NCBI GenBank assembly: GCA_951406725.2
Contig: OX597825.1
Location: forward strand, 79,360,001 to 79,424,000
DNA from: Octopus vulgaris
Taxonomy: Eukaryota
Length of the DNA: 64,000 nucleotides
Direction of reading: 5' to 3'
Part shown: positions 1 through 64,000 of the stretch, piece by piece
Layout: every line of letters starts with the position of its first letter
Position numbering within the stretch: position 1 is the stretch's first letter
Notes under the pieces: model-generated
The model's database searches: none
Seen by the model: the letters and a program-made list of their open reading frames with translations, nothing else
Told to the model about the DNA's origin: nothing
Program-made: the position numbers and the translations under genes

Positions 1-282
1 ATGACCTTCTTAATGCCAATCATTTGTATTCTGGGTCCCTTTTTTTTTCATGGCACCAGCACTAGTGAATCTGCTTGGGAACTTGCAAGACCTAAATGGG
101 CCGAATAATTGATAAAGAATAGATGGAACAGATTAATTGTGACAGGATGGTAGTGGAGAGAATAGCAGAGGCGACAGTGTTGGGATGGGAGTAATGGGGA
201 CAGCAAATAGGGAGACAATGTAATAATGGTTATGGGATGGGTCAAGTAGCTGAGCCCTGTATGTATTGATTTATGTGGGTGT

Positions 283-740
283 GTTTCCAGACATATGATC
301 TTCCAGCAGCCACCCTCTTGTCCCAGGGCAGCACTACCTCCTCCAGTCACTTGATGTAGGTCTCTGTGTTGAGTCTGAGGCCGTGTGGGAAGATGAATAG
401 AGGTGTAACATCACCATCACTAGCGATCACTCCAAATAACATGACGTTGACTGGACGTCTGATTTTTATCACGCTTAGTACATGTTTTGGGGACACGGCA
501 AACCAACGGTTGTTCTGTGTGTTCACTATCTGTTCATATTGGAGCTTCTGGTCCGAATGCCGAGTAGTACAGCATGTCGTTTCCAAATTTCTGGCAGAGT
601 GAATTGTGTCATGGTACTGTTTTTCTCACAGATGGTGCCCAACTGACCCTACTATACTGTGTAGTTGACAAAATCAAAAACAAACAATGCGTATGTGTGA
701 ATTAAAAATATAAAATGGTGACAATTTATCCATCGCACCC

Positions 741-742
<2 letters not shown>
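283..742 (-). mobile_element. Tc1/mariner transposon remnant (internally deleted, one TIR)
   Basis: Minus-strand translation VNVMLFGVIASDGDVTPLFIFPHGLRLNTETYIK*LEEVVLPWDKRVAAGRSYVW resembles a DDD/E transposase core. The end reads CAGGGTGCGATGGATAAATTGTC, a TIR-like terminus. Confidence 0.75.
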
Positions 743-781
<39 letters not shown>

Positions 782-834
782 GTATAGAACCAAATAGTGA
801 AGGATTATCAATCTGGGCAAATTACTTGAAAAAC

Positions 835-875
<41 letters not shown>

Positions 876-877
<2 letters not shown>

Positions 878-1075
878 AGATGTACTCGCATAGCAAGTAA
901 TTTGATCTGAGATCGTGTGCTGAAACGAAAACAATTGCAGCGTGGGAGGTGTTTATAAGCCATTTAAGAAACACACAAAAGCCGTTCGATTCACTCCAAC
1001 ATTTAAGTTTAATTTGTCAAAATATTTTCGTCGCTAAAATCCGCGACCTGTTCACTGACAAAGTCCGTGCTGCAT
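876..1075 (-). mobile_element. ~200-bp non-autonomous repeat (family F) in a (TA)n tract, carrying a hammerhead motif
   Basis: The same sequence recurs at 5243-5420 and, inverted, at 5985-6130. It is flanked by (TA)n on both sides. Confidence 0.8.
1013..1062 (-). ncRNA. Minimal type I hammerhead ribozyme motif, G3:C8 variant
   Basis: Minus strand reads UUUGUCA-GUGAACA-G-GUCGC-ggauuuua-GCGAC-GAAA-AUAU-UU-UGACAAA: 7-bp stem I, 5-bp stem II, GAAA, palindromic loop III. Confidence 0.7.
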
Positions 1076-1093
1076 CACATATATATATATGTA

Positions 1094-1134
<41 letters not shown>

Positions 1135-2289
1135 TTGTCTTTTAAGTCCTTATTTCCATGCTAACTTTTGGGTGAGACAAATATAGTATTGAGGCATTGT
1201 ATTACACCCAGATACCCAGCTTGTCATTAACTCATACCTGCTTTTCAAGTGAGGGGCCCCCTATTTCACATGTGTCTGAAGATATGAAGGAAGACGATGA
1301 TTTGTTGACAGGGAAACGACAAATTGTAGCTTAACTATTTTCAATAAAGTGCAGCTGTAAAGAAATGCACACATGCACACAGAGAGTGGGCTTCTCTCAG
1401 TTTTTGTCTATCAGATCCACTCCTGGCACAAAGCTTTAGCCAGTCTGGGGATATATCAGAAGATTGAAGGTGCCACGCAAAGGGACTGAACCAGAAACCC
1501 TGTGGTTGAGAAGTGAACTGTGTCACCACTCAACTTCTCCCCTCCCCCACCCACCAAAAATGGGCCCACATCTCCTACCTTCATTTCCCAATATCTCACC
1601 CTATTACCTCAATATCATCATCACCATCATTGTTTTATCATTCACTTTTCCATGTTTGCATGAAGCAAGACGGAATTTTTTTGAAGTGGATTTTCTATGG
1701 CTGGATGCCCTTCCTGTTGCTAACTCTCAACTATTTCCAACTGATGTAATACTTCCCCATGGCTAGACACATTTTCACAGAAACAAATGACAGTGAAATT
1801 TGTTTGCAACTACCATGCAATGTCAAGGCAAGATGACAGTAATGCACATGTACACACACACACACCAGCCTTCCTTCTTTCAGTTTCTGCCTACAAAATC
1901 CTCTCACATGGCCTTGGTTGGTCTGTGGCTACCTAAAACCATGTGGTTTGAAAGCAGGATTGGGAAGCGAGTGCTAGGCATAGTGTACGAAGGAGTTATA
2001 TATAGGTGGAGCACACAGGCTGGTGGGTGGCTAGCAGATAGCAGTAATAGAGTGAGTCAAGGCATGTGGGTAGAACACACAGGTCAGGGTCAAGTGGAGA
2101 GCAATGATACAGTGGTGCAAAGCTGAGAGGACAGGATTGGGGAGTGAGAGGTAATCAGAGTATACGAAGCGGAAATGTGAAGAAGAGAAGAGATGTAGAG
2201 ATGTAGTTTGGTTTGTTGTGGTAGAGTGTGTGAGAAGTTTTCTTGTGGGTGGGACACATAGTGCTTCTAGAACTCAATTTTGCTGAGGT

Positions 2290-2725
2290 GGGAGGGTCTT
2301 CTCAAGAACTTCATATTGCCAGACATCTCAGTCCATTGTCATTTCCTCCATGAGGCCCAACTTCCTCAGATCGGTCCTTACCATTTCATCCCAGTCTTCC
2401 TGGTTTTCCTCTTCCACAGTTACCATCCACTTTCAGTGATTGGCACTTCTTCACACAGCTGTCCTCATTCATACACATCACATGTCCAAACCAACATAGT
2501 CTTCTCTCTTGCATGCTGCACTTAATTCCTCTTATGCCCAACTTTTCTCTCAATACATTTGCCCTTTGCTGTACACGTGCACTGATGATGCACATCCAAT
2601 GGAGCATACCACCTCCGTTTCACTCCATCTATGCATGTCTTCTGCATTCAGAGCCCGTGTCTCACCACCATGGACTATAGCTGTTTTTACACAAGCATCA
2701 TATAGTCTACCTTTCACATTGAGAG
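2290..2725 (-). mobile_element. RTE-clade LINE fragment (C-terminal part of the RT ORF)
   Basis: ORF 2386-2607 reads LREKLGIRGIKCSMQERRLCWFGHVMCM...GRGKP, matching the RRLRWFGHV...GRPRKTW pattern of RTE elements. It is frameshifted. Confidence 0.8.
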
Positions 2726-3200
2726 AGAGAGAGTCCTGGAGGGTATATCAGCTGAAACATTGTGTTAACAACAAACAAGATGACAAATATTTCTCAAATG
2801 TAAATAATTTTAATAGTATATTTATATTCACATATTTGAAATGATGAAGCTATGAGATATTGCAAGATTAATTCAAAATGATGTAAATAAATAAACCTTA
2901 TATTTGACAAAGTAATCCGAATACGAAAGGGATATACATGTGTGCATATATATATGCATTTGTGTATGATGGACTCTCCTGGCAAAGACGATGTATGAGT
3001 GTTCAACTTTTACCAAGCAACCTGCACAGAAGATTTTACCTGAACACTTGTATGGTGTATCACACATCAGGTGTCAAAGTTATTGCAGAGCAATGTGAAA
3101 TGAAGTCTTTTGCTCAAGAACACAACACACCACCCAGTCTAGGAATTGAAACCATGATCTTACTATGCATCCTCTCTCTCTCTCTCTCTATGTTTGTGTT

Positions 3201-3621
3201 ACTTTTACTCTTATTTGTTTCAGTCATTTGACTGTGGCCATGCTGGAGCACTGCCTTTAGTCAAGCAAATCAACCCCAGGACTTATTCTTTGTCAGCCTA
3301 GTACTTATTCTATCGGACTCTTTTGCTGAACTGCTAAGTTACGGGGGCGTAAACACACCAGCATTGGTTGTCAAGCAATGTTGGTGGGGACAAACACAGA
3401 CGAACACACATATATACACGCACACACACACATACATACACATATATATATATACATACATGTATAAGATGGGCTTCTTTCAGTTTCCATCTACCAAATC
3501 CACTCACAAGGCTTTGGTCAGCCTGAGGCTATAGTAGAACACACTTGCCAAAGGTGCCATGCAGTGGGACTGAAGCTGGAACCATGTGGTTGGTAAGCAA
3601 GCTACTTACCACACAGCCACT
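3201..3621 (-). mobile_element. SINE family C, near full length
   Basis: Reverse complement of the copy at 46601-47003. tRNA-like head GTGGCTGTGTGGTAAG...GGTTC and an internal TA/CA microsatellite. Many partial copies, e.g. 1385-1530, 17177-17330, 23945-24100, 60485-60615. Confidence 0.8.
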
Positions 3622-4194
3622 ATATATATATATATATATGATATAAAGGAATTTCATGAATCCAAAAAGACCCAGCATACTGAACCCTAGGCATTACAGG
3701 AATGAATAGGAAAAGATCCACCACGAATAACTTTGAGGCTGCTGAAGAGGTTTCTAGATAGCTCTGGATAAAAACAAATGATCAGTGAAGTCACCAGATC
3801 AGGGCTGACCTTGGGCTAAACAACAGCAACTTAATTTATTTAATATCCGCCCAATCTAGTAAATCAGGAAATACTAGAATCAAGAAGCCCATGTTTTGTT
3901 TTTCTGTCAGAATTTATTAATGAACCAACCACATGCCATTTTCTTTTATCTCAGCAATTTGTTTATTTTTATACTGTGTACTTCAGAAGTTTCCTCCCAA
4001 ACATATTGTTTCTGGGTCATTCCTTGTTGTACTGCACCCTCAGCAAAGTGTCTTTTGCTTTAGTCTTGGGCTGATCAAAGCCTTGTGAGTAGATCTGGTA
4101 AACAGAAACTGAAGGAAACTCCTTGTGTGTGTGTTTCCTTGTCTTGTCATCATGGGAGGTAAACAAGTATCACTGCCAAAACAAACAGCATCTT

Positions 4195-4485
4195 CATCAT
4201 CATCATCGTTTAACGTCCGTTTTCCATGCTAGCACGGGTTGGACGGTTCGACCGGGGTCTGGGAAGCCAGGGGCTGCACCAGGCTCCAGTCTGATCTGGC
4301 AGTGTTTCTACAGCTGGATGCTCTTCCTAACGCCAACCACTCCGTGAGTGTAGTGGGTGCTTTTTACATGCTGGGGGAGTCTGGCATCGGCCACGATCGG
4401 TTGATGCTTTTAACGTGCCACCGGCACGGAAGCCAGTCAAGGCAGCGCTGGCATCGGCCACGTTTGGATGGTGCTTTTTATGTGC
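4195..4485 (-). mobile_element. SINE/LINE-tail family A with (GAT)n tail
   Basis: CATCATCATCGTTTAACGTCCG...CTGGATGCCCTTCCTAACGCCAACCAC occurs more than 20 times in the window, in both orientations. Confidence 0.85.
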
Positions 4486-5013
4486 TGCGAAATCATGTCT
4501 GGCAGTAAGGCTATATTACATTTACTTTGAAACAGGTGAAGGTTGGTAGCAGGGAGGGCATCCAGCCATTGAATATTTCCTTCAGTAAACTCCATCTGAT
4601 CCCTGTAAGCATGGAAAGGTGGACATTGAAACAGAAAGGATACATTTGGGGACCAGTTGATTGATTCAGTCGATTATTCCACAACTGGGAATGTAAACAT
4701 GCTAGAACAAATACCATATGACATTCTGTGGCTGTAATCCTCATCATCATCATTTAGCATCCACCTTTTCATACTTGCATGGGTCAAATGCAATTTGTTG
4801 AGGCAGATTTTCTACCACTGGTTGCTCTCCCTGTTGTCAATACTCTTCCTGTCTCTGCCAATTCATCTCTTATAGATTTTAAAAGGATACCCAGGCTAAT
4901 GCTTGCTTACACAGACAATTTTTGCTAGCTTCCTTGGGTTTCGGATTTTACCTCTCTCTCCCTCTCCCCCCTCTCTCTTTATATATACATATATATATAT
5001 ATATGTATGTATA

Positions 5014-5232
5014 TGTAACGGGAAGGTTTACGAAAATAAACAAAAGACGAAGGCAGGTTTACGAAAATTAACAAAAGGCAAAGGCAGGTGGAGTACAAAC
5101 CAACAATTGTATGGCGCTCAGGAATAGAAATAAAACAAGTCTTTTACGTTTCGAGCTTACGCTCTTCGACAGAAAGATACACAGAAAAGAAACAAGGAGA
5201 GAAAAAAATGTGTGTAGGAGCTAATGGTCCAA
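5014..5232 (-). mobile_element. Short Penelope-like/retrozyme-type repeat carrying a hammerhead motif
   Basis: Follows a (TA)n tract. Shares CGCTCAGGAA...TTTTACGTTTCGAG...GCTCTTCG with 55453-55655. Confidence 0.65.
5140..5177 (-). ncRNA. Minimal type I hammerhead motif with an A6U core change
   Basis: Minus strand reads UCUUU-CUGUCGA-A-GAGC-guaa-GCUC-GAAA-CG-UA-AAAGA. Confidence 0.7.
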
Positions 5233-5242
5233 TGTATATTAT

Positions 5243-5420
5243 GGAGATGTACTTGCATAGCAAGTGACTTGATCTGAGATTGTGTGCTGAAACAAAAGCA
5301 ATTGCAGCATGGAAGATGTTTGTAAGCCATTTAAAAACTGTTAGTTTCACTTCAACATTTAAATTTAGTTTGTCAAAATATTTTTGTCACTTTAAAACTG
5401 CAACCTGTTCACTGACAAAA
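5243..5420 (-). mobile_element. Family F copy with decayed HHR (5369-5419)
   Basis: Aligns by eye to 876-1075. It keeps stem I and GUGAACA, but GAAA has become AAAA. Confidence 0.8.
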
Positions 5421-5574
5421 CTTATATACACACGCAGGCACGTCTACACACATATGTAAATACTCACATACATATGTACATATATTCATACATAAATATA
5501 TACAGACATACATGTGTATATGCGTATATGCATGCATACACATGTACACATATGCATACATACACACATACATA

Positions 5575-5895
5575 CATAGGAGCACTCTGTTGGTTATGAC
5601 AACAAGGGTCCCAGCTGATACGATCAACGGAACAGTTTGCTCATGAAATTAAAGGTGCAAGTGGCTGAGTACTCCACAGACATGTGTACCCTTAACATAG
5701 TTCTCAGGGAGATTCAGCATGACACAGAGTGTGACAAGGCCGGCCCTTTAAAATACAGGTACTACTCATTTTTGCCAGCTGAGTGGACTGGAGCAACGTG
5801 AAATAAAGTGTCTTGCTCAAGGACACAACACGTCACCGGGAATTGAACTCATGACCTTACGATCATGAGCCAATTGCCCTAACCACTAAGCCACA
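5575..5895 (-). mobile_element. tRNA-derived SINE family D
   Basis: Minus strand reads GGCTTAGTGGTTAGG...GAGTTCAATTC (A/B boxes), then TTGAGCAAGACACTTTATTTCACGTTGCTCCAGTCCACTCAGC. Relatives at ~15000, 17700 and 22740. Confidence 0.75.
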
Positions 5896-5984
5896 CATAT
5901 GCATACATACACACATACATACATACATACTTACATGCATACATACATATACATCATGAACTAACTGTTACTTTCTCAGAAGCA

Positions 5985-6130
5985 GCACAAAGTTTTGTCA
6001 GTGAATAGGTCACGGTTTCAAAATAAAAAAAATATATCGACACAAATTAAATTTAAATGTTGAAGTGAAACTAATGCTTTTTGTGTGTTTTTAAATGGCT
6101 TACAAAACATCTTCCATGCTGCAATTGTTT
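5985..6130 (+). mobile_element. Family F copy, inverted and more decayed
   Basis: TTTGTCAGTGAATAGGTCAC...ATGTTGAAGTGAA...CATGCTGCAATTGTTT is the reverse complement of family F. Confidence 0.7.
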
Positions 6131-6135
6131 ATATA

Positions 6136-6276
6136 TAAGGTTGTCCCAAAAGTTCGTAGAAAGTCTTGGAAAATAATGGTCTTTATTTTGAGGAATAATT
6201 TTCGTTGTTTTTGTTAGTACTTGGCGAGTAAAAATTCAATTTTCGCAAGTGTTTACTAACTTTTGGGACAACCTAA
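6136..6276. mobile_element. mariner-type MITE
   Basis: TIRs AGGTTGTCCCAAAAGTT / AACTTTTGGGACAACCT, flanked by TA. Confidence 0.8.
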
Positions 6277-6384
6277 TATATATATAAATATGTATGTGTG
6301 TGTGTGTGCGTGTGCATGTGCACAAGCCATCTAAGAGTCCATAGGTCTGGAAAAAATGCACTCGATCACTATACCCACTATATA

Positions 6385-6730
6385 TTGGGTCAACCCATGA
6401 ATAATGCGGTTTTTTTTAATATATCTTTTATTTTTCAAAATTAACTTTCTTTTTTTAATCTAAAATATACTCTCCTTCATTTTCTACAATGCTCTTCCGT
6501 CTATCTGGTAGACTTGCAAGGCCCCTCTTCCAAAATTCACTTGTCTGGTGAATGTGGTGGGTGGAGCATCATTTCCCATTCAAACTTCTCCAGCCTTTGG
6601 AATGTCAGCCTCACTGTATGTGGCCGAGCATTATTAGTTTGACTACCATCCTTGCAACATCTATATTCTTTACTATGCCTGTCATCTCCTGTGTCCCTGC
6701 TGTAAGGCTTCACTTCCACACACGCCAGCT
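6385..6730 (-). mobile_element. mariner transposase remnant
   Basis: ORF 6537-6719 reads NNARPHT...LEKFEWEMMLHPPHSPD (DNARPH and HPPYSPD motifs). TIR-like end TTGGGTCAACCC follows TA. Confidence 0.8.
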
Positions 6731-7082
6731 TAATTTACTTCGTCTTTAGTCGAAAGACACCTGTTGTTAATGTCCTTTATTTGCATTTGTATTTGTGTAC
6801 CATTTCTCTGTTTTTTCTGCCCTTGTTTCTGTATACATTTGCTGCTTTCTTCCAAGGAATCTAGTGCTCTTAGCTTAGTTTTTCCTTGGGGCTGGCCAGA
6901 TTGGAGCAATCTCAAGTATAAGCAGCTGAAATTGCAAAGATAATCTGGAACTTGACTGAAGAAAGAAAACTCCAAATGACCCGGCCTTGTTTTTTTGTAT
7001 CGTCTGTCTGGATGTTTTGTTGTCCCTTTTTTGTATCATCTAACTTTCTGGCTGCTTTGTGATCTTGTTCCGCATCCTTTTC

Positions 7083-7139
<57 letters not shown>

Positions 7140-7148
<9 letters not shown>

Positions 7149-7415
7149 ATAAAGGATTGTGGTAAGGCCAGAACAATGCGAAGTAAATGCAAGGCAAATC
7201 ACAAGAAAACAAATATATGAATTAATGTAGACTCACCTTGTATTCAATATTTCAGGGTTATTAATTCATATATTTGTGTTCTTGTGATTTGCTTTGCATT
7301 TATTTCGCATTGTTCTGGCCTTACCCACGATCCTTTATACAATATATTCTACACAATGCTTCATAGCAATTATTCCATATTGCTCAGTGCCTCTCCGAAA
7401 GAGAGAGAGGCATAT
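7140..7415. repeat. Fold-back element in (TA)n: ~87-bp arms plus a one-sided tail
   Basis: 7140-7226 is the near reverse complement of 7260-7347, with a 33-nt spacer. Confidence 0.85.
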
Positions 7416-7434
7416 ATATATATGTGTGTGTGTA

Positions 7435-7476
<42 letters not shown>

Positions 7477-7477
7477 C

Positions 7478-7788
7478 ACGTGGCACGTTAAAAGCACCAT
7501 CCGATCGTGGCCGTCTGCCAGCCTTGCCTGGCCTCCGTGCCGGTGGCATGTAAAAAGCACCATCTGACCGTGGCCGTTTACCAGCCTTGTCTGGCACTTG
7601 TGTGCCGGTGGCACGTAAAAAGCACCCACTACACTCACGGAGTGGTTGGCGTTAGGAAGGGTATCCAGCTGTAGAAACATTGCCAGATCAGACTGGGTAT
7701 GGCGCAGCCTTCTGGCTTCCCAGACCCCAGTCGCACTGTCCAACCCATGCTAGCATGGAAAGCGGATGCTAAACGATGATGATGATGA
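7478..7788 (+). mobile_element. Family A copy
   Basis: Ends CATGGAAAGCGGATGCTAAACGATGATGATG and has internal tandem subrepeats. Confidence 0.85.
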
Positions 7789-7800
7789 TACACACATATA

Positions 7801-7856
<56 letters not shown>

Positions 7857-7957
7857 TATATATATACATATATATATAAAGAAACAAACAGGTTAATTTC
7901 AGTTTCTATCTGCCAAATTCAATCATTAATAGTGATGAAATGTAATGAAATATAATT

Positions 7958-7988
<31 letters not shown>

Positions 7989-8115
7989 AAGAGAAAGCAA
8001 GCAAAAGGAAACAAATAATGAAGATTATGGTGATATTTAGGAATCTAACAAAGGTTCTTATGTAAATTACAATGAAAAGTTTTTCCTTTCTTTAAATATA
8101 ACTACTTTAAAACAG

Positions 8116-8149
8116 GTTCTGTTGTGTAAAAGAATTGAGTTGCTGTCAG
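8116..8149 (+). other. Candidate 34-nt exon (probably non-coding)
   Basis: T-rich tract ...AAACAG acceptor and a perfect CAG|GTAAGT donor, in non-repetitive sequence. Splice signals are the only evidence. Confidence 0.3.
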
Positions 8150-11058
8150 GTAAGTTTGTATCAAAAGAGTAAAAAACTGTCATGTTTGTCAGTAACGTTA
8201 CATTTCCTATCCTTAAATTTTCTTATAAAACAGTCACATTTTAAACAAGATACGTATTCATTTATTTGTTGTTGCTGTATCAGTGTGCTGCAGGATGTCC
8301 ATTAAAAACCTCCTTGAATAGGCAGAAATACTCTTCTCCCATTGAACTTTGTATGTCTCTGTAATAGGAGTGTTCGTCAAGCTAAACTTGGTGACAATGC
8401 CAGGAAATTAGTCAGATTGTTGTGTAGTGTTTGTGCAGTTCTTCAGAGCTTGTTGTTGTTTAATCCTTTAATATTCAAACTAACTGACCATATTTGGCTT
8501 AAATATTCTATTTGTTTTATGTTCAAACCAGCCAGATCCAGCCTCTTGTACCTACCCTACAATGTCCTCCTAAAAATAAACAATCACATTATGAAAATCT
8601 CAAAGCTAGAAGATAATGCATGATTAATTCAAAATATTGTTTTCAAATTTTGGCACAAGGCCAGCAATTTGAGGGGAGGGGTTAAGTCGGTTAAATCAAC
8701 TGCAGTATTCAACTGGTACTTATGTTACCAATTCTGAAAGGGCAGAAGGCAGAGTTGAACCCAACGAAATTTGAACCCAGAACATAAACTGATTAATTCA
8801 AAATAATGTGAATGTATAAGGATTACATTTGACCAACACAAAAAAAAAGGCGTTCCAAATATGACCACTGCAGACAATACTGACACACAGTAGATGGTCT
8901 TAATGATTGTTATCATTAGTGAGTAGCTCCGGCTAATTTTTTAATTAGGCTGATGACAGTCAGATGGTTGATTGACTTGTGGCACAGGGGCAGCTGATTG
9001 GATGACAGATGGGAGCACAAGAGAGGTGGATTGATTAAATGATTGGTAGTACAGAAGTAGTGATTGGCTGATTGGTAAATGGAACAGAGGTAATTGATTG
9101 GTTGATCATTGTCATATACATCCATCTGCTCACCCACCCATCCAACCATCCATCCATCTTATGCCGCAGTCACATCTGACACTACAGGAGATCATCTTGA
9201 CATGGTTGGTTTAACATAATAATGATTAAATTATGTTTTGTCATCCAATCGCTCCATCCTGGTGTTTGTAACACAACAACATTATATACCTCCCACCCAT
9301 CTTATCGATTGTTTCACTGGTTTGGAAATGAGCGAACGCCCACAGCAGAACAATAATTGAATGGTGCATCAACGATGCTTTGGTTCAGTGCTATTTTTGT
9401 TCTATAGAAATTCTGTGTAGATTTTTAGCCAATATTGTACAGGCACTGGTGTGGCTGTAGGCACTGGCATAGCTGTGTGGTTAAGAAGTTTGCTTTCTAA
9501 CCTTGGTTCTGGGTTCAGTCTCATTGTGTTGAAATTTGGGCAAGTGTCTTCTTGAGTGCATTTGGTAGAGAATATGCCTCAACATGTTCCATCTCACCCT
9601 TGCAAGCATGAAAAGTGGGCATAAAAACGACTTGTCGTCGTTGTCGTCCTCCTCCTCCTCGTCCTCGTCGTCGTCCTCCTCCTCCTCCTCATCATCATCA
9701 TCACCCCTCCCCCCTCCTCCTCCCTTCCTTCCTTCCTCCCTCTCCCAAATTGATATTAACTGTGTTCATCTCAACCCCTCCCATCTTCAATCATTTCTCG
9801 CACTCTTTCCACACTTCCCTACCCACCCCACCTGCCTCTTCTGTTCTTTTATCCCTATTCTCTGTCTCATTTTCATCTTGTACCTTGAGCCTTATGCCCT
9901 CCTCCTCCTCCCCCTCCTCTCTTTCACTTGCTCTCTTTCCAGTCAGGGAAGCCACGTGTTCACCTCTTCAGCAAGCAAGACACCTCTTCCTGTCCCTCTA
10001 TCATACTTTCACATTCTCTCATATTACATTCCATTCACTTTTTTCTTTGGGTGGTGGGGGTCTTGTCTCATGAGTACTTGGCAAATTCGCTAGTGCTGAT
10101 ACCATGAAAAAATACCTCCACTACATTCTGTAAAGTAGTTGGCATTAGGAAGGGCATCCAGCATGTAGAAGCCATTGCCAGAGTAGACAATGAGACTTGG
10201 CACTGCTCTCTGATTTGTTGGTTCCTGTCAAACCATCCAACCCTTGCTGACATGGCAAAAGGTATCTTAAATGATAATTATGGCAACTGAGTGGACAGAT
10301 ATTTCTCTGTAGATACAGTGTTGGCCATAAATCTATAGATTTTGTAGTACATTATGGCACTGAAATAAAACACAACACATGAGTTAATTATCAATTAAAT
10401 TATCTGCCGAGAATACATTATATATGTAAACCAGGCAATCCAGTTTACTTAAAACCCTTACTTAGAGTGGGTTTTATAAGCTATGTTTCTGTGGATGGTT
10501 AAAGAGTGTGATCAGAAGTTTGAAACTAGACTGATTGATCCCTCTTTGTCTGTCCACAAAGATACAGAATATCAATACAGTGTTTACATTTGTATCTGTG
10601 TATATACATACAGCTTTGGTTAAACACTCTGCAGAAATATCCAGTAGTGCAGTATAACATTAATACAGGTTTGAAACCTATGTCTATTGGTATATTGGAA
10701 AGGTTTAGGGTTAAGCAGTATCAGTTCCATTCCATTCGTTAAACTGTTTTTGTTCACAAAACTCTAACATCTTGAATCATTATCTTTTTAAATAATGATT
10801 ATGATAATCCTTTCTACTCCCTTCTCTGATTGTCACTCCTCGTCTTCCCCTTTTAACTCTTCTTCCCTTTCTAACTCCTCCTTTCCTTCAGCCTCTCCTC
10901 TTCTACAGCTCCTCCTTCACTTCAGCCTCTCCTCCTCTTCAGCCTCTCCTCCTCTTCAGCCCCTCCTCCTCTTCAGTCCCACAATCACTTCAGCCCCTCC
11001 TCTTTGATCTTAAAGTTGAAAAAATCTTTTAAGATGACCTTATTCATTTCATTTACAC

Positions 11059-11311
11059 CAGAGTTTCTCAGCAGTTTTTTGCTTATGGACCCTTTTAATT
11101 CCTATTTTACCTGGATGGTCCCTCATAGCCATCCAATGTTTAAAAAAGTCATATGTTTTTGTAATTAAATATTATTAGGAATTGTATAAAAAGAAAATTA
11201 AAATATTTTGTGCATTGTAGAAGTATTAACCAATTTATTGCAATTAAATTTTAACAACAAAATCTTAAATGGGCCACGAAGGGCCATCTGGACCCTGGTT
11301 CAGAACCACTG
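11059..11311. mobile_element. hAT-type MITE
   Basis: TIRs CAGAGTTTCTCA / CAGAACCACTG and an exact 8-bp TSD ATTTACAC. Confidence 0.85.
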
Positions 11312-11418
11312 ATTTACACTATGCTGGATGGTGTATTTTTTAATACTTTGACTATAATTTTTTTAGTACCATGCAAATGCAGCATTGAGCTGTACCCCAG
11401 TTTATGGTATTCCAAGGC

Positions 11419-12223
11419 GCAAAATTTTTTACCCACATGAGTCCTGGACCCCAGTAATGAACTCATTTGCATACAGCCAATCAGCTCACCTTGATCTTGT
11501 TAAGTTAACAAACAAACTCTACCAAGTAAACTCAAGACGAAGAATGGTGTTGTAAGGCGACCAATCACCAAGTTACGCCTGATTTTAGAAGGAGACAAGT
11601 AATTAGACAGATTTGCATCTGTACCTATTATTGGATTTTGTTAGGGCCTCATATGGTAGAGATGTGGATGGGAAAAATGTGGGTAGATAGGCGATATGCT
11701 AGCAATCCTCTTCCCTTACTGTTTTACAAAGTGATCAGCATAAATAACTACGCAGAGGCAGCCATGGTTGGAACAAGAACAAGAACAACAAGCATTCATC
11801 ATCATCATCATCATCATCATCGTTTAGCGTCCGCTTTCCATGCTGGCATGGGTTGGACGGTTCAACTGGGGTCTGGGAAGCCAGAAGGCTGCACCAGGCC
11901 CAGTCTGATCTGGCAGTGTTTCTACGGCTGGATGCCCTTCCTAACGCCAACCACTCCATGAGTGTAGTGGGTGCTTTTTACGTGCCAGATGAGGCTGGCA
12001 AACGGCCACGATCGGATGGTGCTTTTTATGTGGCACCGACACGGAGGCCAGTTGGTGGCACGTAAAAGAAAGAAGAAGCATGGTCATTCCTTACCCAAGT
12101 GACCTTATCTTATCGCCCATCACTTATGTGCTCATAAGTTAGTTTGATAGTTGAGCTTTGATTGGCTGTATGCAAATGAGTTCATAACTGAAGCCTAGAA
12201 CTCTTGTGGGAAAAAAATTTTGC
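11419..12223. mobile_element. Element with ~70-bp inverted ends containing octamer and CCAAT motifs; family A SINE nested at 11796-12066
   Basis: 11419-11488 is approximately the reverse complement of 12152-12223, including GAACTCATTTGCATACAGCCAATCA. Confidence 0.65.
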
Positions 12224-12885
12224 TTCCCGGGCAAGCAGATTTATTTATTTATTTTTGTGTTTGTCTTTCACCACATAATGACCAGTGTTGTTCATTTCCA
12301 GTCTTCCATGAAAACATGTCTGGTCATGGGCAAATGCTACATTGCTTGGAAACAGGTGTGGGTTTGTGACAGGAAGGGCATCTGGTTGTAGAAAAATCTG
12401 CCTCAACAAATTTCATCTGACCCATGCAAGCATGGAAAAGTGGACATTAAAACGATTGTGGTGATATATAATTAACTGTGTCTTCTCTCTCTCTCTCTGT
12501 CCATCCCACTGATATGGAAATCAAAAGTAATTAGCTGCTCGATGCTTTCGTGTGTCTCTGTATTTCATGGAGGGTCATTTACTTTTGCTGTTTGCTGAGT
12601 GTAATAAATATGAATATTATTTATAAAACGAAGAAGAGAAACATGTATCTATTTCAATCAAACCCTTTCAGTACAGTTTACTACTAGTAATTTGCAGTAA
12701 AACTAAATATTTATCGTCCAGGGATTTTCAGTGGGTGCCCACTAGCACATACACACACACACATCATCATCATCATCATCATCTAACGTCCATTGTCCAT
12801 GCTGGCCTAGGTTAGACAGTTTGACTGGAACTGGTGAGCTGGAGAGCTGCACCAGGTTCCAGTCTGATTTGGCATGCTATCTTAT

Positions 12886-13113
12886 TTCTTTACTGCCCAC
12901 AAGGGGCTAAACATAGAGGGGACAAACAAGGACAGACAAACGGATTGAGTCGATTACATCGATCCTAGTGCGTAACTGGTACTTAATTTATTGACCCCGA
13001 AAGGATGAAAGGCAAAGTCGACCTCAGCGGAATTTGAACTCAGAACATAATGGCAGATGAAATACCACTAAGCATTTTGCCTGGTGTGCTAATGTTTCTG
13101 CCACCTCACCGCC
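12886..13113 (-). mobile_element. tRNA-derived SINE family B inserted into a family A copy
   Basis: Minus strand reads GGCGGTGAGGTGGCAGAAAC...GAGTTCAAATTCC...GCCTTTCATCCTTTCGGGGTC. Family A sequence resumes after it, and TGGCATG is duplicated. Confidence 0.85.
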
Positions 13114-13574
13114 TGGCATGGTTTCTACGGCTGGATAACCTTCCTAACACCAACCACTCCAAAAACACCTACATACTTGGTATGTAATGCCATGTAATTA
13201 ACAATGGTCACATTATATATATCTTAAAGTATACAGTATTATAGATCCATTACAACCGATCTGACCAATCAATTTTTGGAGATGGCAGATAAGGAAAATA
13301 TATGCACTGATTGATTAATATACTCACACCATTGACAAATAATCAAGTGACAATTTTTCCTGAGTCATGGATTCTTAGAAGACTATATATATATAACTGG
13401 AACACAACTATAAATTTACAGTGTAAAATGGTGATGAAATATAACCTCAGATCTACCACTAGAATATACGGAGTTCTTTACTAATCTAAACAATATTGTT
13501 GGCCTGGTGTGCTAAAAGAGAGCTTATAAAGTATTATGACCAGACTGATAATCCCTCACTAATCACTCTGTTTT

Positions 13575-13633
<59 letters not shown>

Positions 13634-14259
13634 TACATACATGTATATATAAAATGTGTGCTGGGTATATTTTTTTGACTTCAAGGCAGTGGTCTGATAT
13701 GGCTGCAGCCCAATGACTGGAACAAATAAAAGATGTGTGTGTGTATTTATAAAAGTTCTTAAAAAAAATTCTTGAAACAGTCACAATATTTGGAGAAAGA
13801 TTCTCTTGAAATACCATTCTTTCCAAAATATTTCTGTTATTCTGTCTTTTTTTTAAGATGTATTTTTTAAATAATTGGTAATTTTTCATATAAAAAAATT
13901 GCTCTTCATATATATATATATATATACATACATATACATGTGTGTGTATATACACGTAGATATGTACATACATACAAACACATGCACACATACATAAGTA
14001 CGAACGTATGTATGTATATATATATATATATATATATATTATTGAAACTGAAAAGATTTCACAAACTGTTACTCAGAACTTCACACATACATACACATAC
14101 ACGTGTGTCTATACACATATATATATGTGTGTGTGTGTGTGTGCGTGCATTTGTGTATTATGTGTGTATTTATGTTGTTGTCCTCATTTATATTATATTC
14201 AGAAAATGTTACCTTATCAACAGGTAAAAAAAAAAAGCTAGAAAAAAGGACAAATTGTA

Positions 14260-14296
<37 letters not shown>

Positions 14297-15461
14297 ATAT
14301 GTATATTATTTCTATGAGAAATAACAATGTGTAGAGTTAGGTGTAAAGCAGTTTCTCTATTAATTGTTTAGTAGTTTGTTTGTTTGTTTGTTGGTTCGTT
14401 TATTTTGTTCTCTTCTCTTCTCTCTGTAACCTGGCATTCAATTAATTATCCTGCCGACTTCTCCCTGCATACAGGTTTTCCATTGCTGTCTTTGTTTTTC
14501 TAACATGTCATGATGTTTCAACTGTGTATAATTGCTTCTAAGCCAACACATTTCATCAACTGCTCTGACTTCAACAACCACAACAACAACATCAACAACA
14601 ATGGCAGTAGCTGCAGTCTTTGGGCTTTCTTCTGTTCTTAGTGCTTCTTTGTACTCAGACCAAAATGTCATCTTTTCATTACAAACACCTAACTTTCTCC
14701 CTCTTACTCTGCGGTTTCTATTTTTCTCTTTGTCTGTTCGTTTTGTGTTTTATTTTGTAAAAAAACAAAAAAAAAAAAAAAATGCCTTCTTTCTTTCATA
14801 TTTCATTTCTTTCTTTCTTCTCCAGTCTGCAGTTCTCTTCTTCCTCGTGAACTTCTGCTTTCTGTCTTTTCTGTTGCGTCAGCTTTGGTCTGCTAATGTC
14901 TACTTACGTGTTGTCACCTTCTCCACTGAAATCCTCATTCTCCTTTTTTTTCCCCCTTTTCGTCCCTATAGAAATATCCTGTGAAGTCATGTGGCCCTGT
15001 TGGGAGTGTGTTACACTCATGAGTGCAAGCTCATAGTTTTGAATCCCAGCCCAAGCGGTGCATTGTTTTCTTGAGCAAAACCCTTCATTTCCTGTTGCTC
15101 CACTCCATTCCGTAAATGAATAACCCTGTGACAGACTGGCTTCCCATTAAGGGGAGTGTTGTGATCTTGGTCCCTTATACAACTTGAAAATCAAATAACT
15201 AGTCCTTATGTGTAATTCTAGGACTCATAGCAGTTATGTCCAGGAGTAGATGATATAGAATATCCTGGTTTGAAATGAGGGTAGTGGTAGCAAGCTGTTA
15301 TTTCTGCGATTTTCTTGTCTCACTGGTGTCCCAATTATTTATCAAGTACCCTCCGAGAGATCGGTAACTTTTTGATGTAATAATGTGGTTAATTTGGAAA
15401 CAACCATAGTCTGTTTAAGATCTTGCTGCACAGATATTTTCAAACAGTTAAAATTTCCATT

Positions 15462-15686
15462 TTAACTCTTTAACATTTAAACTGGCCAAATCCAGCCAAA
15501 ATTTCCCCCCCGTTTTATGTTCAAACTAGCTGAGTCTAGCTTCTCACATCAACCTTACATTATCATTCTAAGTATTAGCAGTTAGTCCCATCTCAAAGCA
15601 GCTATAAGATAATGCAGATTAATACAAAACAATGAGAATAAATAAGTGTTACTTTTGACAGAATAATGTGAACGGTAAAAGGTTAA
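15462..15686. mobile_element. TTAA-flanked piggyBac-like MITE (family G)
   Basis: Ends TTAACTCTTT...AAAGGTTAA. Other copies at 8460-8635, 18225-18454, 35570-35777 and 36961-37361. Confidence 0.7.
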
Positions 15687-18224
15687 AAGTATATTGTATA
15701 TCAAGAGCTAATTGAGATTTGGTAATTAGGAAACATTATGTCCCTGCCATTTTCTATCATCACCTTATTTACTCACCTTGGGCAAGTGTCTTGTATAGCT
15801 CTGGGGTTGAGTAAATCCTTGTGAGAGGATTTGGTAAACAGAAACTGAAAGAAGCCCATCACACACACACACACACTTGTGTGTGTGTGTGTGTGTTCTT
15901 GTCTTGAAATCATGTGATAGTTGTGAATGAGTGTCACTATCATACAAGTGGTGTCACTCATTTCCAGAGTTCTGCAGAATCCTGTCTGGCCATGAGAAAA
16001 TGTCACCCTCCTTGCAAACAGGTGAGGGTTGGTGACAGGAAAGGCATTAAGCTGTAGAAAATCAGTCACAATATACTCTGTCTAACCCACCAAAACATGA
16101 AAAAGGGATGAATGTTAAAACACTGATATATCAATTAAGCTTACATTTAATGATATCTTTATTGCAGTGTCTACTCATGAATTCAGATTGAAAAATGTGG
16201 TCGTGATTTGGAAGATGTCTTCAAGTCCCCCACACCTTTTCTTCTTTTTTTTTGTTAATTAACTAAGTACATATTTGGATTTAAATGTCATTCCACACAT
16301 TTCTGTGTAGTTGATGTGGGAGAAGTTGTTGGTAGAAATTATTGTGTAAGGTGAATCTGGTAGATGTTGCAGCTAAGGTGAACCATATTTTAAGCGATGC
16401 CATCAAGGAGGAGAGGAGTAATCAAGATAATGAGATAAATCAGACAATGTTGGGTGGCACAAAGTAATTTGTCAAATGAAACAATGAAGAGGTAATCCTG
16501 GTCTTGTTGACGTTGCTGTTGTTGTTGTTGCTGATGTTGAGCAAACGGTCTTCGTCCCAGAGCTCGCAAGATGGGAGAAGTCCGAAACGTGGTTCTTCGC
16601 TATTTGTAAGACCCGCAGAAGAGAAAGCAGGTCAACCCCCCCGACACTGAGAGCATCGATGGATGGATGAATGCGCATCCAGGTTCAGCGGTTGCGTAGG
16701 AAGTCAGAGGCTGTTGTTGTTCAACCCTAGGCCAGTGCTGATTGATCAAACCTATGATCAAAGGTGTTTCAGCTGTGACCATTCAATCCTTTTTTGCATA
16801 TCAACCAGTGATTACATTGTCTGTTGTGTCTTTTCATCTTCACATGAAAAGGCATTTTCCTAATAACTAATGCTTTTTTGACTGACCCACAAACTGTTGT
16901 GTGGGTGAATAACTATAAAACAGATAAAAAAATAAAAGCAGTTTTGATTCAGCGTTTGAAAGGCAAAATGTAAATTGTGCAATTAGAGAAAACTGTAAAT
17001 AGTAAAGTGTGAACATAAAACTCAATAACTTCTTTGTTGCTGGTTTCTGGTCATGACATGAATTACAATCTGCAGGTGTGCCTTGTAGTGTCAGGTGATT
17101 CCTAGATTTGACTTTGACTGAAAAGGGAACTAAATTCAGATTCACAGAAATATACAGATGTGTATATAATTCATGACGTGTGGCTGTGTGGTTAAGACGT
17201 TTGTTTTCCAACCACATGGTTTTCGGTTCTGTCCTACTGCTTACTACCTTGACCAAGTGCTTTCTGTTATAGCACTGGGCCAGCCAAATCCTTGTAAGTG
17301 GATTTGATTGATGGAAACTGAAAACAGTATATTGTATGTATGTGTGTGTGTGTAAGCATCCATCCATCCATCAATGTTTGTTTGTTTGTTTGTGTCATTG
17401 GATGATAATTGTAATCAGTGTTACTGTTATGTAGGCAGTGTCATTCATTTGTAATATTCTGCAAAGTAACCTGTCTGGCTGCAGGGAAATAGTTTTTTGT
17501 TTGGAAATAGGTAAAGGTTGATGACAAGAAAAGCACCCAGCTTTAATAAATTCCATCTGACCCATGCAAACATGGAAAAATGGATGTTGAAACAATGATG
17601 ATAACGATAAAAAAAGTGGCTCTGGTAAAGGTAAAGGGTTTCCTTCTTGAGTCATATTGACTCGTAAGGGCCAGTTTCTCTGTTTCCATTGTGTACCCCC
17701 TCCACCAGATGAACACTGGTCCCTTGCAGGATTCCTCATTTTTGCCAGCTGAGTGGACTAGAGCAATGTGAAATGAAGTGTTTTTTTCAAGAACACAACC
17801 TGTTGCTCACTCCAGGAATTGAAACCACAATCTTACAATCATGAGTCCAACACTAAGCCACATGGATCCACAAATGGCTGTGGCTGTAGAGTGAAACTTT
17901 CTCTTTTGATGCTTCATATGCTATAAACACAACCCACTCTGATGTCATCGCAAATTATATGAGGATAATGTTATTGGTCAGAAGGTTTTGACGCTTAAAT
18001 CTATGTTGAAAGAATAAGTTGTTGGTGTGTTTATTAAGAATATTTAAGTACTTTTTTTTAAATGATATCAATAAAGTATATACTTTCCCCTTGTGATATG
18101 CCATCTCACATCCCAGATTTGGAGTCCTTCATTTAAATACATGCTGTTGGAGCCCTCACATGGTTGCACTTCCTATTAGAAATATTAGCCAATTCTTTCT
18201 CAAAATCTAATCCTTTTTGTTCTC

Positions 18225-18454
18225 TTAACCTTTTAACATTCAGATTGTTCTATCGAATGTGATGCTTGTTCAAATTGAATAGAATTAATCCTGCATTATC
18301 TTCTAGCTTTGAAATGTTGGTGTTGATGATGATATGACTGTTTATTTTTAGAATGACATTGTAGGGTAGGTGTGAGAGGGTGGATCTGAATGGTTTGAAC
18401 ATAAAACAGGTAGAATATTTGGGCCAGATATGGTTGGGTTAAAAAAGGGTTTAA
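18225..18454. mobile_element. piggyBac-like MITE (family G)
   Basis: TTAACCTTTT...AAAGGGTTTAA, a reverse-orientation relative of 15462-15686. Confidence 0.7.
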
Positions 18455-19154
18455 AAAAAAAAACCCTGAATAAGACATTGCCTAATGCAGTTCTGGGGTC
18501 TCTACTTGTGTGTGGAAGAAAAAAGAAAAAGTAAAAAAAGAAACAAATAAAATACAAGAAAGAAGTTGGGGCAGTCATGGCTGGAATTCCTTTGATCATA
18601 GTTTTGCTCTATCAGGACTGACTCGACACAAAAACAAGTGACAACAACAGCAACAATAAGTGTTTATTTTTAAGTATCTGTTTAACTTTTTTGGTTGTTG
18701 AAACTTGTCATTTTATGATCACTGTCTATCTATTTTCTTCCGTTATCTGTTTGTACCAACTTGATCTGGACTGAATTCCACTCGGTCACCTTTTCCCCAC
18801 CTCGTCTGGCTTCTTTTAATTATTTCCTCTGTAAATCCCAACTCTCTTAGATCACTTTTAATTACTTAGTTTCAGGTTTATTTTTCTTGCACCACCCCAC
18901 CAAATAGACCCCCCCCCCAGTCGCCTCTGCTGTCCTATCGTGGAACACTCAAACATTTCCTCTGCTCACTTTTCATCATTAATTTACTCGTTAAACCACT
19001 GGCACTATCAGCTTTGCCGTTCATTACCTGTTCACTAATTTCTCCAGATAACGTCCTTTGTTCCGTTTATACCTTACTTCTCTAATGGCTTTGTTCTTAA
19101 TTAATCTTATTAGTTGGATGGGCAGAATGAAATTCACATAACATAAATCATGCA

Positions 19155-19193
<39 letters not shown>

Positions 19194-19227
19194 TATATGT
19201 ATATATATCTACATGTATGTATGTATG

Positions 19228-19259
<32 letters not shown>

Positions 19260-19286
19260 ATGTATGTACATGTGTTTGTATATAGA

Positions 19287-19444
19287 CAAGGGGGTGCTGG
19301 AAACTTTTGAAGTTCTTTTATGGGGGACCGCTGCAATAAGTGTGTGAATTTGAGAGGGGAATATTATGTTGAATAAAATCATAATTAACTGATCCTCTTG
19401 TATTTTCTTTTACTTGAAGCCAGGAACTTTTCAACACCCCCTTG
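19287..19444 (+). mobile_element. mariner-derived MITE
   Basis: Ends CAAGGGGGTGCTGGAAA / AACTTTTCAACACCCCCTTG and keeps a KCVNLRGEY-like transposase C-terminus. Relative at 41565-41770. Confidence 0.7.
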
Positions 19445-19452
19445 TGTGTATG

Positions 19453-19514
<62 letters not shown>

Positions 19515-19517
<3 letters not shown>

Positions 19518-19605
19518 TACGAAAAAAGAGGCAGTCAGAATTTTGGATAATTCTCTATGAAAGAATTATCCAAAATTCTGACTGCCTTATTTTTCTCAAT
19601 ATATA
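19515..19605. repeat. Short fold-back next to (TA)n
   Basis: Perfect 26-bp arms at 19529-19554 and 19562-19587, 7-nt loop, imperfect extension outward. Confidence 0.85.
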
Positions 19606-19849
19606 ATATCTGTGCACCACTTCAAACACTCTGCACACACATATGGACACACACATGCACACACATAATGTGTATGTATGCAAATAATATATACTGAAAT
19701 AGAGAAAAGCTGCTTATTAATTAGCTTGAATTCCATATCTTTTACTAAAAGAAAGGAATATTTCAATGTTTACTCTGTCCAGAAAATTCTTAAAATCCCC
19801 AGTTTTAGTATATTTTAATCAATGTGATTTTATAATAATAATAATAATG

Positions 19850-19890
<41 letters not shown>

Positions 19891-22800
19891 CTTTTCAACT
19901 GAGTGATTAATTGTAATTCACTGCAAGATTACATTTTTAAAAAAATCCTACACTGAAAGATAATCTTCGTTTGCTTTACTTTCTGATAATCTAAAATGTA
20001 TTTCAGTTTGAATTTATTTAAGAGAAAATGTCATCACAAATACATTTATACTTTTTAAATGTGATCGAAATATATATTGTGCAAAATAAAAAAAGCATGT
20101 TAGTACATATTCACTTTAAATGCAAACGAAATATATTTATTGTATGGATGACCTCAAGACACTGAACCTTCTGGAGGAGATGACAAAGGACCGATATCTC
20201 AGGAAGACCCATCCTCCATAGTAGAAGCGTTAAGGTCACTCCCCCACGGGTGAAGAGAATTAACCTGCCAGAGCCCTGTGCCAGTGCCACATAAAAGGGC
20301 TCATGATGGTGCCATGTTAAATGCACCCAGCACACACTGCAAAGTGGTTGGCATTAAGAAGGGCATCTAGCCATAAAAATTGAGCCAAATCAGACTGGAA
20401 GCTGGCGCAGCTCTCCAGCTTGCCAGCTCTGGTCAAACCATCCAACCCATGCCAGCATGGAAAATGGAAACGAAAGGATGATGATGATGATAATGATGAT
20501 GATGATGATGACTTTAAATGTGACTTTCCCCATGTTCTCAAGTTTATCTGATGGTATTTATAAATTCTTATTGGGAGTTATTATAATCATAAGTTACAGA
20601 AAAAAAAAACAAATAATAATAATGATAATAATTCTTTTATTTGTTACTGTAGGGGCACAAACATTTGGGGAAGGATTTGAGGGGGCTAATCAGAAATCGT
20701 AGGAGGTAGGATGAAATCAATTTCAAATAACCCCTGGGAGTAATTTGAACAGGATTTTTAGTTCCTGGAAGCTAAGCTGATTTCGGATAATTTGAAATTG
20801 CTACACCAGCATAATTTTTTGGTGGTTGGGGTGGGGCGGGGGGAAGCAATAACAAAAACAATGCATCCAGTCCACTCTGTGAAGTGGTTGACATTAGAAA
20901 TGGCATTCAGCTGTAGAAACTGTACCGAAGCAGATAGTAGAGCTTGGCATAGTCCTCTGACTAGCCAGTTCCTGTAAAACTGTCCAACCCATGCCAGCAG
21001 GGAAAACATGTTAAATAGTGATGATGATTTTGGTTGAGCTTACTTTTCATGTCTTAAGGTCTTTTGGGGTTAGAATCATCAGCCATAGATAAATTTGTGA
21101 CTGGTGTTTCTAACTCCAACTTAATATGCAGTCAGTTTGGATGAGGCCCAATTAGCCTTCCTCTTGTTTGTTTTTGTAAAATTTGTCTGTTGTACCTTAG
21201 TTTAAAAACTAAAGTTAAATTCTTGAAGTCATTATGTTAAATATTACACACTGTATGGTAGGAACTTGTAAGGGCAAAAAATTAGTTGACTTTTAACTTT
21301 TGAAAAAAGGTTATGTGGAATTTTTGAGAAATTGGTAAAGGTTAAAAAAACTAACACACACACACACACGAATTTGAATTGGTGTTAGCTTTTCCTATAA
21401 ATTTCCTGTATGGCAGTTTATTCTCTTTTCCTTTCAAATATATACATATGCTATTGTCAAATTTATAATGCCTGTTTAAAAAAAAAAAAGAAGAATTCTT
21501 CCACTCCACTGATGAAAAAATCTACAAAAACGTAAAAACAAATGAATTTTGTGTGTCTGTGAGACTTGTACTGCAAAGTAGATGACTTTTAAAAGTAAAT
21601 AAGTTTTACTTCAAAGATGATCATATTTTTGACCTTTTTCAAAATTGTTCTCTGTCTCTGAAAATTTGTATTAATGTTTAAAAAGATTGTAAAAATAGAA
21701 AAGCAGATGGAATATTATCTCTTAGCTCTTCTGCTGTCTTTCTCTTTCATTCTCTCTCTTTCTGTTCCTCTCCATCACCCTTTCTCTCTCTCTCTCTGTC
21801 TGCTGAATACAAATTTATTCATAATTGATACTGTATCGGTACATTAGTCATTAGTGCCTGGTTGTCAGTCTTGCATCACCATCTGAATGAGTTATGCTTA
21901 GTACAATATTGTTTACAATTTTCATTAGTAATCATCCACTTCATTTCAATACTTAAGGCAGTATGGAGTAAGAAAATCCTAAGTTGTTAGGATGGCAAAA
22001 ACTTATCAGTCCAATATTCATTCCAAGCTGCTAAAATCTGCTTCTACTCCAACTAAGGGTGAAATTTAACAGTGACATTAACTACATATGGACACGACTT
22101 TGTATAGATATTTATTCATGACATATCCAGTTATTATATCATAATCATCATTTTATGTCTGCTTTCCATGCTAGCATAAATTAAACAGATTGTTATGATC
22201 TGGATGAGTTCTTATTTGTGGTTACCTACATTCCCCCTAAACAGCCCAGAGCACCACATCTTGCCACATCATACATTCCACATTTTGCATGATTTCTGCA
22301 ACTGGATACCTTTCTTATCACCAACCATTTTGCAGAGGGTAACGAGTGTATTTTATTGTGGCACCAGCGTTAGAGAGGTTGTCATATCCTTGGCAAGCGT
22401 TCCTGATTTATATTGTTCTGGAGTCGGGGGTCTTCATGGCCACTGGTGGTACCAAGGCAGAGTTTTAACTCAGAATGCAGAGATCCAAGAAAGATACCAG
22501 AAGGCTTCTTCTTGTCAGATGTTCTAACAGCCTGCTCTCCTTGGCTAGTAATTTATTGGTCGACTCTGAAAGGATAAGTAAAGCTGATGCCAGCTGGATT
22601 TGAACTCAGTACAGAGAACCTAAACAAATAGTTTGAATTCTATCAGATGCTTTAATAATTCTGCTTTACGGCTATAGGGTGTAACTTGAAGGAGTTTTGG
22701 CTGCAATTTCCAGCTGGTTGAGTGGTCACAAGGCACATAGCTTAGTGGTTAAGGTGTTGGGCTCACAGTCATAAGATTAGTTTTGATTCTTGGATCAGGT

Positions 22801-23715
22801 AGTGTGTTGTTTTTGAGCAAAACACTTAATTTCACATTGCTCCAGTCCACTCAGCAGGTAAAAGTGAGTATTCCTATGACAGACTGGCAGCCCATCCAGG
22901 GGGAATATATACGCCACAGGAACTAGTAAATCAGCCCTACGAGTCCATATGACTTAGGAATGAGCTGGTTGAGCAACCACATAGAGGCTCTTTTGTTAGA
23001 TTATAAAATTAGTCGTGGTAATCTAGTCCTTGGTTTATTGGGAGAGATATTTTCTTTTGAGTAACATTTGTATTAATTAGTAAAGATATTATAATTAAAA
23101 CAGATGTCTCTCTCTTTCATTTCTAACAAAAAATATTGCCATTGTTGGCAATATTATTGAAGCTCACAGCATTATTAATTCTGACCTGCTCTGACCTGAC
23201 CCGATTGACCTGAGCTGACCTCCAGATTTAAGTTGGTCGACTTTGATACAACTGAAGTCTAGTGTCTGGTGAAAAATAACAAAAGCTTTTGTTTTTAATA
23301 TATTATACATGTCTTTTATGATAATTCAATGGTTTATCTGTTGCCAAGGAGATATTAATTTCTGGTTCTGAGACAGTGCTATCTTGCCATCACATCTCCA
23401 TAATTATTTTAACATTCATTTTTCCATGCTTGCATGGGTCAGGCAGAATGTGTTAAGGTGGACTTTCTACAACCCTTCCTGCCCTTTCAATGCCCATCCT
23501 GTCACCAACCCTCACCTGTTTCCAAGTAAGGTAATATTTCCCCCATGGCCAGACATTATTCTCCTGGAAGACTGGACATGAAGGACATCGCCTGCATGAT
23601 GGTGACACTCATTTACAACTGTTACAAGAAGTCAAAGCAAGGAAACAGTAATACGCATAAATGCTTGCACACATCCATATATACATACATTCACAATGAA
23701 CTTCTTTCAGTTTCT

Positions 23716-23945
23716 TATTTCTTTATTGCCCACAAGGGGCTAAACACAGAGGGGACAAACAAGGGCAGACAAAGGTATTAAGTCGATTACATCGATCCCA
23801 GTGCGTAACTGGTACTTATTTAATCGACCCCGAAAGGATGAAAGGCAAAGTCGACCTCGACGGAATTTGAACTCAGGACGTAATGGCAGACAAAATACCG
23901 CTAAGTATTTTACCCGGTGTGCTAATGTTTCTGCCAGCTCGCCAC
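23716..23945 (-). mobile_element. SINE family B nested in family C
   Basis: Full-length copy with target duplication CTTCTTTCAGTTTCT on both sides. Confidence 0.85.
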
Positions 23946-25619
23946 CTTCTTTCAGTTTCTGTCTATCAAATCTACTCACAAACACTTTGGTTGGCCTGAG
24001 GCTATAATGGAAAACACTTGCTGGAGGTACCATGCTGTAGGACTGAACCTAAGACTCTGTGGCTGGGAAGCAAACTTTTTGCCACACAGCTATGCCTGCT
24101 TCATCTATATTGCTGCTATGGTTGTGTAGCTTCTACGTCAGTCCTAGTTTGTCTTACAGGTGTTACAGGTTCTGACAAGATAAGATGCTAAGTAAAAGCT
24201 TATATATATGCAGACTCCCTGTTAAATAACTGCATAGTTTAATTTCTGTGGACTTTATATGTAAATTGCTAATTAGCTAAGAGAATTAAATCTGTGTGTG
24301 TGAGTGTGTGTGTGTGTGTGCATAAATATATGAGGTCTTACAGATGTTAACTAGAGGAGTTTTTCTCTAGTCCTTTATCATCTGTGCTAAATCCATTATC
24401 GATCTGTTAATCCCAGTGTAAGATGAAGAATTATTTCTTACATTTTATAGTCAAAGGAAGAGATTACTGTAGCTCAATATATTACATATTCCACTCTTCA
24501 TAGCAGCCTTAGACATATATACATATATATCGTTTTTTTTGTTTTTTTTTCCTGCACTGAGTATCAAGTGTCTAGTCTTCGCTGTCATGGCTGTGTTCAG
24601 CACAGCTTTCTATTTAATAACTTGAGACACTCTTGAGAAAATATTGTTCAAGCATTTATTCCCTACTACTGTAGAAAATGTATTTTTAGATAACAAATTT
24701 GTCTTGAGATGATTTTTATATATATATATATATATCGTCATCATCATCGTTGTTGTTTAATGTCTGCTTTCCATGCTGGCATGGGTTGGATGGTTCAACT
24801 GAGGACTGGCAAGCCAGGAGGCTGCACCAGGTTCCAATCTGATCTGGTAGTGTTTCTACAGCTGGATGCCCTTCCTAACGCCAACCACTCTGAGAGTGTG
24901 GTGGATGCTTTTTATGTGCCACCAGCACAGAAACCATTCAGGCGGCACTGGCATCATCTAGTAGTAGGTAACTCCTTTCATGGAGATCACAATGAGTTTG
25001 GCATCTTCCAATGTCACCATTTACTCTAATGATGCCAAGTAATTGAGATATCCACTTATATTTAAATCGAACAGCTGTCTTAATTGCTTAGCAAAAATAA
25101 GAACTTTTTGCTTAGTGATGTTTCAGACACCAGCTTAATGAAAAATTAGTTCATCATTTTACATCTGCTTTTTTTTATGTTTGTATGAGATTAACAGATC
25201 TTCATACTCAGAGTCCATTCTCATTTAGAGTTCCTGCCCCCTTGAATGGGTCAGAGGACTACATTTCACTTACACTTTCCAATTTTGTATATTTTTAGAA
25301 TTGGATAACCTTCCTAATGCCAGCCACTTTACAGAGTATACAGGGTGCATCTTGGCACCAGCACTAGAATGGTTGTCATCTGCTCAATAAGACTAAGGAG
25401 TCTTCTTTACTCTATATTGTCTCTGTTCGTTATCTTACTAAATCCATCTTAATTATTTCTTAATTAAAACTCACAAGCAATGCATTTCAGCATTGATGGG
25501 AACCCAAAAAAGGTTAAAAGAAGGATGAAAGGAAATCAGATATTATTTGCCAGAAATGTGGTACAACGGAATCCATGGACCTGTCTTCAGTAGCATAGCA
25601 ATGCTAATAATAATAATGA

Positions 25620-26180
25620 TGCAGTACCAGGCAGTAGCTATGCCCTGATGCAGTACCAGGCAGTGGCTCTCATGGCTTTTGATCTTAACTGATTAGAAGT
25701 GTTACCATGTACATTGTTTTGTCTTGGTATAAAAGATGGGCTACAGCAAATATTCTGCTCAATACCATATATTTGCTTGTCAGTTGTTTGACCTTAACCA
25801 GTTGAACGCGTACCTTAGTGGCTGACGATATGTCCATCTCTGATCACGAGCAGAAGTTGTGGGGGAGCATCATAGCCATGTGTTGAAAGGAATTCTTTGG
25901 GGTTTGGCTAATTCACCTCTGGAAACATGGGTGTTTTGTTCATCATCTTTAAACAACCCCTATTCAAGGGCCTTTTGAGTAGGATGGGCTACTTGACCTG
26001 AAGAAAATTCTAACTGGGCCCCACCTGCAAGGTCAAGTGCAGTTTATCTTGATATGAGATCACCATGTCGCGCACATATGGTTGTGATGCATGTGTCTGG
26101 TGTACCCTTATCAGACAGGTAGTCATGATGGGTATACTGGGCTTTGTATATTTGATGGCTTGCATTGCTTTCTCATTCAA
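25620..26180 (+). mobile_element. ~560-bp repeat (family E), likely the 3' region of a non-LTR element, in (AAT)n
   Basis: Inverted second copy at 35027-35521. Both copies are bounded by (AAT)n/(ATT)n. Confidence 0.7.
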
Positions 26181-27087
26181 TAATAATAATAATAATAATA
26201 GTAATAATAAGGGTGTCTTTCTCATCATCATAATATTATGGGTTCAGTTTCTGAACTGTGTAGCACATTGTATCCTTGAGCAAGGCACTTCATTTTATGT
26301 TATTCTCATCAATTCAACTGGAATTGATGAAAGACTGGGTGAGTATCTGTGTCTGCTTGTGACTACACAGACACCTAAGACAATGAATGACAGTATGGTA
26401 CACGTGACTAAGCCATATGTGTCTGTTGTTGGTGACTAACACTTTTAATAATCATTTCTGCTATAGGCACAAGGCCTGAAATTTCGTGGGAAGAGGGGCT
26501 AGTTATTGCATCAACCCCCACCCCCAATGCTTGTCCAATACTTATTTCAATGACCCTGAAAGGATGAACGGCAAAGTCGACATCAACAGCTATAACCATT
26601 CTGCCTATTTTCTGGTTTTCTAATCTAAGCAGGAGTCTGGCAGTTTTTGATGAGATGGGGTTAGATGTTTCCATCGACACTTTATATTATTGACCCAAAA
26701 GGATGAAACACAAAGGTGGCCTTGGTGGGATTTGAACTCTGATGATAAAGAACTGGAATGAAATAGCACTAAGCGATTTTTTTGAAGCTCCACTGATTCT
26801 AATTACTGCCCTTAATAATTATAATAATAATAATAATAATTGTAGTAGTAATAATAATTCATTCTTGTATTAGCCACAAGGGCTCACATACAATAACATT
26901 AAAGGACATGCAACAACATAAAATATAAAAACAGGATGACACAATGGGTTTTCCGCGTGTGAACAATATAAATAACAATTAAAAATTGAACAAATTAAAG
27001 CTTCAAATAGGGGAGGCATGCTCAGAATTGGTCCTTTCACACTGGCCGTTCTTCCAACATTCACCCACCTTTCAACAAACTTGCTAC

Positions 27088-27121
<34 letters not shown>

Positions 27122-27144
27122 CCAATAGTAATAACAACAATGAT

Positions 27145-27543
27145 TTCAAATTTTGGCATAAAGCCAACAATCTCAGGGAAGGGGTAAATCAATTACATTG
27201 CCCCCTCCTTCCCCCAGTGCTCAGCTTGTACTCATTTTAGTGACCCTGAAAGGGTGAAAGGCATCCTTGGTGGAGTTTGAACTCAGAGCATGAAGACAGA
27301 TGAAATACCCATTTCTTTACTGCCCACAAGGGGCTACACACAGAGGGGACAAACAAGGACATACAAACGGATTAAGTCGATTATATCGACCCCCAGTGTG
27401 TAACTGGTACTTAATTTATCGACCCCGAAAGGATGAAAGGCAAAGTTGACCTCGGCAGAATTTGAACTCAGAACATAGTGGCAGACGAAATACCACTAAG
27501 CATTTCGCCTGGCATGCTAACGTTTCTGCCGGCTTGCCGCCTT
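27145..27543 (-). mobile_element. Dimeric family B SINE
   Basis: Two B bodies joined at GACAGATGAAATACC|C/TATTTCTTTACT. The same junction occurs at ~33120. Confidence 0.75.
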
Positions 27544-27962
27544 GATAATAATAATAACCATAACAATAATAATAATAATGATAATAATATAGTTTATAAC
27601 AAAAGTGATATGGTTAGTCTACTCAACATCTCCAATACCAACTCCAGCAGGATTTGAACTCAGAATGGTAAGGACGGAGACAAAATGCAATGCTGTTAGA
27701 AATGTACTTTGTCTGAATTCTACCATTTCTGTCACTTAATTAGTGACCCTCCAAATATTAAGTTTTCATTTCTGTATTAAAAAAAAAACGTGTTTATTCT
27801 TCATTGTTCAGTTTGAGTCAACCTCTCTAATTTTCCTTTACACAGGAAAACCTCCCTGGATTAAAAAAAAAAAATATTTTGTTCGTTTCAATGCTTTCTT
27901 TTGTTTGTTTTGGCTTTTTGACCCGTTCATTTATTTTCTCTTGAAATTTCATGCATGATTAG

Positions 27963-28052
27963 ATTCTACCTGTGCTGTTAGCGGCAGGTTTGGTGCTGGC
28001 CTTTAGATCTGGGATGGTGGGTGGCGCCAAAACTGTGAACAGGACCTTCTGT
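27963..28052 (+). other. Candidate 90-nt exon
   Basis: TTAG|...|GTAAGT boundaries and an open frame ILPVLLAAGLVLAFRSGMVGGAKTVNRTFC. No recognisable homology. Confidence 0.2.
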
Positions 28053-28295
28053 GTAAGTGTTGGTGACAACCACTTATATATCATGTAGCTTGATTATAAT
28101 TAAAACTGGAATGACAGCAAGAAGAAGAGGAAGAAGAAATAGGAGCATAAAGAAGAGACTAAGAACCTTTTTATTTGTCTTTGTTATGTGTTGTACAAGG
28201 TATGATTGTTAACCTCGTGAAAACAGTGTGGAGGTGAGGGCCTGCTGGAGAAGGAGAGAGAGAGCAAATGAGAGCTGTACTTTATTGTGTGTGCT

Positions 28296-28326
<31 letters not shown>

Positions 28327-28533
28327 GTGTGTGAGACTTTAAATGCATGTTTCTCTGCATGTTTTGTTATTTGTTGGTGGTGGTGTTGTCCAGAATTAGT
28401 AGAGCAATCATCGCTGAGATGACCTGTCTTTTCTCAAATATGCATACGCATCATGCTGCACACATACACATGCACACACACGCCCTCTGCATACATGTGT
28501 GTACACACACACACACACACATATATCTGTCTG

Positions 28534-28599
<66 letters not shown>

Positions 28600-28768
28600 A
28601 GCACACACACACACAGACTTACAAGTAGTCTTCAAATACAAAAGGACATCCAAACATGCCCACATATATAAACTCATACCTATACATGCATGTATATGTA
28701 CATATGTATGTGTGTATCTCTCTCTCTCTCTATATGTATATATATATATATATATGTACTTACACACA

Positions 28769-28807
<39 letters not shown>

Positions 28808-30640
28808 ACACCTTTGCGTGAAGTCTATATTAGTATCCTAACGAACAGTAATGACGGTAAGAAGCAGGCAGCTTTTATTTACCTCTTCAGCGTTTCATTC
28901 AACATTTTCTTTATTTCTTTACATCTGTTTGTTTCCCTGTCAACTATTAATAATAATAATAATAATAACAACAACAACAACAACAGCAGCAATAATTATG
29001 ATGGTGGTATGAAGAGGAGGTGGTGGTGGTGATGGTGACGTCGACGATGATGATGGTTGTAATTATGTTCTAATCTCCCTTGCAAATGCTGTACATTTCT
29101 ATTAGGTGGCGCTAGTACTGATAGTTGTGAGTCAGTGTAGATCAATTAAGACACATGCCAATAGTCACCAGTTGGGTGCCTTTTCAGACAATCATCTTTA
29201 GAATGGTCTTAACTTGGAGCATTTCAGATGACAATGGACTGCATCTTGGACTTGCGTCATAAAGTCTGTACTCGTTTTTACTTACCACTTGCTAGATTAC
29301 TTCCTTTCCTTATTTTCTTTCTCTCTTCTTTTTTCTTTCTTTTTTTCAATCATTTCTTGTAATTGTTGTTGTTGTTGCTAGTTTTGTTGTTGTTGTTGTT
29401 GTTGTAGTTGTTATTATAAAAAAAAAAAACAGTTGATGGCAGAACTGGGAAAGCATCGGCCAAGGCCTGAAACGTTCTATGTTTCAAATCCTTATCCCTC
29501 GTGGTACTTCAGTTGCGACCCTTTAAGTTCTGTGCTCAAATCCTGCTGAGATCAACTTTTCCTGTCATCTTTTAGAATATAGGAACAGACGAGTGCTTGG
29601 GTGTGAGGAGGAGAAGAAGTCATTTAGTTCTTCTCTACTGCTTCCCCTCCGAATTGGTGACCTTGTGAGGCCTCAGTGACAGTTCTTTTATTTTTTATTT
29701 GTCTTTTTTATTTATGTATTTATATATTATGATTCTTATATGTGTACTTTTCGTTAACTTCTCCTTCATTAATTTCATATAATAATTAAATGTCTTGAGC
29801 TATTGAATTATTTCTTTTGTTTTTGTGGTTGCTTCTTCTTCGTTATGTAGTGCAAGGTAACGATGCAGTAATGTTTGTATGCACATGCACACATACACAC
29901 ACACACACACATATATATGCAAATATATTCATGCACACATGCGTACATATATACCCACATATATAAATACACACCAACGCATTTATTGTTGGTCTCATTG
30001 AGATCTATAGTTTGGATTATCAGTTTATAATGAATTTAGGATTAGGTGTGGGTGGATAGATGTCAGTGCTTGGTGGGTCGGTGGTGGTGGCGGTGGCGGT
30101 GGCGGTTGTGGCTGGTCGTGACTGGTTGGTGGTTGTGATGTTATGATAGGTCAAATGTGATGTAACTGATGCTGAAATTTAAACAGATCTGAGACGTTTA
30201 TCCTCTTTTGAAAGTGTGGAGGTGTGGTGGCAGCGGGGATGGCAATAATAATGGAGTAAGGTCGGGGTGGGGGTGGGGGCCGAGGGGAAGATGTTTGTTT
30301 AACCTCACCTTGACCATATTTCTAACACAGTTCCCCGCCCCGCACAGAAGGAACGAATGATGACCAAATATTGTGTCTGTGTGTCTTTTAAAATTTGAGT
30401 AAATTTTGAAAAATAGTCAAGAATTTGAAGAGGTTTAGTGAAACTATTTATTGATTTGTGTGTGTGTATGTATATATATATGTGTGTGTGTGTGTGTATA
30501 TACACATTTGTTAAAATACATGTGTGTGTGTGTGTGTATTCTAAAATAAAAATATTATTAATCTCCACTATAGTGTCGAGTAATCTTCTGACAGGCAACA
30601 CTAAACAGATATCTATCTATATATATCATCTATATATATA

Positions 30641-30719
<79 letters not shown>

Positions 30720-30925
30720 TTAATGTAACTATAGCAAAGTATATCAATAATATATTTTACATAGTGCAGATATTGTCTGGTACAGAACTTAATATGCTGA
30801 GTAGAATGGACAGATGGATATTTATATCAAAGTCGGCAGTCGGGAACAGCCCAGCTAAGGGTGAGACCCAGCAGTGTAGATTGTCAACATTGTTATATAT
30901 ATATATATGCTTATATTATATATAA

Positions 30926-31008
<83 letters not shown>

Positions 31009-31818
31009 TATATATATATATATATATATATATAAATTTATATAGATATATATATATATTTATTTATTTATTTATTACAATTTCAAATTGATGTTTAGGA
31101 CATTGTATAGAATTATGATGGAAAACTTAAAACTTTAGATTAAATAGCAAGCATTTAAAAATTTGGTTTTTAGCTTCTAGAGTCAGAAGCTATCTTAGAC
31201 AAGTTATGAACAAGGTTATAAAAGAGTAGGAAGCAAACTTTATTACTTCCCAGTGCAAGAAGTATATTGGCCCTTTTCATACCAGGCCACTTAAAACTAC
31301 CTCTGGATCTAAGATATTAAATGACCCATTTTCAAATGGTCATGTTTATGTTAAAACCTTCTGCTATAATTTTATGTAAGACATTTTAAATCCTGTTCCA
31401 AATACCAGCTTAATAATGGTATTTTTTACTATGTTTTTACTAAATTTCTCCAAATTCTGGATTATATTAAAAATTAATGGAAGCTGCTAAGACTGTATTT
31501 TAGAACAAAAACAATATTGAAAGAGTTAAATATGCATTTTTAAACAAAAATTTGGAATTGAAAAGAACTGAAAAATTTAACTACTTTCCCCTTGAAAAAT
31601 CCTGGAAAGTTTCTCTTTTGAGTGCAGAGCTGGGTAAGAACTTTTATGGAAGTCCAACAGTTCAACTGTTACCCATGTAGTAAATCTCTTGTCTCCAAAC
31701 TCCTAATGTGGTCCAAAAGAAAGGCAAGAAAAGAAATGGCTCAGCACCTGTTTCATCTTAGGTGAACTCAGAACATAAAGAATTGGAAAAACTGCCACAA
31801 GACATTTTATTCAACACT

Positions 31819-32034
31819 TTATACCCTTTTGATACCAACCTGCCTGAGACTGTGCTTGGTTTTATGATAGAAATTTCTTCTTTTCAAGTTACCTCAAAAC
31901 CTTCCAGCAAAATTTCTGTTGCAAACACCACCTTAAGAATGACAAAGTTGTTTTGCTAAATTCTTTGTTATTTTCAAAACTGATTGAAGCAAAAGCAGTC
32001 CATTCCAACAGAAATATGGTAACAAAAGGGTTAA
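31819..32034. mobile_element. piggyBac-like MITE (family H)
   Basis: ACCCTTTTGATACC...CAAAAGGGTTAA. Relatives at ~31270-31530, 36500-36731 and 49781-50011. Confidence 0.7.
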
Positions 32035-32162
32035 TGGTTCGTACCAATTCATCACCTTGTCCCACTATTTTATTTTTCAGTCCTTGAAGGAAAAGATAGT
32101 TAACCATGATGTGATTTGATCTCTTACTACTATAATCAGAATTGCTGTCATTGCTGTTTGTG

Positions 32163-32224
<62 letters not shown>

Positions 32225-32965
32225 GATAAAAGCAGTAAGCTAGTAGAATCGTTACCATGCTGGACAAAATGCTTAGCAATATTTTGCCCATCGCTGCATT
32301 CATCATCATCATCATCGTTTAACATCTGTTTTCCATGCTAGCATGGGTTGGATGGTTTGACCGGGGTCTGGGAAGCCAGGAGGCTGCACCAGGCTCCAGT
32401 CTGATCTGGCAGTATTTCTACAGCTGGATGCCCTTCCTAGTGCCAACCACTCTGTGAGTGTATTGGGTGCTTTTTACGTGCCACCGGCACAGGGATTCTT
32501 AGTTCAAGTTCTGCTGAGGTTGACTTTGCTTTTGATCCTTTCGGGATTGATAAAGTAAGTACCAGTTGAACACTGGGGTTGTTGTAATCGACTCATCCCC
32601 ACCTTCCCCAAGCTGCCCTTGTGGGGAAAAAATTGAAATAATTATTATTATTCTGACCTACCCCCTCTCCAAAAGTTGCTGGCCTTGTGCCAAAATTTGA
32701 AACCATTATTATTATTGCTCTGAATAGGGCAGAGAGTTGGCAGCAATGTTTGTGCAGCAGACAAAAAAATGCTGAGTGGCATTTCATCTGTTTTCATGTT
32801 CTGAGTTCAAATTCTGATGAGATGACTTTGTCTTTCATCCTTTCAGGTTCAATGAAATAAGTACCAGTCAAGTGCTGGGGTTGATGTAGTTGACTGACCC
32901 CACCACCACCACCACCACCACCCCACGAAAATTTCAGGCCTTGTGCCAAAATTTGAAATCATTAT

Positions 32966-33353
32966 TCTTTTCTACTCTAGGCACAAGGCTTGAAATTTTT
33001 GAGTCGATTAGATTGACCCCAGTACGTAACTGGTACATAATTCATCGACCCTGAAAAGATGAAAAGCAAAGTCGACCTTGGCGGAATTTGAACTCAGAAT
33101 GTAAAGACAGATGAAATACCTATTTCTTTACTACCCACAAGGGGCTAAACACAGAGAGGACAAACAAGGACAGACAAACAGATTAAGTTGATTATATCGA
33201 CCCCAGTGCGTAATTGGTACTTATTTAATCGACCCCGAAAGGATGAAAGGCAAAGTTGACCTCGGCGGAATTTGAACTCAGAATGTAGCGGCAGACGAAA
33301 TACTGCTTAGCATTTCGCCCGGCGTGCTGACGTTTCTACCAGCTCGCCGCCTT
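32966..33353 (-). mobile_element. Dimeric family B SINE within a dense B cluster (32230-33600)
   Basis: Same architecture and junction as 27145-27543. Confidence 0.8.
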
Positions 33354-33934
33354 AGAAATCCTTATTATTGCTCTGAGTAAGGCAGTGAGCTGGCTGAATC
33401 ATTAACATGCTGGACAAATTGCTTAATAGCATTTCGCCCGTCTTTACATTCTCAGTTCAAATTCCACTGACATCAACATTATCTTTCATCCTTTTGGGGT
33501 TGATGAAATAAGTATCAGTCAAGTTCTGGGGTTGATGCAGTCAACTAGATCTCTCCCACCCCTAAAATATCAGGCCTTGTGCCTATAATAGAAAGGGTTA
33601 TCATTACTGTGTTCAAATCCTAGTGGGAAGTCAACTTTATCTTTCATTTATCCAGAATTGATTACAAAATAACTAATAATTATTAAATCAATTGTTTTTT
33701 CCAAAACAAATTTCCTTGTACTCTAGATTGGCAAAATTAAGCACTGGACAAAATTATAAATAGTTATTCATTGTAGCTTATGTCTTGGGTATCTGTTTTT
33801 TGGTTTTTGTAGCTCACAACCAAGGTTTCTGATACAGAAGGTAAACCAAATAAATTCTCTTACATAGTTGATGAATTAGGTACATATTCTTAAACACTTG
33901 ATGATACAAAATTTGCTATACACCTAATGATCCT

Positions 33935-34327
33935 TGATGACTCTCATATAGCTGATGACTCATGCAGACTCTCATAGCTGATGACTCGTGCAGACTCTCA
34001 TATAGCTGATGACTCCTGTAGACTCTCATATGGATGATGACTCATGCAGACTCATGTAGCTGATGACTCATGTGGACTTTCATGTAGCTGATGACCCATG
34101 TGGACTTTCATATAGCTGATGACTCCTGTAGACTCTCATATGGATGATGACTCATGTAGCTGATGACTCATGTAGCTGATGACTCTTGTGGATTTTAATG
34201 TAGCTGATGACTCATGTGGACTCTCATATAGCTAATGACTTGTGCACACTCATATAGCTGATGACTCATGTAGACTCTCAAATAGCTGATGACTCATTCA
34301 GACTCTCATATAGCTGATGACTCTATA
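33935..34327. repeat. ~28-bp minisatellite (GCTGATGACTCATGTAGACTCTCATATA)
   Basis: About 14-15 imperfect units visible. Confidence 0.9.
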
Positions 34328-34996
34328 TCAATGAATTCTGTCTGATAAATGGAAATATTGGACATTAAAATGATGATGATTAATGAAAGGTGATATGTTG
34401 TATTGGAGGGGTAAATCTCAGCAGACATGAAGGGAGTGTATACCAAGGTGGAGTTGTGCAGATGAGACATACAGCTTATCTCCTAACATCATCTTATATT
34501 AATTTTGTGTTGGGGTTTTAATCGGACAATTGTTGGAGCATTGGGCAAAACGCCTCATGTTGAGTTACAGTTGTTTACATTCTGAGCTCAAATGTTGCCA
34601 TGTTAGACTTGACCTTTCATCTTCTCAAGGTCAATAAAAATGAAACACCAGTGAAATAGCGGAGTTGGTTTTTACCAGCTGCTGATCTGTGCTAACATAG
34701 AATGGACTTGCCTGGTATTGTAGGATCCCCATTCCTCACTTCCCTCACTCCCACCCTGAATTGTGTGACTTTCTTGACAGGAGATATTGACATACCATTT
34801 GGCATACACTGCTGACGTATCCATGAATGGCCCTCTAATGTCTCTTCACTATTGAGGGTCAAACATTGGAGATTTTTAAATTTTGTTGGTCTTGTTTACA
34901 CATAAAGCCCTCACAACAATGCACACATTCTTTGTTTTGTCCTGTACTGTCCATAATGTTTTACTCAATGTAAACCCTTGTGGTTAAAAGAAAATA

Positions 34997-35026
<30 letters not shown>

Positions 35027-35028
<2 letters not shown>

Positions 35029-35520
35029 GAGTAAGAGAGCAGTGCATATGCCATCAAAGTGACACTGGGGTAAAATATACAAAGCCCAGTATACCCATCA
35101 TGCCTACCCATCTGATAAGGGTATGTTAGGCACATACATCACAACCATACGTGCGCGACATGGTGATCTCATATCAAGATAAACAGTGCATGACCTTGCA
35201 GGTAAGGTCCAGTTAGAATTTTCTTCGGGTCAAGTAGCCCATTCCGCTCAAAAGGTCTCTGAATAAGGGTTGTTTGAGGCTGTTGAACGAAACACCCATG
35301 TTTCCAGCAGTGAATTATTTGAACCCCAAAGAATTCCTCTCAACACATGGCTATGTTGCTCCCCCACTACTTCTGATTGTGATCAGAGATGCACATATCG
35401 TCAGCCACAAAGGGACATGCTCAACTAGTTAAGGTCAAACAACTGAAAAGCAGATCTGTGGTATTGAGCTGAATATTTGCTGTAGCCCATCTTTTATACC
35501 AAAACAAAACAATGTACATG

Positions 35521-35521
<1 letters not shown>
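35027..35521 (-). mobile_element. Family E copy
   Basis: Reverse complement of 25700-26180, with (ATT)n on both flanks. Confidence 0.8.
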
Positions 35522-35572
<51 letters not shown>

Positions 35573-36126
35573 GCCTTTAGCATTCAGATTACTCTGTCAA
35601 ATATAATGCTTATTGATTCACATTGTTTTGATTTTGTATTTTCGAGATTTTGATGATGTGGTTGTTTATTTTTAGAATGACATTGTAGGGCAGGTGTAAG
35701 AGGCTGAATCTGGCCAGTATGAACATAAAACAAGGTAGAATAGTTGGGCCAGATTTGGGCTGGTTTCAATGCTAAAGATCTGAGGCAGTGTGCTGGCGGT
35801 ATTGTTTGCACACCAAACAAAATACTCAATGGCATTTCATCTGGTTTTACATTCTGAGTTTAAATTCCTTCGAGGTTGACTTTGCCTTTCATACTTTCAG
35901 GTTGATAAATTAAATACCAGTCAAGCGCTGGGGGGTCGATGTAATTGACTAGTCCGCTCCTCCAAAATTTCAAGGCCTTGTGCCTTCAGTAGAAAGGATT
36001 ATTATTATTATTATCAATCAAGTGTAACACCTTATATTACTCTCAACACAACATACATATCCTATTGTCATTCACACACACACACAGATTCTGTACCCTC
36101 CACACTCACATACATACCATACAGTG

Positions 36127-36195
<69 letters not shown>

Positions 36196-37672
36196 CTTTC
36201 TCTCTCTCTTTTTTAAATTGAACCCTGTTTTAAGTGAAATAGCCTAAAAGAAAAAAATAAGTATGTATGTTTAATTTTCAAGGTATTTACAAAGCAGATT
36301 TGATGATAGGTGGGTGGGAGAATAAAAAATAAAAGTACCATAGCAAGATATTTGGAAAATAATCAAGATCTGATGAAATATTTTTCACTATTACAAGGAA
36401 TAGTCATTGTGGTGCTGAATGAAAATTTGTGTGTGTAGATGGGTGGGTGTACCGGAAAGAGAACGATTTTCTAAATTATTTCAAAATTTTGACAAGGTTT
36501 GACCCTTTTGATACCAATGTGCCCAATGTGCCCAAAATATGGTTTTATGATACAAATTTTCTGTCTTAAAGTGGTTTAAATTAAAATCTTCCATTAAAAT
36601 TTTGTGTTAATTTATCTTTCAAAGACTTGCTTAATAATGACAAAGTTGTTTTACTAAATTCTTAATTACTTTTGACATTAATTGAAACAAAATCAGTGTA
36701 TTTCAACAAAAACTTGGAAACAAATGGGTAAAAGAGACCTCACCCCCACGAAAAACAAGATGTCTACTTTGTAATAAATTCTGTGTGAATGGCTAGAATT
36801 AGCAGATGTTTTCATCTACAGAGATGACATTGTTATTGTGGGTTATGTTAAACCCTGGGTTAACCCTGATCCAGTAAGCCTGTGATCAAAGATGTTTCCA
36901 GCATGATCATCATGTTTCTTCTGTATCAGAGATGTCAATATATCCTTTGGTGTTTCACCCTTAAGCCTTCAAATTACTCTGTCAGATGTAATCCTTATTT
37001 ATTCGCATTGTTTTGAATTAATCTTGTATTCTCTTGTAGCTTTGAGATTTAGATGATGTGATTTTTTTTATTCTTAGAATAACATTGTATGGTAGGTGTG
37101 AGAGGCTGGATCTGGCCAATATTCTTTTCTACTCTAGGCACAAGACCCAAAATTCTGGGGGAGGGGACCAGTCAATTAGATCGACCCCAGTTCGCAACTG
37201 GTAATTAATTTATTGACCCTGAAAGGATGAAAGGCAAAGTCGATCTTGGCGGAATTTGAACTCAGAATGTACAGCTTACCGCCTTCGGATCTGGCCAATA
37301 TTAACATAAAACAGGTCAAATATTTGGGCTGCATGTAGCTGATTTAACTGCTAAAAGGCTAAAGATGGTTGAATGTGATTTGAGAGAAATTTAGCTGCTA
37401 TTTCTAGCAAGTGTGACAGTGCATAAACTAGGGATTAGAGTATTGGGTTTATGATCACACCGTCCTGAGTTTGATTCCTGAGCCATGCGGCACATTGTCT
37501 CCTTGAACAAGGCGCTTCACTCCATGTTGATCCACTTGACTCAGCTGAAATGATTGCCATCTAGTGCTGGTGCTGCTCTCCTTCCTTCTGACTGTCACAT
37601 CCAGGATAACCTGCTGTGTTAAGTGTAAATTGGTCAAGATAGATGTCTACATCTGCCTACAATTGTCTAAAG

Positions 37673-38025
37673 CAGGGGGCCTCAACCATATTTTGCCTTT
37701 TTTTTGACCCCTTTGATTACTATTTTATTCTGGTGGAGCCCCAAAGGCATTCAGTGTTTAAAAACTAGTTTCATAGAAACTTCTTTCAAAATTCCTATTT
37801 TGTTTCTCACACATTCACTTGTGAAGGTTGAATTATGTAAAATGCTAGAGAAAGAAACCAAGCTGTCCCTTGCAATACACATCAATACATATGTCTAAAG
37901 CAAATTTTTTTCAGAGGCCCTTATAATATTATTGTTGATCCCTAATTTACTACTTTGCTACATGGATCCCCAAAAATCTTCTACGTACCCTCAGGGGCTG
38001 TATGGACCCCTGTTGAGAACCACTG
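37673..38025. mobile_element. hAT-type MITE
   Basis: TIRs CAGGGGGCCTCAAC / GTTGAGAACCACTG and an exact 8-bp TSD GTCTAAAG. Confidence 0.85.
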
Positions 38026-38148
38026 GTCTAAAGTAATTAGCGAAACCGTGGCTCATGCTCTCTAATCTTACTTGCTTCTGACTGATGGTTGTATTATTTC
38101 TAGCAAGTCAAGCAACTGCATAGAGGCTTCCTTGCTAGCTTGTATGCC

Positions 38149-38208
<60 letters not shown>

Positions 38209-39408
38209 TGTGTGCAGCTGCAGCAGTTGTGTTAGTATAGATGCAATATAAACATCTGACTCCTGTCAAGTGAAGAGATAGCAAAAACTGTAGGAAAGAC
38301 ATCCTTGACATAGGTAGATAAAGAAAAACATAGGAAGAAGTGGGAGAAGCAGAGTGATGGGAGAGGATGGTAGAGGAGGGAGTAATGGAAGAGATACTAT
38401 GATATGCAGCTACATGCTGGTAGTTGGTTAGGAGATTGAATAGAAGAAGTAGATTTATTGTTGTGTCGAGTAAACAAGGATACCTTCTCTAGTCCATGGT
38501 TTTCTTTAGGTGGTTCATCAGTTGGCTGTACACATCAGCAGATGGAAAATAATTGTTGTAAACTGTGCTAATCATTAATCCCCACATTCTTAGGTGATTA
38601 CATGATTGCTGAAGTCATCTATCATGCGTCAGGGAGATCCTCTTTGAAACGTTGCAAAATAATATTTAACATTTATATAAAGATCTGAAATGAAGGGCAA
38701 ACACAGAATAACATTTAAGAAAATTTGCCATCTTATTGTTGTTGATGACATCTGTTTTATGATGATGAGGAGTGGTGGTGGAGTGGAGACCGATAATACA
38801 ACCGCACTGTCGCTTTGGTGTATGGTGTCAGATCTAGAGCTATGTAAATTAAATTTAGTTGAAATCGGAGATGTTGACGGCACCATACTTATTTTGAGAA
38901 AAAGCAACATTCTTTACCCTCTGCACTACTGTGCAGCTTGGCGTTCGACAATTGTGTCAAACGCTCTTGTGGAATGTAATGAAATGTGGGTGTTTGGCAT
39001 GTGTGTGTTTATGTATATGTGTGTGTTTATGTACATATTTGTATTTGTACGTGTGTAATTGTGGTTGTTTGTATTGTATGTTTGCAGGTGTATGTCTGTG
39101 TTTTTACAAGTTTATATATGGATTATATACCTGTATGAACAGGTTTATGTATATATGTTGCTGTTGTTTAACCCAAGTCAGCCTTGACCAAACCAACCTA
39201 CGATCAAAGCTTTTCAAGGTATGACAGTCCCATCTTATTTCTGTCAGGTATTATTTTATCTAGAACTATATTATTTGATGTGCTCTTCCATTTCTTAAGA
39301 TGGCCGGATGTGATTTGAGAGAGATCAAGTAACTATTTCTTTTGGGATATGATCATATAGATGCTCTGAGTTTAACTAATCTCCCATTTCTCTCTCTCTC
39401 TCTCTCCG

Positions 39409-39439
<31 letters not shown>

Positions 39440-39673
39440 GTTTCTTTACTGCCCACAAGGGGCTAAACATAGAGGGGACAAACAAGGACATACAAACGAA
39501 TTTTAAGTTGATTATATCGACCCCAGTGCATAACTGGTACTTAATTTATCGACCCCGAAAGGATGAAAGGCAAAGTCGACCTCGGCGGAATTTGAACTTG
39601 GAACGTAACGGTAGACGAAATACGGCTACGCATTCCGCCCGGCGTGCTAACGGTTCTGCCAGCTCGCCGCCTT
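39440..39673 (-). mobile_element. SINE family B, young full-length copy
   Basis: CpG-rich and near-identical to 33123-33353. Inserted in a TA/TG microsatellite. Confidence 0.9.
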
Positions 39674-39687
39674 TGAGTGTATGTATG

Positions 39688-39742
<55 letters not shown>

Positions 39743-40699
39743 TTCTTGCATGATTTTGTAGAATTCTAGGTGACCCTTAATAGGTTGTGACCTACTGCAG
39801 GTTTCTGTGTAAGCTTAGGATGCCATCATCAGGTTATTATATTCTACAAGACTTTGAAGACCTTTAGTAGGCTGAGACCTATTGCAAGATTATGTCCAAA
39901 TCTAGGAGGCCCTCAAAAATCAATGATTATTTAAGGATTTTGTGAAAATCTAGAAAGCCCTCAGCAGAATGTGATATATATTGTAGAGTTTTGTTAAACT
40001 TAGGAGTTTTCAGTCGGCTGTAGGAGTTTGTGCAATTCTAGGGGGTTTTCAGCAGACTGTGAAATACTGTAAGGTTTGTATAGCAATATTTATGTTTTGC
40101 AATGGATGCTAACCAAATATTTGGCAATGCTTGCATTGTCTTTACAATTAAAATGCATCAGGCCATCTGTAGCTTCTAGTTAGTTTGGGCAGTAGTTTTC
40201 ATTATAGCAAGGTGGGTGAACTGGGGTGAAGGGCCAAAATCTTAAAAAAGAGTTGAGTGTTTGCTTTGGATTTGGTGCAGTATAGCATTGTTAAGGATAC
40301 ATCAGTAGGATTGGTGCAATACGGTATTGCTGAGAGAACATTTGTCTAGGGATTCAGAGTATAGTAGGGATTTTCTGAAGAGGGCATTCCTAGATCAAAT
40401 GCAGTATAGCATTGCTGAGTGAGAGGACTTCTACATAGAACTGAACGTGTAGTAGAACATTTCTGAAGGTTGGGGCATGTCGGAATTTAGTGCAATATAA
40501 CTTTAATGAAAGGATATGTATAAATTTAGTGTTCAGTAAGGCATTGCTAAGGGGACACCTATGAATTCAGTGTACAGTATGGCATTGCTAAGAGGACATC
40601 TAGAGATTCAATGCAGTATTGGTGAGGAGATATAACTAACTATGGCCTGAGTGTGAGATGTTTTAATGAAGGGACTTCTGTGAGTTCAGTGTCTTAGAG

Positions 40700-40978
40700 C
40701 AGTGTTTCCCAAAGTGCATTTCAAGGAAAACCTCAGGGTTCCGTGAAAATGTTCTTGGGTTCTACAAAGTAGCATTTAATAAAAATGTTTATAAGAATTG
40801 ATAACATTTTCAAAATAATAAGTTATATATTTCTTAATATGAATGAATTTTTTTCTTTAGAACAGTTTTTATTTCATTCAGTGACTTATTGAGATTAAGA
40901 GGGTGGAGTTTTGGTATGGCTCCATTTTTGAAAATATGGTATTTGAGTTCCACAACAAAGTAAGTTTGGGAATTACTG
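40700..40978. mobile_element. hAT-type MITE interrupting a degenerate ~40-bp tandem array (40275-41125)
   Basis: TIRs CAGTGTTTCCCAAA / TTTGGGAATTACTG. The TSD is degenerate. Confidence 0.6.
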
Positions 40979-41219
40979 TAGCAGAGTACTGCTTAAGGGA
41001 CATATATAGCATTGGTGAACTGTCATCTATAACATTGGTGAGGGGAAATCTGGGGATTGAATGGACAGTTGAGTATTGCTGAGGGGTGGTGGGGCATCAA
41101 GAGATTGAATTACTCTGAGGGAATACGAACTGGTCATGTAGCTTATCTACACCATTAACCTTACCTTTTGTGTTTGATCACCACATTCTCCAGTTAGCTA
41201 TAAGTGTTCTGATTCCTTC

Positions 41220-41555
41220 GCTATATACGTCCCCTGCCCAATTCAAGATCACAGCATACATGTACACTGCAACATAATTTCTTTTCCTCAACAGGCCCTG
41301 CCCTATTTAACATTGTCCTGAAAGAGATCAAAGAGGAAAAGTATCCCATCAACTTTAAACAGAGTCTGGATAGATTCCTTTAAGGAATACCAGATAAGCC
41401 ACCCATAATTGGATATAACTCACCCAACAAAAACTCACTACTTGAATGGACCATAAACAAAACTTGACTTAAACAGGATTCAAATAATCCTATCAGGTGG
41501 TGCTATTAAGTTAGACATGGCCTGGATCAATCTTTGGTCGAAACATATCTAAGTT
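41220..41555 (+). mobile_element. LINE 3' end (CR1/L2-like ORF2 C-terminus)
   Basis: Translates ...HNFFSSTGPALFNIVLKEIKEEKYPINFKQSLDRFL*GIPDKPPIIGYNSPNKNSLLEW, matching the LFN.LP...FK..LD.FL..PD.P pattern. Confidence 0.7.
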
Positions 41556-41564
41556 TATATACAT

Positions 41565-41770
41565 AAGGAGATGCTAAAAAGCTCCTAGCTTTAAGGGTAT
41601 CGTGAAAGACCTGGTTGGAGGCCCAGCCTTCTGAGTTCTTTTAGAACTGAAGGACTGCTGTGCTGTGAATCTGAGAGGGGGATATATTGGATTAAATCAT
41701 CATAATTGACTGATCCTCCTGTATTTTCTTTTACTCAGAGCCAGGAACTTTTCAACATTCCCCCCCTCGA
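41565..41770 (+). mobile_element. mariner-derived MITE
   Basis: Related to 19287-19444; AGCCAGGAACTTTTCAAC terminus. Confidence 0.65.
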
Positions 41771-41920
41771 ATATATGTGTGTGCATGAGTCTATATACAC
41801 ACACACATACATAAACAAAGGGATTATATAAATGACAAGGAAACAATTAACTAGCAACTGCTTTTGCTATAAGATGCTATGCACTCATAGTTGAGTGTTT
41901 GTGCTTCAAAAATGAAGTGC

Positions 41921-41972
<52 letters not shown>

Positions 41973-41980
<8 letters not shown>

Positions 41981-42123
41981 GAAATGATTTGAAAACCCCA
42001 CTAGAATGGGAAAGCGCTAATGATCTAAGTGATATGATATATATATATAAAATGTAATATACAAATAAATATCTGTAAATATAAACCATCCGATCTTCTG
42101 AGTACCTCATTTCTTCTAATATG
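41973..42123. repeat. TA-embedded element with short inverted ends
   Basis: ATATTAGAAGAAATGA ... TCATTTCTTCTAATAT. Confidence 0.6.
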
Positions 42124-42672
42124 TATGTATGTATGTATGTATGTATGCATGTATGCATGCATGCATGTAAAATCTAAAATCTGTTAAAGATATTACTAAA
42201 GATAACAACCAAATTGTCCTTAAATCACACCTCACCTATTTAAATAAAGGAAAGATGATTTATAAAGCAAGCTGGTCATGACTGGATTGCTTTAAAAAAA
42301 ATTGACTGTTCTCTCAAACTTTGACATTTACCTTCTAATTTACAGTAATGCCTTGGTTCTTGGTAGATTAATGAGATTTATAAGGAAACAGGGAAGAACC
42401 TTGAGAGCCAGAGTTTGTCTTATTGAATAACATCCTTCTTTGTTGTAGCATCCTTTTTCTTGGTATCATTGTGGATGTTATCAATAGGTCAACAAGGATA
42501 TTAGGTCAGCATGATTATTACGTGACAGCTTCAAGAAGGGTTTCTTGAATTCTACTTCCTGTGCCATAATTCTCTGGACGGATGTATCTGTTGTTTCCTG
42601 TAATACCATATTCTCTCTCGCTCTAACACACACACACACTAAAAACTTTATGGATATACATCCAGTTTTATA

Positions 42673-42743
<71 letters not shown>

Positions 42744-43392
42744 GTGTCTCATCATCATCATAATTTAATGTCTGTCTTCTATGCTGGCTGGAATTGGATG
42801 GTTTGATAAGAGCTGGCAAGCTGGGGAGCTGCATCAGCTTCTGTTTTTCTGCTTTGACATGGTTTCTATGGCTGGATGCCCTTCCTAATGTCTGCCCCAT
42901 TACAGAGTGTACTGGGTGATTTTTATGTGGCACCGACATCAGTGGGGTTCCCAAGTAGTTTACAAGATGAAGACCTCTCAGCTGGGAGAGGGAGTGGAAC
43001 CAAGGGAAGTGGCTGTGTGCCAGGTGAGAGGTTAGAATATAATGGAGAGATAGAGGTAGGTGACTTACTATAGAGGAGATACTTGGCTACCCCAGTAAGA
43101 AAAGAAAGAGGAAGGAGAGATGGAGCTAGAAACATAGAGAGATGGTGAGGGAGAGAGAGAGAGAGAGAGATAGAGAGCTGCATTGTGCTCCATGTTAGCT
43201 TTGTAAAGTGGTTGGCATTAGGATGAGCATCCAGCCATAGAAACATAAAAACCACACTAGAGTGTATTGGGGGCTTTTTTTGTACCACTGGCACTAATGG
43301 GGTTACCACCTAACTTGAAAGACAGGAAAGGATGAGAAGGAGAAATGGGACCAAGGGAAAGGCTCTCTTGTCAAAGTGGTAGTGGGGATGGC

Positions 43393-43530
43393 ATTATTTA
43401 CATTCGACATATTTGTCCTCATCATGTTTGTTGTTAACGCAACATTTCAGCCGATGTACCCTCCAGCCTTCTTCAGGTGTCTTGGGGGAATTTCGAACCT
43501 GGGTTCTCATTCCAATGGTATTTTTCAAGG

Positions 43531-43575
<45 letters not shown>

Positions 43576-43652
43576 TTACTGCCTAGAATCGAACTCAGAA
43601 TCTTGGGCTTAGTAGCCTGTGCTCTTAACCACTATGCTATATGTCCATGGGC
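43393..43652 (-). mobile_element. tRNA-headed SINE with internal (AAT)n and a hammerhead-containing tail
   Basis: Minus strand has A box TAGCATAGTGGTTAA and B box GAGTTCGATTC, then (AAT)n, then an HHR motif. Confidence 0.7.
43436..43481 (-). ncRNA. Minimal hammerhead motif (slightly decayed)
   Basis: Minus strand reads GACAC-CUGAAGA-A-GGCUG-gaggguacau-CGGCU-GAAA-UG-UU-GCGUU. Confidence 0.6.
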
Positions 43653-44476
43653 TTTTGTTTTCCTGTTCAAAAATCAAAGTATATCCAAAGTTAAAACTAA
43701 AAGATTGAGCACCTAAAGCAGGGATTGGCAAGCTTCTTACATCACTGATCCTTTCATGGAATCATTAATGATTTATTGACTTACATCATGTAAATTTCGT
43801 CATCATCATCATCATCATCAGTCTGTTTTCCATACTGGAATGGGTTGGATGCTTTGGCAGGAGACTGCACCAGGCTCCACTGTCTGTTTTGGCATGGTTT
43901 TTACAGCTGGATGCCCTTCCTAACATCAGGTGCTTTATGGAGAGAACAAATTTTCTAAATTTCAAAATTAAAATTAAAAAGTATATTTAATGAAATATTT
44001 ATTGATTTAAAAACTGTAATTCTATTCTTTTGTGTCATTATTGCTTTTTAATAAGAGATATTTAAAGAAATCTAATGAAAATACTTAACAATTTTATAAA
44101 GAACAATAAAGATTCAGTTGTATTCTATTGATATTAGAATATTTAATGTGAAATGTGTGTTTAGTGGATAGTAGTTGCTTCATTGATATTTGGCTGGAAA
44201 TTAGTGAGTTTTAGCCTTCACTCTTCCAGATTCAGTCTAGTAATAAATCAGCCCACTTAATGTTCAAAATTGAGGTGTTAAGTAATTCCTTGGATAACCA
44301 CCCACACCCCCAGAAGGCAATATTGACCACTTTGCCTGATCCATGACATAGAGTAACTTATCAAATGACCATTTTAAAACAAATAACCTTGATTAGATAT
44401 ACACAACCTTTCCTTTTTGAGATTAATGTATTTTTTGAATAAAAAGTTGAATGTAACTTGAATGATTGCATTGAAT

Positions 44477-45006
44477 CAGGGGTCACCAAACTTCATTCAC
44501 AGTGGGTCAGGTAACAGAGAATGACAAGCGTGGGCCACATAACCATTTTGCTCAATTCAATACAGTGAATACACAAAAAATAAAGACAACCAACATATTT
44601 ATTTACCAAAAAGTTATCAAAGAAGGTGACATTAGCAATAAGATAGTTTTATCACACCCGGTGCACACATATCTGGATCTTACAAACTAAACAGCAAAAA
44701 AGGTTGGTGAGATTTGTGAAATTGGTGTTTAGCTTTTTAAGATATCATCAATATTTGCTTTGGAATTGCTGCATCCAACCAAGAGAATTGCTTTCAAATG
44801 TTCATCAATCAACCTCGTTCGATATTCTAGCTTCACATTCTTCATTTTTGAAAATGTTGGCTCACAGACACAGGATGTTCCAAAAACTGATGCCGCAGCA
44901 GAGGCAAATGCAAGTACTTACACAAAATGTACAGAGCGACAGTGGGCCGGATTAACTGATGTCACGGACCGGATCCAGCCCATGGGCTGTAGTTTGGTGA
45001 TTCCTG
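44477..45006. mobile_element. hAT (Charlie-like) non-autonomous element
   Basis: TIRs CAGGGGTCACCAAACT / AGTTTGGTGATTCCTG and 8-bp TSD CATTGAAT/CATTAAAT. Confidence 0.85.
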
Positions 45007-45601
45007 CATTAAATGAAATAAATGTTATATTGCAAAGGATTGAAAAGTTTTTCCATTACAAAACCTATTAAGGAAACATCTACCAACTAGGCGCTAAGTC
45101 AAAAGTCAGAATCTGAAATTTGCTAACATTTTGTTTTTAGAAATTTAACTGTTTCTACCAGATCCACCTTTACAGAAGCCCTTAAAATCTCTTTAACCAT
45201 TTCCCTCTCTACTACACACTCACTCCACTGAGGGAACCCTTTAGTTTTGTGGGTTACAGGTGACCTCACTAGTGCTGGTGCCTCAAAGAAAAAAATTTTT
45301 TTTCTGTAAAGGAGTTGGAGTTAAGTTGGGCATTGAATCATTGAAAGTTTGTCAGAAATGAGATACTGGGGCAAGACAGGCTCCTCTGACTTGCTGGATC
45401 CTGTCATACTGCCAACACGGAAAATGGATCTGAAATGGTGTTGCACATCTCTTTCTCTCTCACACACACATACACACACAGGTACGTGCACACATATATA
45501 CATACACATACATATGCATACACACACATATACGTTCACACACACAGGTACGCACACACATGTATGTGCACAGGTACGCACACATGTATGCACATACACA
45601 C

Positions 45602-45653
<52 letters not shown>

Positions 45654-46600
45654 GAATAAGCAGAAGTGCTGACAGTTAAATATACATGTAGTAGTAGTAG
45701 TAGTAGTAGGTGGAGGTGGTCTTTAGTAAAATTTCAATTCCAGATGTCTTTCAAAAAATTATCAATAGTTTTATAAAATGGCAGGAAGTAAGGTGTGTGT
45801 GTGTACCTGTATTTCTATTTGTGTATTTGTTTTTTCAGTATATGCACTTTTGTTTCTATATATATACATTTGTGTAATTGTGAATGTATGTTTTTTATAT
45901 ACGTGTTAAGTGTTTTGTGAATGTATATAAATTTTGTACATTTCTGTGTGTTTTTCTATTTTTGTGTTTGTTCGTTTTTACGTCTGTTTTTCCATGTCAG
46001 CATGAGTTAGATCAGCATGTTTTTCCATGTCAGCATGGGTTCTCAAACGTTTTGGGCCCCCACCCCCATCATGGGCACATAATACCCTCAGCACCCCCAC
46101 CCATTATTTTATGTATAAATAAATATTTTCCTAATTTATATATACTATGAATCATTTGATATTTAATATATTATATAATTTGTATACAATACTATAATAA
46201 TATTATAAATTCATAGCGTCCCCCAATTCACTGCTTTTCTCCCTATGACACCACCCCCTTAGACACCAGCGCCCACTGGGTCCCTCTCAACGCCCACTGG
46301 GGGGCTGTAGCACTCACCTTGAGAACCTGTGGGTTACATGAATACATATTACAAAAGCATTGTTTTACAACTAGATGCCCTTACTCTCATTAACCCTTAC
46401 TTATTTCTCAAGTAAAGGATTTTTCATTCTACTCATCTTCAGAAATGCAGAGCATTCATTAACAGGGAATGTCAACAAACCTCACTGTTCTTAGCTCAGC
46501 ACTTTTTATTTGTGAATATTTATTAGTGTGTAGCTGTTTGCATGTAGATGTATCTGTGTGTTTGATTGTGTATGTGTAATACTTGTGTGTGTATATATAT

Positions 46601-47003
46601 AGGCGGAGACGTGGCTGTGTGGTAAGTAGCTTGCTTACCAACCACGTGCTTCTGGGTTCAGTCCCACTGTGTGGCACTTTGGGCAAGTGTCTTCTACTAT
46701 AGCCTTGGGCCGACCAACGCCTTGTGAGTGGATTTGGTAGACGGAAATTGAAAGAAGCCTGTCGTATATATATATATGTGTGTGTATGTGTATATGTGTG
46801 TCTGTGTTTGTCCCCCACACCATCACTTGACAACCGATGCTGGTGTGTTTACGTCTCCGTAACTTAGCAGTTTGGCAAAGAGACTGATAGAATAAGTACT
46901 AGGCTTACAAAGAATAAGTTCTGGGGTTAATTTGTTCGACTAAAGGTCGTGCTCCAGCATGGCCACAGTCAAATGACTGAAACAAATAAAAGAAAAAAGA
47001 AAA
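46601..47003 (+). mobile_element. SINE family C, full length
   Basis: Head GGCGGAGACGTGGCTGTGTGGTAAG...GGGTTCAGTCCC, CORE-like TTGGGCAAGTGTCTT, A-rich tail. Confidence 0.85.
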
Positions 47004-47058
<55 letters not shown>

Positions 47059-47065
47059 ATATATA

Positions 47066-47327
47066 TATCTATACAATATGTTACATTACTGTAGTCAAGA
47101 TAAAATGAGTATCAGATGCCGAAGTGGAAATCCACAACACCATCTCTTCGGTTATCTGGCTATTATCTGGAAATAGCCAGATAACCGAAGAGATGGTGTT
47201 GTGGATTTCCATATATAGAGTTTTATATGACTAGTAATGTAACATATTGTATAGATAAATTTCCTCTATTTACATAATATTGAGGTCTCTTTCTTTCGTT
47301 CTTACCGTTTATCAATATATATATTAT
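47066..47327. repeat. Nested fold-back element in (TA)n
   Basis: Perfect 40-bp arms at 47125-47164 / 47172-47211, outer arms at 47066-47090 / 47233-47257, and a right-hand tail. Confidence 0.85.
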
Positions 47328-47332
47328 ATATA

Positions 47333-47382
<50 letters not shown>

Positions 47383-48926
47383 TGTTTCTCCAAGCTTCTG
47401 GTCAGCACAGTTTGAGTAAAGGTGTGTTTTTTTTTCAGACTCAGTGTACCGAGGAGTACATTACCCAATGTGTCCTCCCTTTTGAAATATGATTTGAGGG
47501 AGACTTGGCTGTTATTTCCAGCAGGTCAAGTAACCACGTAGTGGACTCCCTTGTTGGCGCAATCAAATTCTTGACTTGTGTACTGCTTGATCAATATTTG
47601 CCTGGGTTGTTGTATTTCATTGCTGGAAATGTTATGCCATCAATTATTGCCTTGCCCACTCAAAATATCTAAATTTAGATTTGTTTATAGATTATTTTTA
47701 TTATGAAGGCAGCATAGGTTACAAGCTGGCAGAAACTTTAGCATGTCAAACAAAATACTTAGCAGTATTTCTTCTTGTTCTACGTTCTGAGTTCAAATTC
47801 TGCTGAGGTCGGCTTTGCCATTCATCCTTTTGGAGTCATTAAAATAAGTACCAGTTACACACTGGGGTTGATGAAACCAAATCTCCCCTGCCTCAAAACT
47901 TCAGGCCTTTGTGCTTGTAATAAAAAAAAAAAAGGAATATTGTTATTGTTTCGTCAGTGAGCTGGTAGAATCATTAGATTACTGGACAAAATGTTTAGCA
48001 GCATTTTTTCAGGTTTTGCATTCTAAGTTCAGATTCTACAGAGATCATCTTCAGCTTAAATCCTTCTGGGGTCAATAAAATAAATATCTAGCACCATCTG
48101 AATGTGGTCGATGCCAGCCCCCTTGCTCCGACCGGCTCCTGTGCCAATGGCGGGTAAAAAGCACCATCTGAATGTGGCTGGTGCCAGTGCCACCTGACTG
48201 GCTCCCATGCCAGTGGCATGTAAAAAACATTAACTACATTCTCAGAATGGTTGGCATTAGGAAGGGCATCCAGCTGTAGAAACATTGCCAGATCAGATTG
48301 ATTGGAGCCTGGTGTGGCTTCCTGGCTTGCCAGTCCCCAGTCAAACCATCCAACCCATGCCAGCATGGAAAATGGACATTAAATGATGATGATGATGACT
48401 TGTATCAGTGTACTCAGCTCACTCCCTCATCTCAAAATTGCTGGCCTTGTGCCAAAATGTGAAACTATTATTCTTATTATTATAGATGGCAGAACCTGTA
48501 GATTGCTAGACAAAATATTTTGTAGTATTAAGTTACATCATCATCATTTAATGTCTCTTTTTCGTGCTGGCATGGGTTGGACAGTTTGACAGGATCTGAT
48601 GAGCTGGAGAGCTGTGTCAGGCCCCAGTGTCAACTTTGGCACAGTTGCTATGTCTTGATACCCTTTGTAACACCAATTGTTTTATGTTGCAAATCCTAAT
48701 CTCGTTGGGTTTGATGTTACCATTCATCTTTCTGGAGTTTGATAAAACAAAGTATCAGTGAAGTTTGAATGCAGGCTGGGCTGTGTGGTGAAGGATTTCA
48801 TTTTGCAGACACATGGTTCTGGGTTTGGGCCTGTTGTGTGCTACCTTTGGCAAGTGTCTTCTATCATGACCTTGGACTGACCGGCAGGCTGTCAGTGTTA
48901 TATGGTTGGCAGAAACTGTACAAAAG

Positions 48927-49159
48927 AAGGTGGTGAGCTGGCAGAAACATTAGCACGCCAGGCAAAATGCTTATTGTTGTTTCATCTGTCTTTACGTTCT
49001 GAGTTCAAATTCCACCAAGGTCAACTTTGCCTTTCATCTTTTCAGGGTCGATAAATTAAGTTCCAGTTACGCACTGGGGTCGATGTAATCAACTTAATCC
49101 GTTTGTCTGTCCTTGTTTGTCCCCTCTATGTTTAGCCCCTTGTGGGCAATAAAGAAATA
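48927..49159 (+). mobile_element. SINE family B nested in family C
   Basis: 16-bp TSD AGAAACTGTACAAAAG at 48911-48926 and 49160-49175. Confidence 0.9.
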
Positions 49160-50237
49160 AGAAACTGTACAAAAGCCCATGGAATATGCGTTTGTGTATT
49201 TTTCTCTGCTATATATTAGTGACGATGTAAACATTGCTGTGAAGAGTGGAGGAAAAAAAAACAAAAAGAAACTCCCCAAAATATGGTGCTTTATGAATGA
49301 AACCCTTTGCTATATTTGTTCCGCACCAGGTTAAAGATACTCCCTTGTCATTCTCACTATGAGAAATGTTATGAACAGGTCATTGTCCCATTAGAAAGCT
49401 ATGTGATCAATGATGTTGTTGTGATATAAATAAAATATATGCTTGGTGTTGATTTCGTTGACCTCTTCCCTAACCTTGAAAAAAAAAAAAAAAAAAAGAG
49501 AGAAAACAAAGATAAAGACAAAATATGTGTCAATGTTTTAGATATTTTGGCAAAATGCCAAACAGTATGTTTTATGGTGTTTTGAGTTCAAGTGCTGTCA
49601 GTGTCAACTGTCCTTTCCATTCTTCCAGTGTCCTTCTAAGGTCAAGAAAATAATCAAATACTGATGTCAATGTAATTCTCCATTCTCTCTGTTTAAATTC
49701 TTGGTCTTGTTCCAATGTGAGAAAATATTTTGGTTGGTAAGGAGTGGAGTTTTGGATGGAATAAGTTATGGTGTTTGCTCAAACCTTTTGGATACCACAC
49801 ATTTCACTCGAAACACACTGCCTTTATTTCAGTTAATTTTGAAAATAATTAAGAATTTAATTAAAATATGTTTGTTGTTATTTAAGTTAGTGCTTAAAAT
49901 ATGAATTAACATGGAATTTTGATGGAAGATTTTAAGATCACTTCAAAACTGGGAATTTGCATCATTAAGAATTGGAAGCTGTCTGAGGCAGTTTGGCATC
50001 AAAAGGGTTAAGAGTGGAGTGGTGGTGGTGGCGGTGGTGGCTTTTTCTTTGTTTTGCAAGTTTCACAGCATCCTCACTAATACTGGTTAAAAAAGGCATC
50101 TAGCACACTTTGTAAAGTGTGTGACATTAAGACGGGCCTTCAGCCATAGAAACCATGCCAAAGCAGACATTAGAACCTGGTTCAGTCCTCTGGCTTGTTG
50201 GATCCTATTAAACCACCCAGCCCATGCCTGCATGAAA

Positions 50238-51447
50238 TATGAATGCTAAATGATGGTGTCCACGCCTGTCCTCTTATCCCCAGGAAATAATCTTCTCCTT
50301 TTCCTGAACGGCTCTTGTCAACTTTGGAAAATTATTGATTCTTGAGATTATCTCCCCTTCTTATATGGAACTGGTCTCAATTGCCATTTGGTAGTTATGG
50401 AGACATCCTCCATGGGTACTGATGATTTTAATAAATCAAGAATTTTATGTTGTACTGTATTTGGTATACCTGTATTTTTCTGTTGCTCTGAGTTATTTCC
50501 CTTTGCTCATCTTTTTTGTTTAAATTATATATATGCAGCCACCATTTGCCCACGCTACTAGTCCCTTCTGCCTTGTTCATTTTTATCCATCTCATACCTT
50601 GAGGGTCCACTCATGTGCTTTATCACCATTATTTTCATCTCTTTCCCACTCCCCCGGATCACTCCCACCCTCTCTTCTAAAACGTGTGCAGTCAAGTATC
50701 CCCTCTACAGTATTCCTTCCTACACCCCACTCTCTCTTACTTTCACTCCTCATCTCCTAGAATAAAACTGCTTCTCTTAGGGTTCAAAGTCTTGCAAGCT
50801 GCATGGTAATTTCATTACTGCTGGCAGCAAATGAAAATCACCCTATGCACTCTGTGTACTCTATACACTCGCATTGATGTTGCAGTATGGGCAACATCAA
50901 TGTGATAAGAGAATTCCTCCCAGACGCGTATCAGCATATCACGATCCACTGAGTACTTCTTTGGCTGTCTGGTTGAATGCTTTATCAAAGTTTTTCCATG
51001 TCCCTTCTTTGTCAATATCTTCTGGAATCGCCTCAAGCAAAGCAAATTCATTCTTTAGTTCCATAATGAACTTGCTTTTGATATGCTGATATGCGCATCT
51101 GGGAGGAATTCCCTTATTGCATTGATGTTGCCCGTGTTGCAGTTGGTGGCAGGAAATATAATTTGATTGTGAGTAAATACTTGTGACTTAGCTGGAGTTT
51201 TCTATTGCTTTTCCTTATTAATGGAATCAGTTCATTCTTTTTGAATAACCCTGTATGAATGCTAAATGATGGTGTCCACGCCTGTCCTCTTATCCCCAGG
51301 AAATAATCTTCTCCTTTCCCTGAATGGCTTGTCAACTTTGGAAAATTATTGATTCTTGAGATTATCTCCCCTTCTTATATGGAACTGGTCTCAGTTGCCA
51401 TTTGGGAGTTATGGAGACATCCTCCAAGGGTAGTGATGGTTTTAATA
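50238..51447 (+). repeat. ~195-bp direct duplication (50238-50433 and 51254-51447)
   Basis: Near-identical blocks about 1016 bp apart. Confidence 0.9.
50860..51253 (-). mobile_element. Tc1-like transposon remnant
   Basis: TA-CAGGGTTATTCAAAAAG TIR. The translation SVDRDMLIRVWEEFSYHIDV resembles a Tc1-family transposase C-terminus. Confidence 0.65.
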
Positions 51448-51457
51448 TGTATGTATA

Positions 51458-51499
<42 letters not shown>

Positions 51500-52476
51500 C
51501 AGATCAGATCAGATTGGAGCCTGGCACAGCCATCTGGTTTGCCAGTCCTCAGTCAAATCGTCCAACCCATGCTAGCATGGAAAGTGGACGTTAAAGGGTG
51601 ATGAGGATGATGATGATGATGATATATATATATATATAAATGATGATGATGATATATAGTTCTTTCATTCATTTAGGGTCTGTTTCTCTATGCTAGTATG
51701 GCTTGGACAGGAATTGGTTTTGAGGCAAGATTTTACAGTTTGATGTTCTTCCTGTTTTCGACTCCATTTAAAACAATGAGTGGAAGCATGGTACCTACTC
51801 CCAGGTCGTAATCCCTTGTGAGGGGACAAACTCCCCCCACCCCTTTCCTTTTACTAATTTTCCCCAAGTTAATATTCCAGCTGACTTTTAATTATGTTAT
51901 TATGGTTCAGTTGTGCAGAACTATGAACATTTAAACAAAGAAACTGCTATTCCCCTTTTAAAATAACCTTCTTGGTCAAATCTAAGATCAAAGACACGTT
52001 TGCCTCGAGGGTGTCACTGCAGCGTGTTACCTACAGTAATTTGTCATTTCAACAACAATTGTTTAAATGTTAAACAGCGAATAAACACTAAACCTTCTTG
52101 AATTATAATTCTTAATGCCATCCTCATTTCTCATCTCTCACTGACATATTTTTGCACAAGAACATTTAATCTCGATTAATTTCCATAAAAAAAATTTAGA
52201 CAAACTTTTAGTGAAATGGGGAATGTCTGATGCAATGTAAAAATCATGTTTTGTGGCATACAAGTTGACATATTATATAGTGTAAACATTCAAATATCGT
52301 CACTATCTTTCCAAATCTGGTTTCATTTCATATGGAAGCTTTGGTCCTCCAAAGCCGTCAAGTTGTATAAGTTGACCTATATATATATTTTTTTTTTTTG
52401 GTTGTAAATTTTGTTTTGAATAATTTGATTTGTTTGCTGGAAAATATTGTTTATAAATTGGAAGATTAAATACTTA

Positions 52477-53306
52477 CAAGGTACGTTCTAGAAGTTTTGA
52501 GATTTTTCAGGAGAGACGTTTATTGATTTCAAAGAAGTACAAGACTCTGATCTCCTTCAAAATAGGATCCTCTGACTTCAGTGCACTTCCAGCCACTTTG
52601 TGAAAGTCCCATGGGAGTCTTCCAAAGTGAAGGTTTTTTGGGACCCTTGTCACAGCTTCCTTCATCTTTAAGAGCAGCCAAAAGTTACAGGAAGCGGGAA
52701 GCAAGGTCTGGTCTGTAGAGAGGATATGGGACAGTTCTGATGCCCATTTCTGTCATGTAGTTGGTTACCAGGATAAAATTGTGGGCTGGTGCAGGTACTT
52801 TAGCCTTTTGTGATGAAATCTCTTCCAGAATTCCCTCAAAACTTCCACAAAATACTCTTTGTTGATTGTTAAGTTTGAGAGAAACTGAGTGGATGTAGAT
52901 GATGCCCATGCTGTCAAAAAAGAGGGTCATCATGAGTTTCCTGGTGAACTTGCTTTGCCTGGCCTCTTGATTCAGTGAAGACCAGTTAATCCATAAGCAG
53001 GCTGAAGTATTCCATATGTTTCTGTAGCATTTTTTCTCAGTTTAACACAAAACTGTATTCCAAATTGAGCTTCCAAACTGTCTTCACGTTCTGGCTTCAT
53101 TCTGAAAATTAGCCAACTGTGACCAGCAGTGTTTATTAGGGTGTGTCCAATGTGCTCTTTACAGCTGTCTCCTCCATCTGGAATAACAAAAGTTGGCAGA
53201 TCAGCTTATTGGATATATAGTAGTGGTATACTAAAGTTACAATAATCTAGGGCTGTTATAACTGTCTTTCCTAAAAGAGTCTCAAAAACCTCTGAAATGC
53301 ACCTTG
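52477..53306 (-). mobile_element. mariner remnant with both TIRs
   Basis: TA-CAAGGTACGTTCTAGAAGTTTTGAGA ... TCTCAAAAACCTCTGAAATGCACCTTG-TA. Translation includes KLMMTLFFDSMGIIYIH and YPLYRPDLAS (YSPDLAP-like). Confidence 0.85.
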
Positions 53307-54144
53307 TAAACCTCGTTTCACCCTTTTACTTGTCATATCTTGTAACCTGGATTTCAACAGTAAATTGGTTTGTTACTCTTACAAAAACACTCTTCTAAAC
53401 TATTCTGTTGATTTCACATTTTCTACACTATTTATAAACACAGCATAGTCATAAAAAACAAATAGCATTTCTATTATAAACAATGATTATGTTAATATGT
53501 TGCTGTTAAGTTCCAGGTTAGACCTGAATGAACAAACCTATGATCAAACGTATTCCAGCTGTGACCATCCCATTTTTTTCTTGACTGCTTTATTCAAGGT
53601 GCCCTTGTGTCCTTTTCCTCCCTGCCCCATCCCCAAGACTGTAAGCTTGACAAGTTTATATAATATACAATATATATAATTATAATCTTCAACACATACT
53701 GTTTTAATATCTACAATTCACCATTGATCACAAGCAGATTTCTCTTTTAAAATAACTTAATAACTATGTGTGAGCATGAGTATTTCCTGGGTAGGTTGGT
53801 ATGTAGAATGGTTAAAAGCAAATTAGTATATAGTATATATATATGGGCAGTAAGTTGATAAGGTACCAGATGGCCGGCCTAGAAGTAAGGAGCTCTGTTG
53901 GGTCATTGGGCAAATGACTCTGTCTGTCAGATAGACAATACACAGAAGAGTCACAACGTTCCACGCTAAACATTAATGCTGTAAAATTGAGAGAGGCCCC
54001 TATGTGGTTACTTGAACTGTTATATATAACAGCTAAATCTCCTCAAATCCATTCTTTACTTCTATTTTAACCCTTTAGCATTACGGTTTCTTTGTCCAAT
54101 GTAATACTTATTTATTCACGTTATTTTGAATTAATCATGCATTA

Positions 54145-54570
54145 ATGGTCTCAGTCCTATGTCATTGCCTCCGTGAGGCCCAACACTGGATAGGTGCTTT
54201 TTATTTGGGCTACCAGCACAGGTGCCAGTTACGCGACACTGGCATTGGCAGGTGCTTTTTATGTGCCACTAACATGGGTGCCAGATTCCTCCATGAGGCC
54301 CAACGCTTGAAAGGTGCTTTTTTCATGCCAGGTACATGACACCAGCATCGACCACATTGTCTCTGTGAGGCTCAACGCTTGAAAGGTGCTTTTCATGTGC
54401 CACTGGCATGGGTGCCAATTATGTGACACTGTGACACTGGCATCAGCCACAACTACAACTTCACTTAGCTCTTCTCGAGCACAGCATATTGCCAAAGGTC
54501 TCGGTCATTAGTCATTGCCTCCATGAGGCGCCCAACGTTTGAAGATCATGCTTCACCACCTCGTCCCATG
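54145..54570 (-). mobile_element. RTE LINE ORF end and 3' UTR with tandem subrepeats
   Basis: Minus strand reads WDEVVKHDLQTL..EAMTNDRDLWQYAVLEK. Shares CATTGCCTCCGTGAGGCCCAAC with ~2340 and GGTGCTTTTTATGTGCCAC with family A. Confidence 0.7.
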
Positions 54571-55452
54571 TGTATGTATATAACTGTGTATGTATATAAA
54601 TTCGTGTGTAAATATATTTGTGTCATTATCATCATCGTTTAATGTCTGCCTTCCATGCTGGCATGGGTTGGATGGTTTGATAGGAGCTGGCCAGGCAGGA
54701 ACCTGCACCAGACTTCTGTGTCTGTTTTGGCAGGGTTCACAGGTGTATAAATATATAGGCACAGGTGTAGCTGTGTCAGAAGAAGATTGTTTCCCAACCT
54801 CATGGTTCTCAGGGGGAGGGTGGGGGTTGTCCACCACCCACCATTTAAGAACCGGTGTTGGTGTGTTTATGTCACTGTAACTTAGTGGTTTGGCAAAAGA
54901 AACTGATAGAATAAGTACCGGATTTAAAAATAGAAAAATAATTACTGGGATTGCTCCATTCAGCGAAAAGTCCTTGAAGGTGGTGCCCCAGCATGGCCGT
55001 AGTCTAATGACTGAAACAAGTAAAAGATACAAGATAAATATATTCATGGGTGAATTTATATATATATATTTGTGTATGTATAAATATGTTCATGAGTGTA
55101 AATCTGTACGTGTATGTAAATATATCATCATCATTATCATCGTTTTACGTCAGTCCTCCATGCTGGGAAGGGTTGGGCTATTTCAGAGAATTCAGCAAGC
55201 CAAAAGACTACACATAACACTGCATCGGTGTGTCTGTGTGGTTTTTAATACATTCAATGTTATGAATATCATATGTAACCTGATTTTTTTGTGTAGGGAA
55301 AAACCTAAATAGATATTATTTAATATCTTTGATGTATATATACATACATACATACATACATACACACATGTCTATATATACATACATTCACATGTGTGTG
55401 TGTATATATGTATATATATCTATCTCTCTCTCTATATATATATATATATAAA

Positions 55453-55655
55453 GTTAATCCAAACATGAAAACACAAAGAGAAAACACAACAACGCGAGGA
55501 CGTGGAACAAATATAGTATTATTGGACGCTCAGGAAGGAAGGGAAGAAGGAGGGTTTTACGTTTCGAGTGGAGCTCTTCGTCAGAAACATAGGAGAAGGA
55601 AAGATCAAGAGAAGGGAAGACGGAGGAAAAAAAATCTCCCAATGGTACACACGCA
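55453..55655 (-). mobile_element. Short Penelope-like/retrozyme-type repeat with an intact-core hammerhead
   Basis: Lies between TA and CA microsatellites. Related to 5014-5232. Confidence 0.7.
55554..55588 (-). ncRNA. Minimal type I hammerhead motif, canonical core
   Basis: Minus strand reads GUUU-CUGACGA-A-GAG-cucca-CUC-GAAA-CG-UA-AAAC, with a GUA cleavage triplet. Confidence 0.75.
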
Positions 55656-55657
55656 GT

Positions 55658-55712
<55 letters not shown>

Positions 55713-56517
55713 GCACATACATAACGGAGTGGTTGGTGTTAAGAAGGGCATGAAGCTGTAGAAACTCTGCCAGATCAAGATTGGAGCCTGGTGCGGCCGT
55801 CTGGTTCGCCAGCCCTCAGTCAAAATCGTCCAACCCATGCTAGCATAGAAAGAGGACGTTAAACGATGATGATGATGATAATGATTGGAACTATGCCCAA
55901 GTGGACACCAGAGCTCAATACAGTCCTCTGGCTTATTAGATCCTATCAACTGCCTGATCCTTTGTGTAATGTTAGATACAGGCATCCACACATGCATACA
56001 TACATTCTAGCACTGATGAACACATTCCAGCACATGTTATTGAGAGTTCTAGCATAGACTTGACATACATTCTAGCACACACATACATATACACACCTGC
56101 ACCCTGATATGTGCCTGCACATGCAGTATGCACCTGCACATCCACACAGCCAGCTATGCAGCTACACCTGCAGATATGCACATGCGCCCACTCATACAGA
56201 TACAAATGAGCCTGCACACACGGACATGCAGCTGCCCCTACATAATGATGCAGACATGCACCTGCGCACACACTTGCAGGTATGTAGCTGCACACATGCA
56301 TGTATGCAGCTGCACCCACACAAACACACACACACACCTGTGTGCACACTCGAGCATTCCCTTTCTCCATCGCTCGCCCACGTTCACTTACTCTTCCTCT
56401 CTTTCTCTGTCTCTGTCAAGTACAAAGATCTCATGAAGAATGTCTCTCTGTCCACAAGACACCTGTTAATTTGATAAATTGAATTTTTGCGATACACTAT
56501 ATTAAAACTCCAAGAAT

Positions 56518-56669
56518 GCTTACAACTGATTGGATCCGACACAGCTTGTATGATGGTAATGGTTATTTACAACTGACTGGATCTGACACAGCTTGTATGT
56601 TGCGGATAGTTGCTTACAACTGATTGGATCCGACACAGCTTGTATGATGCTGATGATTGCTTCCAACTA
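56518..56669. repeat. 47-bp tandem repeat, ~3.2 copies
   Basis: TACAACTGA.TGGATC.GACACAGCTTGTATG starts at 56521, 56568 and 56615. Confidence 0.9.
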
Positions 56670-56776
56670 TAATATGAGACGATAATCAAGACAAGGAAAC
56701 ACGTATATACACCTGATGGGCTACTTTCAGTTTCCATCTCTCAAATCCATTCACATGGCATTGGACAGCTTAGGGA

Positions 56777-57040
56777 TCATCATCATCATCGTTTAGCGTC
56801 CGCTTTCCATGCTGGCATGGATTGGATGGTTCAACTGGGGTCTGGGAATCCAGAAGGCTGTGTCAGGCCCAGTCTGATCTGGCAGTGTTTCTACAGCTGG
56901 ATGCCCTTCCTAACACCAACCACTCCGTGAGTGTAGTGGGTGCTTTTTACGTGCCACTGGCACAGGTGCCAGACGAGGCTGGCAAACGGCCACGATCGGA
57001 TGGTGCTTTTTATGTGTCACTGGCACGGAAGCCAGTCGGG
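56777..57040 (-). mobile_element. Family A copy nested in family C
   Basis: Nearly the same as 11796-12066. Family C sequence lies on both sides. Confidence 0.85.
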
Positions 57041-58565
57041 GCAGGAAGCGAGTCAGGGCTAGGAAGCCAGTTGGATATAGTAGAAAATACTTGCCCAAGG
57101 CGCTGCACAATGGGATTACCCTTGAGACCATGCGGGTGCAAAAATCAGTTTCTTAACCACGCAGCCTTGCCAACACCTATGCATTTAATGCACTTAATAT
57201 TTAAAATTTAATTTTCTTTTTAACCGTTGGGTGATTATGATTGCTTTTTAACTGCCTGCTGCAGTTAGAGAAAACAGTTTTTGTTGCATGAATTTCCAAT
57301 GTGTGTGACAAGCTGTCCACTCATCATAACAATTTTAATCTGATGATAGATGCACATATATTTTACAACATTCACCAACTGACCTATTTCATCTGTTGCT
57401 GTTGCATCTATTCTCTTTGATATTTTTGGCTAATGTCACCCAATAAAGGATGAACGTTTTTCACAGGAAATGGCATATCAAGAATCTGTGAAGATAAAAT
57501 GAAAACGAGAAAGAAAAACAAAAATTGAGACAAAGCTCCTTTTTGTCTTGCTTTTAACATTTTAAACTTTGTGAAAAAAAAAAAAAAATGTTGTATTTAT
57601 TGTTGTTGTTGTTAACTCGGTGTTTTAATTTCTTTTTTTTTTGTCATTTCTGTTTTCCTGTATAACTTTGTGAAATGACTTTACAACAGCAGAAGTTTTT
57701 GTCAACCCCCCCTCCTCTCCTACTTTTCACTCCTCTTCTCTCCTACCTCCTCTCACTCTTACTCTTCATCCATATCTCCTCTCACTTCCACTTATCACTC
57801 CTACCTACTCTCACAACTACTTTGTCACACCTACCTATTCTTCACTCCTACTCTAAAATTCACTCCTACTTTATCACTCCTCTCTCCTCCCGCTCCAATG
57901 TCATCATACAGTCAAACAATATGAGTGTTCACTTGGTCATTCAACAGACTAGGAATAGCAGCCAAGTGTCCCTCAACCCACACCTTACTTTCTTAAAAAA
58001 ATGAAAAATATCACATTTTGTAGCACAATCTTGGGCGCAGTATTTATTAAAATAAGACTGGATGATCACAAGTGGAAAACCTTTGATCACAGGTCTGCAC
58101 CATCAAGCCTGACCTTATGTAAGATGTAGGATGTTCATGGAAATGTATTATTTCTGCTTCTCTTAAGGCTGTCTCATTGGTTTTGATCTCATCTCCACAA
58201 TAACAATCAATAGCTAGTGAAATATAGAGGGGGCGTCTAACTAGCCTTGCAACAACCTGTTAGAAATAGAAGCCAAATCTCTATGAAAAAATGGAACAAC
58301 ACATTGGATGATGATATTCTTAGAAATGCTATGTCTGGAAAAGAAACGACAGATTAGTTACAACTTATGACCACCTTGACCAAAATTGGCCTCTGGCGCT
58401 AAACAATTAGTAGTTTCTGAAAATGAATGATTCAGCTTTGACAACTGTTCTTGGTAACCAGAATCTAAACCATTGCCATAACCTCTGTCCTGACTTGTTT
58501 GTCAGCTCATATTTATTTATCGTTTCTTTAAACCCTATCACGTAACAATCAATCTGTTCTTTATA

Positions 58566-58722
58566 CGAGGTCTGCTCAATATGTATCTGGACTGTTGCTA
58601 TAATAATGAAGCTAAAGCATACAGAGTGAAACCGCTTGGCATAGATTGATCTTGAACTCTGCTGTTTACAGCAGTGCTTGGAAGGAAGGTGTGTAGCGTG
58701 CGATTGTCGCATTGACCATGAC
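58566..58722 (+). mobile_element. mariner-like terminal fragment
   Basis: TA-CGAGGTCTGCTCAATATGTATCTGGAC is a TIR-like start. No coding part is recognisable. Confidence 0.5.
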
Positions 58723-58895
58723 TTTGTGAAATGACTTTACAATAGCAAAAGTTTTTGTGAAAAAAAACCTCCTCTCACTTCTACTTTTCAACTCCTCCTC
58801 TCTCCTACTTCCTTTCTCTTTTATGCTTCATCCCTACCTCCTTTCATTTCCACTTATTACTCCTAACTACTCTCACAAATACTTTATATATATAT

Positions 58896-59362
58896 GGCCT
58901 CTTGGAGCTAATCAACAACAGCATTCGTCCTATTTTTCTGGACTGCCATGTTAGCTTGTTGCTAACTATTAATATCCAATACTGCTGCCGTAGTCTCCTT
59001 TAGAGCGAATTAGAAATAATGATATTTCTATTTTTGAAAACCAGTAGATGTATTCCACTGAATTTAGGTAAATAATCCTTCGAACAGTAGGTCAGCAGCG
59101 ACACCTGTTAGATTCGGCTAATCCACATTGATAAGAAGCAAACACCTTGAAACTAGTCTGTGGATGCCAGACCAGCAAGGGGAAGCTGCTGACCTCCTCT
59201 GTTCGAAGTTTATAATGGACACAGGTTTGTGTCTTGGAGCAAATCAACAGCAGCATTTGTCCTATTTATCTGGACTGCCATGTTAGTTTGGCGATAACTA
59301 TTAATATCCAGTACTGCTGCCATAGTCTCCTTTAGAGAGTATTAGAAATAATGATATTTCTA
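58896..59362 (+). mobile_element. Retrozyme-like partial tandem (1.4 monomers, 332-bp period)
   Basis: Direct repeats at 58900-59030 and 59232-59362, a central long hairpin with an HHR, and (TA)n on both flanks. Confidence 0.75.
59121..59165 (+). ncRNA. Type I hammerhead motif, U3:A8 variant
   Basis: Reads AUCCACA-UUGAUAA-gaagcaaacaccuu-GAAA-CUAG-UC-UGUGGAU: 7-bp stem I, palindromic loop III, GUC site, weak stem II. Confidence 0.7.
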
Positions 59363-59445
59363 TATATATATATATATATATAACATTATTGGTGAATTGA
59401 AGAAATGGAGCTGAACGCAGATTGAACAGAAATCGTTTTATTTCA

Positions 59446-59525
59446 TTCTACACGTGTTTCGAAAGGCACAAATTACCAAAATCCGATTGAATAATGGGAC
59501 CATATTGTGTCTTTCTCTTCAGGAA
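59446..59525 (-). ncRNA. Type I hammerhead motif (left-arm copy)
   Basis: Reverse complement of 59706-59785. Confidence 0.7.
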
Positions 59526-59705
59526 GAAAAAGGAAATCCGTTAGAGAAACAAAAACAGAACAGAGGCGGAGCAAAAACCAAATCGAACTATGCTCCTAAG
59601 AGCCCATGGCGAAACAGTTTCGCCATGGGCTCTTAGGAGCATAGTTCGATTTGGTTTTTGCTCCGCCTCTGTTCTGTTTTTGTTTCTCTAACAGATTTCC
59701 TTTTC

Positions 59706-59785
59706 TTCCTGAAGAGAAAGACACAATATGGTCCCATTATTCAATCGGATTTTGGTAATTTGTGCCTTTCGAAACACGTGTAGAA
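59706..59785 (+). ncRNA. Type I hammerhead motif (right-arm copy)
   Basis: Reads UUC-CUGAAGA-GAAAGACACAA-(33 nt)-UUGUGCCUUUC-GAAA-CACGUG-UA-GAA. Confidence 0.7.
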
Positions 59786-59997
59786 TGAAATAAAACGATT
59801 TCTGTTCAATCTGCGTTCAGCTCCATTTCTTCAATTCACCAATAATGTTTTAATTTCAATTATCCGCACCAACGCACGGTTGCAACGCCAGATGGTTGTA
59901 CCTCCAACCGTGCTGTTTACTGCTGTGATTTTTGCTACTAAGGTATCGGTTAACTTTTGATTAATCTACAACAAGATTATTCATCTTTCTATTTCAC

Positions 59998-60030
<33 letters not shown>

Positions 60031-60033
<3 letters not shown>

Positions 60034-60296
60034 ACTTATAAATAAGGGCTAAAGAAAATTTTTTCAATGCCAATTTCGTCAATTTCCACATATTATTTAC
60101 TCGCTACAGAAGTAAATAATATGTGGAAATTTGACGATTTAAAAGTCTGTTATCAGCATATTGGCATTGAAATAATTTTCTTTAGCCCTTATATATAAGT
60201 TGTTTATAATTTTAATCGTAAAGGTATTTTAATATGCTGCCACATTTTTTGATGGAATTTTTTTTCTGTAAAAAAAACTTCATCCTATATTAGTAG
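60031..60296. repeat. Fold-back element in (TA)n with a one-sided tail
   Basis: Outer arms at 60031-60074 / 60160-60203 and inner arms at 60076-60101 / 60111-60137. Confidence 0.85.
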
Positions 60297-60332
<36 letters not shown>

Positions 60333-61043
60333 ATGTAGGGGGGTTTTGTTCACAGGTGATCTAAACGATTAGGTATGCTAGGTAAATGCTGTAAGGGATT
60401 ACGAGGGTTCCAAGGTTATAGCCGAGACGGTAGTTATGGAGCCATTGCAGATTTCTGATGCAGCGGATATATAATTGTTAAAGGTTTCTATCGACCAAAT
60501 CTTCTCTCAAGGCTTTGGTCAGCCCAGGGTTATTATTGAAGACATATGCCCCAGGTGCTGCGCAGTGGGACTGAACTCAAGGCCACATGGTTTGGACGCA
60601 GGGTTCTTAAGCACACACATATACTCGTTATAGATGTAATGGAGACTATTGTGTCATTTAAAGTAGGTTTTGTGAAAATAAAAAGGTGACAAAAAAATTT
60701 TCTTTATCACTTTGTCTTCTTTGTATTTTTCTCTCTCCCCCTCCCCCCTCTTGCCCTTCCCTACCCTCCACTCTGCTGACCCTCACCCCTCACCCACCAC
60801 CGGTCCTCCCTGCCTCACTCTGCAGCGCTGTCACAAGTTTTGGTTCATTCATTGTGTGTTGCTTGTTAGAGACTGACTCAGAAGTTTTGAAAGGTAATTA
60901 ATTTAAATCTTCTGGCAATTTACGTTTTGTGGGTTTTGGTATTGAATTACTCTATTTTCCTGCAAACAAACTCACTCTCTTCCTCAAAATTAACTGAATG
61001 TAGCTCTCTCTCTCTCTCTCACTATATATATACATATATATGT

Positions 61044-61335
61044 GGAGGCGCAATGGCCCAGTGGTTAGGGCAGCGGACTCACGGTCGTAGGATCGCGGTT
61101 TCTATTCCCAGACCGGGCGTTGTGAGAGTTCATTGAGCAAAAGCTCCACGAGGCTCCGGCAGGGGGTGGTGGCGATTCTGGCTGTACTCTTTCGCCACAG
61201 CTTTCTCTCACTCTTTTTTCTGTTGGCCTGCTCGCTTAGCCGGCGGGGTGGTGTCATTCAAAGGCTAAAACAATGTGAAGCGCATTGTGACCAGCGATGT
61301 GTAACAACATCTGATAGCCTGGTCGGTCACGTGAT

Positions 61336-61342
<7 letters not shown>
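61044..61342 (+). mobile_element. Young tRNA-derived SINE
   Basis: Head GGAGGCGCAATGGCCCAGTGGTTAGGGCAGCGGACTC...GGTTTCTATTCCC. CpG-rich and inserted in (TA)n. Confidence 0.75.
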
Positions 61343-61388
<46 letters not shown>

Positions 61389-61392
61389 CTTA

Positions 61393-61880
61393 CAGGGTGA
61401 CTCAAGAAAAACAGAACCCACAGATCTTTGAATAAAACTGTTGATTTTAAGGCAGTGCTGATGCTGAGTAAGTTTTGAGCATCACTGGGACAACACAGAG
61501 GAACAGATCGAGATGAACAGTGGTTCCAGCAAGTGGTTCCAGATGACTCTCTAGCCTGGCTGAGACTCCCTAGCCTGGCTGAGAGAGCAATTTCAGGAGA
61601 GAGACTGATCAGATTTTTATCTGTGGGGATATCTCAAGGATAAGGTTTACCAGAACAACCCTCAAACGATTGGTGAACTGAAGGCAGCAATCACTGCATA
61701 AATCAAGGAAATCCCCAAAGAGGAATGTGTTCGAGTAATTGACAATTTGGCGCAATGTATGCAAGTGTACCTCCAACACTGTGGAGGCCATCTGGAGCAA
61801 ATTTTGGAAAGAACTTGACTTTTATGCAAAGGGTATGATCATACACAGGCTGAAGTTTAAGTCCAGCAAATTTCAAGAAA
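61393..61880 (+). mobile_element. Tc1/mariner-superfamily remnant
   Basis: TA-CAGGGTGACTCAA TIR. Translation WFQQ...DFYLWGYLKDKVYQNNPQTIGELKAAITA*IKEIPKEECVRVIDN...GGHLEQIL. Confidence 0.85.
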
Positions 61881-63305
61881 TCTGCTGGGTTTAATAGTTT
61901 CCATCTTCCAGATCCACTCACAAGGCTTTGGTCAGCCCAAGGCTATATAGTAGGTTCAAAATTGTACAAAAACAGAGACAAATAAGAAAATGACAAGGTG
62001 TATTAGTTTGCTGCTCAGGAATATATATATAAATATATATATACATGTACATATACTAGTACACCATGTGTGTTATGAATTAAACAGACTTTTATATCAG
62101 TGGAAATATGTTTGTCTCTCTTACTGTAGTATCTGGTACTGATGATAGACAAATACCTAGAAATGCATTTATTGGTCTACTAGATGGTGCCCTGAGATGA
62201 TTGATGGTGTTATGGCACCTATTGCCTAAAGCAAGAATTTTCTCCATGGCAGCCACAGTGAAAAACGGTTTTTATGCAAGTGAGATGTGTCACAAGCACA
62301 TTTGAACTGATTTAAAAGTTGGTTTAGTTCACAATACTTCTTTGTGTGAATAGTGTATAATATCAGTCTACAGTATACAATGTGTCCTCCTTGTTTTTAA
62401 AGACAGTAGGGTGTGGTTTGAGCAAAATTTTCTTGTTATTTCTTGAAAGTCAAAGTGACACAGAAAGATTTCTGTTGTTGACCGGAGAAGAATGAAATAG
62501 TTATGATAAATTCTGTCAACACTGTTGTGAATTTATCATTTGTAATTTAAGAAGAAAAAATAAACAAATGGAAAAGCAAACAAAACAGAACTAAACAGGT
62601 GTCACTGCATAATTGAGTTTATAAATGTTAATTTAGCTACCGAATAAGAAAAAAAAATGCTGTAATTAGATTAAGAATGAATTATATTAAGAGCTAGAAA
62701 TTCTTGTTGCATTATTATGGTATTTAGTCTAATAATAATTCGTTAAAATTTTGGGACACGGCCAGCAATTTCGGAGGTGGTGGGGGGAAGTTGATAACAT
62801 CGACTCCTGTGCTCAACTGGTACTTGTTTTATTGACCCCTAAAGTATGAAAGGCAAAATTGACCTCAGTGGAATTTGAACTCAGAATGTAAAGACAGATG
62901 AAATGTCACTAAGGTTCAGTGTTGTTTCCAGTTCTCCACATAAACGTGTTTGGGCTGTTTGTTGTTTGATAGATTAATTCTCCGTTTCGGATACAAATGT
63001 TGGGGTTGACAACAGGAAGGGCATCCAGCCATAGAAACTCTGTTTGAACATAGTTCTGTCTGACCCATGTAAGCATGGAAAAGTAGACATTAAAATGATG
63101 ATGACGATTTCGCGCACGTGCACGTGTGTTCACACACACAAATACATATCAACTCTTTGAACCTGACCTATACATATATTTAGCCACGAAACCCTTGCCA
63201 CATCACTGCTAACTTAGGTTTTGGGGGCCAAGGGAGCCAACCCTGGATAAATTCCTCAATTAATTGTATCATGTGATTTCATTTAATTCACAATTTTTTT
63301 TACAG

Positions 63306-63446
63306 CATCCACAAACTGGATGTGACAGTTTCTCACCTTCAATAGCAGAGAGCAGTCACCATATTTATTTTCATACCTGCTATCACTGAAGAGCACATAT
63401 ATTCGATAACCACCTTGTTATTTAATATCTGGTGCAAAACTGATCG
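63306..63446 (+). other. Candidate non-coding exon
   Basis: TTTTTTTTACAG| acceptor and TCG|GTAAGA donor. Stops in all three frames. Confidence 0.35.
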
Positions 63447-63671
63447 GTAAGATCAGCTGTAATGGATCTACAATACTGTGTACTTTGATTAATGTACCCA
63501 CTCTATTGACAAATGTATGACTGCCTATTTTTCTTGACTTATGGATTTGTATACAATGACTCTATACACCCACACACACCCACACATTGTTATTGTATAA
63601 AAACATGTCACACTCTTTGATCTCTGCTTCACCTGTTACACTTCGTTGTTATATACCTTCTTCTTTTACAG

Positions 63672-63782
63672 CTTTGTGGTCAATATTCAAGAGACTTGGG
63701 ATCATTTGCGCAGTATCAAGCTAATCAACTAAAGTCTAAGCCAGACCAACTGTTTGATACTGATGGACAAACAAAACCAGCG
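63672..63782 (+). CDS. Candidate exon of an unidentified gene
   Basis: Strong acceptor CCTTCTTCTTTTACAG| and weaker donor GCG|GTTGGC. The 111 nt are open in phase 0 (LCGQYSRDLGSFAQYQANQLKSKPDQLFDTDGQTKPA). Alternatively this is UTR with an ATG giving MDKQNQR. Confidence 0.35.
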
Positions 63783-64000
63783 GTTGGCTTCTGGGCATAT
63801 TGGGGTTCGTATTTTGTTTTAAAAATATATATACGTCTACACATTGTCTTTGACTTATTTTGGTTTGCCTTTTCGTATCTTTGATCTGATGTTCTGTGAT
63901 TCAGTGTTCTGATAGTAAATTTTGTTCAAAGTATGTTGCTGCTGTGTTCCAAGGCACATCAATATAAACCTCTTCTTTCTATTCATTACACACACACACA

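Follow-up and report, generated by a model that had tools for sequence, protein, structure and literature searches.

Hammerhead ribozymes at the ends of Penelope-like elements (PLEs) are known, and the arrangement reported here is, as a system, not new. The minimal hammerheads of metazoan PLEs were described in 2014, including forms with a U3:A8 pair, forms with an extra base after A9 and opposite-strand pairs 100 to 700 bp apart, and the molluscan examples listed come from Lottia and Crassostrea (PMC4209133). For PAc (Poseidon) of the lizard Anolis, Frangieh et al. 2024 report uncut RNA as the main substrate, a ribozyme that depends on the protein, and partial rescue of cutting by an engineered C3G/G8C change (PMC11167929). 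The hammerhead is kept almost everywhere in PLEs, and yet uncut RNA gets inserted (PMC11167929). Non-LTR retrozymes, a further group, are thought to depend on PLEs (PMC7229834; bioRxiv 10.64898/2026.07.22.740005). For cephalopods, an octopus repeat annotation searched by keyword mentions neither hammerhead nor ribozyme (PMC13282606). Here we follow up a sequence-only reading of a 64-kb stretch of the Octopus vulgaris genome (the window), which had cited seven hammerhead motifs in several repeat families.

Hammerhead motifs in the window

All seven cited motifs are present where they had been placed, with G3:C8 at 1055(-), C3:G8 at 43476(-), 55584(-), 59522(-) and 59709(+), C3:G8 together with U6 at 5172(-), and U3:A8 at 59128(+). 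Five of the seven match a strict descriptor (complementary 3:8 pair, A6, stem II of at least 3 bp, GAAA, exact palindrome, UH, and stem I of at least 4 bp); the 5172 motif matches only if position 6 is left free, and the 43476 motif fails through a palindrome broken by a CpG change and a mismatch in stem I. An eighth motif, at 62139(+), lies beyond the cited range and matches strictly. The core N3-U-G-A-N-N8-A with GAAA...UH, in type I order and with stems I and II, was found in families A, B, D, E (twice) and F (Table 1). The palindromes of stem III in the families' motifs are exact and 4 to 8 nt long, G5, G12, A13, A14 and the palindrome are intact in every family, and the invariant A6 is kept in six families, with B2 as the sole exception. 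Judged from their sequences, the window motifs are real minimal hammerheads of type I whose stem III is palindromic, as first proposed, and are predicted to self-cleave. Predicted homodimer folds did not consistently yield a hammerhead dimer, and the energy predictions are not decisive.

The window holds 6 strict matches against a mean of 0.033 (maximum 1) per shuffle in 60 local dinucleotide shuffles; non-complementary 3:8 matches numbered 0 in the window and 0.117 per shuffle in the same 60 shuffles. The descriptor was tuned after the motifs were known, so the fair test is the 600-kb genome sample described below. In an Rfam scan of the window, the 150 matches listed out of 229 were microsatellite and hairpin noise and included no hammerhead family, and no Penelope-like coding remnant was found within the 64 kb. 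Counting decayed copies, the window contains 11 copies of seven families. Several lie in (TA)n tracts, as had been noted, but the copy at 43436 adjoins (TAA)n. The description of the families as unrelated needs a similar correction: there are several, but those at 5140 and 55554 are sisters, and the motifs at 59446 and 59706 are two arms of one inverted insertion.

Table 1. Hammerhead-bearing features of the window (window coordinates)
Feature	Position	Strand	Details or basis
Family A solo copy, putative 3' end (pseudo-LTR) of a PLE	876..1078	-	(TA)n on both sides
Family A minimal hammerhead, G3:C8	1013..1062	-	Descriptor match
Family C partial copy, stem II to stem I' only	2736..2782	+	Sequence match
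Family B2 solo copy, putative 3' end of a PLE	5018..5240	-	3' end in (TA)n
Family B2 minimal hammerhead, C3:G8, U at the normally invariant A6	5140..5177	-	Fixed across the family
Family A decayed hammerhead copy	5353..5419	-	G3:C8 retained; GAAA and stem II damaged
Family A heavily decayed copy	5982..6062	+	Profile match, E 1e-7
Family C minimal hammerhead, C3:G8, decayed	43436..43481	-	Short repeat starting in (TAA)n tract
Family B solo copy, putative 3' end of a PLE, sister of B2	55450..55660	-	Upstream remnants in L359 and L360
Family B minimal hammerhead, C3:G8, A6, palindrome ACGU, A17	55554..55588	-	Descriptor match
Family D, partial and full unit of ~360 bp, head to tail	58894..59360	+	Between (TA)n tracts
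Family D minimal hammerhead, U3:A8, palindrome ACUAGU, C17	59121..59165	+	Descriptor match
Family E insertion made of two arms that meet head to head at 59616	59385..60000		Putative 3' end of a PLE
Family E hammerhead, C3:G8, long stem II, palindrome ACACGUGU, A17	59442..59529	-	Descriptor match
Family E hammerhead, second arm	59702..59789	+	Descriptor match
Family F minimal hammerhead, C3:G8, absent from the sequence-only reading	62133..62175	+	Descriptor match

Pairing at positions 3 and 8 and genomic density

We searched 600 kb of the genome, made up of 60 evenly distributed stretches of 10 kb each, without fixing the bases at positions 3 and 8. This recovered 19 matches, 18 of them complementary at 3:8 (14 C:G, 3 U:A, and 1 G:C) and one non-complementary, compared with 0.125 complementary and 0.625 non-complementary matches per shuffle over eight shuffles; a descriptor without the palindromic loop ran at chance level in this sample (3 matches, none complementary). 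The pair had been proposed to covary, which is borne out across families but not within family A. Covariation inside families was sought in the aligned family copies and in the family A matches and was not found: the family A core with positions 3 and 8 free has 7,906 genome matches, and among the first 100 listed 94 carry G3:C8 and 6 carry a single change, with no double change. The 3:8 change thus lies between families rather than within them; the family A pair is fixed and decays without compensation, and each family appears to have fixed its own pair (C:G, U:A, or G:C).

The sample contains 18 intact motifs per 600 kb. A single array accounts for 7 of these, leaving about 11 separate loci and a spacing of roughly one intact motif per 33 to 55 kb; a rough extrapolation from the 18 per 600 kb suggests tens of thousands of intact motifs genome-wide. 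Recognisable copies of the seven window families number 28 per 600 kb, against 0 in a shuffle. The frequency of one per 8 to 10 kb given earlier describes only this window, with its decayed copies included; the genome sample is several times sparser. As predicted, searches restricted to CUGANGA miss some motifs and undercount hammerheads.

Coding parents of families A, B, B2, and E

A link to a Penelope-type reverse transcriptase (RT) had also been anticipated, and RT and endonuclease coding sequence does lie upstream of A, B, B2, and E in their longer copies. In many loci the hammerheads of A, B2, and E have endonuclease coding sequence on the same strand within 2.5 kb upstream; the family E query was out of frame and served as a position marker only. 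[quoted passage not shown] The putative RT identity of the element frames comes from motifs read in the translations and from Atlas look-alikes, which at 0.95 to 0.98 include RT, GIY-YIG, and HTH_animal families. The GIY-YIG matches of the element frames all fall under the curated Pfam cut-off, and the E frame has no Pfam match; neither the A nor the E frame gave a Pfam RT match or a solved-structure match, and A gave no PDB sequence match. None of A, B, B2, and E is a non-coding unit without its own RT, as a retrozyme would be.

The family A hammerhead has an extra G after A9, a 5-bp stem II, the palindrome AAUAUU, and U17, which is expected to slow hammerhead cutting; the predicted cut falls between 1020 and 1019 (-). 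The solo copy matches at 100% identity in all 40 places scored, and a 29-mer spanning the core has 906 exact copies in the genome. At one locus (L102) the layout is pLTR, coding region, pLTR, and (TA)n, with family A sequence on both sides in direct orientation. The parent element codes for RT, a Cys linker, and GIY-YIG (E 2e-4, just below the Pfam cut-off); the coding frame at L102 carries a frameshift, and none of the family A frames seen was fully intact. Family A is young and abundant, and its swapped core pair likely means that the fold is still under selection.

Short family A copies have a fixed start about 20 nt ahead of the core, at a point that also resembles a splice acceptor, are often in inverted pairs, and end in (TA)n; their 3' ends favour two positions separated by about 60 nt, which recalls the PLE tail. 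Among unselected matches, 22 of 30 share no more than 11 nt upstream of the anchor with the long element. Of 15 short copies extending to the start, 11 have a G ahead of it in place of the long element's T; some of these 15 are near-duplicates, and some extra G's could stem from fold-back junctions rather than a cap. Splicing of a transcript whose first exon is very small is a possible source of the short copies; their GTG starts are equally well explained by fold-back on a near-palindrome. Contigs from four sequencing runs presumed to be RNA listed no splice joint at the family A start, a result given no weight here because such contigs do not resolve ends, strand, or cleavage. When 30 matches were taken with an anchor downstream of the cut site, 24 contained the core, 2 (representing one insertion) started near the predicted cut, 2 started inside GAAA, 1 was truncated internally, and 1 had a rearrangement of the 5' core. 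In most copies the ends are not set by self-cleavage, and most checked copies hold an uncut ribozyme.

Families B and B2 are sisters, separated by a compensatory swap in stem I, and in both the pLTR was seen only as a 3' end after the frame. The U6 of B2 occurs in 20 of 20 aligned copies and in 98 of the first 100 listed among 8,495 matches obtained with position 6 free. The 5172 motif might have been a damaged family B copy, a possibility ruled out by this separate family with a fixed U6; the 5' side of its solo copy adjoins a decayed family A copy. Family B copies meet the strict descriptor in 17 of 20 cases. Two loci (L359 and L360) carry RT and GIY-YIG remnants upstream of B that are 53 to 61% identical to those of B2. 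Another locus, L363, was rejected as a B parent because a different endonuclease lies upstream of its B hammerhead.

The family E insertion consists of a short minus-strand arm (59385-59615) and a long plus-strand arm (59617-60000), and all 20 of 20 family E copies meet the strict descriptor. An open frame of 899 codons precedes the hammerhead in three loci (L092, L093, and L095), and L095 also has an upstream partial repeat. Its translation contains DKT, RWL, CNLC, and CPH together with a long low-complexity insert; a CxCX5C linker is not evident. By motif only, family E looks Hydra-clade-like.

Families D, C, and F

Family D is the only window family that looks retrozyme-like and non-coding: no coding frame was found in 20 loci with 1.5-kb flanks, and in 13 of the 20 the family's own 3' part lies directly upstream in the same orientation. 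The loci usually have one hammerhead each and are mostly one-and-a-fraction units. Stem I runs on into a long inverted repeat, and 13 of 20 copies match the strict descriptor. Elsewhere, a 359-bp array (L149) is likewise retrozyme-like in form. The proposal of a non-autonomous system therefore suits family D but not the four named families that represent ends of putative protein-coding elements.

Family C was found here solely as short copies, 8 of 20 meeting the strict descriptor. Family F is old, its copies being 71 to 85% alike and only 2 of 19 meeting the descriptor. Neither has a linked RT frame or other coding partner within the flanks of 20 loci each.

Origin and activity of the short copies

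We favour, with a probability of about 85%, the interpretation that the motifs sit at the pLTR ends of several PLE families and that most window copies are short by-products which RT made from uncut end transcripts. Transcription would start at an internal promoter just ahead of the ribozyme; the element's protein would bind near the RNA 3' end, nick AT-rich DNA, and copy back to the capped 5' end, giving solo copies of about 200 bp. The ribozyme would cut slowly, as a dimer via its palindromic stem III and in only part of the RNA, probably aided by the element's protein. Family D would stand apart: its head-to-tail, non-coding units of about 360 bp likely borrow a Penelope RT, as is thought for non-LTR retrozymes. 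That the motifs instead arose by chance, a loose descriptor having been applied to low-complexity DNA, we consider next to impossible: the descriptor was adjusted post hoc and its palindrome-free version performs at chance level, but the shuffle controls refute this explanation both in the window (6 versus 0.033) and in the independent sample (18 versus 0.125), and every motif is shared by the copies of a family and lies where PLE ribozymes are known to lie. It is improbable, too, that the short copies propagate themselves as non-autonomous elements (retrozymes or SINE-like solo pLTRs), being self-excised from transcripts, circularised, and copied by Penelope RT. Such a cycle fits the form of family D and of the 359-bp array, the large excess of short over long copies, and the occurrence of family C only as short copies, and fixed 5' ends are also expected from a solo copy with an internal promoter; yet A, B, B2, and E have coding parents, their short units form no head-to-tail arrays in the loci read, and solo copies span both sides of the cut site rather than being permuted there.

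A further question concerns activity and is compatible with the proposed origin: the folds might be relics, structural signals (for protein binding, promoter, or RT), or merely inherited, with most no longer cutting. Family B2 spread to at least 8,495 copies with U6, and position 6 changes lower activity (PMC3088659); family A combines U17 and G3:C8, both expected to be slower (for G3:C8, see PMC11167929); insertion in vitro does not need cutting (PMC11167929); and copies, once inserted, decay neutrally. Selection on an active-site fold would nonetheless be expected to leave a double change with the 3:8 pair restored and the core and palindrome intact; 18 of 19 sampled matches are complementary, and B and B2 differ by the compensatory stem I swap. 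We regard a general loss of activity as unlikely, though less so than self-propagation. We propose only tentatively, as possible rather than probable, that the natural G3:C8 hammerhead of family A is catalytically active and fixed in an autonomous PLE that was active recently and has ~8,000 copies, and that the B/B2 pair is a lineage spreading with a weakened core. If this is true, one genome holds a natural series (C:G, U:A, G:C, and U6) whose active-site fold is selected though insertion needs no cutting, which would suggest that cutting at the mRNA 5' end is tuned, slow, or gated by protein. The genome offers a comparative set for cleavage and transposition assays, with G3:C8 (100% identical copies), U3:A8, and an A6/U6 sister pair.

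Comparison with known systems

The octopus families resemble the metazoan PLE hammerheads in their type I form, short stem I, palindromic stem III, and position in pLTRs, and in occurring mostly as single truncated copies, thousands per genome, in many families (PMC4209133). Neither an octopus entry nor a core with G3:C8 or U6 occurs in the searched text of that paper, whereas both cores are fixed here in large RT-linked families. Within the literature searched, we found no fixed A6U hammerhead family and no natural fixed G3:C8 family tied to RT, with one unrelated mention of the latter pair (PMC3884650). The short-stem-III hammerheads of Lunse, Weinberg, and Breaker (cited in PMC6765202) are likewise small and PLE-associated, and there they cleave as dimers.

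Family D and the 359-bp array share with non-LTR retrozymes head-to-tail non-coding units of 350 to 360 bp and a type I hammerhead (PMC7229834; bioRxiv 10.64898/2026.07.22.740005), whereas family D has U3:A8 and mostly one-and-a-fraction units, and A, B, B2, and E are of another kind. On motifs only, A, B, and B2 share a Cys linker before GIY-YIG and a (TA)n target with the Neptune/Nematis clade of PLEs with a C-terminal endonuclease (EN+), while E, also on motifs only, shares DKT, an RW motif, CxxC and CxH near the C end, and the (TA)n target with the Hydra clade, from which it differs in its long low-complexity insert and the absence of a clear CxCX5C linker (PMC8557442). The likeness to PAc covers the hammerhead in the pLTR, AT-rich insertion DNA, two RT start sites (tail), and the insertion of uncut RNA; PAc belongs to another clade, and the G3:C8 pair that was engineered there is natural in family A, where cutting is predicted (PMC11167929).

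Hammerhead motifs in the window and the genome

All the motifs named in the sequence-only reading are present, its numbers marking the low end of each. The strict descriptor (complementary 3:8 pair, A6, stem II of ≥3 bp, GAAA, exact palindrome, UH, stem I of ≥4 bp) matched the window 6 times, at five cited motifs and at 62139(+), whereas 60 local dinucleotide shuffles gave a mean of 0.033 matches; no hit with a noncomplementary 3:8 pair came up in the window. Because this descriptor was shaped on the window motifs, we drew a fresh sample of 60 evenly chosen 10-kb stretches (600 kb) of the host assembly and left positions 3 and 8 free. The pair was complementary in 18 of the 19 matches (14 C:G, 3 U:A, 1 G:C), while shuffles of the sample averaged 0.125 complementary and 0.625 noncomplementary matches. 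Neither the motifs nor their 3:8 complementarity is due to chance.

The proposed density of one motif per 8 to 10 kb describes this window but not the sample, where the spacing of intact motifs is about 33 kb, or about 55 kb when separate loci are counted, since 7 of the 18 complementary matches sit in one tandem array. Including decayed copies, the seven window families have 11 copies in the window and 28 in the 600 kb; shuffled sequence had none.

Hammerhead motifs (position 3, except family F) and interspersed repeats in the window
Feature	Position	Strand	Remark
Family A hammerhead	1055	-	strict descriptor
Family B2 hammerhead	5172	-	U at position 6
Family C hammerhead	43476	-	decayed copy
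Family B hammerhead	55584	-	strict descriptor
Family D hammerhead	59128	+	strict descriptor
Family E hammerhead, first arm	59522	-	strict descriptor
Family E hammerhead, second arm	59709	+	strict descriptor
Family F hammerhead	62139	+	strict descriptor; not previously cited
Short interspersed repeats, first group (examples)	4190-4373, 11804-11987, 56773-56956		
Short interspersed repeats, second group (examples)	12880-13114, 23713-23947, 33118-33352		

Short interspersed repeats, with (CAT)n and (TAA)n tracts as anchors, are abundant in the window, which also holds a near-perfect 85-bp palindrome (47126-47210) that draws spurious miRNA matches and is likely an inverted repeat insertion, and short frames at 347-625 and 52685-53041 (minus) that resemble mariner-type transposase remnants.

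Variants of the catalytic core

Covariation of the 3:8 pair, as earlier claimed, holds between families but not within family A, where the pair is fixed: among the first 100 listed matches, 94 are G3:C8, 6 carry single changes, and none carries a double change. A 29-mer of this family has 906 exact copies, and the family has 7,906 matches with positions 3 and 8 free; such exact-pattern counts are lower bounds, and the first matches listed are drawn from the beginning of a single chromosome. Subfamilies of A vary in loop II and keep the stem. Family B2 has U6 in 98 of the first 100 listed of 8,495 matches. B2-like motifs with core CUGUAGA occur in other stretches fetched from the assembly (L039:368, L101:8927, L322:224), and the U6 state extends over more than one subfamily. 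U3:A8 characterizes family D and several other motifs in fetched loci; further ones outside D proper (L228:2465(-), L240:2071(+), L194:6377(-), L180:9959(+)) include D-like and apparently unrelated ones.

Carriers of the hammerheads

The suspected Penelope link was borne out for four families (A, B, B2, and E) by linked RT/GIY-YIG coding sequence or an 899-codon frame. For family A, all 40 scored places match at 100%. Its sequence flanks a coding region on either side in the fetched stretch L102, followed by (TA)n; that region encodes a YVDD motif of RT type and a Cys linker and ends in GIY-YIG. The family A frame scores 22 bits for GIY-YIG, slightly below the Pfam cutoff, and look-alikes of its protein in the Atlas are RT proteins.

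Family E (59446/59706) is a single inverted insertion; of 10 fetched stretches, 3 hold longer copies with the 899-codon open frame. The frame's motifs resemble those described for the Hydra clade; clade names here are assigned from motifs. Relatives of its protein (47 to 57% identity; L208:8404-9993, L035:1821-3206) point to additional families of this clade in the genome. At least nine more sequence-distinct, E-like hammerheads, whose stem II is very long and whose palindromes span 6 to 8 nt (L152, L184, L201, L066, L069, L074, L092, L127, L319), possibly represent a Hydra-clade design.

Families B2 (5140) and B (55554), previously counted as unrelated, are sisters, because the RT and GIY-YIG remnants upstream of them are 53 to 61% identical; in stem I, a G-C pair of one is replaced by a compensatory C-G pair in the other.

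Family D (59121) is a unit of ∼360 bp; in 13 of 20 loci the unit's own 3' part immediately precedes it, with no coding frame between the two, which is how a non-LTR retrozyme is laid out. For families C (43436) and F (62139), 20 loci each revealed no coding partner. At L149:2150-4750 (G000:C1:20002150-20004750) lie near-identical units of 359 bp, five of them head to tail and two inverted; every unit has a type I hammerhead with C3:G8, a 4-bp stem II, and a long stem I, and the arrangement reads as a young non-LTR retrozyme array.

Origin of short family A copies

Upstream of the anchor, 22 of 30 unselected family A matches have ≤11 nt in common with the long element, which places the start of short copies ∼20 nt before the core. 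Of the 15 short copies that reach this point, 11 have a G before the start in place of the long element's T, as expected from a copied cap; some of these G's may instead stem from fold-back junctions. The start site also resembles a splice acceptor. Just upstream of it, at L102:7455-7482, a CTAAC resembling a branch point, a pyrimidine run, and TAG form a possible intron end adjoining stem I, an arrangement reported for the Drosophila element. With the anchor placed on the downstream side of the predicted cut, matches numbered 4,201; of the 30 examined, 24 include the core, 2, both from one inverted insertion, start near the cut, 2 start within GAAA, 1 has an internal truncation, and 1 shows a rearrangement of the 5' core. 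The 3' ends fall mostly at two points ∼60 nt apart. Solo copies, short copies of the element's 3' end (pseudo-LTR) lacking the coding region, would be made by RT from uncut, capped run-off RNAs of the element's end.

Comparison with known systems

This run-off proposal agrees with the one Penelope-like element studied in vitro, for which PMC11167929 gives uncut RNA as the main substrate, a protein requirement for cutting, and partial rescue by C3G/G8C. Retrozymes are described in PMC7229834 and a 2026 preprint. PMC13282606 lists recently active Penelope-like families in an octopus genome and, in the passages covered, does not mention ribozymes. No natural family with G3:C8 or a fixed U6 turned up in the literature covered, which does not include the most relevant paper, Lunse et al. 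2017, nor one supplement, and these two core variants may be unreported so far. Perreault 2011 (PMC3088659) reports U3-A8 as a natural state and A6C as a weak variant. Cervera and De la Pena 2014 (PMC4209133) describe minimal hammerheads in Penelope-like element ends, thousands per genome; these have one more base following A9 and a palindromic stem III, and they include opposite-strand pairs, a U3-A8 family, and molluscan examples. The motifs reported for this window are thus real, and the system is the one already known, with new members.

Follow-up and report, generated by a model that had tools for sequence, protein, structure and literature searches.

Minimal type I hammerheads are known from the pseudo-LTRs (pLTRs) of metazoan Penelope-like elements (PLEs) (Cervera and de la Pena 2014, PMC4209133). 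In the Poseidon element PAc of Anolis the hammerhead depends on the protein of the element, and templates are predominantly uncut RNA (Frangieh et al. 2024, PMC11167929). Natural hammerheads in which the core pair 3:8 is U3:A8 have been published (PMC3088659, PMC4209133). A G:C swap at the same pair restores activity in laboratory mutants (PMC9901934, PMC11167929), which bears out what an earlier sequence-only reading of the DNA treated here had said of G3:C8 double mutants, and G3-C8 performs better without C17 (PMC3884650, data not shown in that paper). Within the partial coverage of the literature, G3:C8 appears in print only as an engineered rescue (PMC11167929, PMC9901934, PMC3884650); no natural G3:C8 hammerhead was found in the literature searched, which included PMC6765202, PMC6155905 and 10.64898/2026.07.22.740005 and was itself a partial coverage, with the key survey of PLE variants lying outside it.

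The window analysed here is a stretch of 64,000 nucleotides from Octopus vulgaris. It contains a repeat that is the pLTR of a young PLE. The hammerhead homologue in this repeat has a fixed G3:C8 pair and probably cleaves itself slowly, with the help of dimer formation or protein, close to where the mRNA starts. The features of the window are as follows.

840..875, no strand: (TA)n target on the 3' side; most genomic copies are flanked alike
876..1078, minus strand: solo pLTR copy of a young PLE with leader, hammerhead and ORF start, assigned from its identity to genomic matches
876..963, minus strand: opening 29 codons of the element ORF, with the start codon at 963; the frame runs on into the ORF in contig L035
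1013..1062, minus strand: type I minimal hammerhead homologue; stems I and II, GAAA, helix III and UUU read off the sequence
1019..1020, minus strand: predicted cleavage site after U17 by hammerhead numbering; the likely start lies 58 nt upstream of it and the AUG 56 nt downstream
1049..1055, minus strand: swapped core strand G3-U-G-A-A-C8-A9, with G3 at 1055 and C8 at 1050
1076..1078, minus strand: 5' end of the window copy at the likely transcription start; window position 1077 equals L035 4720, at the pile-up of 5' ends
1079..1131, no strand: (AT)n target on the 5' side
5232..5423, minus strand: an older copy in decay; G3 and C8 are still there, G12 is gone and stem II is damaged
5979..6130, plus strand: an older, tail-less copy in decay; G3 is still there, C8 has become U, and neither GAAA nor stem I survives

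The hammerhead motif and its repeat family

The sequence-only reading had placed on the minus strand at 1013-1062 a motif with a 7-bp stem I, GUGAACA, a GC-rich stem II, GAAA, AUAU and UUU. All of this is present as described; what the description lacked is a single unpaired G at 1048, between A9 and stem II. Stem I is formed by UUUGUCA (1062-1056) and UGACAAA (1019-1013), and stem II, of 5 bp, by GUCGC (1047-1043) and GCGAC (1034-1030). The remaining core letters are U4-G5-A6-A7 at 1054-1051 and A9 at 1049, followed further on by GAAA (1029-1026), AUAU (1025-1022), U16.1 (1021) and U17 (1020), all on the minus strand; helix III, AAUAUU, is palindromic, and the cleavage triplet is UUU. Features shared with PLE minimal type I hammerheads are stems I and II, the Watson-Crick pair 3:8, GAAA, A15.1-U16.1, the NUH triplet, G10.1-C11.1, the unpaired base after position 9, the palindromic helix III and a pLTR position sense to the ORF. 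Of the consensus C3-U-G-A-N-G8-A9, the letters U4, G5, A6 and A9 are retained, while positions 3 and 8 depart from it as G3 and C8, and on account of this departure the octopus motif is best classed as a variant of the PLE minimal hammerhead.

Both stems I and II were recovered by RNAfold (z = -3.05; 2 of 200 shuffles equally stable). With a descriptor in which 3:8 may be any Watson-Crick pair and position 9 any base, the motif at 1013..1062 was the sole site in the window; on 40 shuffled windows the descriptor gave 6 hits, one of them equally strong, so that a match of this strength is expected by chance in about one of 40 windows. The Rfam scan of the motif returned nothing at the gathering threshold. 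The helix III duplex is weak (-0.2 kcal/mol), and in the predicted monomer fold G3 pairs with U17 with a probability of 0.67.

The window copy at 876..1078 is identical, over 201-203 nt, to all 40 scored genomic matches, which were drawn from at least 1664 first-look candidates; from this identity it follows that the repeat family is young, and the earlier description of a mobile high-copy family is upheld. Most genomic copies sit in (TA)n, and many carry an inverted, shorter second arm. The two older copies in the window are 81% and 78% identical to the repeat, and the older copy used as a query gave 3701 candidates. At these copies the letters GUGAACA (5369-5419) and GUGAAUA (5994) had been read correctly, with the proviso that both copies are decayed and have lost GAAA. 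The repeat family is also present in contigs from organisms coded A-D, with no variant letter listed at G3 or C8, and in contigs guessed to be RNA, in which strand, start and cut are unreadable.

In the aligned copies that cover these positions, G3 is found in 97 of 99 and C8 in 98 of 100, from a set of 114 alignments at 80 loci that includes both arms of inverted pairs and whose copies are not fully independent. The swap is thus a trait of the family, as had been proposed. Subfamily-level changes were counted at 0 of 35 constrained against 11 of 144 other non-CpG sites, a difference that is not significant (P = 0.08); four of the 11 lie in loop 2.

Some further observations concern hammerhead-like sequence in the same genome. 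In two copies (L207:1455-1470 and L302) the AUAU of helix III is expanded into a (TA)n run, which suggests that a microsatellite can grow out of the palindrome or that the palindrome can be a target of the element itself. At window positions 5135-5174 and 55550-55590, both on the minus strand, there are remains of a different repeat family that bears hammerhead-like motifs, the core reading canonical CUGACGA at 55590 and CGAAGAG at 5174. U3:A8 hammerhead motifs occur in other repeat families as well (L246, L057).

The parent element and its relatives

In the contig L035 the repeat occurs twice in tandem, 4.26 kb apart, flanking an RT-EN frame with breaks, and an inverted truncated copy is present in addition; in L068:2471-5545 (minus strand) there is an uninterrupted frame of 1025 amino acids with RT motifs, a CX3CxxC linker and CCHH. 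The attached PLE ORF that the sequence-only reading had proposed to look for is thereby found. Some copies extend upstream through a microsatellite-rich UTR of about 1 kb into a frame ending in a GIY-YIG domain. The marks of an EN+ PLE are all seen: a single ORF, RT with a DKG-type motif and motifs A, B' and C, C-terminal GIY-YIG with CCHH, partial tandem pLTRs, an inverted 5'-truncated copy and a one-sided tail. The arrangement of pLTR, inverted copy and tail is that described for PLEs (PMC8557442, PMC3846280). The Pfam GIY-YIG match of the L068 frame is above the cut-off. Pfam RVT_1 gave no match to the family F protein, as the octopus family is designated here, but matched the relative P0107 and scored P0087 below the cut-off; a PDB sequence search with the ORF and a Pfam search on two partial frames gave no match either. 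Within the 64-kb window no PLE protein remnant was found. Two frames elsewhere appear to be of other kinds: the 690-amino acid frame L033:2677-4746 (minus strand) resembles a fragment of a Helitron-type Rep/helicase, and the 323-amino acid frame L031:3334-4302 (plus strand) resembles a Tc1 transposase.

Within the repeat itself lie the hammerhead, 56 nt of leader and 29 codons from the start of the ORF. The idea that the family is built on a hammerhead has to be given up in that form, for the repeat is the pLTR of an autonomous PLE and most copies stem from uncut RNA. First-look candidates in the genome numbered at least 380 for the endonuclease query, against at least 1664 for the repeat. The last 55-60 nt or so of 876..963 form the tail that is missing from inverted arms: a main arm runs to L035 4921-4926, about 90 nt into the ORF, and an inverted arm stops at 4861-4868, about 30 nt into it. 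These ends fit the two internal priming sites of PMC11167929.

The linker of the L068 frame, C-X3-C-xx-C at residue 896, agrees with the CX2-5CxxC pattern. The RT motifs A and B' are 128 amino acids apart in family F, longer than the short spacing of Neptune and Nematis, and the element is for this reason filed under neither. Among 91 proteins with both motifs the spacing is 123-140 amino acids in 86 and 58-61 in five distant PLE hits. An insertion of about 70 amino acids at the telomerase IFD position, together with a Nematis-like short linker, is common to the C-terminal-EN PLEs L068, L108 and P0001-P0106. These insertion-bearing elements possibly represent an unnamed PLE group, set apart from Neptune and Nematis by the published descriptions of those clades; a literature search on such an RT insertion in C-terminal-EN PLEs found only PMC8557442.

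The sister family of F, S2, itself young, is joined to it with an SH-aLRT of 100 in a quick tree; it shares 58% protein identity over the RT region and has intact frames of 1312 amino acids. Its motif (L108:2329-2385, plus strand) lies at the same place before the AUG and has C3:G8. With respect to F it carries compensatory changes in all three helices, namely C-G for U-A in stem I, A-U for G-C in stem II and G-C for A-U in helix III, and identity between the two families is 28/45 in the motif against 20/55 and 23/54 in the flanks. Among the nine closest metagenome loci, four have the motif (U3:A8 in L127 and L128, C3:G8 in L126 and L130), and five have no recognisable one, some of them through a contig end. 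The 3:8 pair is accordingly Watson-Crick in all six identifiable motifs, being G:C in F, C:G in S2, L126 and L130, and U:A in L127 and L128, and all six have the spacing, the unpaired G, G10.1-C11.1 and a self-complementary helix III in common. A Watson-Crick 3:8 pair kept in five related families and the compensatory changes towards S2 together confirm that the fold is a real hammerhead homologue. That the pair, the unpaired G and G10.1-C11.1 stay constant speaks for common descent of the motifs and for selection acting on the pair. U17 is present in F, S2, L126 and L127, and the presence of this base in the lineage beforehand is the likely reason why the swap could be tolerated: G3 would only wobble with U17, so that no G3-C17 trap would form.

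Other core positions vary. C9 is found in S2 with C3:G8 (L108:2329-2385, plus strand) and in L127 with U3:A8 (L127:2490-2545, plus strand), both non-consensus cores, and U15.1-A16.1 replaces A-U in L126 (L126:4965-5030, plus strand), a variant that is weakly active according to PMC3088659. In view of these changes, which are expected to slow catalysis, and of the five loci without a motif, selection on catalysis may be relaxed in the group. Just upstream of the start codon a GUGUUU-like word was noticed in F (L035:4820-4834), S2 (L108:2445-2460) and L127 (2562-2575). The S2 ORF (L108:2472-6398, plus strand) is rich in asparagine at about residues 200-500, with 27-32 N per 100 amino acids, which resembles the N-rich inserts of rotifer Penelope ORFs (PMC3846280).

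Copy ends, insertion junctions and the question of cleavage

For the 5' ends, 30 young copies were sampled with a query downstream of the predicted cut (30 of 40 scored, from 608 candidates). The start falls 55-59 nt upstream of the cut in about 15 of them and between -53 and -10 in 10, and five extend through the entire UTR; none of the 30 has its 5' end at or after the predicted cut, from which it follows that most templates are uncut. The window copy begins G-T-GATGC, with a leading G that is not in the element and is possibly cap-derived. In the Octopus genome loci examined, 16 of 17 copies beginning AGAUGC are preceded by a G absent from the element, and after removal of six copies in which this G might be templated, 10 of 11 still are (P about 1e-6 at a G share of 0.2). 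A further 19 copies begin one base later, 18 of them after T, often at ambiguous inversion junctions. Untemplated G has been connected with reverse transcription through the mRNA cap (PMC9341517), and on the strength of this link and of the pile-up the short copies likely represent complete cDNAs that reach the capped 5' end of uncut mRNA. A search sampling the 5' ends of S2, intended as a control, gave no matches.

When the whole genome was searched with a pattern for TA-flanked starts around the cut, 51 matches came up, and their flanks were then checked. Thirteen junctions lie at the cut (three related copies being counted as one), three at 1-6 nt upstream and 10 at +6 to +8; two upstream candidates were dropped as internal AT expansions, one T-run was set aside, and the count leaves out rows that had filler or lay at other offsets. 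Per junction register this amounts to 13/4 at the cut against 3/7 upstream (P = 3e-4, or 9e-4 with the T-run row). Such a step at the cut is as expected from a minority of cut templates, and stalling in stem I could look similar. An earlier test against one control position, and weak for that reason, pointed in the same direction: 118 places had a non-T before the 3' product against 170 at the +5 control, and among the fetched places (L253 left out) clean breakpoints numbered 14 of 30 at the cut against 3 of 30 at the control, or 17 against 6 when microhomology is included.

These junctions would also be produced if the octopus motif descended from a hammerhead that no longer cuts, with the fold kept as a protein-binding, promoter-proximal or translation element and the reverse transcriptase stalling in stem I. 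This is the strongest of the alternatives, and is considered rather unlikely. In its favour, most templates are uncut, junction density at the cut equals that at +6 to +8 (13/4 against 10/3), relatives carry additional core changes, and cleavage is dispensable for insertion in vitro (PMC11167929); the lack of copies starting at the cut among the 30, the G3-U17 pairing, the weak helix III and the cores of the relatives all weigh against activity. Against it speaks that 3:8 makes a tertiary contact in the active fold and has stayed Watson-Crick across three different pairs, and that junctions drop just upstream of the cut although the best TA-repeat microhomology lies in that very stretch.

A second alternative, somewhat less likely again, would make the 5' boundary of the short copies a 3' splice site, the templates being spliced from a very short exon 1 to an exon 2 opened by the hammerhead, and it would be compatible with an active ribozyme. 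The boundary is preceded by branch-point-, pyrimidine-tract- and AG-like sequence, similar AG ends stand just before stem I in L126, L127 and L130, and an intron of the Drosophila virilis PLE ends at helix I (PMC4209133). However, independent copies share no upstream exon sequence but only the single G, and no spliced joint is listed in the contigs examined, the donor side lying outside the stretch. That the repeat is a non-coding retrozyme or the end of a DNA transposon with an incidental hammerhead match is very improbable and largely refuted by L035 and L068, for although most copies are short and non-coding and many stand in inverted pairs, the repeat holds the start of the ORF and is continuous with its own RT-EN ORF, the inverted arms are unequal and tail-less as in PLEs, neither tandem short monomers nor terminal inverted repeats were seen, and a chance match is expected in no more than about one of 40 windows. 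A DNA transposon or MITE was rejected, the 203-nt unit having unlike ends and the inverted arms being unequal duplications of the whole unit, and so was a non-LTR retrozyme of non-coding tandem monomers without ORF, on the ground of the continuity with the RT-EN ORF.

If the repeat is the pLTR of a young PLE with a slowly self-cleaving motif, Pol II would start about 16 nt upstream of stem I, and the RNA would be capped. The element protein would nick (TA)n DNA and prime reverse transcription within the start of the ORF, at about +90, or at +30 for the inverted arm. Synthesis continued as far as the capped 5' end would give the solo copies of about 205 nt, and read-through RNA from tandem copies would give the long ones. 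Most templates would remain uncut. A minority would be cut after U17, whereby the cap would be removed 56 nt ahead of the AUG, a capped piece of 58 nt freed and a 56-nt leader left. Slow cleavage would be aided by dimerisation through AAUAUU or by the element protein, as for PAc. The cut would either limit expression or permit cap-independent translation, which has been reported for viral 5' UTR hammerheads (PMC13725137).

Meaning and comparison with known systems

A wild-type G3:C8 core in a spreading element shows that it is the 3:8 pair, and not the identity of G8, that nature keeps, and surveys based on CUGANGA miss whole families. The surprise is limited, as the swap could be foretold from the laboratory rescue mutants. 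Since insertion junctions reveal where the likely start, the cut, the AUG and the priming sites lie, and frames that look intact are at hand, the role of the PLE hammerhead becomes directly testable. In a wider scenario, offered as speculation and unlikely as a whole, the unnamed C-terminal-EN group with the IFD-sized RT insertion would have explored active cores (G3:C8, U3:A8, C9, U15.1-A16.1), and the cut would be a decapping switch acting upon the encounter of an RNA dimer or protein, sorting an uncut pool that is copied from a cut pool that is destroyed or translated cap-free.

Short, abundant hammerhead copies related to PLE pLTRs are likewise found in the animal non-LTR retrozymes (PMC7229834, 10.64898/2026.07.22.740005), from which the octopus family differs in having its own ORF and in not being a tandem non-coding monomer. 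With the C-terminal EN+ PLEs Neptune and Nematis (PMC8557442) the element shares the C-terminal GIY-YIG with CCHH, the upstream CX2-5CxxC and (TA)n targets, and with Nematis (rows of Fig. S2 therein) the short spacing after CxxC. It differs from both in the insertion of about 70 amino acids at the telomerase IFD position, where insertions are described in the same source for N-terminal EN clades and sporadically for Coprina.

The metazoan pLTR hammerheads of PMC4209133 correspond to the octopus motif in their location on the pLTR sense strand, type I topology, the unpaired base before G10.1-C11.1, the palindromic helix III and the common U17, and they are expected to act as dimers with low activity. 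The unpaired base has the consensus H there and is G here, and the alignment rows seen in that source contain only C3:G8 or U3:A8. PAc (PMC11167929) is alike in a pLTR that reaches into the ORF start, in two internal priming sites that give rise to the tail, in AT-rich targets and in uncut RNA as the main template. In PAc, however, C3G/G8C was engineered and rescues activity in part, and the cut falls inside the ORF, whereas in the octopus element the swap is wild type and the predicted cut lies 56 nt before the AUG.
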